DNA of 64,000 nucleotides, from the NCBI GenBank assembly GCA_017848755.1, contig JAFIHI010000091.1, positions 350 to 64,349 on the forward strand. The letters are read 5' to 3'. The notes beneath the pieces are model-generated. The model was not told the DNA's origin and made no database searches. It saw nothing but the letters and a program-made list of their open reading frames with translations. Shown piece by piece: positions 1 to 64,000 of this stretch (positions are counted from its first letter, which is position 1; each line of letters opens with the position of its first letter). Origin of the DNA: Nakamurella sp. (GTDB lineage Bacteria; Actinomycetota; Actinomycetes; Mycobacteriales; Nakamurellaceae). The translations under genes and the position numbers were made by a program.

Positions 1-30
1 CGCAAGCTCGGGCCGGGGCTCATTCGCATA

Positions 31-400
31 GTGGAGGTGGCGGGAATCGAACCCGCGTCCAACGGTGCTTGGTGAAGCCTTCTCCGGGTGCAGTCCGCCT
101 CGCCTCTACTCGGCCCCGCCGATCTTGCGAACAAGTCGGTGTGACAGGCCCAGCCACTGTGAATGTCCCGACGAACCCCGTGGCCGGGATCGGCGGTGAT
201 CCTCCTGATCGACGCCAGGGTCCGGGGCGGAGGAATCCCGGTCTGACGGACTTTCACGCTCGCTCAGGCGGCGAGGGCGAAGTCAGTGCGCTGAGAATTG
301 GCACTTGAATTTTTCGCGACCCATGGTTAACGAGATCATTGCCGCGTTCCTCGACCCGCTTCTCCTCACTCGACAGCCGCTGTCGAGACCAATCACCCCC
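31..400 (-). ncRNA. ssrA: tmRNA (transfer-messenger RNA)
   Basis: Minus strand starts GGGGGTGATTGGTCTCGAC (400) and ends GGGTTCGATTCCCGCCACCTCCAC (31). The acceptor stem GGGGGTG/CACCTCC has the G3:U70 alanyl determinant and an A discriminator. CCA is not fully encoded. smpB is adjacent. Confidence 0.96.
264..302 (-). other. tmRNA proteolysis tag reading frame ANSQRTDFALAA*
   Basis: GCC AAT TCT CAG CGC ACT GAC TTC GCC CTC GCC GCC TGA on the minus strand, with a typical actinobacterial FALAA end. Confidence 0.9.
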
Positions 401-483
401 GTGTCGTTATTGTCTCTCCGTACAACACCATCCATCGTACGGAACATTCCCCGGCCGCACCAGCCGTCGACTTGACTCTATTC

Positions 484-726
484 GTGAGCCGCTACCTGCT
501 CGACGCCCACGCCTGGCTCTAGGCCCAAGCGGACCGCATGCAACGATCGCGCACCACGGCCTGAGGGATCGAGCATGCGCACACCCTGCGCGTCGCCGAG
601 CTGCCCAATCACCACCGCGATCCGTTCGATCGCATGATCATCGCGCAGGCGCAGATCCTGGACATCCCGATCATCACCGCCGACGCCAGGGTCCACGACT
701 GTGACGCCACGGTGATCACCGCGTAG
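484..726 (+). pseudogene. vapC: Decayed PIN-domain (VapC-like) toxin
   Basis: One frame reads MSRYLLDAHAWL*...*GIEHAHTLRVAELPNHHRDPFDRMIIAQAQILDIPIITAD. The LLD and HHRDPFDR PIN motifs are present, with in-frame stops at 520-522 and 562-564. The frame is only ~80 codons. Confidence 0.8.
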
Positions 727-777
727 GCGCGAACAGCGTCATATGCGATTCGGCACACCCCGGGGCGGCCGCAGCAA

Positions 778-1278
778 TTACTCCACACGCCCCTTGGCCC
801 GCCGGCCGAGATACCGCGAGACCTCGCGCTCCGAGTCCCGCTTCGCGATCGCCTGCCGCTTATCGTAGAGCTTCTTGCCGCGGCCGAGCCCGAGCTCCAC
901 CTTCACCCGCCCGTCGACGAAGTACAGGGACAGCGGCACCATCGTGTAGCCGCCCTCGCGGATCTTCGCCCCCCACTTCTCAATCTGCGCCCGATGCAGC
1001 AAGAGCTTGCGCGCGCGCCGCGGGGCGTGGTTGGTCCAGGTGCCCTGCACATACTCGGCAATGTGGACGTTGCGCAACCACACCTCGTCATCGGAGATGG
1101 TGGCGAAGCCGTCGATCAGGTTCGCGTGCCGGTCGCGCAGCGACTTGACCTCGGTACCGGTGAGCGAGATCCCGGCCTCGAGCGTATCCACGATCTCGTA
1201 ATCGTGGCGCGCCTTGCGGTTCGAGACGATCAGTGTGCGGCCTGCTGTGCGATCGGGTTTCGCGGACTTGTTCGACAT
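778..1278 (-). CDS. smpB: SsrA-binding protein
   Basis: [10 protein letters not shown]...[15 protein letters not shown]...[10 protein letters not shown]...[11 protein letters not shown]; next to tmRNA. Confidence 0.98.
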
Positions 1279-1353
1279 GGCAGGAGCCAGCGTAGCCGAG
1301 GGCCTAACAGCGAGTATGACGACGTTCGCGGCCTGCGCCGGATGGCGCCGCGG

Positions 1354-2241
1354 TTACAGCCGCACGTACAGGCGCAATGTCACATACGACGCGAGCCCGG
1401 CGAGTCCGACGGCGATCCCGCCGAGCCAGGGCGAGACCCATACCAGCGCCGTGCCGTCGATCGGCGGCAGGATGCCGGCATTCATGATTGAGCCGAGCGT
1501 CTTGTCCACGAACAAGTACTTCATGGCGACGAGCCCGCCGATCGCCAGGATCGCGCCGGTGACGGCCGCCACCACCGCCTCGAGGATGAACGGCATCTGC
1601 GTGCGCCATCGTGAGGCGCCGACGAGCCGCATGATCGACGTCTCGGTACGTCTGGTGTAGGCGGCGACTTGAACGGTGTTCGCGATCAGCAGGAACGCGG
1701 CGAGCGCCTGCACCAGCGCGACGATGATGGTCGCGTTGCGAATCCCGTTGAGCAGGTTGAAGAGTCGGTCGAGCGTCTGCGATTGGTCGGTCACCTGCTC
1801 GACGCCGGGGAAGGTCTCGTACCGCGCCTGGATCACCTTGTACTTCTGCGGATCCTTGAGCTTGACGTGCCACGAGGAGTTGAGGTCGGACGGCTTGGCG
1901 ATCTGCAACATCTCTGGCTGCCCGGCGAACATCTGCTGGTACTGCTGCCACGCGGCCGACTGGCTCTGGTACGTCACGCGATCGACGTCCGAATCCTTGT
2001 TCAGCGCATCGCCGAGCGCCTGGCACGTCTTCGCCTGGCAGTTCGGATCCTGGGACGAGACGTCCTTTGTGAGGTAGATGGTGACTTCGACCTTGTCACC
2101 GTAGATCTGGCGCATTTGGTCCGTCATGCGCGCGACGATCAGCCCGGCGCCGAGCAGGCACAACGAGATCGCGGTGGTCAGGATCATGGCGATCGTCATA
2201 GTGACGTTCCGGCGCAAACCCCGCAGTACGTCGGCAAACAT
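1354..2241 (-). CDS. ftsX: Cell division permease-like protein FtsX
   Basis: GLRRNVTMTIAMILT N-terminus, IANTVQVAAYTRRTETSIMRLVGASRW; downstream of ftsE. Confidence 0.95.
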   Translation of the reverse strand: MFADVLRGLRRNVTMTIAMILTTAISLCLLGAGLIVARMTDQMRQIYGDKVEVTIYLTKDVSSQDPNCQAKTCQALGDALNKDSDVDRVTYQSQSAAWQQYQQMFAGQPEMLQIAKPSDLNSSWHVKLKDPQKYKVIQARYETFPGVEQVTDQSQTLDRLFNLLNGIRNATIIVALVQALAAFLLIANTVQVAAYTRRTETSIMRLVGASRWRTQMPFILEAVVAAVTGAILAIGGLVAMKYLFVDKTLGSIMNAGILPPIDGTALVWVSPWLGGIAVGLAGLASYVTLRLYVRL

Positions 2242-2313
2242 TCGTGACGGCTCTTCTCGCAGTTCGGTGGGCAGGTGGTCGGCGATCGCTGGCGGTGTCG
2301 CTGCGCCGGGCGG

Positions 2314-3003
2314 CTAACGCCCGACTCCGTAGACGCCGCGAGCTTCGTCGCGGACCAGCTTGCCCAGGTGCAGTTCGATCACACGGCGGCGCATCGCGTC
2401 GACGATCGTGTTGTCGTGGGTGGACATGAGCACCGTGGTACCCGTCCGGTTGATGCGCTCCAGGAGCAACATGATCTCGCCCGAGGTGTCCGGATCGAGG
2501 TTTCCGGTGGGCTCGTCCGCCAGCAGCAGCAGGGGCCTGTTCGCGAACGCCCGCGCGATCGCGACCCGCTGCTGCTCGCCGCCGGAGAGTTCTCGCGGCA
2601 TCCGGTTCGCCTTGCCGTCGAGGCCGACCAGTTCCAGTACCTCTGGTACGACGCGGCGGATATGCGCGCGGGCCTTGCCCGTCACCTCGAGGGCGAACCC
2701 GACGTTCTGCGCGACGGTCTTGTTGTTCAGCAGCCGGAAGTCCTGGAAGACGCAGCCCAGCCGGCGCCGGTGCCAGGCAACCTTGCTGCGGCGCAACTTG
2801 GTCAGGTTCTTGCCGGCAACCTCGATGGTGCCGGAAGTGGCGATCTCCTCCCGCAACAGCAGCCGCATGAAGGTCGTCTTGCCCGATCCGGACGGGCCGA
2901 TGATGAACGCGAACTCGCCCTTCTCCACGTCCAGGTTGATGTCTGACAGCGCCGGCCTCGTCGACGCCTTGTACTGCTTGGAAACATGGGACAGGTGAAT
3001 CAC
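2314..3003 (-). CDS. ftsE: Cell division ATP-binding protein FtsE
   Basis: Walker [42 protein letters not shown]. Confidence 0.96.
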
Positions 3004-3085
3004 AAGAGGTAACTGTACCGGCCCGGAGCGTTATCTCGGCGTTATTCAGGCCGGTGAGGCGGGTGGTGCCTCTCTCAATTCGCCG

Positions 3086-3898
3086 TCAGTTCGCGGCGAG
3101 TTGGGCGCAGACGTCCGCATGTAATCGCCCATTGGTGGCCAGAGCGGACGTTGTGCCCGCGTCGATCGGCGAACCGTCGATCGTGGTGAACTCTCCGCCT
3201 GCGGCGATGACGATGGGTCCGAGTGCAGCCAGATCCCACAGCGAAAGCTCCGGTTCGGCGGCCACGTCGACGGCGCCCTCCGCGACGAGCATGTACGAGA
3301 AGAAGTCGCCGTAGCCGCGGGTGCGCCAGCAGGCACGTGCCAACCGGTGCATCTGTTCGCCGCGGTTTGCGTCTTCCCACTCGCCGAGGTCGGAGAGCGA
3401 CAGCGACGCGTGAGCCAGGTCGGCGACGCCGGAGACGTGGCAGTCCCGGACCGGCCCCCCGGCGAAGGCCGTGTGGGCGCCGGATCCCGGTGCCCCCCAC
3501 CAGCGGCGGACGAGCGCCGGCGCGGACACGACGCCGAGGGTCGGCGTGCCGTCGACCAGCAGGGCGATGAGGGTGGCCCAGATCGGTACCCCGCGGACGA
3601 AGTTCTTGGTCCCGTCGATGGGATCGATGACCCACGCGCGCCCAGCCGCCGCGCGCTCGGCCGGCGGCGTGTCTCCCCCGAACTCCTCCCCGACGACGAC
3701 GTCAGCAGGGCGCCGAGCCTCCAGGACCTCCCGCAGCGCCCGCTCGACTGCGAGGTCCGCGTCCGAGACGGGCGTCATGTCCGGCTTGGTGTCGACGTGC
3801 AGGTCCGCCGCATGGAACCGAGGCAGGCTGATCGCGTCAGCGGTGTCGGCCAGCGCGAGCGCGAGCGAAAGATCGTCTGCGGCGGCGAATGTCGTCAT
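3086..3898 (-). CDS. hisN: Histidinol-phosphatase (inositol monophosphatase family)
   Basis: [53 protein letters not shown]. Start set at ATG 3898; the ORF-track extension is the tadA antisense shadow. Confidence 0.9.
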
Positions 3899-3925
3899 AC
3901 CCGATGACACTACCGCCCGCGCAAC

Positions 3926-3935
3926 TGTGGATAAC
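3926..3935. promoter_or_regulatory. TGTGGATAAC box (contains a perfect DnaA-box TTATCCACA) upstream of tadA
   Basis: Exact sequence in the hisN-tadA intergenic region; identical copies at 11011 and 33501. Confidence 0.55.
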
Positions 3936-4003
3936 CCGGACGAGTCGGGCGCGAATGCGTTAGCGTCTGCTAACCCGTCCGGAGCAGACCATGGGAGCCG
4001 ACG

Positions 4004-5227
4004 TTGCCGACCGCGACCCAGCACATCCATGACGAGGTTCGCGAGCTGGTGCGCCGGCGCGGCCTCGACCCGCTCAAGGATCCGCGCGGCACGCGCCTGC
4101 TGATCGACGAGGTCATCGGCCACTACGAGGAACGGGTGGCGACCTCGGCGCTGCCGCCGCTGCTCGACCGGGGCGACGCCGCGCGGTACGTGTTCGACCA
4201 GGTCGCAGGCTTCGGCCAACTGCAGCAATTCCTGGACGATCCCGGCGTCGAGGAGCTGTGGGTGAACGAGCCCGGGCGGGTCTTCGTGGCCCGCGGCGGG
4301 CGATCCGAGCTCACCACGGTGGTGCTGGGCGCCGATGAGATCCGTGATCTGGTTGAGCGAATGCTCAAACCGTCCGGGCGCCGCCTCGACCTGTCCAGCC
4401 CCTTCGTCGACGCCTTGCTTCCGGACGGTTCGCGGCTGCACGCGGTGATTCCCGACATCACTCGCGAACACCTATCGCTGAACGTGCGGAAGTTCGTGGT
4501 CGCGGCGAATTCGCTCGACGATCTCGTCGCCCGCGCGACGCTCCCCGCCCGCGCCGCACGCTTCCTGGAGGCGTCCGTCGCAGCCGGCCTGAACATCATC
4601 GTCTCGGGCGGCACGCAGGCGGGGAAAACCACCATGCTCGGCACGCTGGTGAACTCCATCCCGCCGCAGGAACGGGTGGTCACCTGCGAGGAAGTCTTCG
4701 AGCTGCGGCCGAACCTTCCCGACGTGGTCGCGATGCAGACGCGGCAGCCGAACCTGGAGGGGCACGGTGAGATCCGGCTGCGCCGGCTGGTGAAAGAAGC
4801 GCTGCGCATGCGGCCGTCGCGGATCATCGTGGGCGAGGTCCGGCAGGAGGAATCGCTCGACCTGCTGATTGCGTTGAACAGCGGGCTACCAGGGATGTGC
4901 TCGGTACACGCGAACTCCGCGCGCGAGGCCGTCACCAAGCTGTGCACGCTGCCGCTGCTGGCCGGGGAGAACGTGACGGCGCAGTTCGTCGTGCCGACCG
5001 TCGCGGCGTCGGTGGACCTGATCGTGCAGATGGGCCTGGAGGCCGACGGAACACGGCGCGTCCGCGAGATCGTGGCCGTTCCCGGACGGGTAGAGGGCGG
5101 CGTCGTGGAAACGGCCGACATCTTCACCACCAGCGACGGCGCGCTACTTCGGGCGGAAGGATTCCCGCCGCACGCCGACCGGTTCGCCCGCTGCGGGCAC
5201 CATTTGCCGGACCTGCTGAGCACGTAA
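4004..5227 (+). CDS. tadA: Tad pilus assembly ATPase CpaF/TadA
   Basis: [12 protein letters not shown], Walker [41 protein letters not shown]. Confidence 0.93.
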
Positions 5228-5410
5228 TGCCGCCGATCACTCCGGCTCGCGATCATCAGCGACAACACCGTTCTGCCCCCTACGCCTCGATTTCCGCGCT
5301 TTGCAAGGTCTTGCGCGAACATTGATTCACCCGTTTGTGCGGCAGAGCGGTGTTATCCCCGGAGGGCGTTAGCGCGTCATATACGTAGGGAAAGTAGCGA
5401 ACGGGGCGGG

Positions 5411-5974
5411 GTGGGATGCGTGGAGGGTGTTGTCAGCGAGCAGCGTGTATCGGCGAGAGCTTATGAGCCTGACGTGAGCGATGCCCGCGCCGCCGCGCAG
5501 GAGTTGTTCGCGTCCTCATATGTCAGCCTGGTGCGGCTCGCGGCGGCGACGCTGCGGGACCGGTCGTGGGCAGAAGATGTCGTGCAAGAGTCATTCGCCC
5601 ACGTACAGACGAAGCTCAATCAGCTGCGTGATCCGGACAGCGCACTTGCATACATGCGCAAGTCGGTGCTCAACCGCGCACGGTCCGAGTTGCGTCGCCA
5701 CCACAGCAGGTCGACTGGCGCGGTCGGCGACGGGCAAACGGGGGCCGTACTCGACGCCGAACATGAGGCGATGGCACGGCTTCGGCATTCCGAGCTGCTC
5801 GACCTGATCCACACTCTGCCGAAGCGGCAACGCGACATCGTTCTGCTTCGGTTCGTGCACCAACTCTCGCTCGACGAAGCCGCTTCGACACTGCGGATCA
5901 CAGTCGGCGCCGTCAAGGCATCCCAACATCGTGCGCTGGCGAAGCTCAAGCAACGCTTGGAAGGGCACATCTAA
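5411..5974 (+). CDS. ECF RNA polymerase sigma factor (SigE-like family)
   Basis: AEDVVQESF, AYMRKSVLNRARSELRR, LPKRQRDIVLLRF, GAVKASQHRALAKL. Start uncertain. Confidence 0.88.
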   Translation: MGCVEGVVSEQRVSARAYEPDVSDARAAAQELFASSYVSLVRLAAATLRDRSWAEDVVQESFAHVQTKLNQLRDPDSALAYMRKSVLNRARSELRRHHSRSTGAVGDGQTGAVLDAEHEAMARLRHSELLDLIHTLPKRQRDIVLLRFVHQLSLDEAASTLRITVGAVKASQHRALAKLKQRLEGHI

Positions 5975-6744
5975 TGGACGAATTCGAACGACGCGTCAGA
6001 GACGCGCTGAATGCCGACCTGCAATGCATCAATGCGCACACCGTTCGCAGGAGGTCGCTTCCGACAGCAGCATCGACGCCCCACCACCATCGCATCATGC
6101 CTATGGTCGCAACGGTTGCTGCCGTGGCCGTGGTGGCACTGGTCATGGGGATAATCGGCACACACAGTGCTGGCCGAGACATCTATGCGGCCGGCGGCGG
6201 TACGACGGCTCCATCCCCGTCCATTCGCCCAGGTCTCATCGAGGTGCAAGGCGCGGCGATATCGATTCCAGGCGGATGGCATGCCGAAGACGTCAGTAGT
6301 GTCGATGTCGACATCACAAATGCGTTCGGATACTGCCTGCTGCGAACCAACCACGAGATCCTTCCCACAGGATGCCTCGCCAGCGAGGGCATTTTAATCC
6401 GCTTGGCTCGGGTCAGGTCCGGTCAAGCGGTGGTCCCAGTGCAGGGCAGTTTCCAGTCAGACTGCACAGGCGCACCAACAGTGCCGACCCTGCACCAGCG
6501 GCCAGGCTCAATCGGCAACGAGCCTGCCACGATGGTCACCATCACTTGTGGAGACGACATCGGCGCAAGTAGTACCTACTGGGCCGTCTCCGACAGAACC
6601 GTCACCGTCCAATCGCCCTTCGATGGCGAACGAAGCCTCCCGATAGCCACATACGTCGCCGAGCACATCGAGTTGACGCAATGGAGCCATGTAATTCAGC
6701 CGCCAACGCCCGGCCGAACCCTATCGCCCACAACGGCAGGGTAA
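5974..6744 (+). CDS. Putative single-pass membrane anti-sigma partner
   Basis: TAATG overlap with the sigma gene. Short cytoplasmic N-terminus (DEFERRVRDAL), TM helix VATVAAVAVVALVMGIIG, Cys-containing extracellular part. Confidence 0.6.
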   Translation: MDEFERRVRDALNADLQCINAHTVRRRSLPTAASTPHHHRIMPMVATVAAVAVVALVMGIIGTHSAGRDIYAAGGGTTAPSPSIRPGLIEVQGAAISIPGGWHAEDVSSVDVDITNAFGYCLLRTNHEILPTGCLASEGILIRLARVRSGQAVVPVQGSFQSDCTGAPTVPTLHQRPGSIGNEPATMVTITCGDDIGASSTYWAVSDRTVTVQSPFDGERSLPIATYVAEHIELTQWSHVIQPPTPGRTLSPTTAG

Positions 6745-6904
6745 TCACGCTGCATACCCGCAAGTGCGCGCCGACGTGTCGATCCATGGCGACGGCACTC
6801 GCGACACCGTCCTACACCAACAATGTGGACCTGTGTCGCGAACTTCCGTCAGCGAAACCAGCTATAACGGAACTCAAAACCATTCTCCAGAAAGGAGCTA
6901 CTCT

Positions 6905-7465
6905 ATGAAGAAGCTGCTAGGTATCGTCGCTGCGACGCTGCTGGGCATTGCGATGTTCGCATTGCCGGCCAGTGCCGCACCGGAAACTGCCTTCTGCGTT
7001 CTTCCTAACGGTGGCCAAATGAGCTGCTATAGCACGCAGGCCGAGATGCTCAGGGTCGCATCAGGAGGCCGAATAAATCTTTCTGACAAGGCGACGGCGT
7101 TAGAAGTCGACGCTGCGATCGAACGATCCAATGCCGCAGCCAGCAAGCTCGCCGCTCCAACAGCTACAGTGATCCAAGCGAATCTGTGGACCGGTCAATC
7201 TAAGACTGGAAACCAGCTGACCTTGACCGCATCGGCACTGTGTACGAACGGTGGCGCTGGACCCTGGACATATTTTAATACTCCGTGGGCGAATAACATC
7301 GAATCGACCCAACTATACGCTGGCTGCTACGGCAGGGGCTACCACGACCCGAACCTTTCACCGCTAGGAGCATCGTACGGTTTCGGCTATGAAGTCTACG
7401 CCTCAACGCTTGGCGGCTTCAACAACCAGATGAACTCATTCAAGTCCTGCGCGGCGAGCTGTTAA
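6905..7465 (+). CDS. Secreted Cys-rich protein, possibly beta/gamma-crystallin-like
   Basis: RBS AAAGGAG; signal peptide MKKLLGIVAATLLGIAMFALPASA; six Cys; WANNIES and FNNQMNSF segments resemble crystallin-like repeats (inference). Confidence 0.7.
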   Translation: MKKLLGIVAATLLGIAMFALPASAAPETAFCVLPNGGQMSCYSTQAEMLRVASGGRINLSDKATALEVDAAIERSNAAASKLAAPTATVIQANLWTGQSKTGNQLTLTASALCTNGGAGPWTYFNTPWANNIESTQLYAGCYGRGYHDPNLSPLGASYGFGYEVYASTLGGFNNQMNSFKSCAASC

Positions 7466-7522
7466 TCGCCAATATGGGTTGACCACCGGATGACTGATCG
7501 ATCCCTCGGGCAACTGTTCTGT

Positions 7523-7567
7523 CGTGGTGCGGCCAGAGTAGCGAATAATCACTCTGGCCGCGCCGCG
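7523..7567 (+). terminator. Hairpin, probable terminator
   Basis: GCGGCCAGAGT (7529-7539) pairs with ACTCTGGCCGC (7551-7561) and can be extended with G-U pairs; ~60 nt after the secreted-protein stop. Confidence 0.55.
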
Positions 7568-7802
7568 GCAGGTATTTATCGGCGTGCAGGAGGATCAACC
7601 AGATGCGCCATCATGGCCTAGAGCCGATGTGCTAAATCATTCCCTCATGATTCGAACAACTCGGAGCGAGCCGGAACAGCCTCGAGGTAAACCGTTCTTA
7701 GCAAAGGCCCGTCCTTGAACTCTATGACCTCGTCAGCGCGCGATCGATGGCCTTGATCAGACACTAGTACCAACGGCCGAGAATATTAGGTGGAAATATT
7801 AG

Positions 7803-9023
7803 GTGAGCCTTCGCGAATTCACTCGGCCCCCGACTACCCATCACGGCAAGTCACGCGAGTCAACTCGTCTCGATGACAGTTGCTCAGACTGTCATCAGGC
7901 TGATATCTTGCCCAGAGCGGTCGCCCCGACCGTGTTTCTCGCGGGGCAAATAATCACATTAGGAATGCTCGCGTGGCTCAGCCAAGCCCGCGGCTACTCG
8001 CTGCTCAGTCGGTTAACAACGTGGGATGCTCAGCACTTTCTCAGCATCGCCATCGACGGCTACACATGGTCGACGCACGCAGGTACCGCCACGTCTCCGG
8101 CGTTCCTCCCCGGCTACCCGTCGCTGATCGCCGGACTGCATGCGGTGACCGGCCTGTGGCCCCCGGCTGCGGCCATCCTCGTGTCTGTCACCTGTGGCGT
8201 GATCTTTGCTTGTGCAATACCCCACATCGTCCGTGCCATTCCAGGCACGGACGGGCGTGCGGAGCTGGTCACGGTTGCGCTGGTCGCCGTTTCGCCGATG
8301 AGTGTCGTTCTGACCATGGCCTACAGCGAAGCGCTCTTTTGCGCGCTGGCCAGCTGGGCCCTGGTGTTCGCACTCCGACATAGGTGGTGGACCGCCGGAA
8401 CAATTGGGTTTTTCGCCGGTACGGTGCGCATATCTGGCCTTGCTATCGCCTTCGCGTTTGCCGTGGTGGCGATCACCACCCTAATACGGGAGCGCCGTCA
8501 GCTGCGATCCACAGCAGTATGTGCGGCCATTCCTCAGATGGTGGCGGCGACCGTTGCCGCTAGCGGGACGATTGGATGGGTTCTGTACTCGGGGTTGCGA
8601 ATGGGGTCGCTGACGGGCTGGTTCGCCGCACAGAACAAGGGTTGGGGTAGCCATTTCGATTTCGGCGTAACTACCACCAAATTTGTCTATCGGATCGCGA
8701 CTACTAGGCCCAACGTGCTCGAGGTTACCACCGCAGTCATCCTGATTGCGGCCTGCGTCCTAGTGATTGGCACAATCCGGCAAGGACAACCTATACTGTT
8801 GCTTGCTTACGGTGCTGCAGCAGTTGCCGAGGTAGTCGGAAGCGCAGGAATAATGAATTCTAAGATCCGGCTGCTCATTCCGGCCTTCACCATTCTGATG
8901 CCGACCGCCGCATGGCTCTCTCGACGTCAACAAGTCACACAAATCTTCACTCTGGCCACTTTCACCTTTGCATCGACCTGGCTCGGCGGATACGCATTAA
9001 CCATTTGGAAATACGCGATCTAG
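7803..9023 (+). CDS. Polytopic membrane mannosyltransferase (GT-C, PIG-V-like)
   Basis: TWDAQHFLSIAIDGY, AFLPGYPSL, MAYSEALFCALA, many TM helices. True start probably ~100 nt downstream. Confidence 0.75.
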   Translation: MSLREFTRPPTTHHGKSRESTRLDDSCSDCHQADILPRAVAPTVFLAGQIITLGMLAWLSQARGYSLLSRLTTWDAQHFLSIAIDGYTWSTHAGTATSPAFLPGYPSLIAGLHAVTGLWPPAAAILVSVTCGVIFACAIPHIVRAIPGTDGRAELVTVALVAVSPMSVVLTMAYSEALFCALASWALVFALRHRWWTAGTIGFFAGTVRISGLAIAFAFAVVAITTLIRERRQLRSTAVCAAIPQMVAATVAASGTIGWVLYSGLRMGSLTGWFAAQNKGWGSHFDFGVTTTKFVYRIATTRPNVLEVTTAVILIAACVLVIGTIRQGQPILLLAYGAAAVAEVVGSAGIMNSKIRLLIPAFTILMPTAAWLSRRQQVTQIFTLATFTFASTWLGGYALTIWKYAI

Positions 9024-9329
9024 AGCCACCGGCACTTGTGGATGAATGACGTGCTGTCCGTCAGTCGCGCAGTCCGCGCCGACGCCGTACTCACGGTGGT
9101 GGGGCATCAACGGCGTCCATCTCGCCGACACACCTGCAATGGTCCATTTCGGGGCAACCTCGGCGAACGCGAGCATCGTCGCTCCATTGCAGATGAGCGC
9201 AACTGTTACGTCACGACTGCTCAGGTGGAAACCTTTGGAGCAGTCGTGCGCAGCGCGCAGGCTCGCCGCGACTCCTTGGTCAAATCAACGATCAAAGCAC
9301 GTTGCCGATGGCCGGGCTGCTCGGCTGAG

Positions 9330-10793
9330 TTACTCGGCAGCGTTACTCGGTTGGGTGTGCGCGAGCGCCGCTTCCTTGATCCGGTAATGCCTGTTGCGTG
9401 CGCCCAAGATCGCGGCCGCCAGCGCGGCCGCGATCAGTGATCCGGCGGCGACACCGATCTGGACGTCGGCCGCACGCGCGGCATCGCCGCCGAACGCCAG
9501 ATGCCCGATGAGCAGCGACACCGTGAATCCCACCCCGCCCAACACTGCGAGCCCGGCGAGGTCGGGCCACGCCAGCCAGCGCAGCAACGGTGACCGGACG
9601 AGCCGGGCGGTGATGATGGTCGCGGCGAAGATACCGACGGCCTTGCCGACGACGAGTCCCGCGACAATGCCGACGGTGATGCGGTTCTCGAACGCCGAGC
9701 GAAGTCCGCCGAGTCCGCCGATCGTGACGCCGGCGGCGAAGAACGCGAACAGGGGCACCGCGAAGCCCGCGGATACCGGGCGAAGCGCCCGGTCGAGCCG
9801 GTCGGCGATCGCAGGCGCCTGCCGGCGCGGCGCGCCGCGAACAGCGTCATACCCGGCAGTGACCGGGCTGCTCCCGTCACCGCTATGCCCATCAGCGGGG
9901 TTCTTATCGGCCGCGCGCCCTCGGCTGGTGCGTCGGGGACTGCGCACCGGCACCGTGAACCCCATCAGCACTCCGGCGACGGTGGCGTGCACCCCGGACC
10001 CGTGCATCGCGGCCCAGGCGACAAGCGCGAGGAGTGGCAGCACAACCCACCCCGTCACCCCAACGCTGCGACCCCTGCGTCCGCGAATCTGCATCAGCGC
10101 TCCGAATGCTGCGATCGCGGCGAGCGCGAGGCCGAACAGCGCCAGGTCCACGTGGTCCGTGTAGAAGAGCGCGATGATGATGATGGCGAGCAGGTCGTCG
10201 ACGACGGCGAGGGTCAGCAGGAAGGTGCGCAGGGCCGACGGGAGGTGCCGCCCGACGACGGCGAGAACCGCGAGCGCGAAAGCGATGTCGGTGGCGGTCG
10301 GGATGGCCCAGCCGACGTGCGCGCCCTTCTCGCCGATCGTGACGACGATGTAGACGACGGCCGGCACCGCCATGCCGCCGACCGCCGCCGCCACCGGCAC
10401 CGCAGCGCGCCGGGCGTCGCGCAATTCGCCCACCACGAATTCCCGTTTGAGTTCCAGGCCCGCCAGGAAGAAGAAGAGCGACAGCAGACCGTCCGCAGTC
10501 CATGAGCCGATGGACAAGTGCAGGCCGAGCGACGCCGGCCCGATCCGCCAGTCGCGCGCTGCGGTGTAGGCGCCGGCGAGCGGCGAGTTCGCCATCATCA
10601 GCGCTACCACGGCGGCGATCACCAGCAGGGCGCCGCCGACAGTCTCGGTGCGCAGTAGCGCCGCGAGGTGCCGGCGTTCGCGGCGGCGTTCACGGCGTTC
10701 ACTGCGGGGGCGTGTGCGGTAGTGGCGGAGGGGCCGGAACTGCGACGCGCGCCCACGGGGCGTTCGCGCAGCGGCGTCGGTGGTGTGTGGCAC
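9330..10793 (-). CDS. nhaA: Na+/H+ antiporter NhaA
   Basis: ETVGGALL, ADGLLSLFFFLAGLELKRE, GWAIPTATDIAFAL, LAVVDDL, SGVHATVAGV, LGGVGFTVSL. Start approximate (GTG 10793). Confidence 0.93.
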   Translation of the reverse strand: MPHTTDAAARTPRGRASQFRPLRHYRTRPRSERRERRRERRHLAALLRTETVGGALLVIAAVVALMMANSPLAGAYTAARDWRIGPASLGLHLSIGSWTADGLLSLFFFLAGLELKREFVVGELRDARRAAVPVAAAVGGMAVPAVVYIVVTIGEKGAHVGWAIPTATDIAFALAVLAVVGRHLPSALRTFLLTLAVVDDLLAIIIIALFYTDHVDLALFGLALAAIAAFGALMQIRGRRGRSVGVTGWVVLPLLALVAWAAMHGSGVHATVAGVLMGFTVPVRSPRRTSRGRAADKNPADGHSGDGSSPVTAGYDAVRGAPRRQAPAIADRLDRALRPVSAGFAVPLFAFFAAGVTIGGLGGLRSAFENRITVGIVAGLVVGKAVGIFAATIITARLVRSPLLRWLAWPDLAGLAVLGGVGFTVSLLIGHLAFGGDAARAADVQIGVAAGSLIAAALAAAILGARNRHYRIKEAALAHTQPSNAAE

Positions 10794-10860
10794 AGGGCTC
10801 CGATCGCGGTACTGGCAGTAGGGGGCAAAACGCCGACCAGACTTCCCGGCACACCAGACG
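10794..10860 (-). promoter_or_regulatory. Candidate structured 5' leader of nhaA (possible riboswitch)
   Basis: A TACACT -10-like hexamer (10869-10864) is followed by GGTGTGCCGGGAAGTCTGGTCGGC, which can fold CCGG-GAAGU-CUGG inside GCCG/CGGC. Confidence 0.35.
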
Positions 10861-11010
10861 TTTAGTGTATGACGCTGTTCCCGACCGCAGTCGTCCGGAT
10901 GAGGTGCCACGGTGGCCAACCCAGGAACCTCGCGCTAGGAACGCCATACCCCGAATAGGGGCTGGCCGTCGCCGCAACGACGAGCGACTCGGTCCGAATG
11001 ACGGATTCCG

Positions 11011-11020
11011 TGTGGATAAC
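11011..11020. promoter_or_regulatory. TGTGGATAAC box upstream of tadB
   Basis: Exact copy, ~125 nt before the tadB start. Confidence 0.55.
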
Positions 11021-11146
11021 TTCCGTTCCGTATCGCATGTGAGCCACATCGCATTATGGTGCTTTTGCGCAGGTAGTCGTGCGGGCCGCGGTAAGGGCGC
11101 TGACAAGGGTGGTGCACGGCCACATCTCGAGTCGGGAGGCACAGCG

Positions 11147-12001
11147 TTGGGGGCAGTGGTGGGGTTGATCGGCGGCACCGGGCTGCTGCTGATCTGGCAG
11201 GGCCTGACCGGTGCGCCGCGACGCAGGAATGCGCCACACCGTGAGGTGCGTCTACGCGAGACGCTGGCCCAAGCCGGACTTTCGGGCGTCACACCGGCCC
11301 GCATGATCGCGCTGCAGGGCGCGGTCGCGCTGGTCGTCGTGGCGGTCTCGTTCGTCTCCACCGGCTCGGTGTCCATCTCGATCGTGTTCGCACTGTTCGC
11401 CGGATATTCGCCGTGGCTGCTTGTACAGCGGATGCGTCGTCGCCGCCGCGCGGATCTGCGGGAGCTGTGGCCGGAGGTGGTCGACAACCTGACGTCCGGT
11501 GTCCGCGCCGGCCTGTCGCTTCCGGAGGCACTCGCCGCGATCGGCCAACGCGGCCCGGAGCCGCTGCGCGAGCCGTTCCGGGCCTTCGGGCGGGACTACC
11601 GGGCCACCGGTGCGTTCGATGATTCGTTGACCCGTCTGAAGACGGCGCTGGCCGATCCCGTCGGCGACCGGATCTGCGAATCGCTGCGGGTGGCACGTGA
11701 GGTCGGTGGGACCGATCTCGGCCGACTGCTGAGCACGCTCAGCGGCTTCCTCCGGGAAGCTGCTCGGGTCCGCGCGGAGCTCCTTGCCCGACAATCGTGG
11801 GCGATCAGCGCGGCGCGCATGGCAGTGGCAGCACCGTGGCTGGTCCTGCTGCTCCTCTCCACCCGCCGAGAGACCCTCGCAGCCTACGACAGTGCCGTCG
11901 GCACAGCGATTCTCGCGATCGGAGCCGTGCTGACCGTGGCCGCCTACCGGGTGATGCTGCGCATCGGGCGCCTACCGGAGGATCGGCGAGTCCTCCGATG
12001 A
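11147..12001 (+). CDS. tadB: Tad pilus inner-membrane platform protein TadB
   Basis: GGGAGG RBS then TTG; LWPEVVDNLTSGVRAGLSLPEAL, ADPVGDRICESLRVAREVGG, AAPWLVLLLL. Confidence 0.88.
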   Translation: MGAVVGLIGGTGLLLIWQGLTGAPRRRNAPHREVRLRETLAQAGLSGVTPARMIALQGAVALVVVAVSFVSTGSVSISIVFALFAGYSPWLLVQRMRRRRRADLRELWPEVVDNLTSGVRAGLSLPEALAAIGQRGPEPLREPFRAFGRDYRATGAFDDSLTRLKTALADPVGDRICESLRVAREVGGTDLGRLLSTLSGFLREAARVRAELLARQSWAISAARMAVAAPWLVLLLLSTRRETLAAYDSAVGTAILAIGAVLTVAAYRVMLRIGRLPEDRRVLR

Positions 12002-12930
12002 CGACGTTCCTGGGCGGCACGATCGGCCTGGCCGCGGGCGCGGGCCTGCTGCTGGCGATCCTCGCCGCTCCCCCGTTTCGGAAGCTGTCACTGTCCGAGC
12101 GCATCGCACCGTACCTGCGGGATGCGGCCACCCCGTCGCGACTGCTGACCCCAAGCGGCACCGTGCGCGAGTCGACCATCGGTCGATTGACCGGGCCACT
12201 GCTGGCTGACGCTGTCCGCATGCTCGACCGGATCCTGGGCGGGCGGGCCTCGGTCCGCCGCCGCCTCGCGGCGCTGCGATCGCCGATGTCGGTGGAGCAA
12301 TTTCGCGCGGAGCAGGTGGTGTGGGCCGGGGTCGGCGGCGGTGTCGGCCTCGGTGTCGTGCTCCTCGCAATCATCAGCAACCACCGGAGCCCGATCCTGC
12401 TGGTGATGATCGTGCTGCTGTGCGCGGTCGCTGGCATCGTCGCGCGCGACTGGTGGCTGACACAGACGGTCTCCCGGCACAACGCCGAGATACTGGCCGA
12501 GTTCCCGGTGGTGGCCGAGATGCTCGCGCTCGCCGTCGCCGCGGGCGAGGGCTTGGCCGGCGCCATCGGACGGGTATGCCGCCTGACCCAGGGCCACCTG
12601 GCCGACGGCCTGCGAGCGATCCTCGCCGACGCGCGGGCGGGCGCATCGCTGCAGCAAGCGCTGCTGGTAGCGCGAGACAACACACAGGTCGAGCCGCTGG
12701 CGCGGTTCCTCGACGGCATGGCCGTCGCCCTGGAGCGCGGTACGCCATTGGCGGAGGTGCTGCACGCACAGGCGGCCGACGTCCGCGCCCTGAGCAAGCG
12801 GCAACTGCTGGAGGCCGGCGGAAAGAAGGAGATCCTCATGATGGTTCCTGTGGTATTCCTTGTGATGCCCGTCACTATCCTGTTCGCCTTCTTCCCCGGG
12901 ATCATCGCGATCACGACCGTGGCGCGATAG
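11998..12930 (+). CDS. tadC: Tad pilus platform protein TadC
   Basis: ATGA overlap with tadB; EFPVVAEMLALAVAAGEG, ERGTPLAEVLHAQAADVR, GGKKEILMMVPVVFL. Confidence 0.88.
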   Translation: MTTFLGGTIGLAAGAGLLLAILAAPPFRKLSLSERIAPYLRDAATPSRLLTPSGTVRESTIGRLTGPLLADAVRMLDRILGGRASVRRRLAALRSPMSVEQFRAEQVVWAGVGGGVGLGVVLLAIISNHRSPILLVMIVLLCAVAGIVARDWWLTQTVSRHNAEILAEFPVVAEMLALAVAAGEGLAGAIGRVCRLTQGHLADGLRAILADARAGASLQQALLVARDNTQVEPLARFLDGMAVALERGTPLAEVLHAQAADVRALSKRQLLEAGGKKEILMMVPVVFLVMPVTILFAFFPGIIAITTVAR

Positions 12931-13029
12931 GGATCCTGGCCATGGCCGAGCCGCCCGACCTCTATGAGTCCGAACCGCACGAGCCCGAACAACCTCCCGA
13001 AGCCCACAGAACCCACGAAGGAGCCTCCG

Positions 13030-13308
13030 ATGATCTCGCGCAGCGCAGCAAGGGCGTATTACGTGTTCGAGGCGACGGTCACGCTTCTCGTGACGTTGGC
13101 CGGGCCGGCGCGGCACCGCGATGCCCGCACGGGTCTAAGCAACCGCGAACCCACCGACCGGGACCGCGGCGACGTGCCGGGGTGGGTCATGGTCACGATG
13201 ATGACGGCGATCGTGGTCATCGTGCTGCTCGGCGTCTTCCAAGAGGCCGTTGTCAACGCGGTGAAGAACGCCTTCGATTCGATCAGCGGCCAGGGCGGCC
13301 AGCCGTAG
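13030..13308 (+). CDS. Flp-type major pilin
   Basis: AAGGAG RBS; actinobacterial pilin signature DRGDVPGWVMVTMMTAIVVIVLL. Confidence 0.75.
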   Translation: MISRSAARAYYVFEATVTLLVTLAGPARHRDARTGLSNREPTDRDRGDVPGWVMVTMMTAIVVIVLLGVFQEAVVNAVKNAFDSISGQGGQP

Positions 13309-13685
13309 CCGATCGCGGGTCGGCCGTCGCGGAATTCGCGATGGTGCTGGTGATGCTGATGCTGCTATTCCTGGCGATGGTCGGCGTCGGACTGTGGTTC
13401 TACACTCAGTCGCTGCTGACCAGCGCCGCAGCCCAAGCAGCGCGGTTGGCGGCTGGCGCCGATGTCCAGGACACCACCGCCGCCTCCCGGCGCGCCGCAG
13501 ACATCATGGCGCAGACGATCGCGGGCCGGCTCGCCGATACCGTCCGATGCGATCCTCCGCAGTCCGCGGATCCCGTCATGATCGAGGTGCGATGCACGAT
13601 GGCGGCGCCGGCGATCGTTCCGCTGCTGGACGGCATGATGCCGGACATCGACGTAACGGCCCACGCGCTGCGAGAGATTCCGTGA
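13305..13685 (+). CDS. tadE: TadE-like minor pilin (start codon unclear)
   Basis: DRGSAVAEFAMVLVMLMLLFL prepilin motif, AAAQAARLAA. No ATG/GTG/TTG immediately before the motif. Confidence 0.7.
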   Translation, partial: VADRGSAVAEFAMVLVMLMLLFLAMVGVGLWFYTQSLLTSAAAQAARLAAGADVQDTTAASRRAADIMAQTIAGRLADTVRCDPPQSADPVMIEVRCTMAAPAIVPLLDGMMPDIDVTAHALREIP

Positions 13686-14164
13686 CAAGAAAGGTCGCTC
13701 CCCCGCGCAATCCGAGCCATCGGCGCCTCGACGACGGCCGCGCCGTCATCGAGGTTGTCTTCCTCGCCGTCCTGCTGTTGATCCCGACCATGTACATCCT
13801 GATCGGTGTGTTGCGCCTGCAGGCCGCTACTCTCGCCGTCGCCCAGGCAGCGCGCGACGTCGGGCGGCTGATCGAGACGTCACCCGGTCTGCCGTCGCTC
13901 GATCAAGCGGCGGCAGTGGCGCGAGTGGCGCTGGCGGATCAGCGCGTGCCGGGCGATGGGATGCGCATCGCGACGATCGATGCCGGCGGGGACTGCGCCC
14001 GCGCCGGTTCGGCGCACTTCAGCCGGCAGGCCGGCACCGACTACGACGTGTGCGTGATCGCAGTCATCGACTTGCCCGGCGTGCCGACAGCCCTGGCCGG
14101 ATCCCGGAACACCGTCACCGGCGTGTATACGGTGCACATCGACGACCTGCGCGAGGGGCGCTAA
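13682..14164 (+). CDS. TadE/TadG-like minor pilin
   Basis: GTGA overlap; DDGRAVIEVVFLAVLLLIP, AQAARDVGR. Confidence 0.72.
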   Translation: MTRKVAPPRNPSHRRLDDGRAVIEVVFLAVLLLIPTMYILIGVLRLQAATLAVAQAARDVGRLIETSPGLPSLDQAAAVARVALADQRVPGDGMRIATIDAGGDCARAGSAHFSRQAGTDYDVCVIAVIDLPGVPTALAGSRNTVTGVYTVHIDDLREGR

Positions 14165-14206
14165 TCGATCGCGCTGAGACCGGTCGGCGTGCGCTCCGCT
14201 GCCGCG

Positions 14207-15763
14207 TCAGCCGTCTTCCAGTGCTTCTGCAGCCTCCGCCGGGCTGGCGGCCACGGGTTCCGCCTCCCGCGCTGCGCGCAGGCGACCCGGTTCCATCGTC
14301 TGCTCGGGGCGCGCGAAGAACAGCACCGCGACCAGGCCGATCAGCAAGATGGCGGCGGGCAGCAGTAAGGACTCGCCCATGGCCCGCGCGAAGCCGGGCT
14401 GCACGAACGCCGGCAAATCCCCCGAGGCGTCATACGAACCGCCTGACGCGGCACTCGCGCCGAATGCGGCTACCAGCCGCGACTGCATGATCACCGCGAT
14501 GCCCGCGCTGCCCAGCACGGCACCGACCTGCCGTGTCGTGTTGTAGACCCCGGATCCCGCACCCGCGGCGTGCATCGGCAGATTCCGGGTCGCGGTCGCG
14601 GAGATCGGCGACCACATGAACGCGTTCGCGACACCCATGAGCGCGATGGGAAGTTCCAGCTGCCAGATCGCCCGCCCTGGCGCCATGATCTGCCACAGCC
14701 ACACGAGCGACGTGATCATGCACACCAGCCCGAACCCACCCAGGTAGCGGGGGTGCGTCCGGTCCACCAGATTCCCGACCGGCTTCGCCAACCCGCCCGT
14801 GATGATGGCCATCGGCACCATCAAAAGCGCCGCCCGGACGGGCGACAGGCCGAGCACCTTCTGCGCGTACAGCATCAGCGGGAACGCCACCGACGTGATC
14901 GTGAAACCGACGGCCGCGATCCCGATGTTCGCCAGCGAGAAGTTGCGGTCCTTGAACAGCGGGAGCGGCACCAGCGGCTCGGCGGCGTTCTTCGCCTGCC
15001 ACAGCACGAATGCGGCGAGTACCACCACACCGGCGATGATCAGCGACCACACCGAGATCGGCCCCGCGATCGTCCCCCAGTGGTAGGTCTCGCCCTCCTG
15101 GATGCCGAAGACGAGCAGGAACATGCCGACCGCGGACAGGGCCACGCCGGTGACGTCGAACCGGTGCGAGTGGATCTCGAGGTGCGGGACCAGTTTCATC
15201 GCTAGCCCCAGACCGACGATCCCCACCGGCACGTTGATGAAGAAGATCCACTCCCAACCGAGCGAGTCGATGAGCACCCCGCCGAGGATCGGCCCGACCA
15301 GCGTGGCGACGCCCGCGACCGCGCCCCACATCCCCATGGCGGTGCCGCGCCGGTTCGCCGGGAACGTCCGCGTGACCACCGTCATCGTCTGCGGCGTCAT
15401 CATCGAGGCGCCGAGACCCTGGAAGACCCGCGCCGTGACCAGCATCCCGATCGATCCGGACAGCCCGCACCATGCCGACGACGCGGTGAAGATCACCAGT
15501 CCCGTCTGGTAGAGCGCCTTGGGGCCGAATCGGTCGCCGAGCCGGCCGGTGATGAGCAACGGCACCGCGTACGCGAGCAGGTACGCGCTGGTCACCCACA
15601 AGACCTCGTTGATGCTCGCGTGCAGGCTCACCATCATGGTCGGGATCGCCACGGAGACGATGGTCGAATCGACCAGGATCATGAAGAAGCCCAGGCACAG
15701 GGCCCACAAGGCGGCCCACGCGCTGCGGGTGCCGTGCTTCTCGGCCGTCGTGGATTCCATCAT
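14207..15763 (-). CDS. DHA2-family MFS efflux permease (EmrB/QacA-like)
   Basis: LGFFMILVDSTIVSVAIP, GRLGDRFGPK, GWEWIFFINVPVG; ~14 TM. Confidence 0.92.
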   Translation of the reverse strand: MMESTTAEKHGTRSAWAALWALCLGFFMILVDSTIVSVAIPTMMVSLHASINEVLWVTSAYLLAYAVPLLITGRLGDRFGPKALYQTGLVIFTASSAWCGLSGSIGMLVTARVFQGLGASMMTPQTMTVVTRTFPANRRGTAMGMWGAVAGVATLVGPILGGVLIDSLGWEWIFFINVPVGIVGLGLAMKLVPHLEIHSHRFDVTGVALSAVGMFLLVFGIQEGETYHWGTIAGPISVWSLIIAGVVVLAAFVLWQAKNAAEPLVPLPLFKDRNFSLANIGIAAVGFTITSVAFPLMLYAQKVLGLSPVRAALLMVPMAIITGGLAKPVGNLVDRTHPRYLGGFGLVCMITSLVWLWQIMAPGRAIWQLELPIALMGVANAFMWSPISATATRNLPMHAAGAGSGVYNTTRQVGAVLGSAGIAVIMQSRLVAAFGASAASGGSYDASGDLPAFVQPGFARAMGESLLLPAAILLIGLVAVLFFARPEQTMEPGRLRAAREAEPVAASPAEAAEALEDG

Positions 15764-15874
15764 CAGTCGATTCTTCTACAAGGCTCCGACATCCATCGTG
15801 CCGACCGGGTATGACGCTGTTCGTGACCTCGGCCCGACCGGACCACCGCGCCCGTTCGCGTAGGCTGGTTAGTT

Positions 15875-16981
15875 GTGAATCTCGACGACGCCGCCGCTCT
15901 CAAGGAACTGCAGACCACGATGGGCTCCATCGAGGCCGTCGTCGACGTCGACCGGTTGAAGGCCTCCATCGCGGATCTCGCGCGGCAGGCCGCTGCCCCG
16001 GACCTGTGGAACGACCAGGAGAATGCCCAGGCAGTGACGAGCAAGCTCTCGCGTGCGCAGGCAGACCTCGCGCGGGTCGAGGAGCTGCGCCGCCGTCTCG
16101 ATGACGTGGAGGTGCTGTTCGAGCTGGGCGAGGAGGACCCGGGCACTCTCGACGAGGCTCGCAGCGAGATGTCTTCGCTCGCACGCGATATCGAGGCCAT
16201 GGAGGTCCGCACGCTGCTGTCCGGGCCGTATGACGAACGCGAGGCGCTGGTCACGATCCGCTCGGAGGCGGGCGGCGTCGATGCCGCCGATTTTGCCGAG
16301 ATGCTGATGCGCATGTACCTGCGCTGGGCGGAGCGGCACGGCTATCCGACCGAGGTGTACGACACGTCCTACGCCGAGGAGGCGGGGCTGAAGTCCGCGA
16401 CATTCCAGGTGAAGGCGCCGTTCGCGTACGGCACGCTCTCGGTAGAACAGGGCACGCACCGGCTGGTGCGCATCTCGCCGTTCGACAACCAGGGTCGGCG
16501 GCAGACCTCGTTCGCCGGCGTCGAGGTGGTGCCCGTCGTCGATCAGGCGGATCACGTCGACATCGACGAGAAGGAGCTGCGGATCGACGTGTACCGCTCG
16601 TCCGGCCCCGGCGGGCAGGGCGTGAACACGACCGACTCGGCCGTGCGCATCACCCATCTGCCGACTGGCATCGTCGTCTCCTGCCAGAACGAGCGCTCCC
16701 AGTTGCAGAACCGCGCCTCGGCGATGGCGGTGCTGCAGGCCAAGCTGCTGGAGAAGCGTCGACAGGACGAGCAGGCCGCGATCGATGCGCTCAAGGGCGA
16801 CGGCGGCAACTCCTGGGGCAACCAGATGCGCTCCTACGTGCTGCACCCGTACCAGATGGTCAAGGACCTGCGCACCAACTACGAGGTCGGCAACCCCTCC
16901 GCCGTCTTCGACGGCGACCTCGATGGATTCCTCGAGGCCGGCATCCGCTGGCGCCGCTCGCAGGAGAACCGCACCAACTGA
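15875..16981 (+). CDS. prfB: Peptide chain release factor 2
   Basis: [10 protein letters not shown] (SPF), [34 protein letters not shown]; no frameshift site. Confidence 0.98.
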
Positions 16982-17107
16982 ACCACAGGACGAAGCACCA
17001 TGCGGCCGCGGTGGCGGCGCTTGAGTGCCTGCCCAGACTTTCCCTGGGGACGTCTTCAAGCTCGCGAATCGCTCCGAAAACTACATCATGGCCGATCGCA
17101 GCGGGCG

Positions 17108-18364
17108 CTACCCGGCCGCCGAGTCCTGCGGAGCGGACCACAAGCTGGACATCGGTGCAGCAACAATGCGATCCGCCAGCGGGTAGAGCCGCGGCCCCGT
17201 GTGCAACACCGCACCGCCGATGAAGGCGCCGCCCAACTGGTCCCGCAGCCACTCGAGGTGGACGGCATCGCGACGTCCAGGCGCACCGGATGCCTTGACC
17301 TCGATGCCGAACACTTCGCCACCGCCGAATTCCAGCAGGATGTCGATCTCATGCCGACCCTCCTGGGTACGCAGGTGGAAGATCCCTGGCTGCGCCTCAC
17401 TGACCGCGGCCTCGGCTCGAAGTTGCGCCATGACGAACGTGTCCAGCACACGGCCGAGAAGATCGCCATGTGCCCGAATCGATCTCGCCGTGACGCCCAG
17501 CACCGCGGCAAGCACGCCCGTGTCGACCACGTAGCGCTTCCGGAGCTGCACCAGTCGCTTGAGGCGATTCGTCCACCATGCTGGGACCTCTTCGATAGCG
17601 AAGAGGTTGGTGAGCAACCGCCCGTAGCTCGACGCGGTCTCACGATTGACTCCGGCGCTCTCAAGGATGGCGCTATCCGCCACCACGCCGGCGCTGTTGG
17701 CGCAGATGGCCCGCAGATATCGGTCGAGCCGCACAGGGTCGCGGCCGGGGTCCGCCATATCGACATCGCGCCGCAGCAGTTGCTCGACGTACGCGGTGAG
17801 CCAGCGCCGCCGCATGGTTTCGGAGGACGTGATGACAGCATCCGGGAAACCGCCGCGGACTGCCCGCTGCAGATAGCCGTCCAGGGTGAGCGCGACCGCC
17901 GGTGCGGTCAGCGCATCGACACCAACAGCGCCAATGCGGTCGATGATGGAAGGCGCGGCGGCGCGCCCCTCGATCTCACGTTCGGTGAGCCCATACATGA
18001 CGAGCCGCAGCGCACGCCCCGTCAGCGGCCAACCCTGCGCCGTCATGTCCGCGCGTACGGAACCGGTGATCACGAACGCCCCCGGCCCGGGGCGATCGTC
18101 GACCACACGCTTCACAGCGCCCAGGATCGTCGGGGCCAGTTGCCACTCATCGATCAGCAGTGGCCTGGGCATGTCCAGCGCCCCGTCCGGATCGGCCCGC
18201 ACCGCGACTGCTTCGGATTCGCGGTCCAGTCGGATCACGGACCGCGCATGACGCAGAGCAGTGGTGGTCTTGCCGCACGCGCGCGGCCCGACCACGAGGA
18301 CGGCGGGGAACTCACCGAGCAGTGCGCTGAGCAGCCCATCGCCCATCCGCTCGATATACGCCAC
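17108..18364 (-). CDS. AAA+ ATPase with DUF4143 / PD-(D/E)xK-like C-terminus
   Basis: GPRACGKTT, LIDEWQ, ITGS, KRYVVDTG, EIDILLE...GIEVKAS. Confidence 0.85.
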   Translation of the reverse strand: MAYIERMGDGLLSALLGEFPAVLVVGPRACGKTTTALRHARSVIRLDRESEAVAVRADPDGALDMPRPLLIDEWQLAPTILGAVKRVVDDRPGPGAFVITGSVRADMTAQGWPLTGRALRLVMYGLTEREIEGRAAAPSIIDRIGAVGVDALTAPAVALTLDGYLQRAVRGGFPDAVITSSETMRRRWLTAYVEQLLRRDVDMADPGRDPVRLDRYLRAICANSAGVVADSAILESAGVNRETASSYGRLLTNLFAIEEVPAWWTNRLKRLVQLRKRYVVDTGVLAAVLGVTARSIRAHGDLLGRVLDTFVMAQLRAEAAVSEAQPGIFHLRTQEGRHEIDILLEFGGGEVFGIEVKASGAPGRRDAVHLEWLRDQLGGAFIGGAVLHTGPRLYPLADRIVAAPMSSLWSAPQDSAAG

Positions 18365-18378
18365 GCACGTACAGTAGC

Positions 18379-18458
18379 ACTTCTACACGGGCCTGAGTAT
18401 GACTTTTACGCACACTTCAGTATCACTTTTACGCACCAGCCACTCAAACTTTTACGCA
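18379..18458. repeat. Four phased direct repeats, 23-bp period (core ACTTTTACGCA)
   Basis: Cores at 18402, 18425 and 18448 are exact; 18379 (ACTTCTACACG) is degenerate. Directly upstream of the AAA+ gene. Confidence 0.9.
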
Positions 18459-18469
18459 TGGCCCGGGGC

Positions 18470-19576
18470 TCAGTGTGGCAGGTAGGCGTTGGTGTAGTAG
18501 GTGGACGGGTCGGCGACCTTGTCGAGTTCGCCGACCGCGTGCAGCGCGTCGGTAAGTTCGGACCACTGCGACGCGCGCTGGGTGAGCAGCCCGTCTGGCC
18601 CGTTCATCACCGCAGCGGTCGACTCCCAGCCGGTCAGGTTGTAGGTGTGGGACGAACCGTTGTCCGGGTAGATCTTCTCGAAATCGTTGACGGCCTTCTC
18701 CGGATTGGCGATGGCCCACTGGGTGGCTTCCTTGATCGCGGCGAGGAACGCCTTAGCGGTGTCGCCGTTCGCGTCCAGCCACTTCTGACTGGCCACGTAG
18801 ACCCAGATCGGCACATCGGGCGCGTTGAACTCCTTGGCGAGCATGACAGCGGGCTTCTTGCCGGTCGCCTCCTGCACCTGGGCGACTGCGAAGTTCGCGG
18901 TGTTCGTCGTGAGGTCGAGCTTGTTCGCGAGCAGCGGCGCCACGTCGTCACCCTGGAACGTGACCTGGTGCACGTCGTTCGCCGTGAGCCCCGCGGCCTT
19001 GAGCACGAACGGCATCATCGCCTGCGTCCAGTTGTCGGAGAAGACGCCGATGCTCTTGCCCTTGAGGTCCTTCAGGTTGATGGTCTCCCCCGGCCGGGCA
19101 ATCAGGCCCCAGTTGTTCGACTGCGAGTAGTTGCCGATCGACACCACGTCGGCGCCCTGCCCGCGGGTGATGACGACGTCCGCGGTGGTCGCAAAACCGA
19201 TGTCGCCCTGGCCGGAGCCGAGCAGCTTCACGGTGGTGGAGTCGTCTGGCGGCAGGATGAGTTTCAGGTCGATCCCGTACTTGTCGAACATGCCCTCGGC
19301 CTTCGCGACCGCGAGCGGAACGGCCTCGAAGTCGACGCCGGACCAGTCGTAGACCAGCGAGACGGTGTGCTTCGTGACGGCGGCGGAGGTCTGCGTCTCG
19401 CTCGATGAGCTGCTCGATGACCCGCCCGACGTCTCGCTCGGCGAACCAGTCGACGAACCGGACGAACCCGAAGACCCAGTCGCCCCGGCCGACGACCCGC
19501 ACGCGCTCAGCACCAGCCCGGCGACCGCCGTCACGATCACAGCAGCCGCGCGGGCGCTGCGCTGGAACCTGATCAT
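18470..19576 (-). CDS. ABC substrate-binding lipoprotein, NMT1/THI5-SsuA family
   Basis: GGGAGG RBS, lipobox LVLSAC, Ser/Thr linker, LKGKSIGV, NAPDVPIWVYVASQKWL. Confidence 0.85.
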   Translation of the reverse strand: MIRFQRSARAAAVIVTAVAGLVLSACGSSAGATGSSGSSGSSTGSPSETSGGSSSSSSSETQTSAAVTKHTVSLVYDWSGVDFEAVPLAVAKAEGMFDKYGIDLKLILPPDDSTTVKLLGSGQGDIGFATTADVVITRGQGADVVSIGNYSQSNNWGLIARPGETINLKDLKGKSIGVFSDNWTQAMMPFVLKAAGLTANDVHQVTFQGDDVAPLLANKLDLTTNTANFAVAQVQEATGKKPAVMLAKEFNAPDVPIWVYVASQKWLDANGDTAKAFLAAIKEATQWAIANPEKAVNDFEKIYPDNGSSHTYNLTGWESTAAVMNGPDGLLTQRASQWSELTDALHAVGELDKVADPSTYYTNAYLPH

Positions 19577-19628
19577 TGTCATTCCTCCCGTTGTGGCGCC
19601 CGGATACGGGCGCTCGGCTCCCGCCGTC

Positions 19629-20552
19629 CTATTGTCCCCGGTCCGGTTCGCCGACGGTCTGCGGCCCGGTGCGGGCGCCGTCCGCGCGAGCGGGCGACAT
19701 CCCGGAGCCGTGAGCGCCGTCATATCCGTCGATGGCGCCGCGAAAACCGCGCCAGGCGGTCGTCCGGCGGGTCCACGGCGTCGAAATCGCTTCCACGGCC
19801 ATCACTATCAGGAACGACAGCACGCCGATCGCGGTCAGCAGGAACGTGACGCCGTAGACGACATCGGTCTTGAACGAAGCGTTGACCTTGAGCAATTGGG
19901 TGCCGAGCCCGGGCGTGGGCGTCCCCGTCCACTCCCCGATCACCGCGCCCGTCACGGCGTACGTGGCGCCGATCTTCAGGCCGGAGAACAGCGGGCTGAG
20001 CGTCGCGGGAAGCCGGATCATCAGGAACTCGCGGACCCGCCGCGCCCCGGTCACCCGGGACAGCCGAACCAGGTCCGGATCGACGTGCGCGAGCCCGTCC
20101 AGCACGTTCACCGCGACCGGGAAGAACACGATCCACGCCACGATGATTAGCTTGGGCAGCATGCCGAAGCCGAACAGGATCACCAGCGGCGCCGCGATCG
20201 CCACGATCGGAACCGCTTGCGAGGTAATCAAAGTCGGGAAAATCAGCCGCTGCAGGAACTTCATCGCGGACATGATCACCGCCAGCACGAACCCGAGGGC
20301 CGCGCCGATCAGGAACCCGTAGACCGTCTCTAGCACGGTCTGCATCGTCAGCGGTGCAAGGGTCGACCAGTTCACGCCGATCGCGCGGACAGCCGCCTGC
20401 GGGGTGGGCAGCACGAACGGTTTGAGGTCGAAGATCCAGATGACGATGTTCCAGATGACGGCGATGATCGCGAGGCCGGCGATCGGGAGCGCGAGGAGGC
20501 CGAGGGCGCGAGCGACGCCGCCGCGCCGCGGCCGAGTGGTGGACGTCGTCAT
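19629..20552 (-). CDS. ABC permease (SsuC/TauC type)
   Basis: QAVPIVAIAAPLVILFGFG, EFLMIRLPATLSPLFSGLKI, GAVIGEW. Confidence 0.88.
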   Translation of the reverse strand: MTTSTTRPRRGGVARALGLLALPIAGLAIIAVIWNIVIWIFDLKPFVLPTPQAAVRAIGVNWSTLAPLTMQTVLETVYGFLIGAALGFVLAVIMSAMKFLQRLIFPTLITSQAVPIVAIAAPLVILFGFGMLPKLIIVAWIVFFPVAVNVLDGLAHVDPDLVRLSRVTGARRVREFLMIRLPATLSPLFSGLKIGATYAVTGAVIGEWTGTPTPGLGTQLLKVNASFKTDVVYGVTFLLTAIGVLSFLIVMAVEAISTPWTRRTTAWRGFRGAIDGYDGAHGSGMSPARADGARTGPQTVGEPDRGQ

Positions 20553-21322
20553 CGGGCGGCCCGCCCCGCTTCCGCGTGTCCCAGCGCGGCCTGCACCTCA
20601 CGCTTGATGTCGATGAACATCACCGTCGTCAGTGTGTCGACGGTGCGCGGCCGCGGCAGCCCCACCGGCAACTCGCGCGCGATGCGCCCGGGACGCGCGG
20701 ACATGACGATCACCCGGTCCGCTAGGAAGATCGCCTCGTCCACGTCGTGCGTCACGAACAGGATGGTCGCGTTCAGGTCCCGGCACACCGACAGCAGCCA
20801 CATCTGCATGTCGAACCTGGTCTGCGAGTCGAGGGCGCCGAACGGCTCGTCGAGCAGCAGCACGTCCTGGCCGAGCGCGAGCGTCCGCATGAAGGCGACC
20901 CGCTGCCGCATCCCACCGGACAGTGCGTGCGGATAGTGGTTCAGGAACTGCCCGAGTCCGTAGCGGGACGCGAGCCTTGCCGCCTCCGCGCGGTCGTCCT
21001 GGGTGGCGCCGCGGGTGAGCGACGCACCGAGCACGATATTGCCGATCACCGTCCGCCAGGGCAGCAGCAGATCCTTCTGCAGCATGTATCCCACGTGGCC
21101 GGTTTCGCCGGTGACGTCGACGCCGTCGATCGCGATGCCGCCTTTGGTGGGGCGTTGCAGCCCCGAGATCACGTTGAACAGCGTGGATTTTCCGCACCCG
21201 GACGGGCCGACGATGGACACGAACTCGCCGCGGCCGACGGTCAGCGACACGTCGTCCACCGCGAGAACGTCGCCGAAACGGCAGCTCACGCCCGACGCGG
21301 CGAGTTTCGGAACGTCCGTCAC
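20549..21322 (-). CDS. ABC ATP-binding protein (SsuB/TauB type)
   Basis: GPSGCGKST, LLPWRTV, LSGGMRQRVA, LDEPFGALD, VTHDVDEA. Confidence 0.9.
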   Translation of the reverse strand: MTDVPKLAASGVSCRFGDVLAVDDVSLTVGRGEFVSIVGPSGCGKSTLFNVISGLQRPTKGGIAIDGVDVTGETGHVGYMLQKDLLLPWRTVIGNIVLGASLTRGATQDDRAEAARLASRYGLGQFLNHYPHALSGGMRQRVAFMRTLALGQDVLLLDEPFGALDSQTRFDMQMWLLSVCRDLNATILFVTHDVDEAIFLADRVIVMSARPGRIARELPVGLPRPRTVDTLTTVMFIDIKREVQAALGHAEAGRAAR

Positions 21323-21585
21323 GCGATACCCGATCTCGAAGACGATGGTCGTCGGCAGCGGCCGGGGCAACCAGGCGATACGGCCCACCGGGTGCTGGCC
21401 CGTGGTGCCGCCTTCACGCGCCCCGCGATCATGGTACAAACCAACCGCGTATGACGGGCGGCCGGGCCGTGACCGTCGCAGAGTCCGCGGCGCCGGTGGG
21501 CCATGTCGTGTCCACGGCGTCGAGGGGCCGATTCGGCGACAGCTTGCCCCGGCAGATCGTTCCGGCGGTTCGGCCCTGCAGTGTG

Positions 21586-23097
21586 TCACTGCCCGCCGTC
21601 CTGCCGCCCTGCGGACCACAACAGCATGCCCGCGTAGCTCCGCCAGGGTGCCCAGCGCACCCCGTGGCCGAGCAGGGCCGCCGTCTGCTCGGGAAGGCCA
21701 CACCCGGCGGCGCCGCGACGGACGTCGGCATCGGCCGCCGCAAGCACATCACGGTCCCCCAGCGCACGCAGGATGACGCCCTCGGCCGCCAGCGGGCTCA
21801 GGCCCGCGACACCGACCAGCAGCGCTTCGAGGTCGGTGCGGCGCATGCCCCAATGGGCGACGAGCGGGTCCGCGGTCAATGCCTCGGACAGGCGGACAAC
21901 ACCGTCGACCAGGCCGGCCGGGCCGCGCAACACGGCGCGCCCGTCGGCGGCGATGCGCTGCGGCGTCGGGAACAGCAGCCCCCACGGGGTCGGGTCGCCA
22001 AGTGCGTGCACCAGCCCGCCGAGCATGGTGCGCGCCGTCCGCATCGGTACCTGCGCTTCGACGACGCCGCGGATCAGCGCCTCATCCAGATTCACGGCCC
22101 CGGGCACCCGCATGCCCGGATGCTCCGCCACCAGCGGCGACAGCAGCGAATCCTGGCCGAGTGCATGGGAAATGCGCGCGGGGTCGGCATCCAGATCGAG
22201 CAGGCGCCGCACACGGAAAACCAGCGGCGCGAGGTCGCGCGGGTCGAGGACGCTGAGCTTCGCCATGATCCGCCCGCGGGCATCGACGTCGACGCGCAGG
22301 TGCCCGGCCGCGCGCGGCAGCCGAACCGTTCGGGCATACCAGGTCTCGCCGAACTCCTCGACGTCCGGAAGGGCGCGCTCGGCGAAGAACCGGAAGAGCG
22401 CCGCGGCATCGAACGGCGGGCGCGCGGGGAGGGTGCAGCGCAGGATCAGCGGGCCCGCTTCGCGGATGGACGGTTCCGCACGGCGGCCCCTGGAGCGAAG
22501 CGCGCCGGGCGTCGTCCCATAGAAGCGCTGCATCGTCGCATTGAACTGCCGGACGCTGGTGAATCCGGCCGCGGCGGCGACGTCCTGCATCGGGATCGTC
22601 GTCGATGCCAGCAGCAGCATGGCCAGGTGCGCCCGCAGTGTGCGGGCCACATCGAGCGGCCCGCATCCGGCAACTGACTCCACCGCGCGCAGCACGTGCC
22701 GGGGGGTGACCCCGAGTCGCCGAGCCAGACCGCCCACCCCCGTCCGGTCGATCTCACCGTCCGCGATGAGCCGAAGCGCCCGGCTGCCCAACGCATCGCC
22801 CGACGCCGGTTCGGGCGCGGAATACGTCATATCCGGTCGGCATCGAGGGCACGGCTTCAGCCCGGCGGCATGTGCCGCGGCCGGAACGGGATAGAACGCC
22901 ACCTGCGACGGCCGCGGCGTGCGCACCGCGCATCCCGGTCGGCAGAAGGTTTCGGACATCGGCATGCCCGTGACGAAGTAACCGTCATACCGGCCGTCGT
23001 GGTCCGAGGCGTGCCGGTAGCGCTCGGCGAACACGCGATCGCGCATAGCCACGCGATCCGCGTCGGTGAAGGCCCGCATCGTCTCAGCATCGCACAT
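21586..23097 (-). CDS. alkA: Ada-AlkA bifunctional regulator / 3-methyladenine DNA glycosylase
   Basis: Ada Zn motif FCRPGC...PCPRC, AraC HTH (AGFTSVRQFNATM), AlkA_N (VFRVRRLLDLDADP), WAPWRSYA. Confidence 0.88.
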   Translation of the reverse strand: MCDAETMRAFTDADRVAMRDRVFAERYRHASDHDGRYDGYFVTGMPMSETFCRPGCAVRTPRPSQVAFYPVPAAAHAAGLKPCPRCRPDMTYSAPEPASGDALGSRALRLIADGEIDRTGVGGLARRLGVTPRHVLRAVESVAGCGPLDVARTLRAHLAMLLLASTTIPMQDVAAAAGFTSVRQFNATMQRFYGTTPGALRSRGRRAEPSIREAGPLILRCTLPARPPFDAAALFRFFAERALPDVEEFGETWYARTVRLPRAAGHLRVDVDARGRIMAKLSVLDPRDLAPLVFRVRRLLDLDADPARISHALGQDSLLSPLVAEHPGMRVPGAVNLDEALIRGVVEAQVPMRTARTMLGGLVHALGDPTPWGLLFPTPQRIAADGRAVLRGPAGLVDGVVRLSEALTADPLVAHWGMRRTDLEALLVGVAGLSPLAAEGVILRALGDRDVLAAADADVRRGAAGCGLPEQTAALLGHGVRWAPWRSYAGMLLWSAGRQDGGQ

Positions 23098-23157
23098 CGG
23101 CGAGCAATAGCAGGATTCGGACATCGCACGCGTGACGGTGCTTGATCGATTCGGTAG

Positions 23158-24555
<1,398 letters not shown>

Positions 24556-24572
24556 ATCGATCTGATGATCAC

Positions 24573-24620
24573 GCGGGCCGCGTCGCCGGGATTCCTCCGG
24601 TGCCGCGGCCCGCTGCTTTT
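24573..24620 (+). terminator. Intrinsic terminator after gdhA
   Basis: GCGGGCCGCG (24573-24582) pairs with CGCGGCCCGC (24604-24613), followed by TGCTTTT. Confidence 0.65.
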
Positions 24621-24770
24621 CGGGTATGACGCTCCCTGATATGACGCCGCTCTCGCCCACACCCCTCCGCAGATCCAAGCCGATCATGTTCATACCCGGT
24701 CGCGACGTTTGCGCCGCATAGGGCCAAGCGCGTGACGCCGTCAACTCAGGACAGCGACAGATTGTTAGCC

Positions 24771-25232
24771 CTAGGGGAAGTACAGTGCTGGTGTGGCAGC
24801 GGTGTAGTAGTACGCGTAAAGAGTGCCGTTGTACGCGGCTGTTGAGCCCCGAGCGTAGTAGTAAATACCGTGCCCACACTGGGCGTCAGCGTACCTCAGC
24901 CAGTCATAGTTTTGGTATGAATTATATGTCATCGTCGTTGATGAACAGAGCGCTCCGCCGGAAACTTTGTAAAGGCTGATCTGCGCGCCCATGTAGCCGA
25001 TCGGCACCAGGACGCCATTCGAGTTCGAGACTCGAGCCTCGAAGTACATCTGGGAACCGTCGAGGTGAACATTGGATCGGTTTTCATAATTGTAGCCCGA
25101 GATCGGCCCGTAGTAGTTCCAGGGGCTCACGTCCGCTGCTGCTGGTGAGACCAAGGAGAGCATCCTCGCAGTAACCATCCCAACGATAGCAACCACAGGC
25201 CGCGTCTTGCTTTTCCAGTATGAGCTACTCAT
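24771..25232 (-). CDS. Secreted Tyr-rich hypothetical protein
   Basis: Signal-like N-terminus ending SPAAA-D, two Cys (ALCSS, AQCGH), lower-GC codon usage. Confidence 0.65.
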   Translation of the reverse strand: MSSSYWKSKTRPVVAIVGMVTARMLSLVSPAAADVSPWNYYGPISGYNYENRSNVHLDGSQMYFEARVSNSNGVLVPIGYMGAQISLYKVSGGALCSSTTMTYNSYQNYDWLRYADAQCGHGIYYYARGSTAAYNGTLYAYYYTAATPALYFP

Positions 25233-25675
25233 CGCGACAACCCCGCCTCAATATGAAACTCGCCGATGACGGTCTTACCGTCTTCCGCATACAGAGGCAT
25301 GTCTCTGCCCTGAGCGGCCTGAGCATTGATTGCGGCGACGTCATCCAAAGACTTCGGCTGGGGGCCACGAAGATCGCTTCGCAGAACGTATCCCTCAGCC
25401 CCGTTGGTTCCGACGGCGAGGATTAGGTCAGGCGCCTCATCCGGTGTCCGGGCATAGATTTCGGGGCCAAAGCTCCGTCCGCGTTCGTTGACCGGATAGG
25501 CATGGCGACTCTCGCTAAACGAAGGCTCAGACGAACTAGCCGATGAGGAACCCTGTGAGCCTGTCGTGACATCGGCGTGTGATGAGGTCGGCGGAGAAGC
25601 TGATGCTGCTAACCCAACGCCCCCAACGGCGCAGCAAGCTATAACAACTCCGCCGATCAATAAAGGAAGAATCAC
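25229..25675 (-). CDS. Secreted or anchored hypothetical protein
   Basis: Hydrophobic N-terminus, Ser-rich linker, YPVNERGRSFG...PDLILAVGTNGAEGYV...PLYAEDGKTVIGEF; ATGA overlap with the downstream gene. Confidence 0.65.
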   Translation of the reverse strand: MILPLLIGGVVIACCAVGGVGLAASASPPTSSHADVTTGSQGSSSASSSEPSFSESRHAYPVNERGRSFGPEIYARTPDEAPDLILAVGTNGAEGYVLRSDLRGPQPKSLDDVAAINAQAAQGRDMPLYAEDGKTVIGEFHIEAGLSR

Positions 25676-26090
25676 CCACCAGCGGCTCCCCCGATTCCAC
25701 TCCGGATTGTCCAGTGAGCGGACCCGCCGGAAGCCATCTTGATTCGCCGCGCGGCGCGAATGCCACTTGCGCGAGTACTACCGAGGCAACTCGGCTGACG
25801 GTCCCTTCGTGCGCCAGGGGTTCCAGGCCGCGGTGGCGCCACAGGCGCTCGGCCGCAGTCCCCTGACGATCCTCGCCACGCTCCGACATCCGTTGCCACG
25901 TCACCGATATCGCGACACTCTGCCGCATCGCGGGCACCCGAAAAACTCTTTCGCTACCCACGCAACCACCGGGCGCATCGCGCGTCTGATCGGTGCGGTG
26001 ATCATGCCGCACCGGAGCCTCGCGCCCGCCGCGCGATCCCGGGTACCGCGCCGAACGGCCCGCGGCATCGCCGGGCGAGAGGGAGCCGAT

Positions 26091-27773
26091 GTGAGAAGCA
26101 GCGTCATACTCGCCGCGGCGGTCGCGGCCGTGATCGCGACCGCGACGTTGCTCGCCGGATGCAGCCCCGCGCCCGCCGCCGACGCACACGGGGGCGGCGG
26201 AGGCAATCGCCTTGCGAACGCACAACTCTCGGCCGTCGCGATTCCTTCAGCGGCGGCGACAACCGGTGCGCACCTCGGTGCTGCGCCCGCCGGATCGGCC
26301 GGGCCGCGAGGCATGCGGCCGGGTTCCCGCCCGGCGACATCGAGGTCGGCTGTGCCGGCGCGGACACCGGTAGGGGGGTCCAGGTCGCTGCCCTGCGCGC
26401 GGCCGTCGACCGATTGGAACGAGGTTGTCGCGTCGCGACGGCCGACGGTGGAGGGTTACACGTCGATCGACAGTGCCGTGCCGGGAACGGATGTCGGCCT
26501 GTACATCTCGGCGAGCGCGGCGCGATACCGGATCCAGGCCTACCGCATGGGTTACTACGGTCACGCGCAGGCATGCCTCGTGTGGACGTCCGCCTGGCAA
26601 CCGGGGCGGGTGCAGAAGCGTGTCCGGATCGTCGGGGCGACGAACACGCCGACCGCCCCGTGGAAGACGTCCATGATGATGGCGACCAAGGGCTGGGACC
26701 CGGGGGTGTACCTGCTGCGCATCGACGGCGGCAGTCGCACGGCGCGTACCTTCATGCCGCTGGTGATGCGGTCGCCATCGTTCGCCGGCCGCACCGTGCT
26801 CGTGATGCCGGACACCACCTGGCAGGCCTACAACTCGTGGGGCGGGTACTCGCTGTATGACGGGCCGCACCATAGCTTCAAGAACCGGTCCCGAGCGGTG
26901 CCGTTCGACCGGCCCTATGACGCGAGAACCGGTGCCGCGGACTTCATCCCGTACGAGCTCCCGTTCGTGGCACTCGCCGAGAAGCTCGGCATCCCGCTCG
27001 GCTACGCGAGCGACGTCGACCTGCAGCGCCTCCCGGCCGCATTCCTCCACGCGCGCGCCATCATCTCCGTGGGACACGACGAGTACTACTCCCCGACCAT
27101 GCGCGAAACCCTCACCACGGCACGGGATCACGGCGTGAACCTGGCGTTCTTCGGCAGCAACGAGGTCTATCGCAAGATCCGCTTCGCCGCCACGGCGACC
27201 GGCGCGAACCGGTTGGAGATCAACTACAAGGACGCCACCGATCCGATCAAGACGCCGTCGCTGGTGACGACGCAGTGGCGCGAGGCCCCGTCGAACAATC
27301 CGGAGAGCTCGTTGACCGGCGCCGACTACCGCTGCGCGTCCAACGTCTACTACCCCATGGTCGTGGCCGACCCGACGAACTGGCTGTTCGCAGGCACCGG
27401 TGTGAACGCCGGCACGAAACTGCCGGGGGTGGTAGGCCAGGAATTCGACGGGATCAATATCGGCCGGCCGGTGCCGCGCCCGCTTACCGTGCTCTTCCAC
27501 AGCCCCGTCATCTGCACTCACCGGCCGACGTTCCAGGACAGCACGTACTACACGGCGCCGTCCAGGGCCGGCGTGCTGGATATCGGCGCCTACTACTGGA
27601 ACTGCGCGATCGCCCGGCGCTGCCCGGCGAAGATCGACGGTGCGACCAGCGATATCGTCACGCGGATCACGACCAACTTCTTGACCGCGGCCGCGGCCGG
27701 GCCGCTCGGCACAAAGCACCCGGCCGTCGACAATGTGCGCACGTACTACCCGAGGCCACGCGTCGGTCATTAG
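26091..27773 (+). CDS. Lipoprotein, N,N-dimethylformamidase beta-subunit-like (DUF6605) family
   Basis: GAGGGAG RBS, lipobox LLAGC, TWQAYNSWGGYSLY, VPFDRPY, VGHDEYYS, GVNLAFFGSN. Confidence 0.78.
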   Translation: MRSSVILAAAVAAVIATATLLAGCSPAPAADAHGGGGGNRLANAQLSAVAIPSAAATTGAHLGAAPAGSAGPRGMRPGSRPATSRSAVPARTPVGGSRSLPCARPSTDWNEVVASRRPTVEGYTSIDSAVPGTDVGLYISASAARYRIQAYRMGYYGHAQACLVWTSAWQPGRVQKRVRIVGATNTPTAPWKTSMMMATKGWDPGVYLLRIDGGSRTARTFMPLVMRSPSFAGRTVLVMPDTTWQAYNSWGGYSLYDGPHHSFKNRSRAVPFDRPYDARTGAADFIPYELPFVALAEKLGIPLGYASDVDLQRLPAAFLHARAIISVGHDEYYSPTMRETLTTARDHGVNLAFFGSNEVYRKIRFAATATGANRLEINYKDATDPIKTPSLVTTQWREAPSNNPESSLTGADYRCASNVYYPMVVADPTNWLFAGTGVNAGTKLPGVVGQEFDGINIGRPVPRPLTVLFHSPVICTHRPTFQDSTYYTAPSRAGVLDIGAYYWNCAIARRCPAKIDGATSDIVTRITTNFLTAAAAGPLGTKHPAVDNVRTYYPRPRVGH

Positions 27774-27804
27774 CGGCCTAGGTTCGGCCGAGCCGGAATC
27801 GTGA

Positions 27805-28428
27805 CTATTCGGTAAGTGCCCGGCGCATCATGCCGATGAGCACGTGGACGGTTTCGCCGAGTTCGGCCTCAGTGAGGGGTTGTGTGATGAGCCAGGTGTC
27901 CATCGCCTGCCCCATGCCGAGGGCAACCGCGATCAGGAAGGCGGGTGGCAGGTCGGTGCGTATCGCCCCGAGCTGTTGTCCGACGACAACGGTCTGTACG
28001 AGCCATGGGAGTGCGGTTTGCTCGGCCTCGCGTTGTGCCTTGCGTAGGGCCGGGGATGCCGCACCGGTGAGCCAGTCCCGCAGGAGCGCAGCGGTCTGGG
28101 GTGTGGCGATGAGGAGCCGCATCAACCGTAGATAGTGCCCCTCGAGGATGCGCCAGAAGTCGTCGACGTCTGAGGCGTCTGGAACAGGGATCGGGCCATC
28201 CCGGAAGAGTCGTTCGACCTGTCTGCGGAGGACGTCTGCATAGAGGTCTTCCTTGCTGTCGAAGTAGTAATACATCGCTCCTTTGGAGATCCCGGCGGTG
28301 GCGATGATGCGGTTGATGGACGCGTCGGCGAACCCGTGGGCGGAGAACTCATCGAGTGCGGCGTCGAGGATAGCGTCGCGCTGTTCGGCTGATAGTTGCT
28401 GGAAGCGTGGGCGGGCCATGCAGACCAT
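27805..28428 (-). CDS. TetR/AcrR family regulator
   Basis: ILDAALDEFSAHGFADASINRIIATAGISKGAMYYYFDSKEDL. Confidence 0.92.
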   Translation of the reverse strand: MVCMARPRFQQLSAEQRDAILDAALDEFSAHGFADASINRIIATAGISKGAMYYYFDSKEDLYADVLRRQVERLFRDGPIPVPDASDVDDFWRILEGHYLRLMRLLIATPQTAALLRDWLTGAASPALRKAQREAEQTALPWLVQTVVVGQQLGAIRTDLPPAFLIAVALGMGQAMDTWLITQPLTEAELGETVHVLIGMMRRALTE

Positions 28429-29613
28429 TCAATCGGTCGCCGGTGGCGGGAGGTGGATCGGATCGCGCAGGCTTCGTCCGACCGCGAGGCGTGCGACGAT
28501 AGGAATCCCCATAAGCCCGATGACGGTGTTGCGAAGCAGCAGTTGCATGCGGTTTCGGGGAGCGAAGGCGGCGCCGAGCCCGATCGCTGCGTCCTGCTTC
28601 GCCCGCACGAGCTGCCCCAGCCGGCTCTGATACTGGTGGAAGGCGGTCGTGTAGTCGTTGCCGGCCTCGTGCAGCGCCGCTGCCAGAATGTATGCCTCGA
28701 CCATCGCCAGAGCGGATCCCTGTCCGGCGAGGAGAGACGGACAGGCAGCTGCGTCGCCGACGAGCGCGACGCGGCCCTGTGACCAGGTGGGCATCCGGAT
28801 CTGGCTCGCCCGGTCCATGTAGAACGTGCGTGCATGCGGAAGCTGGTCGAGGATGCGCGGAACCTCCCACCCGGCAGCGCGGAGCCGTTCGTGCAGTATC
28901 GCCTGTTGCGCGGCAACGTCGTCCGGTGGCAACTGGCCATCGTGGCGGAACATGAAGCAGAACATGGTGGAACCGTCCCGAAGGGCCAGCCGCAGCGCCT
29001 GCATGCCCACCTGGGTGCGGGTCACGGCGACGAGTTCGTCGCGTGGCTGGTAGCCATCCAGATTGAACGCAGCGACAGTGATGCCGAGGTAACGTTCGAA
29101 GTCCGCTTCGGGCCCGAACGCGAGAGACCGCACCCGTGAGTGCAAGCCGTCCGCGCCGATGACGAGGTCGAACTCGCGTGCAGCGCCGCTCGCGAACCTG
29201 ACAGCGGCGTGGTCCTCCGTCTCGGTGATCTCGTCGACTGTGTCACCGAAGATCGTCTCCACCTGGCCGTCGAGGGAGTCGTAGATCGCCCGGGCGAGAT
29301 CCGATCGGGCGATGCTGACGTAACGTCCGGCAGCGGCCCCGTCGATCACGCGCAGCGGGTTCAGGTGCGCGATCCGTTTTCCGCTGTTCGATACCTCCCG
29401 CATCTCACGCACGCGATAGCCGTCGGCGATGAGCCGTGGCACCAACCCCATCCGCTCTGCGACCTCGAAACCGGCACCCCAGAAGTCCACGAGGTAACCA
29501 CCCTCACGGAGCGCGGGTGCCCGCTCCACGAGCGTCGGCTCATGCCCGGACCGCAGCAGCCAGTACGCGAGCGTTGGACCGGCGATCCCCGCGCCGACGA
29601 TCAGAATCTTCAT
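28429..29613 (-). CDS. FAD-dependent monooxygenase/oxidoreductase
   Basis: ILIVGAGIAG, LVIGADGLHSRVR, ALVGDAAACPSLLAGQG. Confidence 0.9.
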   Translation of the reverse strand: MKILIVGAGIAGPTLAYWLLRSGHEPTLVERAPALREGGYLVDFWGAGFEVAERMGLVPRLIADGYRVREMREVSNSGKRIAHLNPLRVIDGAAAGRYVSIARSDLARAIYDSLDGQVETIFGDTVDEITETEDHAAVRFASGAAREFDLVIGADGLHSRVRSLAFGPEADFERYLGITVAAFNLDGYQPRDELVAVTRTQVGMQALRLALRDGSTMFCFMFRHDGQLPPDDVAAQQAILHERLRAAGWEVPRILDQLPHARTFYMDRASQIRMPTWSQGRVALVGDAAACPSLLAGQGSALAMVEAYILAAALHEAGNDYTTAFHQYQSRLGQLVRAKQDAAIGLGAAFAPRNRMQLLLRNTVIGLMGIPIVARLAVGRSLRDPIHLPPPATD

Positions 29614-29625
29614 ATCCGCCTTCTT

Positions 29626-29654
29626 TCAGACCATCGGTCGAACCATCGGTCTGA
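29626..29654. promoter_or_regulatory. Probable TetR operator
   Basis: TCAGACCATCGGTCGAACCATCGGTCTGA: tandem ACCATCGGTC units inside TCAGACC/GGTCTGA, just upstream of the monooxygenase-tetR operon. Confidence 0.6.
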
Positions 29655-29772
29655 TTCTATCGCTCCGCTCTCGTCAAGCGGTGGCGCGGACTCGCCACCC
29701 GCTACGACAGACTCGCGATCAACTGCCGCGCGGCCGGGCGGAGCACCCCGCACGCCCCTATGGCTGCGGCGG

Positions 29773-31122
29773 TCAGGATGACGTGGGGGCGGGAACGTCG
29801 TCATCTCCGTGCGCGGACCCAGCCGAATCGTGGCTCGGCAACTCACGCAGGCGCCACAGACGCACGCTCGCCACCGGCAGCACCGAGAGCAACCCCGCCG
29901 TCGCCGCAATCCACAACGTGGCCAGCACGCCGACGTGACTGCCCAGGACGCCGCCGACGAAGGCGCCGATGGGGATGGTGCCCCAGACGATGAAGCGCGC
30001 CGAGGCATTCATGCGGCCGAGCATGGTCGGCGGACACAGCCGCTGCCGGAAGCTCACCGTCGCGATGTTGTAGGCGACAACCATGGCCATGAAACCGATC
30101 TGGCCGACGATGAGCGTCGGCACCGCGGGCAGCACGGAGGCGAGCGGGAAGACGAACGGCATCGGTGCGAAGACCGCGGCGGTGACGATGATCGTCGCGC
30201 CCTCTCCGAGCCACCGGGTGATCGGCGTGACGATGAGCGCCCCGCAGAACCCGCCGACGGCGCCGACGGCTTCGATCAATCCGATGGTGACCGCCGACAG
30301 GTGCAATTCCCGCACCATGTACAGCATGGTGAGCGCATTCGCGGCGCTGCCGGTGAGGTTGCCGATGCCGGTGCAGGCGAGAAGGCGGCGCAGCAGCGGG
30401 TGGCGGAGCACGAAGGCCAGGCCCTCGGCGATCTCGATGCGCAGCGGACGGCGGGTCTCGCGCGCGGGCGGCGTCTCGCGGTACCGGATCCGCCAGAGCG
30501 CGGTGGCGGACGCCAGGTACCCGAGGCCGTTGACGGCGACCACGTCGGCGGCACCCAGGTACTTGATGGCGACGCCGCCGAGCGCTGGCCCTGCCGCTTG
30601 CGACACCGATTGGCTCGCTTGCAGTTTCGCGTTGCCTTCGACGACGTGGCGATGCCCGACGAGGAACGGCAGGTACGACTGGTAGGAGACGTCGAAGAAC
30701 ACCGTCAGCACCCCCACCGCCGTGGCCACGACGGCGAGCTGCGCGAAGGTGAGCCAGCCCAGCCACCACGCCGCGGTGATCGAGAGGAGCAGGATCGCGC
30801 GGCCGAGGTCCACCGAGAGCATCACGGTCCGCTTGCGCCACCGGTCGACCAGCGCGCCCGCCGGCAGGCCGATCAGCAGGAAGCCCAGACCCTGCAGGGT
30901 GCCGAGCAGTCCCATCTGGAAACTGGTCGCGGCGAGTACCGTGACGGCAAGGTATGGAAGGGCGATCCCGCCGAACGAGGCGCCGAGTTGGCTCGCCGTG
31001 TCGCCGATCCAGAGCCGTAGGAAGTCCTGGTGGTGCCAGAGCGGCCCGGCGCCGAGTTTGTGCAGTGCGCGGCGCAATACCCCTTGGGGAGCGGCCGGTT
31101 CGGGCTCGCTGGTCTGCGCCAT
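29773..31122 (-). CDS. MFS transporter (12 TM, H+ antiporter/MFS_3-like)
   Basis: DFLRLWIG, GALVDRWRKR, FFDVSYQSYLP, LGRMNASARF. Confidence 0.9.
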   Translation of the reverse strand: MAQTSEPEPAAPQGVLRRALHKLGAGPLWHHQDFLRLWIGDTASQLGASFGGIALPYLAVTVLAATSFQMGLLGTLQGLGFLLIGLPAGALVDRWRKRTVMLSVDLGRAILLLSITAAWWLGWLTFAQLAVVATAVGVLTVFFDVSYQSYLPFLVGHRHVVEGNAKLQASQSVSQAAGPALGGVAIKYLGAADVVAVNGLGYLASATALWRIRYRETPPARETRRPLRIEIAEGLAFVLRHPLLRRLLACTGIGNLTGSAANALTMLYMVRELHLSAVTIGLIEAVGAVGGFCGALIVTPITRWLGEGATIIVTAAVFAPMPFVFPLASVLPAVPTLIVGQIGFMAMVVAYNIATVSFRQRLCPPTMLGRMNASARFIVWGTIPIGAFVGGVLGSHVGVLATLWIAATAGLLSVLPVASVRLWRLRELPSHDSAGSAHGDDDVPAPTSS

Positions 31123-31134
31123 GGTGACGAGTGT

Positions 31135-31170
31135 GAAACAAGTGATTGGGAAATGTCAATCACTTGTTTC
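31135..31170. promoter_or_regulatory. Perfect 14-bp inverted repeat, probable operator
   Basis: GAAACAAGTGATTG-N8-CAATCACTTGTTTC between the divergent MFS and ArsR-type genes. Confidence 0.75.
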
Positions 31171-31190
31171 CGGGCGCAGCGCGGGCCGCT

Positions 31191-31796
31191 ATGGTGATCG
31201 ATATGTCAACGGCGGCACACGATCCCGGTCCCGATGCATTGCCCGGCGTGGGCACCGGCCTGGGGGCTGACACCGGCCTTGCCGCCGGCCCGGAGCGGCG
31301 ACCGGCGACCGACGCCGAGCGGCGAGCGCTGGCCAGCGTGGTGCGGCTGCGGATCCTGCGGATGTGCCTGTACGAGCCGCTCACCAACCGGCAGATCGCC
31401 GACCGGCTGGAGATGAACCCGGCGACCACGCTGCACCACGTGCGCACCCTCGTCGACCAGGGCTTCCTGGTCGCCGGCGATCCACGCCGCGGCCGACGCG
31501 GGTCTCGCGAGATCCCCTACCGAGCGACCGGCAAGTCCTGGACCCTAGAGATGGGCAACCCGCCCGAGGCGGCCGGCGTCGGTGCGCGCACCATGCTGCA
31601 GACATTCCTGGCCGAGGTCGCCGAGGTGCCCGCGTCCGCGGTCGACACCAGCCGGCTCGGCCTGCAGCTGTCGGCCGAGCATGAGGCGGAGTTGCGTTCG
31701 CGGCTGGCCGATCTGCTGGACGAGTTCGCCCGGCGATCGCACGACCCCGGCGGGCGGCGCTGGTCGATCTTCTTCGCCATCCACCCCGAGCCCTAG
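31191..31796 (+). CDS. ArsR-like winged-HTH regulator
   Basis: RALASVVRLRILRMC...LTNRQIADRLEMNPATTLHHVRTLVDQGFL...EIPYRATGKSW. Start 31191 or 31203. Confidence 0.85.
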   Translation: MVIDMSTAAHDPGPDALPGVGTGLGADTGLAAGPERRPATDAERRALASVVRLRILRMCLYEPLTNRQIADRLEMNPATTLHHVRTLVDQGFLVAGDPRRGRRGSREIPYRATGKSWTLEMGNPPEAAGVGARTMLQTFLAEVAEVPASAVDTSRLGLQLSAEHEAELRSRLADLLDEFARRSHDPGGRRWSIFFAIHPEP

Positions 31797-31902
31797 GGTG
31801 CCTTACCCTCCGGGGCCTACCGTCCGGTACGCGCACGGCACGGAAATTCGTCATATTCGAAACCTTGTCTGCCGCACTGACTATGACACACGTCGCGTGC
31901 GC

Positions 31903-32034
31903 AACGGCGTGCCCGACGATGTTCTCGCGCGGGTGGACGAGCGCGTCGAGATCCCCATGGTCGGCTGGGGTGCCAGCCTCAACGTCCCGGTGGCCGGCAG
32001 CCTCGTCGCCTACTGGCTCGCCAAGCTGTTGTGA
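31903..32034 (+). pseudogene. C-terminal fragment of a TrmH/SpoU RNA methyltransferase
   Basis: GVPDDVLARVDERVEIPMVGWGASLNVPVAGSLVAY matches the SpoU IPM.G...SLNV motif; no N-terminal part. Confidence 0.7.
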
Positions 32035-32302
32035 CGTCTCCACGCGGACGTCACAAAGCGCCACGGGTACGAGAAGCAGTGCCCACCACGGCTTGTGGCT
32101 CGCTTCTCGAGTATGACGATGTCCTCGTGCCCCGCCCATTCCTGACAGCCCGGGCACATGCTCCGGTCGCGGACGTATCATGCTGGACACGCTGGAGATC
32201 AGGGAAGGGAGGTGCGTGACCAGTGTCCGAAACCGAATGCGCGCCTCCCGGTACCGACTGACCGATGATGTCAGCGGGGGCGCCGACAGTGGAAGGTGCC
32301 CC

Positions 32303-32719
32303 ATGGCAGAGAGCAGTACCCCATCGCCCGGTCACGTGCCGGCCTCCGGCGACGCTACTTCTTCAGCGCCTTCGGATTCGCTGATCGCTCAGCTCCGTCG
32401 TGCGTTCGACGCGGTCGACACACTCGTCACGAACATTCGTCCCGACCAGTGGTCGATGCCGACGCCGTGCACGGACTGGACCGTGCGGCGGCTCGTGGAT
32501 CACCTGGTAGGCATGAACCTCGTGTTCACGGCACTGCTGGAAGACCAGCTGCCTCCACAGCGGCGCCAGTTCAGTGCCAACGCCGAAAACCGTGACAACG
32601 ACCGGGATGGTGATCGCCACGACGATCCGGTCGGCGCCTTTCGCACGTCGGCGGCGAACATCGTCATCGGCGATTCGGGGACCGAGCCAACACACGACCG
32701 CGGCCCGCTCCGCGGGTGA
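32303..32719 (+). pseudogene. Truncated TIGR03086 / MDMPI-like (DinB superfamily) protein
   Basis: PDQWSMPTPCTDWTVRRLVDHLV motif. Homology appears to end near RTSAA; 138 aa with no C-terminal metal-site region. Confidence 0.6.
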
Positions 32720-32758
32720 CATGTCGGAATGCCACAGTACGTGCGGCATCCGGCCCTA

Positions 32759-33430
32759 CTACGCTCGCACCGCCGCCCAGGCATCGCCGGCAACGATGAG
32801 GTGATCGAGGAAGCGCAGCCCGCAGTCGGCCGCCGCCGTGCGGAGCTCCGCGGTCACGGCGCGGTCGGCGTCGGTCGGCCGGGTCGTTCCGCCCGGATGC
32901 TGGTGGGCGACCGCGAAGGCTGCGCCGCTGGCCTCGACCACGCGTTGCAGGACGTCGGCGACGGGCACCACGGCGTGCCCTTCGCAGCTCTCGGCCACCG
33001 GGACAATCCTCATGAGCCGGAGCCGGCGATCGAGCACGATCACCAATACGGCGTGTTCGTCGCAGGCACGTAGCTCGGGCACGATGGCGGCCGCCAGCTC
33101 CGATCGCGCCGAGATTCGTGGCGTGTCGGCGGATTTGGTCGCGCGCCGGGCAAGTTCCGCGGCTGCTTGGATCCGGCAGGCGCCGACCGGCCCTACGCCG
33201 GGGAGCGCCGTCAGACCCGCGGCGGGGATCGCGAGCAGGCCGGCGGCACCGCCCGTTGCCCGCAGCACATCGGCAGCGACATCGATGACGTTCCGGCCGG
33301 CGCGGCCGGTTCCGAGCAGGACGGCGAGCAACTCCGCATCGGTGAGTAGGGCCGCGCCGAGGCGGAACAATCGCTCCCGCGGTCGCTGATCGGTGGGCAG
33401 GTCGGCCATGCGCGCACTGGGGGTCGTCAT
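32759..33430 (-). CDS. radC: RadC/JAB-domain protein
   Basis: RPRERL...LTDAELLAVLLGTG, LPGVG, HQHPGG..PTDAD, FLDHLIV. Confidence 0.88.
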   Translation of the reverse strand: MTTPSARMADLPTDQRPRERLFRLGAALLTDAELLAVLLGTGRAGRNVIDVAADVLRATGGAAGLLAIPAAGLTALPGVGPVGACRIQAAAELARRATKSADTPRISARSELAAAIVPELRACDEHAVLVIVLDRRLRLMRIVPVAESCEGHAVVPVADVLQRVVEASGAAFAVAHQHPGGTTRPTDADRAVTAELRTAAADCGLRFLDHLIVAGDAWAAVRA

Positions 33431-33500
33431 TCGGCCGACGCTAGGGCGTCATGCGGCCGCGGCCGGCTCCTAGGCAACAGGTGTGGATGGCCGACCGCGC

Positions 33501-33510
33501 TGTGGATAAC
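33501..33510. promoter_or_regulatory. TGTGGATAAC box upstream of radC
   Basis: Exact copy 70 nt upstream of radC; weaker TGTGGATGG at 33482. Confidence 0.55.
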
Positions 33511-33551
33511 TCGCCGGTCGGCTCGCTGCTCAACTCACCGCAGGGAAGCCA

Positions 33552-34739
33552 TCACTGCGACAGCGTGAGCCGCACGATCCGGTCGTCACCGGGACGCACC
33601 GTGCCGCGACCGTCCGTGTTCGACGTGGCGAGCCACAGGCTGCTGTCCGGAGCGACCGTCACTGTTCGTAACCGTCCGTAAGCGCCAGTCAATTGCGCGA
33701 TCGGCGTGGTCTCCCCCGCCGGGCCGGAGAGCGGGATCAGCCACAGCCGCTCGCCGCGCAGCGCCGCCATCGCGGCCGTCTCGCCGAGCACCGCCAGGCC
33801 ACTCGGCGATGCTTCCGACGTGGGCCAATACTTATACGGCGCAACGTATCTCGGATCGTCCGATGGGCCTTCGACCTCCGGCCACCCGTAGTTGCCGCCA
33901 GGCCGAATCAGGTTCAGCTCGTCATACGCGTTCGCGCCGAACTCGCTCGCCCACAGGCGCCCATTCGCGTCGAACGCGAGCCCCTGCACGTTGCGGTGCC
34001 CGTAGCTGTAGACCAGCGGCGCGTCGGCGAACGGGTGTCCGGGCACGGGCGCGCCGTCCGCGGTGATGTGCAGGATCTTGCCGCCGAGCGAACCGAGATC
34101 CTGCGCGCGGGAAGATACCGTCGCGTCGCCGGTGCCGACGAACAGCGTGCCGTCGGGCGCCGCGAGGAGGCGCCCGCCGTCGTGGAACTGCGCGGCCGGG
34201 ATGCCGGTGAGGATGTCGCGCTGCCCGACGATCCGTGTCGCTCCCTCGTCGAGAGTGATTGCCGCGACGCGGTTGTCATGCCCTGCCGTGTAGTAGACGA
34301 AGACGGTGTGGTCGGTCCAGAAGGTCGGCGACACGGCCAGGCCGAGGAGCCCGCCCTCGCCACCGGGCACCACCCCGGCAACGGTACCGACCGTTCGCAC
34401 CCCGTGGCCGGTGGCGGCGATCGCCTTCAGCTTCGCGGTGTCGCGTTCGGTCACCAGGGCGGTGCCGTCGGGCAGGAACCCGAGGCCCCACGGCGTGGTC
34501 AGCCCGGTCGCGATCGTTCCGGCGACCGTGACGGCGGGCAGTGCCGTCGCGCGCGTCGACGCCGCCGTCTCGCCTGTCGACGTAGGCGGCACCGCCGATG
34601 ACGTTGTTCCCGTGGCGGTGCCGGTACCGGGTGCCTTGCCCCCCACGCCGCTGCAGGCCGACGCCAGCACCACCGTGATCGCCAGCACCGCGGCGAGGCG
34701 CGCCGACGGTCGCGTCCAGGCAGCAGGTCGGCGGTCCAT
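33552..34739 (-). CDS. PQQ-dependent sugar dehydrogenase (glucose/sorbosone DH) lipoprotein
   Basis: Lipobox LASAC, TTPWGLGFLPDG, GEGGLLGLAV, HDGGRL, SYGHRNVQGL, GGNYGWP. Confidence 0.9.
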   Translation of the reverse strand: MDRRPAAWTRPSARLAAVLAITVVLASACSGVGGKAPGTGTATGTTSSAVPPTSTGETAASTRATALPAVTVAGTIATGLTTPWGLGFLPDGTALVTERDTAKLKAIAATGHGVRTVGTVAGVVPGGEGGLLGLAVSPTFWTDHTVFVYYTAGHDNRVAAITLDEGATRIVGQRDILTGIPAAQFHDGGRLLAAPDGTLFVGTGDATVSSRAQDLGSLGGKILHITADGAPVPGHPFADAPLVYSYGHRNVQGLAFDANGRLWASEFGANAYDELNLIRPGGNYGWPEVEGPSDDPRYVAPYKYWPTSEASPSGLAVLGETAAMAALRGERLWLIPLSGPAGETTPIAQLTGAYGRLRTVTVAPDSSLWLATSNTDGRGTVRPGDDRIVRLTLSQ

Positions 34740-34762
34740 GCCCGCCAGTCTCCCCAATTTTT

Positions 34763-34826
34763 CGCCGAGCGGTGCGAAATGCAGCGTTTCGTGACCGGTT
34801 TGTCCCCAATTTCGCACCGCTCGGCG
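34763..34826. repeat. REP-like palindromic element, copy 1
   Basis: CGCCGAGCGGTGCGAAAT-N28-ATTTCGCACCGCTCGGCG, perfect 18-bp arms. Confidence 0.8.
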
Positions 34827-34857
34827 GGGCTGGCGAGCGCGCGGTGGGGCCGTGCGG

Positions 34858-36132
34858 TCAGCGTTTGGCGACGGCCCAGCGAAGGCGGCCTGCGCCGATG
34901 GTGGTGAAGGCGACAGCGAGCGCCAGCATGATGCCGCTGATCGCCCAGCGCAGCGGCCAGAGCATCGAACCGGGCAGCATGTCGTTGTAGCTGGCGGCAA
35001 CGCCGTAGCTGCGCATGCAGGCGAGCATTTCCTGGGCGTTCGCGTTGATGTATTCGACCGAGTTTTGGTACCCCGATTCCGGTTGTGCTGCGACAACGCC
35101 AGATCCGTCCACGGATACCCCCACCCCACCGCTTTCGCCCTCCGGCTTCACACCCGCGGCGATAGCGGCCGCATTTCCGGCTTTGTCCGCCTTCGCGAAA
35201 CAACCGGACTTCTGCGCACTCGACGTCGTGACCTTCCGCCCGCCGGCGTCGAGATAGCCACCACCGATCCACCGCGCGTTGCGGTCGAAGTCTGTGCTGG
35301 GGCTTTGTCCATTGTCGGACCGCTGGGCGTCGAGTTCGGCCTGCGTGATCGGCCGATAGATGTCCGCGAGCGGGGTCACGGTGCGCTGCGCCGGCAGCAC
35401 ATCCGGCTGGACGTTGCCCACGCCCAGCAGGATCGCGCCGGACGCAAGCATGCCGACCACCAGCGTCGTCACGACGTTCCGGGCGTACATGCCGATCGCG
35501 ATCGCCAACCCGAAGGCCATGAGGCCGGTCGCGGCGGGGACGATGCCGCGCGCGAAGAAATTCGACTCGGCCAATCCGAAATAGGCGGTTTCTTCGACGG
35601 TCTGGTCCGTCCATTCCATCAAGAAGCCGAGCGCCAGCAGGCCGCCGACCAGCGGCACCACCATCGGGGTGACCTTCGCGAGGAACCACCGGGTTCGCCC
35701 GACCGACTGGGTGAGCGCGAGAACCTGTGTGCCGTGGCCGAACTCGCGCGTGAAGATGGGCGCGGCAGCGAACACGCCCAGCACGACAGGCCCAGCGAGC
35801 ATGGCCGTGTGCGCCAGCGACGACCACGTGGCGAACCCGTAATTCCACCAGACCTGCCTGCCATCCGTGTCCACACAGCCCAGCCCGGAATTGTTTCCAG
35901 CGGATCCGAAGAGCGCGCATCCGAACTCGTGATACACGGCGATGATCCGCGCCCGCAGGATGATGAGCGCAGCCGCGCCCACCGCCATCACGGCGAGCAG
36001 CACCGCGATCTGCAGCCGATGCTGGCGCCAGGCGACCCACCACATGCCATGTGGCGCAGCACCTTTCCACTCCGGCCTGCTCACGAAATCGCGCGGAGAC
36101 ACACGTGCTGCGTGGTGCGTTGGACTCGTCAT
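34858..36132 (-). CDS. ABC-2 type permease subunit (YtrC-like)
   Basis: WWVAWRQHRLQ, AAPIFTREFGHGTQVLALTQSVGRTRWFLAK, C-terminal WPLRW TM. Confidence 0.8.
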   Translation of the reverse strand: MTSPTHHAARVSPRDFVSRPEWKGAAPHGMWWVAWRQHRLQIAVLLAVMAVGAAALIILRARIIAVYHEFGCALFGSAGNNSGLGCVDTDGRQVWWNYGFATWSSLAHTAMLAGPVVLGVFAAAPIFTREFGHGTQVLALTQSVGRTRWFLAKVTPMVVPLVGGLLALGFLMEWTDQTVEETAYFGLAESNFFARGIVPAATGLMAFGLAIAIGMYARNVVTTLVVGMLASGAILLGVGNVQPDVLPAQRTVTPLADIYRPITQAELDAQRSDNGQSPSTDFDRNARWIGGGYLDAGGRKVTTSSAQKSGCFAKADKAGNAAAIAAGVKPEGESGGVGVSVDGSGVVAAQPESGYQNSVEYINANAQEMLACMRSYGVAASYNDMLPGSMLWPLRWAISGIMLALAVAFTTIGAGRLRWAVAKR

Positions 36133-36163
36133 GACCTCGACCCCTTTCCTGAGCTTTCCTTCA

Positions 36164-36223
36164 CCGAGCGGCGCGAAATGTCGCATCCCGTGCCCGATTC
36201 GTCCGCCATTTCGCACCGCTCGG
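36164..36223. repeat. REP-like palindromic element, copy 2
   Basis: CCGAGCGGCGCGAAAT-N28-ATTTCGCACCGCTCGG; same arms and spacer length as copy 1, one mismatch. Confidence 0.8.
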
Positions 36224-36232
36224 CGCGGGGGT

Positions 36233-37144
36233 TCACGGCTTCACCTTGCCCGCGCGGAGGTGGGCGAGGACGACGTCATCCAGTGACGGATCGGCGATGG
36301 TCCAGCCCTCCGGAAGCGGGCCTACCGGCCGATCGACCAGTAGGGTGGTTTGTCGCGCGGCGTGCTGTTCCTCGACGATGCAGCTCTCCGGCAGGAAGCC
36401 GAGGTCGCCCGGCGAGGTGCCCGGCCCCACGAGAACCCGGTGCGTGGCGAGGATCTCGTCGATCGGGCCGGCAAGCGTGATCCGCCCACCGCCCCCGACG
36501 GCCGTGCCCATCACCAGCACGTCCTCGCATAGATCGACCACCTCCCCCAGGATGTGCGAGGACATGAGTACCGTCATGCCTGTATCGGCGACCTCCGTCA
36601 TCAACGTCTGCTGAACCTCCAAGCGCGCCAACGGATCCAGATCCGCCAGCGGCTCATCCAGCAACAGCACCGAGGGCCGCCGGGCGAGCACCAGCGCCAG
36701 CGCGAGCCGCGTGCGCTGGCCGCCGGAGAGCGTCCGCACCCGCTGCGAGCGGTCCAGCCCGGCGGCGTCGACCAGCTCATCGGCGTGCACCGCGTCCCAG
36801 CGCGCATTCAAATGCCGTGCTATTTCCAGCATGTCGCGCACCCGGTATTGCCGGTAGAGCGGCTTGTCCTGCGCCAGGTAGCCGAGATCCGGATGCGAGG
36901 GTGACGCCGTCACCGCCGCTCCTTGCACCTCGATCCGGCCCTCGGTGGACGCGTGCAGCCCGGCGACCGCCGACATCAGCGTCGACTTGCCGGCACCGTT
37001 CGGGCCGATCAGCGCCGTCACGGCGTGCGGCCGGAGGTCGAAGGTGCAGCCACGCAGCACCCACTTCTTCCCGTAGCGCTGGCCCACCTGGTCCACCCGC
37101 AGCGGGACGGTGTCGATCAGGGGCTGTGCCATCGGCGGTGTCAT
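36233..37144 (-). CDS. ABC ATP-binding protein (YtrB-like)
   Basis: GPNGAGKST, LSGGQRTRLAL, LLDEPLADLDP, SSHILGE. Confidence 0.9.
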   Translation of the reverse strand: MTPPMAQPLIDTVPLRVDQVGQRYGKKWVLRGCTFDLRPHAVTALIGPNGAGKSTLMSAVAGLHASTEGRIEVQGAAVTASPSHPDLGYLAQDKPLYRQYRVRDMLEIARHLNARWDAVHADELVDAAGLDRSQRVRTLSGGQRTRLALALVLARRPSVLLLDEPLADLDPLARLEVQQTLMTEVADTGMTVLMSSHILGEVVDLCEDVLVMGTAVGGGGRITLAGPIDEILATHRVLVGPGTSPGDLGFLPESCIVEEQHAARQTTLLVDRPVGPLPEGWTIADPSLDDVVLAHLRAGKVKP

Positions 37145-37533
37145 ACTCGCTCCTCCCTAAACGTCCGATCTAGTTGTGCCTTCACGAGGGCCTCCACGGC
37201 GGGGCGGTCCAGGCCGGCGTCACGCGCATCGACCAGCCATGCCCGCAGCGATCCGGCCAGCGGGGAGGCCGACTCGTCCACCACCCGCTCCGGCACGGCG
37301 ATGACGAAAGTTCCTGCGCCGGCCCGTGTTTCGACCACGCCCTGCACATCGAGCTGTCGATAGGCCTTGAGCACCGTGTTCGGGTTGATGCCGGTGGAAG
37401 CCACCACCTCCCGGGCGGTGGGCAACTGGTCGCCGACGCGCAACCTGCCCAGCAGCACGGCGTCCCGCACCTGGTGCACGATCTGCGCGTAGGCGGCGGT
37501 GCCGCTGCGTCGCTCGATCCGGAACTCGATCAC
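37141..37533 (-). CDS. GntR family regulator, YtrA subfamily
   Basis: AYAQIVHQVRDAVLLGRLRVGDQLPTAREV...INPNTVLKAYRQL...GAGTFV; short C-terminus. Confidence 0.9.
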   Translation of the reverse strand: MIEFRIERRSGTAAYAQIVHQVRDAVLLGRLRVGDQLPTAREVVASTGINPNTVLKAYRQLDVQGVVETRAGAGTFVIAVPERVVDESASPLAGSLRAWLVDARDAGLDRPAVEALVKAQLDRTFREERV

Positions 37534-37538
37534 GCAAA

Positions 37539-37556
37539 TCACCATATAAGTAGTGA
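37539..37556. promoter_or_regulatory. Imperfect palindrome, probable YtrA operator
   Basis: TCACCATATAAGTAGTGA immediately upstream of the GntR start. Confidence 0.55.
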
Positions 37557-37634
37557 ATTGATTTGCACAAGCGTGTGGTTCGGCGAGTCCGGCCGCCCTT
37601 GGGGCGGATCGCGCCCCGCCGTAATGTGGGCACC

Positions 37635-38675
37635 ATGCACCGGATCTTCGCGACCGCGGTGGCGGGCGTGGCGCTGCTGGTGCTCGGTGGGTGCGGGGGC
37701 GGCGGGGCGGCACACCCCGCGGGCACCGGATCCGCCACACACTCGGTGGACGTCACCCCGGACACCGGAACGACGGTTACGACCGACGGCGGGGCAGATA
37801 CCGGCACCGCCAGCACCGCCAGCACCGCACCCCCCACCGCGAGCACCACGATCGATGCCCAGAGTTCCTCGGTCGGCCCCGCGGCCAGTACCAAAGAGAG
37901 TGCTACGTCGAGCCGCAGCGCGCTGCCCGAGATCGCGCACATCGTCGTCATAGTCGAGGAGAACCGTTCTGCCGACGACATTCTCGGCAATCCAGCCGCA
38001 CCGTACATCAATTCGCTCGCCCAGGCGGGTGCGACGCTGACCAACTCCTACGCGATCACCCATCCCAGCGAGCCGAACTACCTCGCCCTGTTCTCCGGAT
38101 CCACGCAGGGCCTGACCACCGACGCCTGCCCACTCCGTTTCGACGGGACGAATCTCGCCGGCCAGTTGGCGGCCGCCGGCAAGGACTTCCGCGGTTACTC
38201 CGAGGGGCTCCCCCGGGCCGGGTTCACCGGTTGCACGGCCGGTCCGTACGCCCGAAAGCACGCGCCCTGGACCAACTTTGCGAATGTTCCGGACGCCGTG
38301 AACCAGCCTTTCACCGCCTTCCCATCCGACTACACACAGCTGCCCGCCGTGTCGTTCGTGATCCCAGATCTCAAGCACGACATGCACAACGGCACGATCG
38401 CCGAGGGGGATGCCTGGCTGCGCGAGCACCTGGGCGGCTACGTCGATTGGGCGACGACCCACGACAGCCTGCTGGTACTCACCTGGGACGAGGATGACGG
38501 CAACCACGGCAATCGCATCCCGACCATCATCGTCGGCGCACACGTCCAACCGGGCAGCTACGACGAGTACGTGAACCATTACCGACTGTTGCGCACCTTG
38601 GAAGCTCTCGAAGGCCTAGAGCCGACCGGCGACGCGGCGTCGGCCACACCGATCACCGACATCTGGGCAGGCTGA
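37635..38675 (+). CDS. Acid phosphatase / phosphoesterase family lipoprotein
   Basis: Lipobox LGGC, HIVVIVEENRS, THPSEPNYLALFSG, RKHAPW, DMHNG, TWDED. Confidence 0.88.
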   Translation: MHRIFATAVAGVALLVLGGCGGGGAAHPAGTGSATHSVDVTPDTGTTVTTDGGADTGTASTASTAPPTASTTIDAQSSSVGPAASTKESATSSRSALPEIAHIVVIVEENRSADDILGNPAAPYINSLAQAGATLTNSYAITHPSEPNYLALFSGSTQGLTTDACPLRFDGTNLAGQLAAAGKDFRGYSEGLPRAGFTGCTAGPYARKHAPWTNFANVPDAVNQPFTAFPSDYTQLPAVSFVIPDLKHDMHNGTIAEGDAWLREHLGGYVDWATTHDSLLVLTWDEDDGNHGNRIPTIIVGAHVQPGSYDEYVNHYRLLRTLEALEGLEPTGDAASATPITDIWAG

Positions 38676-38710
38676 GTCGAGGCGCCGGATACACACCGTC
38701 GCAGACGAAC

Positions 38711-38760
38711 GTCGCGGCCGTCATCTCCGTGTCGCAACGCCCGTCATCTCCGGGTCGCGA
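38711..38760. repeat. Short degenerate tandem repeat (GTCGC..CCGTCATCTCCG)
   Basis: CCGTCATCTCCG twice, each preceded by GTCGC; third partial unit at 38754. Confidence 0.6.
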
Positions 38761-38867
38761 CGTCTCCCTCGACGGACGACCACGGCCGCTCGGCAGCGGA
38801 CCTGAGATTCCTGAGAGGGCCTCCAGGTCGGGCGCTCGTAGCCTGGGTACCGGACCCGCGATGCCCC

Positions 38868-38909
38868 GCAGTGCTTCCGCGGCAGTGCTCCCGCGGCAGT
38901 GCTTCCGAG
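38868..38909. repeat. 14-bp tandem repeat x3 (GCAGTGCTYCCGMG)
   Basis: Units at 38868, 38882 and 38896, ending just before the RBS of the GDPD gene. Confidence 0.85.
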
Positions 38910-38921
38910 ATGAGGGAGACC

Positions 38922-40556
38922 ATGACCGGTGACCCCGATCCGTCGGCCGCGATCGACAAACCGCCGGATCAGCAGACCCAGCGCCGCGACCACCCCCCGG
39001 ATCAGCGGCCCAATCGCCGCACGGTTCTGGGAGCGCTAGGCCTGGGGACGGTCGGGGGCCTCGTCGGCGGTGCTGCGGCCGGCGCCGCGATCGCCGGGCG
39101 CGGCTCGCCCGCCACGGGGACGGCGACGGGCACGACTATGGGCGCGGCCGATAACCTCCCGCCAACCCAGAGGGTCACCGTCGAGAGCTGGCGAGCCACC
39201 AGGGGACAGCATTACTTCATCGCGCACCGCGGCTCCGGCGACGTGTACCCCGAGCATTCGCTCGACGCCTACCGCGCCGCGCTGGGGGCGGGCGCCCAGT
39301 GCCTGGAAATCAGCGTGGTGGCGACATCGGACGGCCAGCTCATCTGCCAGCACGACCTCACCTACGACCGGACGACGACCGCCACGGGGCGCGCCGCGAC
39401 GCAGCCCTCGACCATCCTCCGATCCGTCGCGCTCCGCGCTCCCCAGCTGGGTCCGGCCTGGGGAGAGAATCCGCTCCCGCGGATCGCTCTGCTCGCAGAC
39501 GCTCTCGAGCTGGTGCGCAACCGGGCGGTGGTATGTCTGGAGGCCAAGGACGACGACGCATATCCGGCGACCATCGCGATGGCGGAACGGCTTGGCATGC
39601 GAGATTCGGTGATTATCAAGGCATTTCACGCCAGCCACCGTATTGCCGAGGCGAAGAAGGCCGGGTATCCGGTGTTCGCCTATTTCGGCGTGCCTGCAGA
39701 CATCACGGCATCGAACATGGCGTCCCTGGCAACACTCCTGCACCCGGATTCCGACTATCTGGTGATCCCGGCGTACGACAGCACCACGCCCCACGGGTAT
39801 CTGGCTGCGGAAGCTCTCCGACGGTGCCTGGACACCACCATTCCGGTCTGGGTGTACCCGGTCCATCGACGGGTAGATGCCGTCCACTTCTTCTCCCAAG
39901 GGGTCGCGGGCGTGGTGACCTCGAGTTACCCCTACGTCACGAGTTCGGTGCCGTCCGCCACCGCGGACTCCTGGAAATATCGCGCCATCGCTCCCGGCGA
40001 AATGAGCCGCGATCCGGCGTCGGCGACGTGGGCACCCACCTGGCAGGACCCCGACCAGCTCGCCCTCGCGGTACGCGGCGGCCAGCACTTCATGACGCTG
40101 GGCCAGCTCTCGCCGATCAGCGCGGCGCAGGGAAGCTACTCGATCACGTTCGACGCCGCGTTCCAGACGATGCCCAGCGACAGCTCCGCGAACATCACCC
40201 TGGCGTTCGGGCACACCGACGACCGCTACTACGAGCACCAATTGGGCGCCAGCACCGGCTATCACGCCATCCAGCGCGCGGACGGACGGCTCGAACTCTA
40301 TGCACACATCGCGGGCCGCACCGCCGGCATCCCACTCGGCACCGCCCAGCAATTGCCCGCCCCGCGTCCGGGCGAGTGGATGTCCTTCCGCCTCGACGTC
40401 ACTCCCACGACACTCGCCTGGTCGCGCGACGTCGGCGGCTCCTGGACGACGATCTCCGCGACCGACCGGCGCATTCGCGGCGGGTATGTCCACATCGGCC
40501 GCAGCTCGCACGATGGCACGGCGGCATTCCGCCACCTCGCGATCACCGCGGCGTGA
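38922..40556 (+). CDS. Tat-exported glycerophosphodiester phosphodiesterase-family protein with C-terminal beta-rich domain
   Basis: NRRTVLG Tat motif, FIAHRGSG..PEHSLDAY, LICQHD, CLEAK. Confidence 0.8.
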   Translation: MTGDPDPSAAIDKPPDQQTQRRDHPPDQRPNRRTVLGALGLGTVGGLVGGAAAGAAIAGRGSPATGTATGTTMGAADNLPPTQRVTVESWRATRGQHYFIAHRGSGDVYPEHSLDAYRAALGAGAQCLEISVVATSDGQLICQHDLTYDRTTTATGRAATQPSTILRSVALRAPQLGPAWGENPLPRIALLADALELVRNRAVVCLEAKDDDAYPATIAMAERLGMRDSVIIKAFHASHRIAEAKKAGYPVFAYFGVPADITASNMASLATLLHPDSDYLVIPAYDSTTPHGYLAAEALRRCLDTTIPVWVYPVHRRVDAVHFFSQGVAGVVTSSYPYVTSSVPSATADSWKYRAIAPGEMSRDPASATWAPTWQDPDQLALAVRGGQHFMTLGQLSPISAAQGSYSITFDAAFQTMPSDSSANITLAFGHTDDRYYEHQLGASTGYHAIQRADGRLELYAHIAGRTAGIPLGTAQQLPAPRPGEWMSFRLDVTPTTLAWSRDVGGSWTTISATDRRIRGGYVHIGRSSHDGTAAFRHLAITAA

Positions 40557-40669
40557 AGACCGCTCGCCATCAGTATCGAATATGACGATTATGACGACGT
40601 TCGCGGCGAAGCCGGCGGGCCGTGTCCGCCTGCCAAGCGCACATCGGCGGGTTCCGGCAGGGTGAAGGC

Positions 40670-41314
40670 ATGCGGTACTTCACCTCGGACACCCATTTCG
40701 GGCACCAGAACATCATCCGTTACTGCGCCCGGCCGTATGACGATGTCGATCGCATGAACGACGACCTGGTGGAGCGTGCGTCGAGCCTGCTCGCCGACGG
40801 CGACATGCTGTGGCACCTCGGCGATGTCGCTCTCGGAGCGCTGGACCTGACGCTCCCGCATCTGGGCCGGATCCCCGCGGCTGTGACGCTGGTGGCCGGC
40901 AACCACGACCGCTGCCACCCGTGTAACGGCGCTCGCGGCGCGCGGTTCGTCGAGGTGTACCGGGAGCGGTGCCGGCTGAGCAACCTGATCTTGACCAATA
41001 CCACGCTGACGCTCTCCACCGGCGCCACAGTCAATATCTCGCATTTCCCCTATGCCGACCCGGCTCTCGACGGACACGAAGACCGGCATGGCGAGGTGAT
41101 CCGCGACCGCTTCGCCCCGTGGCGACCCACCGACGACGGCTCCTGGCTGCTGTGCGGGCACGTGCACGGCGGCTGGCGGCAGCGCGGCCGGATGATCAAC
41201 GTCGGTGTGGACGCGTGGGGCGGCAACCCGGTCTCCGAGGGTGCGATCGGTGAGCTGATCGCCGCGGGCGAGCGCGACCTCCCCGTTCTGCCGTGGGTAC
41301 CCGCGCGGATCTGA
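40670..41314 (+). CDS. Calcineurin-like metallophosphoesterase
   Basis: FTSDTHFGH, HLGD, AGNHD, SHFPY, CGHVH, INVGVD. Confidence 0.88.
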   Translation: MRYFTSDTHFGHQNIIRYCARPYDDVDRMNDDLVERASSLLADGDMLWHLGDVALGALDLTLPHLGRIPAAVTLVAGNHDRCHPCNGARGARFVEVYRERCRLSNLILTNTTLTLSTGATVNISHFPYADPALDGHEDRHGEVIRDRFAPWRPTDDGSWLLCGHVHGGWRQRGRMINVGVDAWGGNPVSEGAIGELIAAGERDLPVLPWVPARI

Positions 41315-41670
41315 CCAAGCCCTCGACCTGGTCGATGGAGGACCGAACCGTAGGTCGATCGGCCTCACCCGTCACCGAACGAGCCGGACCCGAATGGGAG
41401 GTCACGATCTGCCCATACCCGGTCGGCGGTGAGCCCTTCGGGGCGCGGGTGCGCACAGTTCAGCGAGACAACACCGATCGCCGAGCGGGAGGCTCTTGCC
41501 GCCTGGCAGAGTGCGCACTCTTGAGCATCTGCTCAGCCCCGCTCTCCCGTACTCGACGAACTCGGGTTGATCGGCGTCATCATGCAACGCGCCGCGGCGG
41601 GCCGGGAACCGATCGCGTGCCAGCGAGGCAGAGCCTTAATGTTGCTCAGAGTAGACAGTTATCAGCGCTC

Positions 41671-41699
41671 GGTAACGCTACGCGGGTCTGCGGCGATGT
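41671..41699 (+). promoter_or_regulatory. Predicted ECF (ShbA-type) promoter GGTAAC-N17-CGATGT
   Basis: Same GTAAC/CGAT elements and 17-nt spacing as the site at 43079. Confidence 0.5.
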
Positions 41700-41737
41700 A
41701 CCTGATGTCAGCGGACTCTTCCGTGGGGTGAAGAGGT

Positions 41738-42397
41738 ATGGCGAGGGAGCTAGGTGAGGCAGTGAGCATGCAGGCGATTTTGACAGCTGAAGCAGAAGAC
41801 TACCTGTCGGAAACCGGCGCCGGCCGGGGCGGCGCTCGATGGCGAGCGCCGGCCGTCACCGGATTGCACGACCGCCGCCACGCCACCGTGAAGACCGGCT
41901 CGCAACCCCACAACCACCCCCAAGGCAGCGGAGCGTCGAAGGGCGGCTTCGCCCGCGCTCTCGGTGCGCGCCTGCGGGAGGCGCGACGCCAGCGGGGACT
42001 GACGCTGCAGAACGTGGAGAGCGGATCTGCTGGCGCGTTCACCAGCGTGACCCTCAGTTCCTACGAGCGCGGTGATCGCACCATGAGCGTGGCGCGGTTG
42101 GTCGACTTGGCCGCCTTCTATGGCGTGCCGCCGGCCGAACTCCTCCCGTCGGGAGGTTCCCATGCCGCGTCATCTACGTCCATCGTCAGCGTCGACCTGC
42201 TCCGAGTGGCGAAACTGCCGCCGTATCAAGCGGGCCCCTTGCTCGAGGCCGCACGCGCATCGACCATGCGGGGCGGCACCAAGTTCACGCTCGGTGGCGA
42301 GCGGCTGGCGCGCGTCGCCAGAGCCTATGGGCTACCCGTCGACCAGGTTGTCGATCTGCTGGACTCGTGGGGTGTGTTCGGTCCCGCCGGTGCCTGA
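41738..42397 (+). CDS. BldD-like XRE regulator (divergent paralogue)
   Basis: FARALGARLR..R..GLTLQNVE...SSYERGDR.MSV.RL.DLA.FYGVP.AELLP, then AGPL and C-terminal SWGV, aligning by eye with BldD. Start uncertain. Confidence 0.8.
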   Translation: MARELGEAVSMQAILTAEAEDYLSETGAGRGGARWRAPAVTGLHDRRHATVKTGSQPHNHPQGSGASKGGFARALGARLREARRQRGLTLQNVESGSAGAFTSVTLSSYERGDRTMSVARLVDLAAFYGVPPAELLPSGGSHAASSTSIVSVDLLRVAKLPPYQAGPLLEAARASTMRGGTKFTLGGERLARVARAYGLPVDQVVDLLDSWGVFGPAGA

Positions 42398-42462
42398 CAG
42401 CTCCCTGGGCGTGGCCGCGCGGTCGAAATGGGACGGCGCGGCCGGCGGCCGACAACCGATCA

Positions 42463-42486
42463 CACCGTCACAGGCGTGTGACGGTG
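42463..42486. promoter_or_regulatory. Perfect 10-bp inverted repeat (operator or terminator)
   Basis: CACCGTCACA-GGCG-TGTGACGGTG between the BldD-like and sigma genes. Confidence 0.55.
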
Positions 42487-42542
42487 AGATCGTGTATGGG
42501 CCAGCGATACCGTCGCCGCGAGTTGGTGATGATGGAGAAATC

Positions 42543-43109
42543 ATGGCCGAACTCGATGATGTGATCTCCCGCGCCCGCAGCGGTGACGAGGCAGCATTCG
42601 TCATGTTGTTCCGCACCTATCAACCCCTGCTGCTGCGTTTTCTGCGGGGGGTGGCGCGTGACGTGTGTGACGATCTCGCGAGCGAAGTGTGGCTGGATGT
42701 CGTTCGGGGCTTAAGGACATTCACCGGTGACGAATCCGGATTCCGCGGGTGGTTATTCACCATCGCGCGTCGGCGGGTCATCGACCTGCGGCGCGCGCGT
42801 AGCCGCCGCCCCGAGGTTCTTTCGGCGGAGCCATCGGACGACACGGTCGCACCGGACGCGGGGTGGGAAGCAGACCAGGCTTTCAGCACCGACAGGGCCA
42901 TCGCCCTGATCTCCGAATTACCGACTGAGCAGGCCGAGGTGGTGCTGCTGCGTGTCGTGGCAGGACTCGATGTGCCGGCAGTGGCGGCGATCGTCGGCCG
43001 GCGTTCGGCAACGGTCCGAGTGCAGTCGCACCGGGGTCTGCGCCGTCTCGCCGAAATCCTCGCAGAGCGCGATACGGCCGTAACGGAACCGACGTCGCCG
43101 ACGATCTGA
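42543..43109 (+). CDS. ECF sigma factor, ShbA-like
   Basis: ARSGDEAAF, DLASEVWL, FRGWLFTIARRRVID, LPTEQAEVVLLRVVAGLD, VRVQSHRGLRRL. Confidence 0.88.
   Translation: MAELDDVISRARSGDEAAFVMLFRTYQPLLLRFLRGVARDVCDDLASEVWLDVVRGLRTFTGDESGFRGWLFTIARRRVIDLRRARSRRPEVLSAEPSDDTVAPDAGWEADQAFSTDRAIALISELPTEQAEVVLLRVVAGLDVPAVAAIVGRRSATVRVQSHRGLRRLAEILAERDTAVTEPTSPTI
43079..43107 (+). promoter_or_regulatory. Predicted ECF promoter CGTAAC-N17-CGATCT inside the sigma 3' end
   Basis: Lies 10 nt before the ATG of the next gene; matches the 41671 site. Confidence 0.5.
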
Positions 43110-43117
43110 AGGATGTC

Positions 43118-44026
43118 ATGAACACATCGAAACGGCCCCGCCGAAACGCTCAGGGACTTGATCAAATCACCGCCGAGCGCATGTTCGTCGGACTGGCGGC
43201 GGATGATGCTCCGCCGGATTATGCGGCTGTCGCCGCAGTTCTCGCAGCAGCCGCCGCACCGGCCGATGAATCGTCGACGGCACCCGGCGAATACGCGGCC
43301 GTACGCGCCTACCACGATGCGATCTACGCGACGGTCCCGGCCCGCTCAGCACGGCGATTCCAGCCCTGGCGCACTGCCGCGGGACGGATTACGGTCTTCG
43401 CCACCGCCGGCGCCCTCGCCATGGGTGGGGGCGGCGCTGCCGCGGCGACCGGCTCGCTTCCGGCTCCGGCGCAGCGGGTCGCGCACCAGATCCTGGGTGG
43501 CCTCGGCGTGCCAGCGGTCACACCGGATGCCATTCCGGCGAATCTCGATCATCACCGAGGGGACGCGGACGGGACCAAGGTGCCCGGCGTAACCGTCCGT
43601 CAATCGACGCGCACCTCGGAAGCCTCGACTACCGAGTTGATTCCCGCCGAATCACCTGCGCCTGCGCCTGCAACGCCGGCGACGACCGACGCGGACGACC
43701 ACGGCAAGGCTGTTTCGTCCATCGCAAAATCCGCCGATCCGGGTCCGGAGCACGGTGCGGAGGTGTGCGCCGTCGCGTCCGACGGTGCCTGCAAGACCCG
43801 GGACCGAGGCGAATCGCACTCCGCCGATGAGCACCGGAGCGATGACGGCACCAAGCACTCAGCGCACAAGCACCGGAGCGATGACGGCACCGAGCACTCG
43901 GCGCACAAGCACCGGAGCGACACCGGCACCGAACACTCAGCGAAGGACCACCCGACCGACAACGGCGATGCGCACAGCAATGGGAGCGATGACGGCACTC
44001 CGAAACAGGGAGCGACCGGGCATTGA
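43118..44026 (+). CDS. Membrane protein / putative anti-sigma with His-rich repetitive tail
   Basis: TM segment ITVFATAGALAMGGGGAAAATGSLPAPAQRVAH; C-terminal HRSDDGTxHSAHK repeats. Confidence 0.7.
   Translation: MNTSKRPRRNAQGLDQITAERMFVGLAADDAPPDYAAVAAVLAAAAAPADESSTAPGEYAAVRAYHDAIYATVPARSARRFQPWRTAAGRITVFATAGALAMGGGGAAAATGSLPAPAQRVAHQILGGLGVPAVTPDAIPANLDHHRGDADGTKVPGVTVRQSTRTSEASTTELIPAESPAPAPATPATTDADDHGKAVSSIAKSADPGPEHGAEVCAVASDGACKTRDRGESHSADEHRSDDGTKHSAHKHRSDDGTEHSAHKHRSDTGTEHSAKDHPTDNGDAHSNGSDDGTPKQGATGH
43831..43947 (+). repeat. 39-bp coding tandem repeat x3
   Basis: Units start GCACCGGAGCGA at 43831, 43870 and 43909. Confidence 0.9.
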
Positions 44027-44274
44027 GTTCCGCCGCAGAGCCTCCCAGCGGGTCGGCAGGTGCCAGGGTGGCTGCGTCTCTATAGAGCCGAGAAGTTTTT
44101 CCACTGGGTGTAGGGCACGGACCAGTCCCAGATGTAGTCGGCTTGTGTCATGGGGACGCCGGTGTCTTCGACGTCGACCGGCACGCCACCATGTTGTACT
44201 TCTCCGTACAGTGGGGCAGGCCGATGCGTAGCCCGTTGGCGACGTACCGGACTGGGCTGCTGAGCGGCTGACCG

Positions 44275-44976
44275 TCAGATCTCCTGCGGCGCTCCCACGA
44301 CGTCGTAGCGCACTTCGAGCGCGCGGCCCAGGACTGGATCGGTTAGCCGACAGCGCCACGACGACGCGCCGGCAACGATGTCGCCGCCGATGGTCCCCGA
44401 CAGGATCACGGTGCCGATCGGCGGAGGCGATCCCACCCGATGCGTGAGCTCGGCGATGAGATCATCGGGTCGCAGCAACTCTGCCACCGATCCGTGCTGG
44501 ACACGCTGCCAGGCGGAACCGTCCCCGGCGAGACGTCGGCACTCTGCGGTCAGCGTGAGCTCGTCCCAGCGCTCGCGGACTTCGTCATGCATCCATACCG
44601 CACCGCTGACCACGTCGGGGTACATGATCTTGGCGTACGCGGTTGATATGGATTCGACGGTGAACTCAGAGTGGTCGGAGGCGGCCGCGACGAGCCATCC
44701 GGCGTCGGTGCGGATGAGCGCGAACTCGACCTCCCCGTAGGACGTGCTGCCGGCGACTGTCACCTTGGAAGCGGTGGTGACCGCGCCCGGCAGCATCACA
44801 TAGATCGATGGGACGCGGGTCGGCGGCGTCAGCCCCAGGTGGACCAGTTCGTCGATGTGTGCCTGGACGGTTTCGTGGGTGCGGCCGGCGTAGCCGAAGT
44901 TGTAGGCGCCGGTGACGTCACAGTCGCACGACCGCTTGGTGCCGTCTCGGTGATCGATAGTCAGCCGCATCGTCAC
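44275..44976 (-). CDS. DUF2848 family protein (FAH-like fold)
   Basis: NFGYAGRTHETVQAHIDEL..LG..PP..VPSIY, SYGEVEF, ASDHSE. Confidence 0.8.
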   Translation of the reverse strand: MTMRLTIDHRDGTKRSCDCDVTGAYNFGYAGRTHETVQAHIDELVHLGLTPPTRVPSIYVMLPGAVTTASKVTVAGSTSYGEVEFALIRTDAGWLVAAASDHSEFTVESISTAYAKIMYPDVVSGAVWMHDEVRERWDELTLTAECRRLAGDGSAWQRVQHGSVAELLRPDDLIAELTHRVGSPPPIGTVILSGTIGGDIVAGASSWRCRLTDPVLGRALEVRYDVVGAPQEI

Positions 44977-46067
44977 GCGATCGCCTCAGCTCCCGGCTCG
45001 CGCGAGAGCGCTTCGACGACAGCCGTGCCCATCTGCGCGGTGGATGCGGCGCCGCCAAGGTCGGGCGTGCGGACCGCGGCCTCGGCGAGAACCGTTTCGA
45101 TGGCCCGCTCGACGGCGTCGGCGGCATCGGCTTCGCCGAGATGCCGCAGCATCATGGCGCCCGCCTGGATCTGCGCGATGGGGTTGGCGATGCCCTGCCC
45201 GGCGATGTCCGGCGCGGACCCGTGGATCGACTCGAACATCGACGGGCCGGTGTGCTCCGGGTTGAGATTGCCGGACGCCGCCAGGCCGAGGCCGCCGACG
45301 AGCGCGGCGGCCAGGTCGCTGAGGATGTCGCCGAACAGGTTGGAGGCGACGATGACGTCCAGGCTGCCCGGCGCGGTGACCATGCGTGCGGCTAGCGCGT
45401 CGACGTGGTAGCGCCTGAGCTCGATGTCCGGGTAGCCGGCTGCGACCTCGTCGACGATTTCGTCCCAGTACGGCATCGTGTGAATGATGCCGTTGGATTT
45501 CGTTGCCGACGCGACCCGACCGGACCGGCTGCGTGCCAGCTCGAATGCGTAGCGCGCGATGCGTTCCACGCCGTGCCTGCTGAAGCGTGCGACCTGCGTG
45601 GCGTATTCGTCCGCGGCGCCCACATCGTGCCGCCCGCCCTCCGTCGAATACTCGCCCTCGGAGTTCTCCCGCACGATCACCATGTCGAGATCCGCTGCGT
45701 CGATATCCCGCAGCGGCCCGGTCACGCCGGGCAGCAGGCGGGCCGGACGAAGGTTGACGTACTGGTCGAACGCGCGACGGATCGGGATCAGCAGGCCCCA
45801 CAGCGAGACGTGGTCGGGCACGGACGGGTAGCCGACCGCGCCGAGGAGGATCGCGTCGAATGGGCGCAGCTGATCGATGCCGTCGTCGGGCATCATGGCA
45901 CCGGTCTCGGCGAAACGTGCGCAGCTCCAGTCGAAGTCGGTCCAGCGAACGGAGAATCCGAACCGGTCGGCCGCCTCGTCGAGGACGCGGATCGCCTGGT
46001 CGCACACCTCCGGCCCGATGCCGTCGCCTCCGATCGTCGCAACCGCGTAGCCGCGGGGAGCCGTCAT
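44973..46067 (-). CDS. Tartrate dehydrogenase / D-malate dehydrogenase (decarboxylating)
   Basis: GGDGIGPEV, VPDHVSLWGLLIPIRRAFDQYVNLRP, ATKSNGIIHTMPYWD, SNLFGDILSDL, MFESIHGSAPDIAG. Confidence 0.9.
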   Translation of the reverse strand: MTAPRGYAVATIGGDGIGPEVCDQAIRVLDEAADRFGFSVRWTDFDWSCARFAETGAMMPDDGIDQLRPFDAILLGAVGYPSVPDHVSLWGLLIPIRRAFDQYVNLRPARLLPGVTGPLRDIDAADLDMVIVRENSEGEYSTEGGRHDVGAADEYATQVARFSRHGVERIARYAFELARSRSGRVASATKSNGIIHTMPYWDEIVDEVAAGYPDIELRRYHVDALAARMVTAPGSLDVIVASNLFGDILSDLAAALVGGLGLAASGNLNPEHTGPSMFESIHGSAPDIAGQGIANPIAQIQAGAMMLRHLGEADAADAVERAIETVLAEAAVRTPDLGGAASTAQMGTAVVEALSREPGAEAIA

Positions 46068-46570
46068 GGCTGCTCGGCCCGCGCGAACGTGAGCGTCTCG
46101 CCCCGCACGCCGCCCATCCACAGATCCTGCGCGGCGGCCGCCATCGCATCGAGGCCGACCACCACCGTCGCGAACACGTTGCCGGGCACCCATCCCTGAT
46201 CGCCGTTGATCAGCAGATTGTTGCGCCCGTAGAACAGGGCGAGATCGACCACGGCGCTTTCGTTGGCCGCGCCCTGCCCCTCGGCGTAGCCGTAGCCGGG
46301 GTTGGCGAGGTCGTCATCCGAGAACGAGAACCAGCACAGGTCGCCCGGGATCGGCGTGATGGTGGTGTTCTCGGATCCGGGGCTTTTCGGCGCGAAAACC
46401 GGTAGCAGTGCGTAGATCTCGTTGCGCGCGTATTTTGCGTGGTACACCTGGCCCGACAGCGGCAGCGCATCCCAGACCGCCGCGGCGGTACGCGGCGCTG
46501 CGTCATCGAGGAGTCGTGCGATGCATTGCACGCCATGGCTTTCCAACGTGATCGAGATGAACCTTGCCAC
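46064..46570 (-). CDS. DUF3830 family protein
   Basis: APRTAAAVWDALP...YHAKYARNEIY, ENTTITPIPGD, DLALFYGRNNLL. Confidence 0.85.
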   Translation of the reverse strand: MARFISITLESHGVQCIARLLDDAAPRTAAAVWDALPLSGQVYHAKYARNEIYALLPVFAPKSPGSENTTITPIPGDLCWFSFSDDDLANPGYGYAEGQGAANESAVVDLALFYGRNNLLINGDQGWVPGNVFATVVVGLDAMAAAAQDLWMGGVRGETLTFARAEQP

Positions 46571-46622
46571 TTCTTCCTGCCTTTCGTCGTGCTCGCGCCT
46601 GCCACAGATATGACGCGTCCCG

Positions 46623-48035
46623 CTACCAAGCGAGCAGCGTCGGGCGGCGGCGATGCCAATCAGTGCGCTGTTCGAATGCACGTGCCACCCGCAGCACCAG
46701 CCGATCGCCGTGCCGGGGGCCGACGATCTGCAGCCCGATGGGCCGGCCGTCGGCGGTGATGCCGCACGGCACGCTGGCGGCGGGCTGCTGCGTCATGTTG
46801 AACGGGTAGGTGTACGGCGTCCAGCTGGTCCACCATTCGGAGGTGGACCCGGCGGGGGTGTCACGGCCGACCTCGAACGCCGGGATCGGCAGCGTCGGGG
46901 TGATCAGGACGTCGTATCGCTGGTGGAACGCGCCCATCGTCTGGCCGAGCGACATCCGGACGGCGACCGCGTCCAGATAGTCGCCGGCGGTGAAGGCCTT
47001 CCCGAGTTCGGCGCAACGGCGCAGCAGCGGATCGATCGCGTCGAGATCCGACTCGGCGTAGTGCTCGAGCACCTTCGCCGCCCCGGCGAACCACAACACG
47101 TGGAAGGCCTCGGTCGGGTCGCCGAACCCCGGATCCGTCTCGGTGACATCCGCGCCGGCCTCGCCGAGAACCGCGACGGCAGAACGGACCGCGCGATCGA
47201 CCTCGGCGTCGTTCGCGGCGTATCCGAGATCCGGTGAGAAGCCGATCCGCACGCCTACGACACCAGACTCGATGCCGTCGAGAAAGGAGCCGCTGGGGGT
47301 CGGCATGGCCGACCAGTCCCGAGGGTCGAATCCGACGAGCAAGTCGAGCATGGCCGCCGCATCGGTCACCGACCGCGTCATCGGGCCCGCATGGGCGAGG
47401 GTTCCGAACGGGCTCGCGGGATAGTGCGGGACCAGCCCGTAGGTGGGCTTGAGCGCGGTGGTGCCGGTGAACGCCGCGGGAATTCGCACGGAGCCGCCGC
47501 CGTCGGTGCCGACGGACCAGGTCCCCATGCCCAGGCCCACGGCCGTCGCCGACCCTCCGCTCGAGCCGCCCGAGGTGAGCCCGGCCCCCCACGGGTTCCC
47601 GGTGGCGCCGAAGCGGCGGGAATCCGTGACGCCCTTCCAGGCGAATTCCGGCGTGGTCGTCTTGCCGATGAACACGCATCCCGCCTCGCGCAGCCGGGCG
47701 ACCGACGGCGCGTCCTCGGTCCAGGGGCCTGCGGCGTCGACCAGCGCCGAGCCGCGCAGCGTCGGCCACCCCTTGGTCAGGAGGATGTCCTTGACCGGTG
47801 TGGGCACGCCGTCGAACTCGCTGCGTGGGGCGCCGCCGCGCCAGCGCTGCTCTGCGTCGCGCGCCGCTGCGAGGGCGGCGGCCCGGTCGACGAATACGAA
47901 GGCGTGCACGTCGCCGTCGTGTGCCGCAACCGCGTCGAGCGCAGCGGTGACCGCTTCGACGGGCGAGACCTCACCGCGCGCGAAGGCGTCGGAAAGCTCC
48001 GTGGCCGAGGCCAGGGAAAGATCGGTGATCGTCAT
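46623..48035 (-). CDS. Amidase (amidase-signature family)
   Basis: GVPTPVKD, GKTTTPEF, GGSSGGS, GTDGGGSVRIPA, PFNMTQQPA. Confidence 0.92.
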   Translation of the reverse strand: MTITDLSLASATELSDAFARGEVSPVEAVTAALDAVAAHDGDVHAFVFVDRAAALAAARDAEQRWRGGAPRSEFDGVPTPVKDILLTKGWPTLRGSALVDAAGPWTEDAPSVARLREAGCVFIGKTTTPEFAWKGVTDSRRFGATGNPWGAGLTSGGSSGGSATAVGLGMGTWSVGTDGGGSVRIPAAFTGTTALKPTYGLVPHYPASPFGTLAHAGPMTRSVTDAAAMLDLLVGFDPRDWSAMPTPSGSFLDGIESGVVGVRIGFSPDLGYAANDAEVDRAVRSAVAVLGEAGADVTETDPGFGDPTEAFHVLWFAGAAKVLEHYAESDLDAIDPLLRRCAELGKAFTAGDYLDAVAVRMSLGQTMGAFHQRYDVLITPTLPIPAFEVGRDTPAGSTSEWWTSWTPYTYPFNMTQQPAASVPCGITADGRPIGLQIVGPRHGDRLVLRVARAFEQRTDWHRRRPTLLAW

Positions 48036-49030
48036 AGGCGCTCCTTGACGGCCGGCGGTACGAACCCCAGCCGCTTATCGACGATGTTGGCGAGCGGCCG
48101 CCCGGCGAGCCAACGTTCAGCGTTGTCGACGAACTGCGCGGCGAGCGTGTCCCACCAGCCGGTGAAATCCGCGCACATGTGCGGGGAGATGACGATGTTC
48201 GGCTCCGACCACATCGGGTCCGACGCAGGCAGAGGCTCCGTCTGGAACACGTCGAGCGTGGCCAGGCCTAGGTGGCCCGAACGGATGGCGACGAGCAGCG
48301 CGGTCTCATCGACGATAGGGCCGCGCGCGATGTTGACCAGGTGGGCTCCAGGTTTCATCGCCGCGATCACCTCGGCGTCGATGAGGCTGCGGGTGGCGTC
48401 GGTGAGCGGTGCGGCAACGACGACGTGGTCGGCCCAGCCGACGTGCGCGACAAGGTCGCTGCTCGCAATGATCTCGGAGAAATCGGGGTCGTCGGAGCGC
48501 GCGACCCGCGCGGCGCCGCGGACCCGGGCACCTAACATCGCTAGCACTCGGCCGATCTCTCGACCGATCTCGCCGGTGCCGACGACGAGCACGTTTTGCG
48601 TGGCGAGCGTCTCGGTCTCGCGGTGCTCCCAATGGCGGCGGGACTGCATCTCCCGCGAGAGGTGCAACTGTTTGAGCTTCGCGAGGATGGACGCCAGCAC
48701 GAACTCGGCGATGGGGCGGTCGAACACGCCGCGCGCGTTCGTCACGGTGACGGGCGAGCCCGCCAGATCGTCGAACAGCAGGGTGTCGACGCCCGCGGCC
48801 GCGACGTGGATCCACTCGAGCGAAGCGGCGCGATCCCACACGTCACGCACCGCGGACGAGAAGAAGTCCCAGAGGAACAGCACCTGCGCGCCGTCGACGG
48901 CGTCGGCCAGCTCGTCCGCCGTCGCCCAGCGCACGTCCATCCGATCGGTGATCCGTGCGAGGTCCGGCCGGGACTGCCCCGGTTTGCACAGCACGGCAAG
49001 AATGGGTCGCGCGGCGGTAGCGGTGGTCAC
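48032..49030 (-). CDS. D-2-hydroxyacid dehydrogenase
   Basis: WIHVAAAGVD, TNARGVFDRPIAEF, VVGTGEIG, VNIARG, LDVFQTEPL, ISPH. Confidence 0.9.
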   Translation of the reverse strand: MTTATAARPILAVLCKPGQSRPDLARITDRMDVRWATADELADAVDGAQVLFLWDFFSSAVRDVWDRAASLEWIHVAAAGVDTLLFDDLAGSPVTVTNARGVFDRPIAEFVLASILAKLKQLHLSREMQSRRHWEHRETETLATQNVLVVGTGEIGREIGRVLAMLGARVRGAARVARSDDPDFSEIIASSDLVAHVGWADHVVVAAPLTDATRSLIDAEVIAAMKPGAHLVNIARGPIVDETALLVAIRSGHLGLATLDVFQTEPLPASDPMWSEPNIVISPHMCADFTGWWDTLAAQFVDNAERWLAGRPLANIVDKRLGFVPPAVKERL

Positions 49031-49057
49031 TCCCGGAACTCTAATCGATATCGTAGT

Positions 49058-49069
49058 ATTGTCAACAAT
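49058..49069. promoter_or_regulatory. GntR-type operator ATTGTCAACAAT
   Basis: Palindrome between divergent genes; one of four copies. Confidence 0.8.
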
Positions 49070-49115
49070 CTGCGAACCGCTCGATTCGCGCTGCTCCCTG
49101 GATGACGAGGTTCCC

Positions 49116-49877
49116 ATGACCGACGCTCCTACCGCTCCACCGTCGCCCCGCGCGACGGACAATCTGCCCGACCTCTCGTTCGCCGGGATCGGGATCATCG
49201 CCCCGTACGATTTCGCACTCGATCGTGAGCTGTGGCGCTGGGCGCCGCCGGCCGCGAACCTGCACCTCACGCGGCTGCCCTGGGCTGCGCCGGAGGTCAC
49301 GATCGACATGGTGACATCGCTCGGCGACCCCGCCGAGCTGACGGCCGCCACCCGAGAGCTGACGACCGTCGGCCCTGCCGTCCTCGTCTACGCGTGCACG
49401 TCCGGCAGCTTTGTCGGTGGCATCGACGGCGAACACGCGCTGCGTCGGGTGATGACGGCCGCGGGCGCCCCGGCGGCGACGACGACGAGCGGCTGCATCG
49501 CCGAGGCGCTGGCGCATCTCGATGCGAACGCGGTCGCGATAGCTACGCCGTACACCCGCGACATCACCGAACGACTCGAGGCGTTCCTCGCCGCCCACGG
49601 CCACACCGTCGTCGGAGTCTCGGACCTTGGCATGCAGACCGAGATCTGGACGCTCGACTATCGCACGGTGGCGGATCTGGTCCGCCGCGCCGACCAGCCG
49701 AACGCCGACGCGGTCGTCATCTCCTGCACCAATGTGCCGAGTTACCACCTCATCGCGCCGCTGGAGGAGGAACTCGGGAAGCCGATCATCAGCGCGAACC
49801 AGGCGACGATGTGGGGGGCGCTCAAGGCGGCAGGCCTGTCGATCGTCGGTCCCGGTCAACGGCTCGTCGAGGCGTAG
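49116..49877 (+). CDS. Asp/Glu racemase - maleate isomerase family protein (EutA-like)
   Basis: GIGIIAPYDFALDRELWRW, YACTSGSF, ATPY, ISCTN, SANQATMW; both catalytic Cys present. Confidence 0.88.
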   Translation: MTDAPTAPPSPRATDNLPDLSFAGIGIIAPYDFALDRELWRWAPPAANLHLTRLPWAAPEVTIDMVTSLGDPAELTAATRELTTVGPAVLVYACTSGSFVGGIDGEHALRRVMTAAGAPAATTTSGCIAEALAHLDANAVAIATPYTRDITERLEAFLAAHGHTVVGVSDLGMQTEIWTLDYRTVADLVRRADQPNADAVVISCTNVPSYHLIAPLEEELGKPIISANQATMWGALKAAGLSIVGPGQRLVEA

Positions 49878-49999
49878 GCGTCGCCGCGCGGCCGGTGACC
49901 GCCCCGCCTCGATCGTGACACCGCGCCTGCGCGAGGCAGCGACGCGTGTGTGGCGCGCCTTGTCAGCCCACCATCCGAACATTTAGGCTCAATCCATTG

Positions 50000-50011
50000 A
50001 TTGTTGACAAT
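50000..50011. promoter_or_regulatory. GntR-type operator ATTGTTGACAAT
   Basis: Directly upstream of the ectoine hydrolase-like gene. Confidence 0.8.
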
Positions 50012-50035
50012 CTGCAACCGAAAGCAGGCTTCTCC

Positions 50036-51226
50036 GTGATCGCAGCAACATCCGACGGGCCGGATGCCGCCGAATACGCCGACCGACTCGCCCGGGTGCG
50101 CGCCGCCATGGCCGAGCGCTCGCTGTCGGCATTGGTGGTGGCCGATCCGGCCAATCTGTACTACCTCACCGGATACAACGCGTGGTCGTTCTACACCCCG
50201 CAATGTCTCGTCGTTCCGGCGGACGGCGATATCCGGCTGTTCGCCCGAGCCATGGATGCCGACGGCGCGACGAACACGACGTGGCTGCCAGCGGACCGGA
50301 TCGACGGCTATCCCGAAGAGCTGGTTCACCGGCCCGACGCGCACCCCTACCAGTGGATCGCGCGGCGCGCGGTGGAAACCGGCGTGCTGCCGCCCGACGG
50401 CACCATTGCGGTGGAGGGCGACGCGAACTTCTTCTCGGTACGCGGCTACCAGGCGCTCACCGCAGGAGTTCCCGGTGCGAGTTTCCAGGACAGCCGCGAG
50501 CTGGTGAACTGGGTGCGCGTGGTCAAGTCCCCGTACGAGCAGCAGATGCTGCGGATCGCCGGAACCGTCACGGACGGCGCCATGTCGACCGCGCTCGCCG
50601 CGATGGAAGCGGGCCGCCGTCAATGCGACGTGGTCGCCGACATCATGCATGCGCAGGCCGCCGGCACCGCCGAGCACGGCGGCGACTACCCCGCGATCGT
50701 GCCCATGCTGCCGACCGGCAAGACCGCCGGCACGCCGCACATGACGTGGAGCGACCAACCCTTCGTCGTCGGCGAGGCGACCACGATCGAGGTCGCCGGT
50801 GTCTACCTCCGCTACCATGTGCCGCTGGCCCGCACGGTCGTGTTCGGCACACCCGAGCGGCGCCTCGCCGCTCTCGCCGACACGATCACCGAGGGCATGG
50901 CGGCCGCCCTAGCAGCCCTGGCCCCTGGCGCCACGCCGCATCAGGCGCACGTCGCGTTCACCGACGTGATCAGCCGCGAGGGGTTCACCAAGGAGTCCCG
51001 CATCGGCTATTCGATCGGCATCGGATACCCCCCCGACTGGGGCGAGCGGACCGTGAGCCTGCGCGCCCATGACGACACCGAGTTAGTCGCCGGGATGGCG
51101 TTCCACGTCATCCTCGGCATGTGGATGGACGGCTGGGGCTACGAGCTCTCCGAGCCCGTGCTCATCACCGATCAAGGCGCCGAGCGGCTCACCCATCAGG
51201 AGCAGACCCTCACCGTGAAGGCGTGA
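50036..51226 (+). CDS. doeA: Ectoine hydrolase-like M24 family protein (DoeA/EutD)
   Basis: DPANLYYLTGYNAWSFY..Q, GDYPAIVPMLPTG, SRIGYSIGIGYPPDWGERTVSLR, characteristic of DoeA. Confidence 0.82.
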   Translation: MIAATSDGPDAAEYADRLARVRAAMAERSLSALVVADPANLYYLTGYNAWSFYTPQCLVVPADGDIRLFARAMDADGATNTTWLPADRIDGYPEELVHRPDAHPYQWIARRAVETGVLPPDGTIAVEGDANFFSVRGYQALTAGVPGASFQDSRELVNWVRVVKSPYEQQMLRIAGTVTDGAMSTALAAMEAGRRQCDVVADIMHAQAAGTAEHGGDYPAIVPMLPTGKTAGTPHMTWSDQPFVVGEATTIEVAGVYLRYHVPLARTVVFGTPERRLAALADTITEGMAAALAALAPGATPHQAHVAFTDVISREGFTKESRIGYSIGIGYPPDWGERTVSLRAHDDTELVAGMAFHVILGMWMDGWGYELSEPVLITDQGAERLTHQEQTLTVKA

Positions 51227-51231
51227 TCCGC

Positions 51232-52437
51232 ATGTCCGTACTGCCTCTCGCCGCTCGCGCCACCGGGCTGGTCGGCTCCGTCATCGACTCGTCGACATCG
51301 CTGCTGGCGAGCCAGACGCACGACATCGTACGGTTCGCCATGGGTAGTCCGGCTGCCGAGGCGGTGCCGAGTGCCGTTCTCGCCGAGATCGCGGCGACGG
51401 CCCTCGGAGCCGCGGCGGCCGACGCCTATGGCTATGCGGCGACCGAGGGCGATCCGCCGCTTCGTGAGGCGCTGCTCAAGGTGCTCGAGGGCACATCGGA
51501 CGCGACGACCGCTGACCGCCTCATGATCACCGCGGGCGGAATGCAGGGTCTGGACCTCGGCTTCAAGATGTTCGTCGACCCCGGCGACCTCGTCATCGTC
51601 GAGTCGCCCACCTACACCAACGGAAGCTCGACGGCCCTGTCGTACCAGGCGGAGCTGCTCGAGGCCCCGCTCGATGACGACGGTCTCATCGTCGAGCAGC
51701 TGCCGGACCTCGTCGCGCAGGCCGGACGCACCCCGAAGGTCATCTATACGATCCCGACGTTCCAGAACCCGTCCGGAACCACGATGTCGCTTCGGCGCCG
51801 GCAGCTGCTCGTGGAGCTCGCGAACCGCTGGGGCTCGGTCATCATCGATGACGACCCCTACGGGCTGCTCCGGTTCGAGGGCGGACCGGTCCCCAGCCTG
51901 CGCGAGGTCGCGGCCGGCGACCCGCTGGTGTTCTCGGTCCGCACGTTCTCCAAGATCATCGCGCCGGGTTTGCGCGTCGGCTGGGTCGACGCGGATCCCG
52001 GCCTGCAGCAACTGATGATCAACGCGAAGCAGGCGATGGACACCTGCACGAACCTGCCTGCGCAGCGGCTCGTGGCCGAGTTCCTTGGGAGCGGTGCGCT
52101 CGCCGGCCACCTGGCCGGGCTCCGCGACGAATACCGGCACCGCAAGCACGCGATGCAGCAGGCGTTGTCGGACCATCTCGGCGACATCGCGCACTGGACC
52201 GATCCCCAGGGCGGATTCTTCCTGTGGGTGACGCTGACCAACGGAGTCGACACCCAGCAGCTGTTCGAGACGGCGCTCGCCGAGGGCGTCGCGTACATCC
52301 CCGGGCCCGCGTTCTCGGCCTCGGGCCGCTTCCACGACGCGCTGCGGCTCTGCTTCGCGTCGACCACGCCGGAACGCACCGACCTAGGCGTCCGGCGGCT
52401 GCGTCGCGCCATCGACCGCGGCGCGGCGGGGCAGTGA
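51232..52437 (+). CDS. Class I/II PLP aminotransferase (ARO8/MocR-like)
   Basis: ESPTY, YTIPTFQNPSG, DDDPY, RTFSKIIAPGLRVGW, PQGGFFLW. Confidence 0.88.
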   Translation: MSVLPLAARATGLVGSVIDSSTSLLASQTHDIVRFAMGSPAAEAVPSAVLAEIAATALGAAAADAYGYAATEGDPPLREALLKVLEGTSDATTADRLMITAGGMQGLDLGFKMFVDPGDLVIVESPTYTNGSSTALSYQAELLEAPLDDDGLIVEQLPDLVAQAGRTPKVIYTIPTFQNPSGTTMSLRRRQLLVELANRWGSVIIDDDPYGLLRFEGGPVPSLREVAAGDPLVFSVRTFSKIIAPGLRVGWVDADPGLQQLMINAKQAMDTCTNLPAQRLVAEFLGSGALAGHLAGLRDEYRHRKHAMQQALSDHLGDIAHWTDPQGGFFLWVTLTNGVDTQQLFETALAEGVAYIPGPAFSASGRFHDALRLCFASTTPERTDLGVRRLRRAIDRGAAGQ

Positions 52438-52438
52438 C

Positions 52439-53638
52439 ATGGCGATCTCGAGCGCGGAGCAGCGCGTTCTGGATCTCGTCGACGACGCCGAGATCGTGGC
52501 TGTCGCGCAGGCTCTCGTCCGAGCGCCCGGCGAGAATCCGCCCGGCGGCGAGGGCCCGACGGCGCAGGTGCTCGCCGCCGAGGCGGGTCGCCTCGGGCTC
52601 CGTTGCCGGATGGTCGACGTGGCGCCGGACCGGCCGAACGTCTCGGTCGTCGCCGACGGCGGCAGCGAGCCGGGCCTGCTGCTGCTGGGTCACACGGATG
52701 TCGTGCCGATCGGCGACGGCTGGACCGTCTCACCCACCGGCGGCGAGATCCGGGGTGGGCGTCTGTACGGCCGCGGCAGCACCGACATGAAGGGCGGGCT
52801 CGCCGCCGCTCTGGTCGCCATGGCCGCGATCCAGCGTGCCGGGGCCCGGCTGCGCGGGCCGATCGAGCTGGCGGCCGTCGTCGACGAGGAGGAGAACGGG
52901 CTGGGCGCGCGGGCGCTGATCGCCGAGAGGGCCGCGGATCCAGCAGCGCCCGCCTACCGCGCGTGCGTGGTCGCCGAGCCGACCGACTTGCAGACCATCA
53001 TTGCCGCGCGCGGCGCCGCCTATTTCCGCGTGAGCGTCACGGGCAAGGCGGCGCACGCCGGCAATCCGGCCGACGGAGTGAACGCGATCTACGGTGCGGC
53101 CGCGATCATCGGCGAGATCGAGCGGTGGCACCGCCAGCTCGCGGTCGACGCCCGGCCGCTCATCGGACCGGCGACGTGGAATGTCGGGACCGTGCGCGGC
53201 GGCACCGGCGGCTCGATCGTGCCCGCGGAATGCGTCATGATGGTCGACCGGCGGCTGCTGCCCGGCGACGACCCGGTGCAGATAGAAGCTGAGTTGCGCG
53301 CGCGCATCGATGCGTTGGGTGTTGCGGCGGCCGAGATGTCGGTGACCGTGGAGACGCTGATGGCCATGCCCGGTTTCGAGACGCAGCCGGACCACGCCCT
53401 GGTGACCACGGCGCACGATGCCATCCGCGAGGCCGGCGGCCCGGATCTTCCGCTCGGCGGCTGGACCGCCGCATGCGACGGCGGATATGTGCAGCGCGCC
53501 GAGGGCACTCCGGTCATCGTGCTCGGACCCGGGTCGGTGCAGACCCAGGCGCATCGCGCGGACGAGTCCGTCGGTGTCGCCGAGCTGGTGACGGCGGCGC
53601 GCGCCTATGCGCTCATCGGCCTCCGCCTGCTCAGCTGA
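52439..53638 (+). CDS. M20 ArgE/DapE family deacylase
   Basis: LLGHTDVVP, GRGSTDMKGG, VDEEE, VVAEPT, HAGNP, AHRADE. Confidence 0.88.
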   Translation: MAISSAEQRVLDLVDDAEIVAVAQALVRAPGENPPGGEGPTAQVLAAEAGRLGLRCRMVDVAPDRPNVSVVADGGSEPGLLLLGHTDVVPIGDGWTVSPTGGEIRGGRLYGRGSTDMKGGLAAALVAMAAIQRAGARLRGPIELAAVVDEEENGLGARALIAERAADPAAPAYRACVVAEPTDLQTIIAARGAAYFRVSVTGKAAHAGNPADGVNAIYGAAAIIGEIERWHRQLAVDARPLIGPATWNVGTVRGGTGGSIVPAECVMMVDRRLLPGDDPVQIEAELRARIDALGVAAAEMSVTVETLMAMPGFETQPDHALVTTAHDAIREAGGPDLPLGGWTAACDGGYVQRAEGTPVIVLGPGSVQTQAHRADESVGVAELVTAARAYALIGLRLLS

Positions 53639-53659
53639 CCGCGTGCGGTCGGTCGCCGG

Positions 53660-54481
53660 TCAGTGGCCGAGCACCGCGCCGAGGAACTTCCGCGTCCGCT
53701 CGTGACCCGGCTCGTGGAAGATTTGCTGCGGCGGTCCGCTCTCGACGACCACGCCCTTATCGAACATCACGACGCGGTCCGAGATTTCCTCGGCGAAGCG
53801 CATCTCATGCGTGACCATCAGCATCGTCATATCCGCAGAGGTCGCCATCTCGCGGATCACGCCGAGCACCTCACCGATCAACTCCGGATCCAGTGCGGAC
53901 GTCGGCTCGTCGAACAGCATCACCTTCGGGCGCATCGCCATCGCGCGGGCGATCGCGACCCGCTGCTGCTGTCCGCCCGACAGCTGCGCGGGACGATGCT
54001 GCAGATGTTGTGCGAGCCCCACCTGCGCAAGCAGGCCCTCCGCCCGCTCGCGCGCCTCCGGCTTCGCCAGCCCGAGCACCCGGACGGGCGCCTCCATGAC
54101 GTTCTCCAGCGCTGTCATGTGCGGGAAGAGGTTGAAGGACTGAAATACCATGCCGACACTGCGCCGCGCATCCCTGCTCTCGCGGGTGAGCTTCGGCTTG
54201 TCGCCCGGCTTCACGTCCCACAGCCGGCTGCCACCGACGATGACGGCGCCCTCGTTCGGCGTCTCCAAGGTCATCAGGATCCGCAGGATCGTGGTCTTGC
54301 CGGAGCCGGACGGACCGATGATGCACACCTTCTCGCCGGCCTGCACGTCGAAGTCAAGGCTGCGCAAGACGTGGTTCGATCCCCACGACTTGGTGACCCC
54401 GCGGAACGAGATCATCACGCTCGGGTCCGGCTGGACGGACCTCGCGGCCGTTGCGGCGACGTCAGATTCTATTGAGGGCAA
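53660..54481 (-). CDS. ehuA: Ectoine/hydroxyectoine-type ABC ATP-binding protein
   Basis: [42 protein letters not shown]; last gene of the ehuBCDA-like operon. Confidence 0.8.
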   Translation of the reverse strand: MPSIESDVAATAARSVQPDPSVMISFRGVTKSWGSNHVLRSLDFDVQAGEKVCIIGPSGSGKTTILRILMTLETPNEGAVIVGGSRLWDVKPGDKPKLTRESRDARRSVGMVFQSFNLFPHMTALENVMEAPVRVLGLAKPEARERAEGLLAQVGLAQHLQHRPAQLSGGQQQRVAIARAMAMRPKVMLFDEPTSALDPELIGEVLGVIREMATSADMTMLMVTHEMRFAEEISDRVVMFDKGVVVESGPPQQIFHEPGHERTRKFLGAVLGH

Positions 54482-55121
54482 GGTGACGCTCCAAGGTTCG
54501 GATGAGCAGCGAGGACACCAGGCTGACTATCAGATACAGCAGTCCGGCGATGGTGACAGGCTCCAGGTATCGATAGGTGCTGGAGCCGATCGCCTGGACG
54601 CGGCCCATGAGTTCGAAGACGGTGATCGCGAACAGGACGGCGGAATCTTTGAACATTTGCACCAGGTAATTGCCGAGCATCGGCACCACGGCCCGCAGCG
54701 CTTGCGGAAGCACGACCCGGGTCCAGGTGAGAGCCTGCGGCATAGAAAGTGCGGTTGCGGCCTCCCACTGCCCCCGCGGCACGTCTTCGACGCCGGCCCG
54801 GTACACCTCGGCGGTGTAGGCGCTGTAGTTGATCCCGATGACGGCGATGCCGGTGACGAGCGGGCTGAACGCGATGCCGTACGCCGGCAGTGCAAAGAAC
54901 GCGAGATACGCCTGCACCAGCAGCGGCGTTCCGCGCACGAAGTGTACGTAGAAGCCGAAGATCGGCGACACGATCGGAATCGCCAGACGTCGGACGATCG
55001 CGACGACGAGGCCGAGCACCAGTGCGATTACCATTCCGGCGATGGTGATCTGGATCGTGAGCCACAGCCCGCCGAGCAACTCCGGAAGGATCGAGATGGC
55101 GAACGCGGTGTCCCAGCTCAT
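54462..55121 (-). CDS. ehuD: Ectoine/hydroxyectoine-type ABC permease
   Basis: MSWDTAFA..ILP.LL.GL, RGTPLLVQ, MLGNYLVQMFKDS. Confidence 0.78.
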   Translation of the reverse strand: MSWDTAFAISILPELLGGLWLTIQITIAGMVIALVLGLVVAIVRRLAIPIVSPIFGFYVHFVRGTPLLVQAYLAFFALPAYGIAFSPLVTGIAVIGINYSAYTAEVYRAGVEDVPRGQWEAATALSMPQALTWTRVVLPQALRAVVPMLGNYLVQMFKDSAVLFAITVFELMGRVQAIGSSTYRYLEPVTIAGLLYLIVSLVSSLLIRTLERHLALNRI

Positions 55122-55831
55122 GACACCGTCCCGGCAGCCGTGAGCGGCTTGTTCTTCGACGCGCGCAGGAACGACGCCGACGGGCGATCGATCGCGAAGC
55201 GGCGCTCCAGCCACCGGCTGAGTAGGCCGATGAGCTGGGACAGCAGGAAGTACATGACGAGGATCATCAGGTACACCGTCATCGTCTGGCCGTACGCGTT
55301 ACGGATGAACGACGCCCGGAACGTCAGATCGGTGACGCCGATGAACGAGACCAGCGAGCTGTTCTTGAGCAAATCGACCGCGACATTGCCGAACGGCGGC
55401 AACATCGCCGGGATCGACTGCGGGATGAGCACGCGCCGCATACGCAGCGACTTGCCCATGTTGAGCGCGATGCATGCCTCGTTCTGGCCGGCGGCGCGGG
55501 TGATGACCGCGCCGCGCACAATCTCCGCGGCGTAGGCGCCCTCGTTGAGGCCGACGGCCACGATCCCCGCCAGCAGCGGCGACAACTCGATCCCGACCGC
55601 GGGCAGAGCGAAGAAGAAGAAGAACAGTTGCACCACCAGCGAGGTGCCCCGGAACAGCTCGATAAATACGACCGAGATCCCGCGCACCCAGGCATGGTCG
55701 GACAGGCGGCCGATGCCAGCGATGAACGCGGTCACCAGCGCGAGCACCGTGCCGAGCACCGTCACGATGACCGTGTACAGCAACCCCCACCCGAGCTGGG
55801 GAAACGCATAGGCCCAGAACCCTTCCGGCAT
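55118..55831 (-). CDS. ehuC: Ectoine/hydroxyectoine-type ABC permease
   Basis: ELFRGTSLVVQLF, GLNEGAYAAEIVRGA, MLPPFGN..VDLLK. Confidence 0.78.
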   Translation of the reverse strand: MPEGFWAYAFPQLGWGLLYTVIVTVLGTVLALVTAFIAGIGRLSDHAWVRGISVVFIELFRGTSLVVQLFFFFFALPAVGIELSPLLAGIVAVGLNEGAYAAEIVRGAVITRAAGQNEACIALNMGKSLRMRRVLIPQSIPAMLPPFGNVAVDLLKNSSLVSFIGVTDLTFRASFIRNAYGQTMTVYLMILVMYFLLSQLIGLLSRWLERRFAIDRPSASFLRASKNKPLTAAGTVS

Positions 55832-55887
55832 CGTTCGCCTGTCCTCCCTTCGTGCCTCGTGAACTGAAACCGATCGAGATCAGGCAC

Positions 55888-56805
55888 TCAGCCCGGGTTC
55901 TTGCAGAGCTCCGCGGTCGTGACGCCCTTGACGACCGCCGGGTCGAATCCCCACTTGTCGAGGATCTGCGCGAACTCTGGCGAGTCCTTCAGCGTGGTCA
56001 GGTTCTTGTTGTACTCGTCGACGAAGGCCTTGTCGTCCTTGCGGAACGCGGCGCCCGATCCGGTCTTCGGGGCGTCGCTAACCGGCGGCGTCACCTCCAG
56101 GCCCTTCTCCGTCTCGGCGAGCGCCTTGAGTGACAGCGTCGGCAGCATGAACGCGTCGGCACGACCGGCCAGCACGGCCTCGACGCCGCTGCGGTTGTCG
56201 TTGATGCGCACGAGCTGTGAATCTGGCACCTTCGCGGTCTGCAGGATGCCCTCCTCGAATCCGCCGGGCAGGACGACGATCTTGAGGTTCTTGTTGTCCA
56301 GCACGTCCTTGACCGTGAGGATGTGCTTCGGATTGCCCTGCGGCACGCCGAACGATTCGGTGGAGACGATCACCGGCTCGGAGTAGAGCACCTGTGCGCA
56401 GCGCGACTCCTTCATGAACAGCCCCGCCGTGATGGCGTCCCAGCGGTTGGCCTGCAGGCCCGGAATCATGCCGTTGTAGGGGGTGATGATGCCCTGGATA
56501 TCGTCGATGCCCATCTTCTTGCAGACGGCGCGGCACACGTCCGGCTCGCAGCCGGTGACGGTGCCGTCGGCCTCGACCTTGGTGTACGGCGGCTCGTTGG
56601 CGATGGCGACCCGGATGTAGCCCTGCTTCTTGGCGCGAGACAGCAGGTCCGCACCGAGATCGCTGCCACCGCTGGCCGCACCGGTCGTACCCGCGACCGG
56701 CGCATTGTTCGAGCCGCATGCGGCGAGAAATGTGCCGGTCGGGATCGCCAGTGCGGCGTACCCGACACCCCGCAACATAGTCCGGCGGGTAATCTCTGGC
56801 GTCAT
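55888..56805 (-). CDS. ehuB: Ectoine/hydroxyectoine-type ABC substrate-binding lipoprotein (Tat)
   Basis: TRRTMLRG Tat motif, LAAC lipobox, IANEPPY, IPGLQANRWDAITAGLF...RCAQVLYSEP, NPKHILT. Confidence 0.8.
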   Translation of the reverse strand: MTPEITRRTMLRGVGYAALAIPTGTFLAACGSNNAPVAGTTGAASGGSDLGADLLSRAKKQGYIRVAIANEPPYTKVEADGTVTGCEPDVCRAVCKKMGIDDIQGIITPYNGMIPGLQANRWDAITAGLFMKESRCAQVLYSEPVIVSTESFGVPQGNPKHILTVKDVLDNKNLKIVVLPGGFEEGILQTAKVPDSQLVRINDNRSGVEAVLAGRADAFMLPTLSLKALAETEKGLEVTPPVSDAPKTGSGAAFRKDDKAFVDEYNKNLTTLKDSPEFAQILDKWGFDPAVVKGVTTAELCKNPG

Positions 56806-56897
56806 GCTCACTCCTATCAGGATTACAGCGCTCGACCGAGCGCGGACCGCGGCACCCTCCGCGACGTCTGGTCAGAAACCTAGTTTCGTGTTGTAGC

Positions 56898-56909
56898 ATT
56901 GTCAACAAT
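56898..56909. promoter_or_regulatory. GntR-type operator ATTGTCAACAAT
   Basis: Between the divergent ehuB and isomerase-gntR genes. Confidence 0.8.
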
Positions 56910-57008
56910 CTTCTGATTTACTGATCGCATCGTAATGACATCGTCATCTCGGATTCGGCCGTCACCACGGGTGCGGTTGCACCGACCTCGACTAGTCGGA
57001 AGGCCCCG

Positions 57009-57743
57009 ATGAACCCTGCACCCGACACCCAGGCCCCCACGGTCGGCCTGTTGTACCCCGGCTTTGGCGCGGAGGACGACTTCCCCGCGCTGGAGCAGCG
57101 ACTCGACGGCGCGATACGACTGCCGCTCGTGCACACGTCGGTGGGTGTGGACCACCACGACGTGGACGCGCTGCTCGACCTCGGCGGTCCGGACCGACTT
57201 GCTGAGGGCGCGCACACCCTGATGGAGTCGGCACCCGGTTCGGTGATGTGGGCATGTACCTCGGGCAGCTTCGTGTTCGGGTGGGACGGCGCGCGGCGTC
57301 AGGTCGAGCAGCTTGCCGTCGTCACGGGATTGCCCACTTCTTCGACGTCGCTGGCGTTCGTCGCTGCGCTGCAGCACCTCGGAATCCGCACCGTCGCCGT
57401 GGCCGCCTCCTACCCAGAGGATGTCGCAACCCACTTCGTCGGATTCCTGGGCAGCGGCGGCATCACCGTCACCACCATGACGAGTCACGGGATCGAAACG
57501 GCCGCGGGCGTCGGGAAGCTGTCCGACGCCGCGGTCGTGGACCTGGTCCGCAGCGTCGACACCACCGGCGCGGAAGCGGTTCTCGTCCCGGACACGGCCA
57601 TGCATTCGTTGCTCCTCGTCGAGGCGATGGAGCAGGCCGCCGGGCTCCCGGTACTCACCGCGAACCAGGTGACGGTGTGGCAGGGGCTGGCGATTCAGGG
57701 CGCCAGGACCGCCCTTCCCCGGCTTGGAAGATTGTTCACGTGA
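57009..57743 (+). CDS. Maleate isomerase / Asp-Glu racemase family paralogue
   Basis: VGLLYPG..AEDD, WACTSGSFVFG, AASYP; the second Cys site reads PDTA. Confidence 0.85.
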   Translation: MNPAPDTQAPTVGLLYPGFGAEDDFPALEQRLDGAIRLPLVHTSVGVDHHDVDALLDLGGPDRLAEGAHTLMESAPGSVMWACTSGSFVFGWDGARRQVEQLAVVTGLPTSSTSLAFVAALQHLGIRTVAVAASYPEDVATHFVGFLGSGGITVTTMTSHGIETAAGVGKLSDAAVVDLVRSVDTTGAEAVLVPDTAMHSLLLVEAMEQAAGLPVLTANQVTVWQGLAIQGARTALPRLGRLFT

Positions 57744-58465
57744 GCACCCCACATTTCATCGAGCCGCTGGTCCAGCGGTCGACCCCGAGCATCATCGCCG
57801 AAAAGCTCCGCCTGGCCATCGCGCACGGCGAGCTCGCCCCCGGCGACCAGTTGTTCGAGGCCGAGCTCGCCCGCGAACTGGGGGTGAGCCGCGGCCCGCT
57901 GCGCGAGGCGATCCAGCGGCTCACCCAGGAGGGGCTGCTGATTGCGATCCGTAACCGCGGGGTCTTCGTCATCGAGATGACGCCGGAGCGGATCAGGGAC
58001 ATGTACGTCGCGCGGGCTGCGATCGAGCGGGCGGCGGCCGAGCAAATTCTGCGGTCCGGTCGCGGTGACACGGCAGCGGAGGCCCTGCTGGAGGTGGTGG
58101 CGCAGATGCGCGAGGCCAACCGGCGCCACCGCATCGCGGACACCACCGAGGCCGACATGCGCTACCACCAGCTGCTCGTCGAACTGGCGCACAGCCCCCG
58201 CCTGAGCCGGATCCACTCGACGCTGCTCACCGAGACCCGGATCTGCATCACGGCACTGGAGGACAGTTACCGGTTCGGCGACGACCGCGTCGACGAGCAC
58301 CGGGCGATCGCCGAGGCGCTCCGCTCGGACAGCGGCTCGCCGAAACCGGACGGGCAGCGTCGCACCCTCGTGGACCGATTGCTGGTGGACCACATGGATG
58401 ACGCGCTCCGGCGGCTCTCCGCTTCGGAGGCTGAGGCGCCGGACGCCGATGGCGTCACGGTGTGA
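57740..58465 (+). CDS. GntR family regulator (FadR/FCD type)
   Basis: LAPGDQLFEAELARELGVSRGPLREAIQRL..EGLL...NRGVFV, FCD-like C-terminus; GTGA overlap. Confidence 0.92.
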   Translation: MSTPHFIEPLVQRSTPSIIAEKLRLAIAHGELAPGDQLFEAELARELGVSRGPLREAIQRLTQEGLLIAIRNRGVFVIEMTPERIRDMYVARAAIERAAAEQILRSGRGDTAAEALLEVVAQMREANRRHRIADTTEADMRYHQLLVELAHSPRLSRIHSTLLTETRICITALEDSYRFGDDRVDEHRAIAEALRSDSGSPKPDGQRRTLVDRLLVDHMDDALRRLSASEAEAPDADGVTV

Positions 58466-58517
58466 CGCCGCCAGCATCAGGCACAACCCGTGCGGCAGTC
58501 GCACGCCGGCGTGCGGC

Positions 58518-60014
58518 TCACATCTTGACGCCGATGTACTTCGTCTCGAGGAACTCGTCGATGCCGGTCGGCCCCCCCTCGCGCCCCAGGCCCGACGCCT
58601 TGACGCCGCCGAACGGGGCGGCAGGGTTCGATACGACGCCCTCGTTGAGCCCTACCATCCCGCACTCGAGCGCCTCGGCGACGCGCAGCGCCCTGCGCAG
58701 GTCGTTCGTGTAGACGTAGGCGACCAGGCCGTACGGCGTGTCGTTCGCGGCGTCGATCACCGCCTGCTCGTCGGTGAAGGCCGTCAGCGGCGCGACGGGC
58801 CCGAAGATCTCCTCGCGGGCCATGCGCACGCTCTCTGGAACACCGGTGAGCACCGTGGGCGGGTAGAAGAAACCGTCGCCGTCGGGCGCCTGCCCGCCGG
58901 TGAGGATGCGCGCACCGCCTGCCACGGCGTCGGCGACGAGGCCGGAGACCTTCTGCTGCGCCGCGGCGTCGATTAGCGGACCGACCTGCACACCTTCTTC
59001 CACGCCGCGGCCGATTCGCATCGTTGACATCGCGGCCGCGAGCTTGGCGCCGAACGCGTCGATGACCGAGGTGTGGACGTAGATGCGGTTCGCTGCCGTG
59101 CAGGCCTCGCCCATGTTCCGCATCTTCGCGGCGAGTGCCCCGGCGACCGCCTCGTCGAGGTCAGCGTCCTCGAAGACGATGAACGGCGCGTTCCCGCCGA
59201 GTTCCATGGAGGTGCGCATGACCTGTTCGGCGCACTGCTCGAGGAGGACCTTGCCGACGCTGGTCGAGCCGGTGAACGACAGCTTCCGCGCATCGCCCGA
59301 CCTGATGAGCGGCTCCATCACAGCGTTCGCGCGCCGCGTCGTCACGATGTTCACGACGCCGGCCGGGATGCCCGCCTCGGCGAGGATACCGCCCAGGGCC
59401 AGCATCGACAGCGGCGTCTGCGCAGCAGGTTTGATGACGCTGGTGCAGCCGGCCGCGATCGCCGGGCCGAGCTTGCGGGTGCCCATCGCCATGGGGAAGT
59501 TCCACGGGGTGATGAGCAGGCAGGGGCCGACCGGTTGCCGTGCTACCAGGAAGCGGGCGCCGCCGGTCGGCGCGATCTGATAGCCGCCGTCGATTCGGGT
59601 GGCCTCTTCAGCGAAGTGGCGGAAGAACTCGGCCGCGTAGGCGATCTCGCCGCGCGAATCGGCCAACGGCTTGCCCATCTCCAAGGTCATCAACAGGGCG
59701 AGCTCATCGGTGCGCTCGTGCAGCAGTTGAAAGGCGCGCATCAGCATGTCGGACCGCTCCCGCGGCGTGGTCGCCGCGAAGGCGCGCTGCGCCTGCACCG
59801 CCGCATCCAGCGCGCGCCGCCCGTCGGCCGGTGACGCATCCGCGACGGCGCACAGCGCCGTGCCCGTGGAGGGATCGAGCACCTCGAATGTGCCGGAGCC
59901 CTCGGCGTCGACCCACTCACCGTCGATGAAGAGTTGCTTGGCGACCCGGTCTATGACCGCGCGCTCGTCGATTCCGCCGTGTTCCGGTGCCGTCGTCGCC
60001 GTTGCTGTCGTCAT
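58518..60014 (-). CDS. gabD: NAD(P)-dependent succinate-semialdehyde dehydrogenase family (GabD/DoeC-like)
   Basis: ITPWNFP, FTGSTSVG, MELGGNAPF, GEACTAANR, EEIFGP, SGLGREGG. Confidence 0.88.
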   Translation of the reverse strand: MTTATATTAPEHGGIDERAVIDRVAKQLFIDGEWVDAEGSGTFEVLDPSTGTALCAVADASPADGRRALDAAVQAQRAFAATTPRERSDMLMRAFQLLHERTDELALLMTLEMGKPLADSRGEIAYAAEFFRHFAEEATRIDGGYQIAPTGGARFLVARQPVGPCLLITPWNFPMAMGTRKLGPAIAAGCTSVIKPAAQTPLSMLALGGILAEAGIPAGVVNIVTTRRANAVMEPLIRSGDARKLSFTGSTSVGKVLLEQCAEQVMRTSMELGGNAPFIVFEDADLDEAVAGALAAKMRNMGEACTAANRIYVHTSVIDAFGAKLAAAMSTMRIGRGVEEGVQVGPLIDAAAQQKVSGLVADAVAGGARILTGGQAPDGDGFFYPPTVLTGVPESVRMAREEIFGPVAPLTAFTDEQAVIDAANDTPYGLVAYVYTNDLRRALRVAEALECGMVGLNEGVVSNPAAPFGGVKASGLGREGGPTGIDEFLETKYIGVKM

Positions 60015-60137
60015 CGCATTCCTTTCGTCCGGCGCGGCTTCTGCCGCTCGCCGTCATCGCTTGTCTGGGTCGGCTGCCCTCTCGCGGCCGCTGCCTGCGA
60101 GGGTCATTGACACCGCGGCCATTCTGTCCATACTCTG

Positions 60138-60149
60138 ATTGTCGACAAT
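60138..60149. promoter_or_regulatory. GntR-type operator ATTGTCGACAAT
   Basis: Perfect palindrome between the divergent gabD and aminotransferase genes. Confidence 0.8.
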
Positions 60150-60174
60150 CTACCAGATAGGTTCGAGGAGAGAA

Positions 60175-61449
60175 ATGGCCGAGCTGTCGCCCATCCTGAA
60201 GCAGGCAACCCCGGTCGTCGCGGCGCGCGGCGAGGGCGTCTACCTCTACGACGAAGACGGCAGACGGTACCTCGACTTCACCGCGGGGATCGGCGTCACG
60301 GGCACCGGGCACTGCCATCCGCGAATCGTGAAAGCAGCGCAGGAGCAGATCGCCAAGCTCATCCACGGGCAGTACACGACAGTGATGCACCGACCGCTGC
60401 TCACCCTGGTCGAACGCATGGGTGAGGTGCTGCCGGACGGACTCGACCAGATGTTCTTCGCCAACTCCGGTTCGGAGGCGGTCGAGGCCGCTATGCGCCT
60501 AGCACGCCAGGCGACTCGGCGCCCCAACATCGTCGTCTTCCACGGCGGGTTCCATGGCCGCACGGTTGCCACGGCGTCACTCACCACCTCCGGTACCAAG
60601 TACCGCTCCGGATTCGCGCCGCTCATGGCGGGGGTGCATGTCGCACCGTTCCCGAACCCGTCGCACTACGGCTGGGGCGTTGAGGAGGTCACCGACTTCG
60701 CGCTGAAGGAGTTGGACTTCCTGCTGCAGACCATCTCGGCCCCGGAGGAGACCGCCGCCTTCCTGGTCGAGCCGGTGCTCGGGGAAGGAGGCTACGTGCC
60801 GGGCAACTCCAGATTCTTCGCCGGGCTGCGGGAGCGGGCCGACCGCTACGGCATCGTGCTGATCGCCGACGAGGTGCAGACCGGCTGGGGACGGACCGGG
60901 AAGTTCTGGGGCAGCGAGCATTTCGACCTGAAGGCCGATGTGCTGATCACGGCGAAGGGTCTTGCGTCCGGATTCCCGCTGTCCGGAATCGCCGCCTCCG
61001 CGGAGTTGATGTCCAAGGCTTGGCCCGGATCGCAGGGCGGCACGTACGGCGCGAACGCCGTCGCGTGCGCCGCCGCGATCGCCACGCTGGACGTCATGCG
61101 GGACGAGGACCTCATCGCAAACTCGGCCGACCGGGGCGTCGAATTGAAGGAAGCGCTGGAGAGGGTGGCGGTCCGCTACCCCGAGATCACCGACGTGCGC
61201 GGGCTCGGCCTGATGCTTGCCAACGAGTTCCGCGACAAGGACGGCAACCCGGATGGCGCGACCGCCGTAGCGGTGCGCGCCGAGGCCGTCGAGCGCGGTC
61301 TGATCCTGCTCGGCTGCGGCTCGTGGGGCGAAGCGGTCCGCTTCATCCCGCCGCTGGTCGTCGACAGCCAGCAGATCCAGGAGGCTGCCCGCATCTGGGG
61401 CGATGCGGTGGAAGCCGTCGTTTCCCGGGATTCGGCATCGGGGGCCTGA
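60175..61449 (+). CDS. Class III PLP aminotransferase (GabT/DoeD-like)
   Basis: GAGGAG RBS; YLDFTAGIG..GHCHP, NSGSEAVE, FHGRT, EPVLGEGG, IADEVQTGWGRTG, TAKGLASG. Confidence 0.9.
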   Translation: MAELSPILKQATPVVAARGEGVYLYDEDGRRYLDFTAGIGVTGTGHCHPRIVKAAQEQIAKLIHGQYTTVMHRPLLTLVERMGEVLPDGLDQMFFANSGSEAVEAAMRLARQATRRPNIVVFHGGFHGRTVATASLTTSGTKYRSGFAPLMAGVHVAPFPNPSHYGWGVEEVTDFALKELDFLLQTISAPEETAAFLVEPVLGEGGYVPGNSRFFAGLRERADRYGIVLIADEVQTGWGRTGKFWGSEHFDLKADVLITAKGLASGFPLSGIAASAELMSKAWPGSQGGTYGANAVACAAAIATLDVMRDEDLIANSADRGVELKEALERVAVRYPEITDVRGLGLMLANEFRDKDGNPDGATAVAVRAEAVERGLILLGCGSWGEAVRFIPPLVVDSQQIQEAARIWGDAVEAVVSRDSASGA

Positions 61450-61453
61450 CGGC

Positions 61454-62434
61454 ATGCGGCCGGCAACGCCGCCGGGGCCCGGCGGTTTCGTCGGCCAGCC
61501 GAACTCGGAGCAGGTACCGCGGTTCGCGGGGCTGACCACCTATGCGCGGCTGCCGCGCCGCGACCAGGTGGACAGGTGCGACGTCGGTGTGATCGGTGTG
61601 CCGTTCGACAGCGGCGTGTCGTTCCGTCCCGGCGCGCGGTTCGGACCCTCGGCGGTACGGGAGGCCTCCCGGCTGCTGCAGGGTTTCCACCAGTTCCAGG
61701 ACGTCACCCCGTTCGGTGTCCAGCAGGTCGCCGATCTCGGCGATATCACGGCCAATCCGTTCAATATCGGCGAAGCCATCGACGCCATCGAACGTGGCTC
61801 GCGCGCGCACGTCGAGGCAGGCACGCGGCTCATCGCAATCGGCGGTGATCACACGATCGCGCTGCCCCTGCTGCGCTCGGTCGTGGCACGACACGGGCCG
61901 GTGGCACTGTTGCATTTCGACGCGCACCTGGACACCTGGGACACGTATTTCGGCACACCTTACACGCACGGCACACCATTTCTGCGAGCGCACGAGGAGG
62001 GCCTTCTGCTGCGAGACCACCTGTGCCATATCGGCATCCGCGCACCGCTGCACGACGCCAGCGACCTCGACCGGGACGAGTCGATCGGCTTCGGCATCAT
62101 CTCGGCGTTCGACGTCGCCGACCGCGGCGTGCACACGGTGATCGAGCAGCTGCGCGAGCGGGTCGGCGACGCGCCGCTGTACGTCTCCATCGACATCGAC
62201 GTGCTCGACCCAGCGCACGCGCCCGGTACCGGTACGCCGGAGGTTGGCGGCCTCGCCAGTCGAGAACTCATCGAGATCCTGCGCGGCATCACCGGTCTCA
62301 ACGTCCTGGGCGGCGACGTCGTCGAAGTGGCTCCCGCCTACGACTGGGCGGGCATCACCGCGATCGCCGCCGCCCAGCTCGTCTATGAGATGATCACAAT
62401 CTTCGCGAAGCGGGCCGTGCGCCCCGGCGCCTGA
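61454..62434 (+). CDS. speB: Ureohydrolase (agmatinase/guanidinobutyrase)
   Basis: PRFAG..T.ARLP, GGDHTI, FDAHLDTWD, SIDIDVLDPAHAPGTGTPE. Exact substrate not resolvable. Confidence 0.8.
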   Translation: MRPATPPGPGGFVGQPNSEQVPRFAGLTTYARLPRRDQVDRCDVGVIGVPFDSGVSFRPGARFGPSAVREASRLLQGFHQFQDVTPFGVQQVADLGDITANPFNIGEAIDAIERGSRAHVEAGTRLIAIGGDHTIALPLLRSVVARHGPVALLHFDAHLDTWDTYFGTPYTHGTPFLRAHEEGLLLRDHLCHIGIRAPLHDASDLDRDESIGFGIISAFDVADRGVHTVIEQLRERVGDAPLYVSIDIDVLDPAHAPGTGTPEVGGLASRELIEILRGITGLNVLGGDVVEVAPAYDWAGITAIAAAQLVYEMITIFAKRAVRPGA

Positions 62435-62713
62435 CGTGTCGCGACGGGCCATGCGGTGCGGTGACAACACCGTGGCTCCGCCAACAGCCCCCTATCGGCT
62501 GCGCGTCTATTCGCCGGGGTGTCCTCTGGAGACAACGTGAACAGCACCACCGCTGACCATGCGGCACGGGGTCGCATCTCTGCCCAGAACCCGCGAACAC
62601 CCCCTCCCCCGACGGCGCCAGCAACAACGCTGTTCGAGCGCCAGCCCCGTTGCGGAGCAGAGGTCGCGGCCTTCCACGAGACCAGGCGCGGGTGCGGTGG
62701 TTTGGTGCGGGGT

Positions 62714-63358
62714 TTAGTGCACGTCGAGTTCGGTGTGCATGCCGGCTGTGTAGTGGCCGGGTAGGTTGCAGATCAGCTCGTATCGGCCGGCGGCAAGCCG
62801 CAGGGTCACCCAGCCTGACGTCCCCGGAGCGATACCGTCGCCGGCGCCGGCGGCACAGGTGGCGGATGCCTCGCCGAGACTGCCGGTCTCGTCGACGGTG
62901 CCGTCGCCGCCAACCTGTCGGCTGCCCGGCCGCGTACCTGGCGCGAGTGGCAGGATGACGAGTTCGTGGGTCAGGTGCCCGGTGTTGAACACCGTCACCG
63001 TCACCTCCCCGGCGGGCACCGACGTTCTCGAGGCGAGGATCGACATCATGCCGCGGCCGAAATGCGGCCCGTCGCTTGGCCGCATGGGCCATTCGTAGCC
63101 CGGTGCGCGGCCGCCCATCATGCCGCCGGGGCCGCCCATCATTGCCCGCATGTCCACCAGACGGACCGACACGCCGGTTCCGGGCAACGCGGGCGGCGCG
63201 CAGCCGGACTGCTGCGCGGTCTGGGGTTGCGCATGTGCGGACAGCGCCCCGGAGGCGGCGGCCACCGCCACCGTCAACCCGACCGCCAGCACCGCGGCCG
63301 CCACCGTGCCGGCGAGCAGCAACCGGCCCACACGTGTCCGGCGAATACGCGTGTTCAT
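62714..63358 (-). CDS. Secreted cupredoxin (sulfocyanin/plastocyanin-like)
   Basis: N-terminal TM/signal, Met/Gly-rich stretch, THELV, type-1 Cu motif ICNLPGHYTAGM. Confidence 0.82.
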   Translation of the reverse strand: MNTRIRRTRVGRLLLAGTVAAAVLAVGLTVAVAAASGALSAHAQPQTAQQSGCAPPALPGTGVSVRLVDMRAMMGGPGGMMGGRAPGYEWPMRPSDGPHFGRGMMSILASRTSVPAGEVTVTVFNTGHLTHELVILPLAPGTRPGSRQVGGDGTVDETGSLGEASATCAAGAGDGIAPGTSGWVTLRLAAGRYELICNLPGHYTAGMHTELDVH

Positions 63359-63603
63359 CGCTGAGCGAGGGTGTCGCGGCGAGTGCGGTACTCGTCATCG
63401 CCGATCTCACCGCGCGCGTACCGCGCATCCAAAACATCCCGGGCACTCGGCGGCACCGAAGGGGCCCCTTCACCGCGCCGGATGCTCGTAGTACGGATCA
63501 GCCAGGCGATGCCCGCCACCACCAGCCCCCAGAACACCAGCATGCCAACGCCCATCACCAGCCAGTTCCCGACACCCCAACTACTCCCCCAGTGGTACAT
63601 CAT
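63355..63603 (-). CDS. SHOCT-domain membrane protein
   Basis: TM helix, then ARDVLDARYARGEIGDDEY. Confidence 0.85.
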   Translation of the reverse strand: MMYHWGSSWGVGNWLVMGVGMLVFWGLVVAGIAWLIRTTSIRRGEGAPSVPPSARDVLDARYARGEIGDDEYRTRRDTLAQR

Positions 63604-63718
63604 CGCGCCACGTCTCCTTACACTCTCGTGCCTTCACGATCCGCCGGCCGCTGCGCCGGCCGCCAGGGACTTTCGTCGCCGCCCGCCGCCGCCACGATCG
63701 GGCCCCGACAAGGACCGA

Positions 63719-64000
63719 TCAGACACCCCAACCCGATCCGAGATGGTCGGCTATTTGGCCGAGCAGGGCGCCGCCGGCCGGGTAGCCGGACAGCGTCATG
63801 ACGCCAGCGAACACGGGGGCGCAACACGAGGAGGCGATTCCGGCGAACACGCCGAGCGCGAAGAAACCGCCGGTGTCGCCACGCCTCGTGTCCGGGGCCC
63901 GCAGCGCTGACGGCAGCCGCCACATCCGCCCGGTCAGCGAATACACGGCCAACAGCATCAGTGTGCCTCCGGCGTAGTACAGCGCCGCATGGTAGTGGCT
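63719..64000 (-). pseudogene. CcdA/DsbD-like cytochrome c biogenesis protein, partial and apparently truncated
   Basis: FALGVFAGIASSCCAPVFAGV motif; stops ~25 codons later, where further TM helices are expected. The 5' part is outside the window. Confidence 0.5.

Follow-up and report, generated by a model that had tools for sequence, protein, structure and literature searches.

The 64-kb window, the whole stretch of DNA analysed here, carries smpB, ftsX, tadA, nhaA, tadB, prfB and an ada/alkA gene, together with a lower-GC island and an accessory catabolic cluster, and copies of the heptamer TATGACG are dispersed through it (Table 1). The earlier note had listed at least 29 TATGACG/CGTCATA sites, and all 29 were recovered, 14 on the forward and 15 on the reverse strand, against an expectation of 4.64 +/- 2.13 and a maximum of 12 in dinucleotide shuffles. 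Genome-wide (3.85 Mb), TATGACG occurs 1,554 times (781 + 773 per strand), and by maximal-order Markov z TATGAC ranks first among 6-mers (1701 versus 861). The over-representation is confirmed, and it is stronger than first reported.

Table 1. Copies of the word, and regions poor in it, in the 64-kb window of G000, with their state in the sister species G042
Feature	Position	Strand	Setting	G042
Full-length copy CGCATATGACGCTGTT(CGCG)	732..747	-	Spacer downstream of smpB	Conserved; flanks differ
Full-length copy CGAGTATGACGACGTT(CGCGGCC)	1311..1326	+	smpB-ftsX spacer, points against both genes	Present; flanks with indel and substitutions
Core-only	2194..2200	-	Inside ftsX; G000-only	CATGACG
Near-full copy CGGGTATGACGACATTCGCC	3893..3899	-	Upstream of tadA	Present
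Lower-GC island, no extended copy	5225..9339		Between tadA and nhaA/tadB	Absent
Core-only, without flanks	5375..5381	-	Edge of island	Island absent
Full-length	9840..9855	-	Inside nhaA, reads TAT GAC GCT GTT; missing from nhaA of G014 and G086	Present, divergent flanks
TATGACGCTGTTC, without 5' CG	10868..10880	+	nhaA-tadB spacer	Present
Core-only	14428..14434	-	Aldehyde-dehydrogenase-like gene	Core present
Full-length CGGGTATGACGCTGTT(CG)	15806..15821	+	Spacer upstream of prfB; two copies in this spacer in G086	Present
Core-only	16229..16235	+	prfB, TAT Tyr codon	Synonymous TAC
Left-half CGGATATGACG	19718..19724	-	ABC permease gene	Present
Left-half CGCGTATGACG	21450..21456	+	Intergenic	Present
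Near-full CGGATATGACGTATTCCGCG	22825..22831	-	ada/alkA gene	Present
Core	22983..22989	-	ada/alkA gene	Present
Two cores 15 bp apart	24625..24646	+	Downstream of glutamate dehydrogenase gene; both G000-only	Differs by point substitutions
CGAGTATGACGCTGCTTC	26102..26108	-	Intergenic	Full GTTC form
Core-only	26856..26862	+	DMFA2-like gene	Present
Core-only	26916..26922	+	DMFA2-like gene	TAC
G-variant full copy CGGAGATGACGACGTT	29794..29809	-	Missed in earlier count	
CGAATATGACGAATTTCCG	31849..31855	-	Intergenic	
CGAGTATGACGATGTCC	32112..32118	+	Intergenic	GTTC
G-variant full copy CGCCGATGACGATGTT	32657..32672	-	Missed in earlier count	
Left-half CGCGTATGACG	33920..33926	-	Coding	Present
G-variant full copy CGCCGATGACGTTGTT	34593..34608	+	Missed in earlier count	
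Core-only	37946..37952	-	Antisense to gene; G000-only	
Tandem pair CGAATATGACGATTATGACGACGTTCGCGGCG	40577..40607	+	Intergenic, cores 9 bp apart; a 9-bp duplication in G000, because G042 has one copy	Single copy
Core	40736..40742	+	Coding	Present
Accessory catabolic cluster, motif-poor, no extended copy	44278..62431		Three flank-less cores	
Flank-less core	46609..46615	+	Accessory 44-62 kb cluster	
Flank-less core	48030..48036	-	Accessory 44-62 kb cluster	
Flank-less core	53825..53831	-	Accessory 44-62 kb cluster	

TATGACG is the core of a non-palindromic word of 17-24 bp, A-N-CG-RR-(T>G>C)ATGACG-MY-GTTCGCGG, of which CG-NN-x-ATGACG is the invariant portion and in which G is the commonest tolerated variant at position 0. 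Its architecture is two-part, the left half being constant and the right half varying by lineage, and similarity among copies ends at ~24 bp, with none further out. The form CGNNTATGACGNNGTTC, with 13 specified bases, is present in 461 copies genome-wide (reversed control, 0), and CGNNBATGACGNNGTTC in at least 660 copies in 3.85 Mb. The longer identities that had been seen to recur are real: CGNNBATGACGNNGTT occurs eight times in the window against 0.08 expected, a count that takes in three (G)ATGACG variants at 29794, 32657 and 34593. Exact and one-mismatch copies of the strict 17-mer stand at 461:476 genome-wide, the comparable ratio for the neisserial DUS being ~2.4 (PMC2397512).

The signal lies in the DNA itself; codons, protein, RNA or promoters do not account for it. 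When synonymous codons are permuted within each gene, so that protein sequence and codon usage are preserved, the core is expected 189 times in sense and 44.5 times in antisense orientation in coding DNA but is found 538 and 284 times, and the extended form is expected 2.9 and 1.1 times but found 88 and 83 times; the enrichment is 2.8-6.4-fold for the core and 30-75-fold for the extended form, figures that, like all coding/non-coding figures here, depend on a crude in-house gene caller. The genome-wide k-mer enrichment thus survives a codon-aware control, which the earlier note had proposed as a check. Identical flanks accompany the core whichever of five reading frames it occupies, and they do so on either coding strand as well as in spacers. 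The commonest coding frame is TAT GAC G, in line with the reported use of the disfavoured TAT Tyr codon, and two window sites have TAT where G042 has TAC.

The word is also strand-symmetric. Strand counts per contig are consistent with 50:50 (chi2 86, 130 contigs), motif strand is not correlated with GC skew (rho 0.15, p 0.21), and convergent, divergent and tandem spacers all contain copies, which may point either way, unrelated to the direction of neighbouring genes. A replichore-polarised architecture motif, one of the alternatives raised before, is rejected by this lack of replichore or transcription polarity, and the same strand-skew check leaves the uptake reading standing. Chi (RecBCD/AddAB) and KOPS/SRS (FtsK/SpoIIIE) are likewise short, non-palindromic words, over-represented in the core chromosome, by which own DNA is marked; they are strongly skewed with replication direction, whereas the present word divides 50:50 between strands within the 64-kb window and on each contig.

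Enrichment is seen in only five of 77 genomes of the genus (G000, G042, G014, G056 and G086). A five-marker tree groups these genomes together with moderate support (89/65), which is compatible with one clade. The word is confined to one small clade of this Nakamurella-like genus, and its 3' halves are lineage-specific (...GC[CA]GCC in G014, ...NTNTCCTC in G056 and ...CCGCCTCGCG in G086).

Across 233 kb of G000 aligned to its sister species G042 (91% identity), 45 intergenic cores are common to both genomes, seven are G000-only and six G042-only, a retention of 87% against a neutral expectation of 0.867^7 = 37%. Conservation tracks the logo, with identities of 86-98% at specified positions, 76-86% at N positions and 87% in flanks; DUS are likewise conserved (97% versus 85%; PMC2397512). 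The word is maintained by purifying selection or drive, and the comparison with related genomes that had been called for thus finds it both conserved in G042 and restricted to a clade with dialects. Where G000 differs from G042 or from motif-less relatives, sequence length is unchanged and the changes are substitutions, frequently in clusters: copies originate by substitution, not insertion. Nine spacer sites are positionally shared between G000 and G014, of 34 and 15, and that most are not shared counts against position-specific roles.

Spacers and the shared (core) chromosome are richest in the word. Its density is ~8 times higher in intergenic than in other DNA, and spacer copies lie a median of 43 bp from the preceding stop codon versus 142 bp to the next start codon. 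Spacing between copies looks random, with no regularity. At short range inverted pairs are preferred (79 inverted versus 31 direct within 150 bp), some of which form hairpins, and an inverted partner is present for only ~9% of intergenic copies. In G042 the extended motif reaches 0.30/kb in DNA shared with G000 versus 0.05/kb in unshared DNA (p 1e-5). There are zero copies on a 20.7-kb conjugative-element contig and on four other contigs of at least 10 kb, and multiple copies were found on no viral contig. Within the window, the motif gap described at the lower-GC island is confirmed: no extended copy lies in 5225-9339, one flank-less core at 5375 being just inside its edge, and G042 aligns on both sides of the island but not within it. 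The 44-62 kb cluster is sparse in the motif, as had been described, and is missing from G042; part of it (44278-52434) has no orthologue in G042, G014, G086 or G056. The island encodes an ECF sigma gene.

Of the mechanisms considered, a DUS/USS-like tag for uptake or self-recognition fits best, a preference that is tentative. A sequence-specific DNA-binding protein would recognise the word as marking own-species DNA, its most likely use being biased uptake of conspecific DNA in natural transformation, as an analogue of the neisserial DUS and pasteurellacean USS. Fragments bearing the word would be more often taken up and recombined, and through this molecular drive copies would accumulate and spread through the core genome; they would persist under mutation-selection balance, and newly acquired DNA would remain without them. 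Generic uptake machinery for such a process is present in G000: two Tad pilus loci, a ComEA-like gene, ComEC and DprA. All predictions of this reading that were examined in silico hold, namely codon-aware enrichment, lack of polarity, use of all usable frames, clade restriction with dialects, conservation above that of flanks, depletion in accessory and mobile DNA, and the machinery itself. The earlier note's proposal of an uptake sequence serving the Tad system is thus partly supported by the sequence data: the uptake part agrees with these predictions, whereas the Tad link is non-specific. Close relatives without the motif (G002, G039) have the same Tad locus, ComEC and DprA, and ComEA genes too occur in motif-less relatives, so that no competence gene tracks the motif, and no clade-specific receptor for the word was found. 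To our knowledge, natural transformation has not been documented for the genus, and no uptake-sequence-type element has yet been described in Gram-positive bacteria; this Nakamurella-like actinobacterium and its four closest relatives have many hundreds of conserved copies of a word that is DUS/USS-like in silico.

Several observations count against uptake. The intergenic enrichment is stronger than the 2-3-fold of DUS/USS, and the spacing seems random, not regular. No gene tracks the motif, and every feature shown would also be compatible with a different clade-specific DNA-binding protein for which the copies are binding sites. The proportion of intergenic copies with an inverted partner is also low; about half of DUS/USS are located in terminators (10.1101/2025.10.24.684340).

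An array of binding sites for an abundant clade-specific DNA-binding protein without any role in uptake is somewhat unlikely. This protein could be a nucleoid-associated or chromosome-organising factor, or could recognise a self marker for defence or repair, Chi-like but without polarity. Dispersed protein binding under selection would also give a DNA-level motif, its maintenance, core-genome bias and clade restriction; a word with a constant left and a variable right half would suit a monomeric or two-domain binder, and the lack of a tracking competence gene is in keeping with this alternative. Known chromosome-structuring motifs, however, either are polarised, as KOPS and Chi are, or number only a few and are regional, like matS, parS, SBS and NBS, whereas the ~1,500 copies here are unpolarised and randomly spaced, and no candidate protein was identified.

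A selfish miniature repeat without cell function, consisting of solo MITE or transposon terminal-repeat remnants or of a ~20-bp gene-conversion patch, is improbable. Concentration in spacers, clustered substitutions at new copies and convergent inverted pairs 30-150 bp apart, which resemble TIR-flanked mini-elements, speak for it, as does the left half, which is similar to GGGG-TCTGACGCT, the sequence with which Tn3-family inverted repeats begin. REP/BIME and MITEs are likewise abundant short interspersed repeats in spacers, sometimes in inverted doublets. However, REPs are imperfect palindromes, extragenic only, that travel with a Y1 transposase (RAYT), the gene for which is found in 0 of 12 genomes, and MITEs are marked by TIRs, target-site duplications and insertion polymorphism; these traits of REPs and MITEs do not apply here. 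Similarity stops at ~24 bp, G000/G042 differences are point changes and not presence/absence indels, and convergent pairs show no excess over divergent ones at IS-scale distances (27 versus 28). Moreover, genes contain ~40% of copies, which occupy five frames and leave length unchanged, the conservation of copies follows the logo position by position, unlike that of decaying relics, and viral contigs with multiple copies are lacking.

It is very unlikely that the word is a by-product of context-specific mutation or repair bias (VSP repair plus methyltransferase) or the target of a modification system. Two or three CpGs in the motif, a lineage specificity that would fit a gained enzyme and the GAAC/GTTC of the right half, which we take to be a known phosphorothioation context, favour such an origin, but the specificity of at least 13 bases and the >100-fold excess exceed VSP-type biases (~5 bp, <2-fold effects), and genomes normally avoid restriction/modification targets rather than enrich them. 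G000 lacks Vsr, whereas G039 and G034, which are motif-less, have it; Vsr thus does not track the motif, and the methylation or repair origin suggested before finds no support.

A transcription signal, whether a sigma-F/sigma-B-type -10 box (G[GA]GTAT), an ATG start without a leader or one arm of a terminator hairpin that lacks a U-tail, is hardly credible: the SigF/SigB group has GGGTAT, contained in CGGGTAT, as its -10 consensus, ATG ACG NTG TTC can be read in many spacer copies, copies lie nearer the preceding stop than the next start, and sequence downstream folds slightly better than controls (-21.8 versus -19.7 kcal/mol), but there is no -35 element or upstream consensus, orientation is independent of neighbouring genes with convergent spacers equally populated, the motif is equally well formed within genes on either strand, a called gene begins at only 61 of 670 non-coding cores, and a hairpin partner is rare. 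Each of the readings as Chi/KOPS, REP/RAYT, MITE, promoter or Vsr was contradicted by a test.

The uptake or self-recognition reading draws on likeness to two known systems. Neisseriaceae DUS, AT-GCCGTCTGAA with its dialects, has the minor pilin ComP as its receptor. Like DUS, the Nakamurella word is short and non-palindromic, occurs in hundreds to thousands of copies on both strands, is present within genes but at higher density in spacers, exceeds its flanks by far in conservation and has dialects that follow phylogeny (PMC2397512, PMC3630211); new copies differ from the homologous sequences by more than single point mutations would produce, and hairpin-forming inverted pairs are shared with both DUS and USS. 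Unlike DUS, it has another sequence and belongs to another phylum (a Gram-positive, high-GC actinobacterium) and a much narrower clade, five species-level genomes in one genus; no type IV pilus ComP homologue is implied, any pilus involved being Tad/Flp. Its intergenic bias is stronger and its terminator-like pairs far fewer. Pasteurellaceae USS have AAGTGCGGT / ACAAGCGGT cores with extended flanks and, like the word, combine a core with a weaker extended consensus (~25-30 bp), fall into lineage types (two subclade types in USS), occupy several reading frames at permissive protein positions and reach a density on the order of one per 1-2.5 kb (PMC1626085, PMC2817400). USS flanks are AT-rich, helically phased tracts, whereas the second module of the Nakamurella word is the GC-rich GTTCGCGG.

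The window contains 29 copies of the heptamer TATGACG or its complement CGTCATA (the core), 14 on the forward and 15 on the reverse strand, all at the positions at which an earlier note, made from the sequence alone, had placed a candidate DNA-uptake-like word; dinucleotide-preserving shuffles yield 4.6 +/- 2.1 copies and never more than 12. The source assembly (G000) is a fragmented MAG of 3.85 Mb in 259 contigs (68.7% GC), in which the window is C241:350-64349; the best outside match of its prfB gene is to a Nakamurella sp. MAG (81%). The whole genome holds 1,554 cores (781 + 773), and TATGAC heads its list of enriched 6-mers when tested against a maximal-order Markov model (1701 vs 861, z 28.6). 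Alignment of all copies shows the core embedded in a larger word, A(-6) N C(-4) G(-3) R R TATGACG M Y G T T C G C G G. No similarity extends past ~24 bp in this alignment; thus, the motif is not a piece of a longer repeat. The strict 17-mer CGNNTATGACGNNGTTC has 461 genome copies and its reversed pattern none, and a further 476 copies carry one mismatch (39 variants pooled; reversed control 0 exact and 2 one-mismatch). Single-mismatch counts define CG-NN-x-ATGACG as the invariant part. Position 0 is mostly T (461 copies), less often G (150) or C (54) and rarely A (6), so the motif family is larger than the earlier note had counted. The form CGNNBATGACGNNGTT occurs 8 times in the window, against 0.08 expected.

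The signal resides in the DNA rather than in the encoded proteins. The flanking consensus is identical across five reading frames, both coding strands and non-coding DNA. Coding copies translate as xYD[DA]V, N[ISG]VI.., MT[LM]F and other peptides scattered along the length of genes, and the sole frame without copies is the one that places TGA in phase. When synonymous codons are shuffled within genes, preserving both protein sequences and codon usage, 189 sense and 44.5 antisense coding cores are expected and 538 and 284 are observed; for the extended form, 88 sense and 83 antisense copies stand against 2.9 and 1.1 expected, an excess of 30-75x. The enrichment therefore persists against a codon-aware model, under which the earlier note had expected a spurious signal to vanish, and a protein or codon artefact was rejected on the constant flanks and on this residual excess. 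The motif is shown to be a selected word at the DNA level.

The genome of the sister species, G042 (40 contigs, 98% complete, perhaps from an isolate), is syntenic with the window at ~91% identity. Among alignable window sites, 17 are shared, 7 occur only in G000 and 5 only in G042; those that differ do so by point substitutions, among them several synonymous TAT/TAC exchanges, with a 9-bp duplication at 40590 as the sole exception. Over 233 kb of aligned sequence, 45 intergenic cores are shared, 7 are confined to G000 and 6 to G042, a retention of 87% compared with 37% predicted from the 86.7% identity of the flanks. Identity per position tracks the sequence logo (CG 95-97%, core 86-98%, GTTC 86-95%, N positions 76-86%, flanks 87%). 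Purifying selection or drive acts on the motif. At the greater distance of G014, whose proteins are ~76% identical to those of G000, the core is found in 34 (G000) and 15 (G014) of 104 orthologous spacers and in 9 common to both (odds ratio 3.8, p 0.03); copies are turned over and accumulate independently. Motif-less relatives have sequence of equal length at alignable G000 copies, with many clustered differences.

The reference set comprises 77 genomes of the family, all of one genus. Among the 30 genomes nearest to G000, the strict 17-mer occurs in G014 only (41 copies). The left half of the motif, CGNNTATGACG, scanned in all 77 genomes against a reversed control, is strongly enriched in only five: G000 (1,097 vs 23), G042 (1,147 vs 21), G014 (384 vs 16), G056 (335 vs 45) and G086 (274 vs 11). 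The remaining genomes are mostly at about the control level, about ten having a mild excess of at most ~5-fold. By one protein, G002 and G039 are nearly as close to G000 (79-81% vs 77-83%), and they contain 0.01-0.04 cores/kb in 160 kb each; an alternative dialect in these two motif-less relatives was rejected, no other word being over-represented in the same 160 kb each. A single-gene tree is compatible with one origin of the motif, and a 5-marker tree, ((((G000,G042),G014),(G086,G056)),G002),G039),G048, gives moderate support to the five motif-rich genomes forming one clade. Lineages diverge in the right half, which is MY-GTTCGCGG in both G000 and G042, C[CA]GCC.. in G014, NTNTCCTC in G056 and CCGCCTCGCG in G086. 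In a few metagenomes, a version with 19 specified bases is repeated on very long contigs, with both motif strands on single contigs of 220-690 kb. Many exact motif 21-mers, on both strands, are carried by Ga0209963_1000041 (692 kb), Ga0209963_1000071 (444 kb) and ERZ778018 NODE-32 (304 kb, cov 287), and such contigs would make chromosome-scale mapping of the motif possible.

Motif copies are concentrated in DNA that the lineage holds in common. Within the window, 24 cores lie in 35 kb alignable to G042 and 5 in the remaining 29 kb; in a sample of G042, the extended motif occurs at 0.30/kb where the sequence is shared with G000 and at 0.05/kb where it is unshared (p 1e-5). The lower-GC insertion that splits the tad genes (see table) is motif-poor and is missing from G042, which aligns on either side of it. 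For the listed stretch of the catabolic cluster, no orthologue exists in G042, G014, G086 or G056; partial matches are best (69-77% nt) in G039, a more distant genome, and the stretch is therefore regarded as accessory DNA of uncertain origin. Five contigs of at least 10 kb have no motif copy, including C126, C31 and C8. C126 (20.7 kb) encodes a 1,187-aa TrwC-like relaxase/helicase, ParB-like and primase-like proteins and an NlpC/P60 hydrolase; its relaxase, ParB and primase genes make an integrative/conjugative element or plasmid probable. C31 (14 kb) carries a second complete Tad/Flp locus beside a gene for a 1,189-aa BTAD/LysM-type protein. C8 (22.6 kb) has a second ftsX, cytochrome-c biogenesis genes and Mrp-like genes, and is possibly mis-binned. 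In this lineage, the motif sharply distinguishes own from foreign DNA; it flagged an integrative or conjugative element, two islands and a possibly mis-binned contig. A phage origin was rejected, only single chance-level matches being found among 2.9 million viral contigs.

Coordinates of islands, repeats and additional words in the window and elsewhere in the source genome (G000)
Feature	Location	Setting	Content
Lower-GC insertion, 4.1 kb	window 5225-9339	between tadA and nhaA/tadB	ECF sigma factor and neighbours
Catabolic cluster part	window 44278-52434		flank-less cores only
TGTGGATAAC	window 3926-3935, 11011-11020, 33501-33510		
Tandem repeats	window 43830-43966 and 38718-38907		39-bp tandem repeat, 3.5 copies, 85-90% identity; also 23-bp and 14-bp spacer tandem repeats
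Array of TATGACGTCA(T)	C55:17032-17080	divergent spacer	three units with palindrome TGACGTCA, within 50 bp
DnaA-box-like words	C98:10560-10640	clustered between motif copies	GGTTATCCCCA, GATCCACA, GATATCCACA

To our knowledge, sequence-selective DNA uptake is known in two proteobacterial families only, and the origin of uptake specificity is a long-standing question. The motif resembles the DNA uptake sequences (DUS) of Neisseriaceae and the uptake signal sequences (USS) of Pasteurellaceae in its copy number, in its strand symmetry and, less clearly, in its inverted pairs, in having copies within genes in tolerated frames and a higher density between genes, in being far better conserved than its flanks, in its bias toward the core genome and its absence from recent acquisitions, in having new copies diverged too far for a single mutation to explain, and in forming dialects (PMC2397512, PMC3630211, PMC2817400, 10.1101/2025.10.24.684340). 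Abundance, strand balance, a clade with dialects, conservation and core-genome enrichment, by which DUS and USS are recognized, are all found here. The genome also encodes a ComEA-like protein, its gene adjoining that of ComEC, and DprA, and the window includes the Tad pilus genes tadA, tadB and tadC and genes for TadE-like pseudopilins. However, motif-less relatives have the Tad locus, ComEC and DprA just as G000 does, so none of them is singled out as the specificity factor. The Tad locus was rejected as a specific partner since the motif-less G002 has the same locus and pseudopilins, and the link to the Tad system proposed in the earlier note is not specifically supported.

By analogy with DUS and USS, we tentatively read the motif as a self-DNA tag that would be bound by a sequence-specific protein, most probably during DNA uptake, and whose copies would spread through a drive of uptake plus recombination. 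More tentatively still, it may constitute a DNA-uptake (self-recognition) sequence system, the first outside Proteobacteria, in a young Nakamurella-like clade with sequence-selective transformation, possibly via a Tad/Flp pilus and ComEA/ComEC, its 17-24 bp tag already splitting into dialects. If the tag does guide uptake, uptake sequences would extend to Gram-positive bacteria and Tad pili, and tag-free sister species that share the machinery would make the receptor findable by pan-genome contrast. The main rival, in which a DNA-binding protein specific to the clade serves another role, is possible but rather doubtful. Whatever the function of the tag, near relatives share the pilus and competence genes of the clade and lack the tag, and the second half of the tag differs by lineage; the clade appears to have gained a genome-wide tag recently, offering a natural before/after comparison of genome saturation by a recognition word.

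That the motif is a selfish mini-repeat is improbable, this explanation having failed at least one direct test. Derivation from a MITE or solo TIR is contradicted by the ~24-bp limit of similarity, by G000/G042 differences that are substitutions and not indels, and by the lack of any excess of TIR pairs at IS scale. A REP/RAYT system would not account for a non-palindromic motif with ~40% of its copies inside genes; solo copies fold only slightly better (-21.8 vs -19.7 kcal/mol) with no strong hairpin adjoining, and none of 12 genomes has the RAYT Y1 transposase PF01797. Lacking the defining features of either class, the motif was assigned neither to longer repeats or MITEs nor to REP/RAYT elements.

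Mutation or modification bias is a highly improbable source, having likewise failed at least one direct test; a Vsr-driven bias was rejected because Vsr is not co-distributed with the motif, being missing in G000, G014, G086 and G056 and present in the motif-less G039 and G034. A transcription signal, which also failed at least one direct test, is very unlikely. With 3,415 genes and 85% coding sequence called by a crude codon-usage caller of our own, which makes coding and non-coding figures approximate, the ~15% of the genome called non-coding holds 43% of cores and 61% of strict copies, at ~8x the density in genes. Spacer copies number 0.57 per kb in convergent, 0.37 in divergent and 0.50 in tandem spacers, with 62 copies oriented with and 82 against gene direction in tandem spacers and a weak tendency toward the 3' ends of genes. 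With this placement and orientation, the motif cannot be a promoter, a 5'-UTR element or an RNA element. A sigma-F/sigma-B-type promoter was rejected for want of a -35 element or upstream consensus and for an orientation independent of genes, and a leaderless start or terminator for the same indifference to gene orientation and the small folding effect.

A polarized word of the Chi/KOPS type was rejected on the 14+/15- split in 64 kb and the lack of over-dispersion among 130 contigs. Replichore polarity, which the earlier note had held would tell against uptake, is not seen in this fragmented assembly, where strand counts fit 50:50 and are slightly under-dispersed (chi2 86 over 130 contigs). 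Per contig, strand bias is uncorrelated with GC skew (rho 0.15, p 0.21) and weakly correlated with gene strand (rho 0.23, p 0.046), the latter owing to the sense excess among flank-less cores.

Spacing between copies, roughly 2 kb, is near random (CV 0.93 vs 0.99), save for a surplus of close pairs. Leaving out the tandem class, pairs within 150 bp comprise 79 inverted (48 convergent, 31 divergent) and 31 direct pairs. Some convergent pairs form hairpins made of the motif, a GC stem and the reversed motif, and only ~9% of spacer copies have an inverted partner; in DUS and USS, inverted pairs are frequent and serve as terminators. Direct pairs at exactly 9 bp (n=25) are arranged so that the CG of one core doubles as the 5' CG of the next. 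A special staggered-cut mechanism for these 25 tandem cores was dropped given the shared-CG spacing and because period-9 duplications are common, ~17 two-copy examples occurring in the 64-kb window.

Three further words or groups of words are listed in the table. The word TGTGGATAAC has 11 genome copies, 10 of them intergenic, with one copy 68 nt upstream of tadA and another lying 126 nt upstream of tadB. Reverse-complemented, it reads GTTATCCACA, a perfect 9-mer of the DnaA-box type; it was rejected as a 'competence regulon' box because it matches the reverse complement of a DnaA-box consensus and because, besides tadA and tadB, the genes downstream of it are not competence genes. The C55 array looks like an operator array separate from the dispersed motif, and the cluster of DnaA-box-like words on C98 marks a possible oriC region.

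Follow-up and report, generated by a model that had tools for sequence, protein, structure and literature searches.

Introduction

DnaA boxes serve as operators outside oriC at dnaA, nrdAB, and mioC in E. coli, and DnaA regulons are known in B. subtilis (sda, ywlC, and yydA) and Caulobacter (gcrA, ftsZ, and podJ). Competence regulons built on a cis-element include those of the ComX cin-box in S. pneumoniae, the CRP-S/Sxy sites in H. influenzae, and the ComK boxes in B. subtilis. To our knowledge, Tad/Flp pili, ComEA/EC, ComF, and DprA/ComM/SSB are nowhere known as DnaA targets. Here, a 10-mer from a 64-kb stretch of Nakamurella DNA (named as the window, at its whole length) was followed through the genome and its relatives, and we lean, if only slightly, towards its being a DnaA box that would serve a conserved competence-type regulon for DNA uptake and recombination in Actinomycetes as its common upstream operator.

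Like the known DnaA operators, the Nakamurella sites carry the same word, are asymmetric and often tandem, and lie 5' of promoters, and as in known DnaA regulons the putative targets include replication and repair genes, here dnaB, recA, and recN. They differ from known DnaA operators in that the targets are a DNA-uptake machine with DprA/ComM/SSB, the boxes are conserved over a whole class and are embedded in Nakamurella in a fully conserved 31-nt composite, and DnaA is here a candidate reader. As in the ComX, CRP-S, and ComK regulons, one short element stands 5' of the pilus, comEA/comEC, comF, dprA, ssb, recA, and radC genes. In contrast to those regulons, neither the element nor its likely reader has any relationship with ComX, CRP/Sxy, or ComK, a Tad/Flp pilus takes part, and recN, dnaB, an FHA-FtsK-like ATPase, WXG100-like genes, and many endonuclease-like genes are included; competence in Nakamurella is putative.

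The transformation of Micrococcus luteus requires both tad clusters, comEA/EC, and an FtsK-like ATPase (PMC4322843, PMC8467076), with starvation and (p)ppGpp as inducers of competence (PMC6667448). Its competence locus “cluster 13” encodes Mlut_14660 (HTH_17), Mlut_14650 (SAF-RcpC/CpaB), and Mlut_14640 (CpaE-like), and the comEA/EC promoter loses its repression when Mlut_14660 carries missense mutations (PMC8467076). The divergent HTH_17/SAF pair recurs in Nakamurella, together with two tad gene sets, comEA/EC, and an FtsK-like ATPase, all of them linked to transformation in M. luteus. The M. luteus study dealt with genes and gave no DNA motif or regulon (PMC8467076), whereas the present analysis gives a motif and its targets; the M. 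luteus competence regulon has been stated as unknown (PMC12849477), and no published description of the regulon outlined here was found.

Results

Three copies of the 10-mer in the window

A preliminary description had noticed three exact copies of TGTGGATAAC, all intergenic and upstream of tadA, a tadBC-pilin block, and radC, had put the chance expectation well below one, and had recognised a DnaA box inside the word. The window search recovered the same three coordinates (Table 1), all on the plus strand and 5' of tadA, the tadB-tadC-pseudopilin operon, and radC, with no further copy on either strand of the window. The mean in 100 dinucleotide-preserving shuffles of the window was 0.02 and the maximum was 1, and the 10-mer indeed contains TTATCCACA, which with a preceding G is the E. 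coli R1/R4 DnaA box; TTGTCCACA is the actinobacterial box. Judged as a predicted binding word, the 10-mer is the consensus DnaA box GTT[A/G]TCCACA, with G frequently next.

Table 1. Coordinates of boxes and neighbouring genes. Positions are those of the window unless prefixed with C158; the limits of the tadB-tadC-pseudopilin operon are codon-usage gene calls of this analysis.
Feature	Position	Strand	Evidence or remark
Inositol-monophosphatase-family gene, divergent from box 1	3086..3898	-	Pfam PF00459, 2.6e-48
Box 1, TGTGGATAAC (minus strand: GTTATCCACA)	3926..3935	+	69 nt 5' of tadA start
tadA, Tad/Flp pilus ATPase, T2SSE family	4004..5227	+	Pfam PF00437, E 4.6e-35
nhaA Na+/H+ antiporter, divergent from box 2	9330..10919	-	Pfam PF06965, 2e-118
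Box 2, TGTGGATAAC	11011..11020	+	126 nt 5' of tadB start
Pilus platform and pseudopilin operon, apart from tadA	11147..14164	+	Pfam T2SSF twice and TadE
tadB, T2SSF	11147-12001	+	Pfam
tadC, T2SSF	11998-12930	+	Pfam
Small ORF after tadC	12964-13308	+	Codon-usage gene calls
TadE-like pseudopilin	13341-13685	+	Pfam TadE
Second small ORF, after TadE-like gene	13682-14164	+	Codon-usage gene calls
radC, UPF0758 N-terminal and RadC-like JAB domains	32759..33430	-	Pfam PF20582, 3.1e-21; PF04002, 6.1e-19
Composite com-box facing radC, GAGTTATCCACAGCGCGGTCGGCCATCCACAC on minus strand	33481..33512	-	PWM score 27.3
Proximal box of this composite, CCATCCACAC	33481-33490		51 nt 5' of radC ATG
Distal box of this composite, third TGTGGATAAC	33501-33510	+	
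Glucose/sorbosone dehydrogenase gene	33552-34688	-	3' end borders third 10-mer, radC start opposite
SAF/CpaB-like gene of HTH_17/SAF pair	C158:1427-2026		
HTH_17 gene, divergent from SAF/CpaB-like gene	C158:2298-2531		Orthologue of M. luteus Mlut_14660

Box 1 is also 28 nt from the start of the divergent inositol-monophosphatase-family gene. As the upstream neighbour of tadA varies by species while the box stays, this gene is probably not a conserved target, and since the neighbours of tadB vary among relatives the same probably holds for nhaA and box 2. The third copy is part of the composite facing radC, which was the sole composite match in a position weight matrix (PWM) scan of the window. 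A search of 40 relatives turned up no radC, which makes this gene accessory.

Boxes and composites upstream of DNA-uptake genes

The 3.85-Mb Nakamurella genome contains 11 exact copies of the 10-mer, every one intergenic, and no copy of its reversed-word control; three of the 11 fall in the window. The order-3 Markov model of intergenic DNA predicted 0.19 copies against 10 observed. The wider word TGTGGA[CT]AA was intergenic in 30 of 33 occurrences, compared with 6 of 27 for composition-matched reversed-word controls, and 27 of those 30 extended to ...AAC. Altogether, the genome carries about 30 single or tandem boxes and 13 composites, whose adjacent genes were identified with Pfam and NCBIfam, and ComEC and DprA by family searches.

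Single boxes face tadA, tadB, comF (exact box), recA (exact box, 202 nt upstream), recN, dnaB, two SAF/CpaB-like genes, and the small HTH_17 gene. The composite GGGTTGTCCCCCTGTCCGATTTCCATCCACAT is a directional element of about 31 nt with two box-like halves 20 nt apart, and all 13 copies share one architecture and are oriented to the downstream gene. It lies 5' of the Flp pilin operon, radC, and a second tad operon (tadZ-tadA-tadB-tadC). The preliminary description had proposed looking for the motif upstream of comEA, comEC, dprA, comM, ssb, and recA, and this search returned the box at recA and the composite at the others, namely at comEA-comEC, yraN-comM-dprA, and an ssb paralogue. About half of the box-bearing genes fall outside classical competence, among them HNH, Uma2, and DUF559 endonuclease-like genes, dnaB, and lipB; besides many endonuclease-like genes, the set has an FHA-FtsK-like ATPase and WXG100-like genes.

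Conservation of the sites across Actinomycetes

When a tadA locus was scored as positive if the 250 nt upstream held a box with no more than one mismatch, boxes were found in 53 of 76 actinobacterial loci and in 0 of 76 for each of two controls. The upstream DNA had 80 boxes in 19 kb, and 76 kb of coding sequence had 11. Alignment of the same-genus genomes, in which tadA orthologues are 76-86% identical, placed TGTGGACA(A/G)C or its flipped form 70-130 nt 5' of tadA in nearly all 24, whatever the upstream neighbour. The exact 10-mer also occurs 85-102 nt 5' of the gene for the 284-aa TadB in six other Nakamurella genomes (G014, G010, G019, G003, G007, and G023), and its orientation flips between species.

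At yraN-comM-dprA, the 26 upstream windows contained 36 forward TCCACA boxes and the 338 control windows contained 1. Forward and mostly tandem boxes stand at the 5' limit of the comEA ORF in about all of 27 class-level loci, and boxes precede the HTH_17 gene at 23 of 27 loci, with a density of 1.4 for each upstream window compared with 0.185 in controls. The tadA, comEA, yraN-comM-dprA, and HTH_17/SAF sites are retained over about 50 genera. The check in relatives bore out conservation across the class at tadA, comEA, and yraN-comM-dprA, and the earlier proposal that pilus and radC share a regulator is supported, with the caveat that radC itself is not conserved in the genus. In other classes of the phylum, the yraN upstream boxes are mostly missing though DnaA is present, so the presence of DnaA alone would be insufficient to account for the distribution.

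Similarity of the boxes with those of replication origins

The halves of the composite consist of the words that also occur in the Nakamurella dnaA-dnaN spacer, namely GTTATCCCCAT, GTTGTCCCCAT, CCATCCACAC, and GATATCCACA. Among 110 TCCACA boxes in 28 class-level origin spacers, the flank preferences equalled those of the competence boxes (5' GTTG and 3' G), giving the common form GTTGTCCACAG, and TCCCCA variants occur in both sets. In favour of DnaA, the competence boxes are asymmetric and stand as direct repeats at intervals that vary between 17 and 30 nt, a pattern expected for this protein. Against DnaA, the perfect 9-mer is absent from the Nakamurella origin spacer, whereas the regulon sites are perfect, and position 2 of the proximal yraN boxes is often C and not T. 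Also against it, the Nakamurella composite is conserved at all 31 nt, including the spacer CCTGTCCGATTTCC, which exceeds the need of two DnaA boxes and points to another protein or to additional weak sites.

Discussion

The comparative data make it very probable that the boxes are a shared functional operator, and it is likely that the regulon serves DNA uptake and recombination; whether DnaA would be the direct binder appears evenly balanced. The slightly lower GC content of intergenic DNA (66.9% vs 68.7%) could gather AT-rich words there by composition, and this reading, of negligible probability, is refuted by the Markov expectation, by control words that fall mostly in coding DNA, and by sites kept in relatives where the controls gave zero. 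Extra-origin high-affinity DnaA boxes titrate DnaA in E. coli and Streptomyces, and datA/DARS-like sites for titration or replication control, or simply tolerated high-affinity boxes with no transcriptional role, might explain the clustering of exact copies in the window. Such sites need no consistent distance or orientation to a gene start, as is kept here, and would not be expected to follow tadA, tadB, comEA, yraN, and HTH_17 through rearrangements; we consider this highly improbable. Among known actinobacterial motifs, those of PafBC (RecA-NDp, TTGTCAGTG-N8-TAnnnT) and LexA (TCGAAC-N4-GTTCGA) do not fit the boxes. The GTnAC direct repeat of MtrA (PMC6265350) does not fit them either.

Alternatively, the boxes could be the operators through which the HTH_17 protein, which is small, highly conserved, and excisionase/BldC-like, represses or activates the competence genes. 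It would bind head-to-tail on the direct repeats, and the resemblance to DnaA boxes would be a coincidence or a means of competing with DnaA. Nearly all derepressed comEA/EC promoter mutants of M. luteus were mutated in Mlut_14660 or its 5' region, and its deletion was not obtainable (PMC8467076). The orthologue is 56-68% identical across the class and single-copy in 47 of 61 genomes, and its own promoter region is boxed. BldC-family proteins bind directionally to direct repeats of variable number (PMC5859096), as are found here in a regulon encoding a small HTH_17-type protein, and three small monomers side by side would fit well on the fully conserved composite with its AT-rich GATTTCC centre. 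Against this, the BldC repeat (AATT-N4-C, with a period of 9-10 bp) mismatches GTTGTCCACAG, the wide and variable spacing is a poor fit to contiguous multimers, and replication origins are full of these box words, flanks included. In addition, 13 of 14 genomes with no HTH_17 orthologue (best paralogue 31-39% identical) keep the yraN-comM-dprA boxes, and comEA boxes are likewise kept in such genomes, which argues that the motif is independent of the orthologue. The origin match, flanks included, and this persistence favour DnaA over the HTH_17 protein, which we regard as an unlikely reader. A reader of another kind is more doubtful still, be it a transcription factor that has escaped recognition or a sigma or sigma-adaptor specific to competence, with the composite as promoter element. 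The uniform aim of the composites and of nearly all comEA and yraN boxes at the downstream gene is what a promoter element would show, the stretch from the proximal box to the -10-like CATCGT has no visible canonical -35, and a mutant cluster of M. luteus also hit a sigma-70-family gene (PMC8467076). Yet single tadA and tadB boxes flip from one species to another, and both orientations are represented (47 forward and 33 reverse), the distances between boxes and to the start codon vary, and the proximal box, about 45-50 nt 5' of the -10-like hexamer, is too distant for a -35 element.

With DnaA as the preferred reader, one monomer would occupy each box, in head-to-tail arrays directed at the promoter, with centres some 55 and 75-85 bp from the transcription start on its upstream side. 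In this way, DnaA may link the expression of the DNA-uptake machinery to replication initiation and the starvation state, and the small HTH_17 protein would be a member and co-regulator of the regulon and not the box reader. The preliminary description had suggested a regulator common to pilus and radC, DnaA or another, and a cryptic transformation programme, a proposal supported by the boxes at competence genes and their conservation. Because the boxes lie 5' of pilus, DNA-uptake, and recombination genes across the class, they would outline a regulon for natural transformation in a group for which no such regulon is on record.

Results

The genome searched was a 3.85-Mb draft of 68.7% GC in 259 contigs, of which the window forms contig C241. 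Coding and intergenic status was assigned with our own codon-usage gene caller, by which 87% of the genome is coding; an earlier caller with GC3 thresholds called only 73% of it coding and was replaced as too strict. A DnaA box was defined as the 9-mer TT[A/G]TCCACA, which covers the E. coli form TTATCCACA and the actinobacterial form TTGTCCACA.

The 10-mer TGTGGATAAC is present three times on the + strand of the window, with no further copy, against a mean of 0.02 in dinucleotide-preserving shuffles. All three copies are intergenic, as the preliminary description had reported, and the names it gave to the neighbouring genes were borne out by Pfam (Table). Its statement that the 10-mer contains a DnaA box also held, each site being a perfect TTATCCACA with G directly before it. 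The Tad/Flp components recognised in the window were TadA (PF00437), T2SSF (PF00482, twice) and a TadE-like protein (PF07811), whereas no pilin gene was recognised there and the Flp-type pilin gene lies outside it. The tadA and tadBC genes are unlinked throughout Nakamurella, and the block between them varies from 3 to 20 kb among species.

Genome-wide, the exact 10-mer has 11 copies, all intergenic by the codon-usage calls; in the comparison with an order-3 Markov model of intergenic DNA, 10 intergenic copies were seen against 0.19 expected. When both DnaA-box forms were allowed (TGTGGA[CT]AA), 33 sites were found (13 copies of TTATCCACA and 20 of TTGTCCACA) and 30 of them were intergenic, compared with 6 of 27 sites for the reversed-word controls. 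The boxes match the consensus DnaA box letter for letter. Because 27 of the 30 intergenic copies are extended by a C, in most cases with a pyrimidine next to it, and the three coding copies are not, the true motif is about 11 nt long, GTT[A/G]TCCACA with its flanks.

A 31-nt element, composed of two box-like halves 20 nt apart and hereafter called the composite, is common to the upstream regions of comEA and yraN. A scan with GTTRTCCMC-N11-13-[ACT]ATCCMCA returned 13 good intergenic composites, every one directed at the downstream gene. Among the genes upstream of which the preliminary description proposed to look for the motif, comEA, comEC, dprA, comM and ssb (as a paralogue) belong to operons or genes with composites, and recA faces a single box. 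The genes for DNA uptake (pilus, comEA, comEC and comF) thus share one cis element, as single boxes or composites, and the same element is found on genes for DNA processing, as composites on yraN-comM-dprA, the ssb paralogue and radC and as single boxes on recA and recN. The composite-bearing gene set is the core of known competence regulons. Furthermore, it matches the genes required for transformation of Micrococcus luteus, namely two tad clusters, comEA/EC and an FtsK-like ATPase (PMC4322843, PMC8467076); the M. luteus data are limited to comEA/EC, tad genes and the FtsK-like gene (PMC8467076, PMC4322843).

Several other genes carry the element. The putative competence regulon includes type VII-secretion-like genes, encoding an FHA-FtsK/EccC-like ATPase and WXG100-like small proteins. 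Nine endonuclease-like genes from three families, assigned by eye, have single boxes or composites upstream; NCBIfam gave no match for one Uma2 protein and one DUF559 protein. The replicative helicase gene dnaB has an intein-like insert, and three box-like words are clustered about 257 nt upstream of its start.

Features of the window (positions without contig number) and of other contigs of the same genome (C-numbers). Single-box genes are those whose 5' ends face a single box.
Feature	Position	Box or context
Site 1	3926	105-nt spacer between inositol-monophosphatase-family gene (3086-3898, -) and tadA (4004-5227, +; T2SSE), Pfam
Site 2	11011	Between nhaA (9330-10919, -) and tadB/tadC (11147-12930, +; T2SSF twice), then TadE-like gene, Pfam
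Site 3	33501	Between stop of glucose/sorbosone dehydrogenase gene and start of radC (32759-33430, -), Pfam; distal half of radC composite
tadA-tadBC block	5228-9300	Begins with ECF sigma factor gene (5474-5974); 58%-GC stretch (6001-8000); ORFs 5974-6744 and 6764-7465, no Pfam match; PIG-V-like glycosyltransferase gene (7803-9023)
Abundant repeat GTATGACGNNGTTC	3888-3910 and 10866-10886	Near sites 1 and 2
dnaA-dnaN spacer	C98:10216-10835	Presumed oriC
radC	33481-33512, - strand	Composite, GAGTTATCCACAGCGCGGTCGGCCATCCACAC
comEA-comEC	C229 (comEC, comEA just upstream)	Composite, GGGTTGTCCACCTGTCCGATTTCCATCCCCAC
yraN-comM-dprA	C198 (dprA, preceded by yraN and comM, YifB family)	Composite, GGGTTGTCCCCCTGTCCGAAATCCATCCACAT
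ssb paralogue		Composite
Flp-type pilin (DUF4244) and pseudopilin genes	C157:20069-20218 (pilin)	Composite
Second tad operon (tadZ-tadA2-tadB2-tadC2)		Composite
FHA-FtsK-like 1403-aa ATPase gene		Composite
WXG100-like genes		Composite
Type VII-secretion-like genes, together	C45:3076-7287, C141:1951-2265, C238:907-2829	Composite
DUF4192 gene		Composite
DUF559 endonuclease-like genes	C210, C225, C252	Composite on two; single boxes on two
HNH/DUF222 genes, three	C119, C188, C243	Single boxes
Uma2 genes, three	C30, C225, C231	Single boxes
recA		Box 202 nt upstream
recN		Single box
dnaB with intein	C150:3846-6485	Box upstream
DnaQ-like exonuclease gene		Box upstream
comF		Two boxes
SAF/CpaB-like genes, two		Single boxes
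HTH_17 gene, 77 aa		Box; divergent from one SAF gene
tadA, tadB		Single boxes
lipB		Box upstream
DUF3039 gene		Box upstream

The conservation of the boxes was examined in relatives, and they were found to be kept. A set of 76 tadA loci was drawn from Nakamurella, Modestobacter, Geodermatophilus, Frankiaceae, Dermatophilaceae, Knoellia, Janibacter, Rothia and others; in 53 of them a box with no more than one mismatch was found in the 250 nt preceding tadA, against 0 of 76 for the reversed word and likewise for a control window. Within Nakamurella (24 same-genus genomes), tadA is preceded at 70-130 nt by the block TGTGGACA(A/G)C, in that or the flipped form, whatever the gene further upstream. 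Six other species carry the exact TGTGGATAAC upstream of tadB, at a distance of 85-102 nt and in one orientation or the other depending on the species. At the yraN-comM-dprA operon, 26 loci sampled across families of the class contain 36 forward TCCACA words within 200 nt upstream, compared with one in 338 control windows. Typically, two direct boxes nnGTCCACAG are present there, separated by 17-29 nt; the proximal one precedes a -10-like CATCGT by about 45-50 nt and is therefore centred near -55. Tandem forward boxes are located at the 5' limit of the comEA ORF in essentially all 27 class-level loci, and 23 of 27 loci have boxes upstream of the gene for HTH_17, a small excisionase/BldC-like protein, frequently two boxes that face each other in the spacer shared with the SAF gene.

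When the full Nakamurella composite matrix was applied to the relatives, the 31-nt form turned out to be genus-specific and only its two box halves are conserved across the class. Extension to the whole phylum failed; since the other classes mostly had no boxes upstream of yraN, the box element is, on this comparison of sequences, a feature of the class Actinomycetes. The claim that pilus and radC share a regulator is supported: radC has the full directional composite upstream, although it is not conserved in the lineage, with no orthologue in 40 relatives (24 of the same genus) at E ≤ 0.001. Of the 41 genomes searched this one alone has radC, which seems to be accessory and to have been recruited into the regulon.

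The region near sites 1 and 2 also contains an abundant short repeat. Its core, GTATGACGNNGTTC, is embedded in a stretch of about 20 nt (CGAGTATGACGATGTTCTCG), behind which comes a GC-rich hairpin that varies. This genome has 316 copies of the repeat, the nearest relative 51, and 39 other relatives 0-2; the copies are mostly intergenic, and some are found in the spacer of the origin and next to the comF boxes. The repeat resembles a MITE- or REP-like element that has expanded recently. A link between this repeat and the box was rejected, as the repeat is lineage-specific and the box is class-wide.

The dnaA-dnaN spacer of this genome contains seven box-like words, including GTTATCCCCAT, GTTGTCCCCAT and CCATCCACAC, all of them imperfect, and no perfect DnaA 9-mer was found in it. 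These words are those of the composite halves, and the TCCCCA variants GTTATCCCCAT and GTTGTCCCCAT are identical to the distal half. Similarly, 28 class-level origin spacers contain 110 TCCACA boxes with flanks GTTG...G like those of the competence boxes. The preferences common to both sets are G at -4, T at -3/-2, G/A at -1 and G at +6, and TCCCCA, an unusual variant, is frequent in each.

Discussion

The shared vocabulary of origin and competence boxes makes DnaA a candidate binder of the latter, and we hold the chances of its being their reader to be evenly balanced. The boxes are asymmetric direct repeats with variable spacing, as suits DnaA. Against this, conservation of the composite extends over its full 31 nt, position 2 of the proximal boxes is often C, and other classes also have DnaA yet are mostly without the boxes. 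The other serious candidate, the HTH_17 protein, is a less probable reader and, on balance, unlikely. The case for it draws on the finding that nearly every M. luteus mutant in which the comEA/EC promoter is derepressed maps to the orthologue Mlut_14660 or its 5' region (PMC8467076), the authors of which state that binding of Mlut_14660 to the promoter remains to be demonstrated (PMC8467076). The orthologue is 56-68% identical across the class and is absent from 14 of 61 sampled genomes, where paralogues are only 31-39% identical; however, 13 of these 14 genomes keep the boxes upstream of yraN, and boxes are kept upstream of comEA as well, so HTH_17 as the sole reader is disfavoured. The operator pattern of BldC, AATT-N4-C (PMC5859096), at a 9-10 bp period does not fit the boxes either, which are GTTGTCCACAG at 17-30 nt spacing; the composite centre GATTTCCAT resembles one BldC repeat and is the only part of the Nakamurella composite to do so.

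A reader other than DnaA or HTH_17 seems improbable, and several specific candidates did not fit. The PafBC RecA-NDp and LexA SOS consensus sequences share only TTGTC, or nothing, with the box, and these were rejected. A sigma-28/WhiG-like -10 element (GCCGATAA versus GTGGATAA) was set aside by eye, with no TAAA at -35 and inconsistent orientation. On the core promoter of an alternative sigma factor the observations point both ways: strict directionality was seen for the composites and for the boxes of comEA and yraN, whereas those of tadA and tadB flip, and some 45-50 nt separate the proximal box from the -10-like hexamer. MtrA, considered as one site adjoins mtrAB-lpqB, recognises a direct repeat c-G-T/A-n-A-C/T-c with four bases between (GTnAC; PMC6265350), and the boxes carry an extra base (GTCCAC) and have longer, variable spacing.

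In the mechanism proposed, protein arrays bound to the boxes, at about 55-85 bp before the start of transcription, would set the expression of uptake and recombination genes. If DnaA is the reader, competence would be tied to replication-initiation status. It is quite possible, though somewhat less likely than not, that DnaA is the master competence switch of the class Actinomycetes, with the competence box (com-box) as a high-affinity DnaA box and HTH_17 as a modulator. In that case the replication-initiation state would directly govern the expression of the Tad/Flp uptake pilus, ComEA/EC, ComF, ComM-DprA, SSB, RecA and RecN. One form of that state could be free DnaA-ATP during starvation and (p)ppGpp signalling, and the essential HTH_17 protein may modulate at the same sites and possibly also at oriC. 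Such a link would fit the induction of M. luteus competence by starvation and (p)ppGpp (PMC6667448).

The literature search found no paper describing the motif or the regulon, and queries with the motif letters returned primer noise only. The M. luteus paper prints no promoter sequence, and as of January 2026 the M. luteus competence regulon was stated to be unknown (PMC12849477). For the control of natural transformation in high-GC Gram-positive bacteria, this work yields a concrete cis element conserved across the class and a list of target operons, which make that control directly testable with two named candidate proteins. With DnaA as the reader, it would also provide the first example of a replication initiator directly governing a DNA-uptake regulon. 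The distribution of the boxes predicts which Actinomycetes may be transformable, which is relevant to genera that are hard to manipulate and to horizontal gene transfer in soil and wastewater communities.

Follow-up and report, generated by a model that had tools for sequence, protein, structure and literature searches.

In the canonical route of ectoine degradation, DABA is converted to aspartate-semialdehyde and then to aspartate. A set of genes analogous to the one analysed here is found in a haloarchaeal plasmid cluster that ends at a BCCT transporter; it has a Glu/Leu/Phe/Val-type dehydrogenase in place of the class I aminotransferase, but retains the D-2-hydroxyacid dehydrogenase (D-2HADH), an FAD/Fe-S dehydrogenase, an amidohydrolase and a class III aminotransferase. 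For Gram-positive clusters, a 2026 survey describes M20 amidohydrolases instead of eutE (PMC13188858).

The window studied here, a stretch of 64,000 nucleotides from Nakamurella sp., contains an 18-kb island under a single regulator, which most likely imports and degrades ectoine, a stress solute. Its later steps are proposed to differ from those of the canonical route, and its enzyme set, unlike the textbook ectoine pathway, is common to many Actinomycetota and so far uncharacterised.

Organization of the island

Gene classes were called with Pfam and NCBIfam profile searches, the equivalog cut-offs being those of NCBIfam. All 18 genes of the initial annotation were recovered at 44275-62434, each class named there being matched by a profile, and the span that it gave is correct, as the neighbouring genes are unrelated (a sigma factor and a membrane protein upstream, a cupredoxin downstream). 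Several start codons were revised, those of EhuA and 2HADH were refined, and Rac1 was recovered from the end of an 880-codon ORF that is itself spurious. The genes are as follows:

44275..44976, minus: DUF2848 protein, FAH (fumarylacetoacetate hydrolase) fold predicted (PF11010, 153 bits)
44973..46067, minus: tartrate/D-malate dehydrogenase (TDH), Iso_dh family (TIGR02089, 504 bits, cut-off 470.4)
46064..46570, minus: DUF3830, cyclophilin-like, conserved core (PF12903, 211 bits)
46623..48035, minus: amidase-signature amidase, conserved core (PF01425; NF004815 (PRK06169), 700 bits, cut-off 506)
48032..49030, minus: D-isomer-specific 2-hydroxyacid dehydrogenase, 2HADH (PF02826 and PF00389)
49116..49877, plus: Rac1, Asp/Glu-racemase/Amdase family, EutA/maleate-isomerase type (PF17645, 96 bits)
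50036..51226, plus: DoeA-like M24/creatinase-type amidinohydrolase, putative ectoine ring hydrolase (PF01321 and PF00557)
51232..52437, plus: class I aminotransferase (AT1), LysN/kynurenine-AT II type (PF00155)
52439..53638, plus: M20 deacylase, ArgE/DapE family (TIGR01910, 233 bits, cut-off 217.6)
53660..54415, minus: EhuA, ABC ATPase (TIGR03005, 346.4 bits, cut-off 345.4)
54462..55121, minus: EhuD, permease (TIGR03003, 255 bits, cut-off 205)
55118..55831, minus: EhuC, permease (TIGR03004, 235.5 bits, cut-off 197)
55888..56811, minus: EhuB, lipoprotein solute-binding protein (TIGR02995, 264 bits, cut-off 190.9)
57009..57743, plus: Rac2, EutA/Amdase-like (PF17645; TIGR02990, 92 bits, cut-off 318)
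57740..58465, plus: GntR/FCD-family regulator (PF00392 and PF07729)
58518..60014, minus: SSADH-like aldehyde dehydrogenase, DoeC/Ssd analogue (PF00171, 535 bits; TIGR01780, 568 bits, cut-off 646)
60175..61449, plus: class III GabT/PuuE-like omega-aminotransferase, AT3 (PF00202, 396 bits)
61454..62434, plus: arginase-family ureohydrolase (PF00491)

These genes form seven transcription units. A leftward operon on the minus strand has 2HADH first, then the amidase, DUF3830, TDH and, last, DUF2848; the plus strand between 49116 and 53638 carries Rac1, the DoeA-like gene, AT1 and M20; the ehu genes follow on the minus strand in the order A, D, C, B, and after them come Rac2, the regulator, the SSADH-like dehydrogenase, AT3 and the ureohydrolase.

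A shared operator and a conserved core

Four perfect ATTGTYRACAAT palindromes, all in promoter regions, are present in the island (strand is not applicable):

49058..49069: operator 1 (ATTGTCAACAAT), between the divergent 2HADH and Rac1
50000..50011: operator 2 (ATTGTTGACAAT), upstream of the DoeA-like operon
56898..56909: operator 3 (ATTGTCAACAAT), between the divergent ehuB and Rac2
60138..60149: operator 4 (ATTGTCGACAAT), between the divergent SSADH and AT3 genes

None is expected by chance and none occurred in 100 shuffles of the sequence; since, in addition, the gene set is repeated in dozens of genomes, the clustering is not a chance event. We compared the island with 80 related actinobacterial loci. 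The operator at the 2HADH/Rac1 junction is also found in 74 of them, and it precedes 2HADH in 61/65 homologues; the site upstream of the DoeA-like gene is kept in 26 loci, that at the SSADH/AT3 junction in 32-33, and that upstream of ehuB in all 9 of the 9 relatives that bear this gene. The palindromes are presumed to be bound by the GntR/FCD protein, whose gene begins at 57740 and so overlaps the stop of Rac2, and on sequence grounds they appear to tie the seven transcription units to this one regulator. A core consisting of DUF3830-amidase-D-2HADH, Rac1-DoeA-like-class I aminotransferase-M20, Rac2-GntR, SSADH and the GabT-like aminotransferase recurs, operator included, in 60-74 of the 80 loci, and the linkage of operator and genes is kept across dozens of genera.

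Predicted import and ring opening

All four Ehu proteins score above their equivalog cut-offs. EhuB has the lipobox LAAC and matches S. meliloti EhuB (2q88) with 219 bits; at the pocket positions, taken from the list in PMC6915088, its residues are E, Y, Y, F, R, F, E versus E, F, Y, F, R, T, E, such that 6/7 are the same or conservatively exchanged, including the whole aromatic box and the Arg/Glu pair. The aromatic box and the charged residues of proven ectoine binders are retained. Only about 10 of the 80 related loci have ehu genes beside the core; in other loci, 26 of the 80, a ProP-like transporter is present. ProP-like and BCCT transporters are typical osmolyte carriers.

The best solved match of the M24 protein is H. 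elongata DoeA (6twk, 345 bits, E = 5e-102), the next being a prolidase with 85 bits. It is 41-43% identical to five canonical DoeA proteins and keeps the residue at 122 of the 193 positions where canonical DoeA does not vary; another residue is fixed in the actinobacterial clade at 20 such positions. To name it DoeA, as was done initially, goes too far, because its score against the equivalog TIGR02993 is 389 bits versus a cut-off of 613 and because it is placed outside the well-supported canonical DoeA clade, from which paralogues from other contexts separate it. NCBI labels the M24 proteins of the relatives only as 'M24 family metallopeptidase'.

An unlikely reading that nevertheless deserves serious attention is that the substrate is some other zwitterion with a delocalised cation (for example a guanidino acid, or a cyclic amidine or guanidine different from ectoine), the M24 enzyme being a paralogue of DoeA and Ehu being named by homology only. 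Besides the score, position and label of the M24 protein, it is favoured by the matches of the EutA-like proteins, AT3 and the SSADH-like enzyme, all below their cut-offs, and by the presence within the regulon of a ureohydrolase that resembles guanidinobutyrase/guanidinopropionase most, rather than agmatinase or arginase (264 bits to GpuA 3nip, 261 bits to GbuA 3nio). Close homologues of this enzyme (69-71% identical) form DoeA-less clusters, L116 and L117, together with homologues of DUF2848 and of the Ehu transporter (51-71% identity over the three), and on this account part of the island may serve a guanidino compound. However, the solute-binding proteins of these clusters have lost one aromatic pocket residue (F80 to N), a hint that something else is bound by them and not by the EhuB of the island. 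The retained EhuB pocket, the wide margin by which DoeA is nearest to the M24 enzyme among characterised proteins and the association with osmolyte carriers also argue against a substrate other than ectoine, as does the ureohydrolase itself, which occurs in only 1 of the 80 related loci and is missing from 79.

A proposed deacetylase in place of DoeB

The reported lack of EutB, EutC and DoeB/EutE is borne out: none has a match among the ORFs of the cluster, and in the whole genome (3.85 Mb, 96.5% complete) DoeB has no match at all, while EutB and EutC have none that reaches the cut-off; eutBC or eutE genes elsewhere, which had been considered as an alternative source of these activities, were thus not found in this assembly. 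The accompanying suggestion that the M20 enzyme replaces DoeB is plausible. In five actinobacterial genomes an ArgE-type M20 (TIGR01892, 350-390 bits versus 297.7) directly follows a near-canonical doeA with no DoeB, occupying its place, and the survey cited above agrees. The M20 protein of the island has DapE and ArgE as nearest PDB relatives, occurs in 63/80 related loci and plausibly is an N-acetyl-DABA deacetylase standing in for DoeB.

A proposed lower pathway

The tightest linkage to the DoeA-like gene is that of AT1 and 2HADH, each found in 74/80 loci; the amidase is present in 62/80, DUF3830 adjoins it in the relatives, and a YdiJ-like FAD/Fe-S D-2-hydroxyacid dehydrogenase is found in 38-40/80. 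AT1, which has no HTH domain, matches archaeal multiple-substrate aminotransferases and LysN (288 bits); the nearest solved relatives of the amidase are GatA, aryl acylamidase and NylA, and DUF3830 matches the uncharacterised PDB entry 3kop (266 bits). Alignment with R. etli EutA shows both catalytic Cys motifs in Rac1; in Rac2 the first Cys is kept and the second is Asp. The SSADH-like enzyme is 44% identical to S. meliloti Ssd, and AT3 scores 305-312 bits against E. coli GabT and PuuE.

The M20, AT3 and SSADH-like enzymes would also be used by the canonical route or by an acetylated one (N-acetyl-DABA to N-acetyl-aspartate to aspartate). It is the conservation of AT1, D-2HADH, the amidase, DUF3830 and often the YdiJ-like enzyme as partners of the DoeA-like gene that points to a lower pathway through 2-oxo and D-2-hydroxy acids. 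The haloarchaeal set, which retains a D-2HADH and an FAD/Fe-S dehydrogenase, also speaks for it, as do the low identity of AT3 to canonical Atf and the predicted FAH fold of DUF2848. We tentatively read the locus, with somewhat less than even confidence, as a horizontally acquired, substrate-inducible island for ectoine catabolism by such a route to D-malate; 5-hydroxyectoine is probably a substrate as well. We infer the substrate and the order of steps; this order, D-malate as the final product and the roles of the amidase/DUF3830, Rac1, Rac2 and DUF2848 are put forward on chemical reasoning only.

A single GntR/FCD repressor would control the island through the four operators. After import by EhuBCDA, the tetrahydropyrimidine ring would be opened by the M24 enzyme to N-acetyl-2,4-diaminobutyrate, with Rac1 acting on the substrate or product of this step. 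M20 would then remove the N-alpha-acetyl group, while the amidase and DUF3830 may deacetylate either the N-gamma isomer or an acetamido intermediate further down the route. Removal of the alpha-amino group by AT1 would yield 4-amino(or acetamido)-2-oxobutanoate, to be reduced by D-2HADH to the D-2-hydroxy acid, and AT3 with the SSADH-like dehydrogenase would convert the omega-amine to a carboxylate, so that ectoine would end as D-malate and hydroxyectoine as a tartrate. The product would be consumed by TDH with DUF2848, or in relatives by the YdiJ-like dehydrogenase. The ureohydrolase would be a lineage-specific side entry feeding omega-amino acids to the AT3/SSADH pair.

Lineage-specific genes and the fate of the hydroxyl group

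Read from its ATG at 46067, TDH has 364 aa and is similar to a 360-aa gene in the locus L115. It is translationally coupled to the core operon, and the start of DUF2848 overlaps its stop. An AlphaFold2 model of DUF2848 (pLDDT 94.5) matches KdaD (2q18) and FAH (1qcn) with TM 0.60-0.66 in Foldseek, and E82, E84 and D101 are invariant; the protein is thus predicted to have an FAH fold with a metal triad. FAH-family enzymes act on 2-oxo acids. TDH and DUF2848 were found in 0/80 related loci and, beyond the island, only in one near-identical strain; with the ureohydrolase, they are add-ons of this lineage. Where relatives have the YdiJ-like enzyme, the island has TDH coupled to the core instead, and the YdiJ-like gene of its own genome sits elsewhere.

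This distribution bears on the initial interpretation, in which ectoine is degraded to aspartate by the DoeA-like enzyme, M20, AT3 as DoeD and the SSADH-like enzyme as DoeC, and hydroxyectoine, with its hydroxyl kept, passes through hydroxy-DABA and 3-hydroxyaspartate to oxaloglycolate (by AT1) and tartrate/glycerate (by 2HADH and TDH). Every enzyme needed is present and co-regulated, EutB and EutC, the presumed hydroxyl removers, were not found in the genome, TDH passes its equivalog cut-off, and the FAH-fold enzyme coupled to it could act on a 2-oxo acid. Even so we regard this scheme as doubtful. AT1 and 2HADH are nearly universal in loci from which TDH is absent, so that the conserved enzymes cannot depend on it; AT3 resembles GabT and shares just 31% identity with canonical Atf (that of S. 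meliloti); the amidase, DUF3830, Rac1 and Rac2 are left without a role; and the near-canonical actinobacterial clusters, with the usual handling of the hydroxyl, retain eutB and eutC. What stands of the initial interpretation is an ectoine-type cluster with non-canonical enzymes and M20 for DoeB; the tartrate route as its organising idea is not supported, given the restriction of TDH and DUF2848 to the island and one strain. The 2-oxo/D-2-hydroxy-acid pathway that we favour can serve ectoine itself, with tartrate from hydroxyectoine as a compatible special case.

A mosaic of side-by-side pathways that share no substrate (one for the use of GABA/guanidinobutyrate, an importer of the amino-acid ABC type and a module for D-malate/tartrate) is improbable: AT3, the ureohydrolase and the SSADH-like enzyme do resemble a gbuA-gabT-gabD module, and TDH, DUF2848 and the ureohydrolase were added recently, but one exact operator is shared by every transcription unit and its linkage to the genes is conserved over dozens of genera. 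Hardly credible is the maleamate/maleate/D-malate route for another N-heterocycle, also raised initially (the amidase as maleamate amidase, Rac1 as maleate isomerase, TDH as D-malate dehydrogenase), since, although an amidase is present, TDH-family enzymes oxidise D-malate and the best solved match of Rac1, with both catalytic Cys, is maleate isomerase (2xec, 77 bits), the product of that isomerase is fumarate and not D-malate, the island has no maleate hydratase and no ring-hydroxylating or ring-cleaving enzymes, the amidase belongs to the AS family whereas NicF is an isochorismatase-type enzyme, the core is conserved without TDH, and in some genomes Rac1 is fused to the DoeA-like hydrolase (M24+Amdase proteins P0049 and P0090), which ties it to the amidine step.

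Organization and regulation of the island

The region from 44275 to 62434 comprises 18 genes arranged in seven transcription units. Because the G+C content of the window is about 68%, gene selection relied on the G+C of third codon positions, and the genes selected were verified with Pfam and NCBIfam. On the strength of these checks, and since the flanking genes (on the upstream side an ECF-type sigma factor and a membrane protein, on the downstream side a cupredoxin) are all unrelated to the island, both the gene list and the boundaries of the initial annotation are correct. The units are as follows:

Leftward: D-2-hydroxyacid dehydrogenase (2HADH), amidase-signature (AS) amidase, DUF3830 protein, tartrate dehydrogenase (TDH), DUF2848 protein
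Rightward: Rac1, Asp/Glu-racemase/Amdase-family protein, 49116-49877 (+), alone
Rightward: DoeA-like M24 hydrolase, 50036-51226 (+); class I aminotransferase (AT1); M20 deacylase of ArgE/DapE type
Leftward: ehuB, ehuC, ehuD, ehuA
Rightward: Rac2, EutA-like protein of the same family as Rac1, 57009-57743 (+); GntR/FCD regulator
Leftward: SSADH-like aldehyde dehydrogenase (ALDH), alone
Rightward: class III aminotransferase (AT3); arginase-family ureohydrolase

The last three junctions of the 2HADH operon overlap or almost touch. An open frame of 880 codons (47238-49877, +), lying antisense to the amidase and 2HADH genes, is spurious except for its final 253 codons (49116-49877), which form the true gene Rac1; the frame is an easy mis-call for gene callers.

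The palindrome ATTGTYRACAAT occurs in the window in four exact copies, at 49058, 50000, 56898 and 60138, and is never found in 100 dinucleotide-preserving shuffles of the window. All four copies lie in promoter regions: between 2HADH and Rac1, upstream of the DoeA-like gene, between ehuB and Rac2, and between the SSADH-like gene and AT3. In the 80 loci that surround the best 80 of 476 DoeA-like relatives, the palindrome recurs at these junctions: 74 loci have it between 2HADH and Rac1, 40 have it upstream of Rac2 and 32-33 between SSADH and AT3, and every locus with ehuB (9 of 9) has it upstream of that gene. The GntR/FCD protein, co-transcribed with Rac2, is the obvious putative binder of these sites. 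The regulators EnuR (MocR/GabR type, with an HTH fused to an aminotransferase domain) and AsnC are absent from the island. We also considered AT1 as an EnuR-like regulator, and rejected this reading because AT1 lacks an HTH domain and is most closely related to the catalytic LysN and KAT-II enzymes.

Transporter, hydrolase and racemase-like proteins

The assignment of the island to an ectoine-type catabolic system, already put forward in the initial annotation, appears to us reasonably probable. The transporter genes all score above the cut-offs of their equivalog models (EhuB 264 bits on TIGR02995, cut-off 190.9; EhuC 235.5 on TIGR03004, cut-off 197; EhuD 255 on TIGR03003, cut-off 205.2; EhuA 346.4 on TIGR03005, cut-off 345.4, a borderline pass). 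EhuB carries a lipobox (LAAC), as expected in a Gram-positive binding protein, and aligns with 219 bits to the sequence of the S. meliloti EhuB crystal structure (2q88). The ligand pocket of EhuB consists of a Glu, three aromatic residues, an Arg, a variable Thr/Val position and a Glu (PMC6915088); when these seven residues are mapped onto the alignment with 2q88, the window protein has E, Y, Y, F, R, F, E versus E, F, Y, F, R, T, E in S. meliloti, and the pocket pattern is thus retained. The sole real change is T to F, and it falls where accepted EhuB proteins themselves vary (T, V, I or A). The DoeA-less ureohydrolase clusters L116 and L117 encode binding proteins in which F80 is replaced by N, with loss of one pocket aromatic, while window-type EhuB keeps the aromatic residue: this difference argues that the window transporter is, as predicted from its sequence, the ectoine-type one.

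The M24 protein consists of a Creatinase_N domain (PF01321) followed by an M24 domain (PF00557) with the pita-bread fold. Its best solved relative is the DoeA of H. elongata (6twk; 345 bits, E = 5e-102), the next being a prolidase with 85 bits. It nevertheless scores below the cut-offs of both DoeA models, with 388.8 bits on TIGR02993 (DoeA/EutD, EC 3.5.4.44; equivalog cut-off 613) and 173.8 bits on NF038259, the second-type DoeA model (cut-off 575). Its identity to five canonical DoeA proteins is 41-43%, compared with 62-93% among those five; of the 193 positions invariant in the five, it keeps 122, while 20 carry a different residue throughout the actinobacterial clade. In a maximum-likelihood tree the canonical DoeA clade (100/99 support) excludes the window M24 clade, and paralogues of Shinella, Haloferax and S. 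medicae from other contexts branch between the two. Type-2 DoeA, the other type with experimental support, is absent from this tree because no protein above the NF038259 cut-off was found among 400 sampled Actinomycetota. Most of the doubt about the ectoine-type assignment concerns the M24 enzyme and its putative activity on ectoines.

The DoeA family has several uncharacterized branches. Plasmids of Shinella zoogloeoides (L101:6694-11152) and Sinorhizobium medicae (L096:8058-16120) carry DoeA paralogues, 42-46% identical to DoeA, in non-canonical contexts. In one of these, M24 is accompanied by M20, an EnuR-like regulator and EutA; in the other, by a class III aminotransferase and CMD, and beyond a gap there follow AsnC, another class III aminotransferase and an ALDH.

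Rac1 and Rac2 are distant from R. etli EutA (26-29% identity). Both catalytic Cys motifs are kept in Rac1; Rac2 has only the first, with Asp at the second, and reaches 92 bits on the EutA model TIGR02990, below its cut-off of 318. Natural fusions exist of a DoeA-like M24 protein with an Amdase-like domain (P0049 and P0090, about 660 aa), and of DUF2848 with an Amdase (390 aa) or a CN-hydrolase (345 aa) in P0152 and P0161; these are Rosetta-stone links of unknown proteins to amidine and 2-oxo-acid steps.

Missing canonical genes and the M20 deacylase

Canonical genes were searched with profiles in the whole genome, which is 96.5% complete. DoeB/EutE (TIGR02994) gave no match in it, and the best genome-wide scores for EutB (TIGR02991, 285 bits, cut-off 413) and EutC (TIGR02992, 125 bits, cut-off 472) belong to sub-threshold paralogues on other contigs, none of which is in the cluster. 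The absence of EutB, EutC and EutE/DoeB noted in the initial annotation is therefore confirmed and, at these cut-offs, extends to the genome, so that the idea of canonical eut/doe genes residing elsewhere can be set aside.

In place of the eutD-eutE pair, an ArgE/DapE-type M20 gene lies two genes downstream of the M24 gene. Five near-canonical clusters in other classes of Actinomycetota (L109-L112 and L114, from genomes G057, G190, G162, G176 and G307) contain ehuBCDA, doeA and homologues of eutB and eutC, without DoeB. Their doeA products are 56-61% identical to R. etli DoeA (458-651 bits on TIGR02993), and directly after doeA each has an ArgE-type M20 (350-390 bits on TIGR01892, cut-off 297.7). 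N-alpha-acetyl-DABA is the lower homologue of N-acetylornithine, the substrate of ArgE. This gene order and this chemical homology support the earlier suggestion that M20 replaces DoeB, which we retain as the best reading. The window M20 belongs to the same ArgE/DapE family and is only 30-33% identical to those of the near-canonical clusters; the support is therefore by analogy, not orthology. A similar M20-in-place-of-EutE observation has been made for Gram-positive ectoine clusters, which were termed provisional (PMC13188858).

Conserved core and accessory genes

Scanning of GTDB species genomes yielded 476 DoeA-like relatives, of which the best 80 were traced; nearly all are from Actinomycetota, including Kribbella, Nonomuraea, Ornithinimicrobium, Nakamurella and Georgenia. 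The neighbors recurring within 10 kb of the DoeA-like gene are listed in the table.

Neighbors within 10 kb of the DoeA-like gene in 80 loci (best 80 of 476 relatives)
2HADH: 74/80
AT1: 74/80
Rac1: 67/80
Rac2: 67/80 (about 45 at >=45% identity; the weaker matches are probably from Rac1)
M20: 63/80
Amidase: 62/80
GntR: 49/80
SSADH: 37/80
AT3: 33/80
Ehu genes: about 10/80
Ureohydrolase: 1/80
TDH, DUF2848: 0/80

DUF3830 is conserved too in the related loci. Among the same best 80 of 476, 26 loci have a ProP-like MFS transporter and 38-40 have a YdiJ-like FAD/Fe-S D-2-hydroxyacid dehydrogenase, a protein of about 1000 aa. The DoeA-like gene occurs in 0 of 24 congeneric and 0 of 16 same-order genomes, which leads us to reject vertical inheritance of the cluster and to regard the island as accessory in this organism. 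A contig of a near-identical strain has the same operon, TDH-DUF2848 included. DUF2848 and TDH were also considered as ancestral core and rejected, being absent from the relatives and from 23 of 24 congeners, with one other match of just 36% identity. In L081:1-3819 and related Kribbella loci, the core adjoins a urea-carboxylase-type set (an allophanate-hydrolase-like amidase, KipI/KipA-like AHS1/AHS2, and an APC permease with 692 bits on TIGR03428), probably an unrelated neighbor.

The lower pathway

The conserved enzymes point to a different lower pathway, through D-2-hydroxy acids. AT1, an alpha-aminotransferase of LysN/KAT-II type, and 2HADH are the genes most tightly bound to the DoeA-like gene; AT3 is GabT/PuuE-like (305-312 bits), and the SSADH-like ALDH is 44% identical to Ssd. 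A similar combination is present on plasmid pSVX82-1 of Haloferax lucentense (L100:9983-21128), in the order M24, GdhB, FAD/Fe-S dehydrogenase, D-2HADH, amidohydrolase, Thr/Ser dehydratase, class III aminotransferase and BCCT. Both systems have a DoeA-like hydrolase, an alpha-deaminating enzyme, a D-2-hydroxyacid dehydrogenase, an amidohydrolase, a class III aminotransferase and an osmolyte-type transporter, and the YdiJ-like dehydrogenase of the Haloferax cluster is the one also found in 38-40 of the 80 actinobacterial relatives (best 80 of 476). The archaeal cluster differs in having an amino-acid dehydrogenase of the Glu/Leu/Phe/Val type instead of AT1, and a EutB-like dehydratase, and in lacking the AS amidase, DUF3830, the racemase-like proteins and the GntR operator; it is possibly an archaeal version of the same route.

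Common to the window, the Haloferax cluster and the DoeA-less clusters are 2HADH, an omega-aminotransferase and an enzyme that oxidizes D-2-hydroxy acids; beside these three elements, an ALDH is found in the window and in L116. In the simplest chemistry that would use all enzymes common to the clusters, AT1 would act ahead of the other lower steps, by alpha-deamination to a 2-oxo acid, which 2HADH would reduce to a D-2-hydroxy acid; omega-transamination and aldehyde oxidation would then yield a D-2-hydroxy-dicarboxylate, to be oxidized in the last step. The product would be D-malate from DABA, and a tartrate from 3-hydroxy-DABA. We infer this order of steps, as well as the roles of the amidase, DUF3830, Rac1, Rac2 and DUF2848 in it. 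The specific D-malate route is a tentative proposal, which we regard as rather unlikely to be right in this form. With similar reserve, we raise the possibility of a third ectoine route, not yet described, in Actinomycetota and in a related form in haloarchaea, which would bypass aspartate semialdehyde: once the ring is opened and the acetyl group removed, loss of the alpha-amino group would come first, reduction of the resulting 2-oxo acid would give D-4-amino-2-hydroxybutyrate, and the carbon skeleton would exit as D-malate (tartrate from hydroxyectoine). If this doubtful route were true, DUF3830, DUF2848 and the two EutA-like proteins would gain their first functions.

D-malate and tartrate are known substrates of the TDH family, from the P. 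putida enzyme. The window TDH resembles the tartrate dehydrogenase/decarboxylase of Pseudomonas putida and the D-malate dehydrogenase DmlA (Iso_dh), and passes TIGR02089 (504 bits, equivalog cut-off 470.4); unlike them, this putative TDH is the fourth gene of the 2HADH-amidase-DUF3830 operon and is coupled to DUF2848, a protein of FAH fold. Since the YdiJ-like gene of this genome is on another contig and TDH is coupled to the core operon, we read TDH as a non-orthologous replacement of the YdiJ-like enzyme here. The structural model of DUF2848 (pLDDT 94.5) matches KdaD and FAH with a Foldseek probability of 1.0 and TM of 0.60-0.66, and the residues of its metal triad Glu-x-Glu...Asp (E82, E84, D101) are invariant in 34 homologues; as modeled, DUF2848 folds as an FAH-superfamily enzyme, with the FAH beta-sandwich. 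The FAH superfamily acts on 2-oxo acids. A search of the available literature collection for DUF3830 and DUF2848 found no paper.

Two parts of the initial interpretation fared less well. The tartrate route proposed for hydroxyectoine rests on recent add-ons, as TDH and DUF2848 occur in none of the 80 related loci (best 80 of 476), and a maleamate/maleate/D-malate route for another N-heterocycle has gained no specific support.

Comparison with known ectoine clusters

The proteobacterial reference is the ehuABCD-eutABCDE-asnC-ssd-atf cluster with enuR (Sinorhizobium meliloti pSymB, Rhizobium etli p42f, Ruegeria pomeroyi), together with doeABXCD of Halomonas elongata. The island shares with it an Ehu-type importer that passes equivalog models and has a conserved EhuB pocket, a creatinase-type (M24) hydrolase whose nearest characterized relative is DoeA, EutA-like proteins of the racemase family, a class III aminotransferase, an SSADH-like dehydrogenase and a substrate-inducible catabolic logic. 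It differs in lacking DoeB/EutE, EutB, EutC, EnuR and AsnC, in having its own GntR/FCD regulator and palindrome, in a hydrolase that is 41-43% identical and outside the canonical clade, and in a GabT-like AT3 that is only 31% identical to S. meliloti Atf. It has in addition conserved genes for the class I aminotransferase, M20, D-2HADH, AS amidase, DUF3830 and a second racemase-like protein.

The putative Gram-positive and archaeal clusters reported in 2026 (PMC13188858) and our near-canonical actinobacterial L109-L112 resemble the window type in several features: they are Gram-positive, have no EutE/DoeB, carry an M20-type amidohydrolase beside the hydrolase and are associated with Ehu, BCCT or MFS transporters. 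These clusters keep eutB and eutC, whereas the window type has neither and carries AT1, 2HADH, amidase, DUF3830 and Rac1/Rac2 in their place; the DoeA of L109-L112 reaches or nearly reaches the cut-off (573-651 bits). Up to 2026, Proteobacteria were the only group in which the consumption of ectoine had been shown and mapped, and the Gram-positive and archaeal clusters are still termed provisional (PMC5924519, PMC13188858).

The window represents a well-defined cluster type with its own regulator and operator, without three of the five canonical eut genes and with six conserved genes that lack a role in the known pathway. Soil Actinomycetota are major producers of ectoine and hydroxyectoine; if ectoines are degraded by this cluster type, they would be consumers as well, non-orthologous replacements would exist for the missing DoeB and EutBC functions, and a metabolic context would emerge for two domains of unknown function. 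These readings can be tested directly, given the conserved operator and the availability of cultured hosts (Kribbella, Nonomuraea, Georgenia, Ornithinimicrobium). The same genome encodes an ectoine synthase, EctC (C131:5541-5897, minus strand; PF06339, 133 bits), so that the organism probably makes as well as consumes ectoine; this prompts the question of what keeps the two activities from forming a futile cycle.

The ureohydrolase and DoeA-less clusters

The ureohydrolase scores 261-264 bits against GbuA (3nio) and GpuA (3nip) of P. aeruginosa versus 117 bits against arginases, and on these similarities it is predicted to be a guanidino-acid enzyme of arginase fold, nearer to GbuA/GpuA than to arginase. 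It follows AT3 in the same operon and forms with the SSADH-like gene a trio like gbuA-gabT-gabD. In contrast to the P. aeruginosa GbuA/GpuA and GabT-GabD set, these genes lie inside an ectoine-type regulon, and AT3 and SSADH are conserved with the core in relatives that have no ureohydrolase. Apart from the window, only the closest relative among the best 80 of 476 combines the ureohydrolase with the core, and there the gene is at a different position. In our reading, the ureohydrolase provides a side entry for guanidino acids.

A separate, DoeA-less cluster type was found through DUF2848 homologues (L116:7178-19627 and L117:7123-20705). One arm has a GbuA/GpuA-like ureohydrolase, GntR/FCD and 2HADH, and the divergent arm has DUF2848, an Ehu-like ABC system, a GabT-like aminotransferase, a YdiJ-like dehydrogenase and an ALDH; this is probably a guanidino-compound pathway that shares the D-2-hydroxy-acid lower steps.
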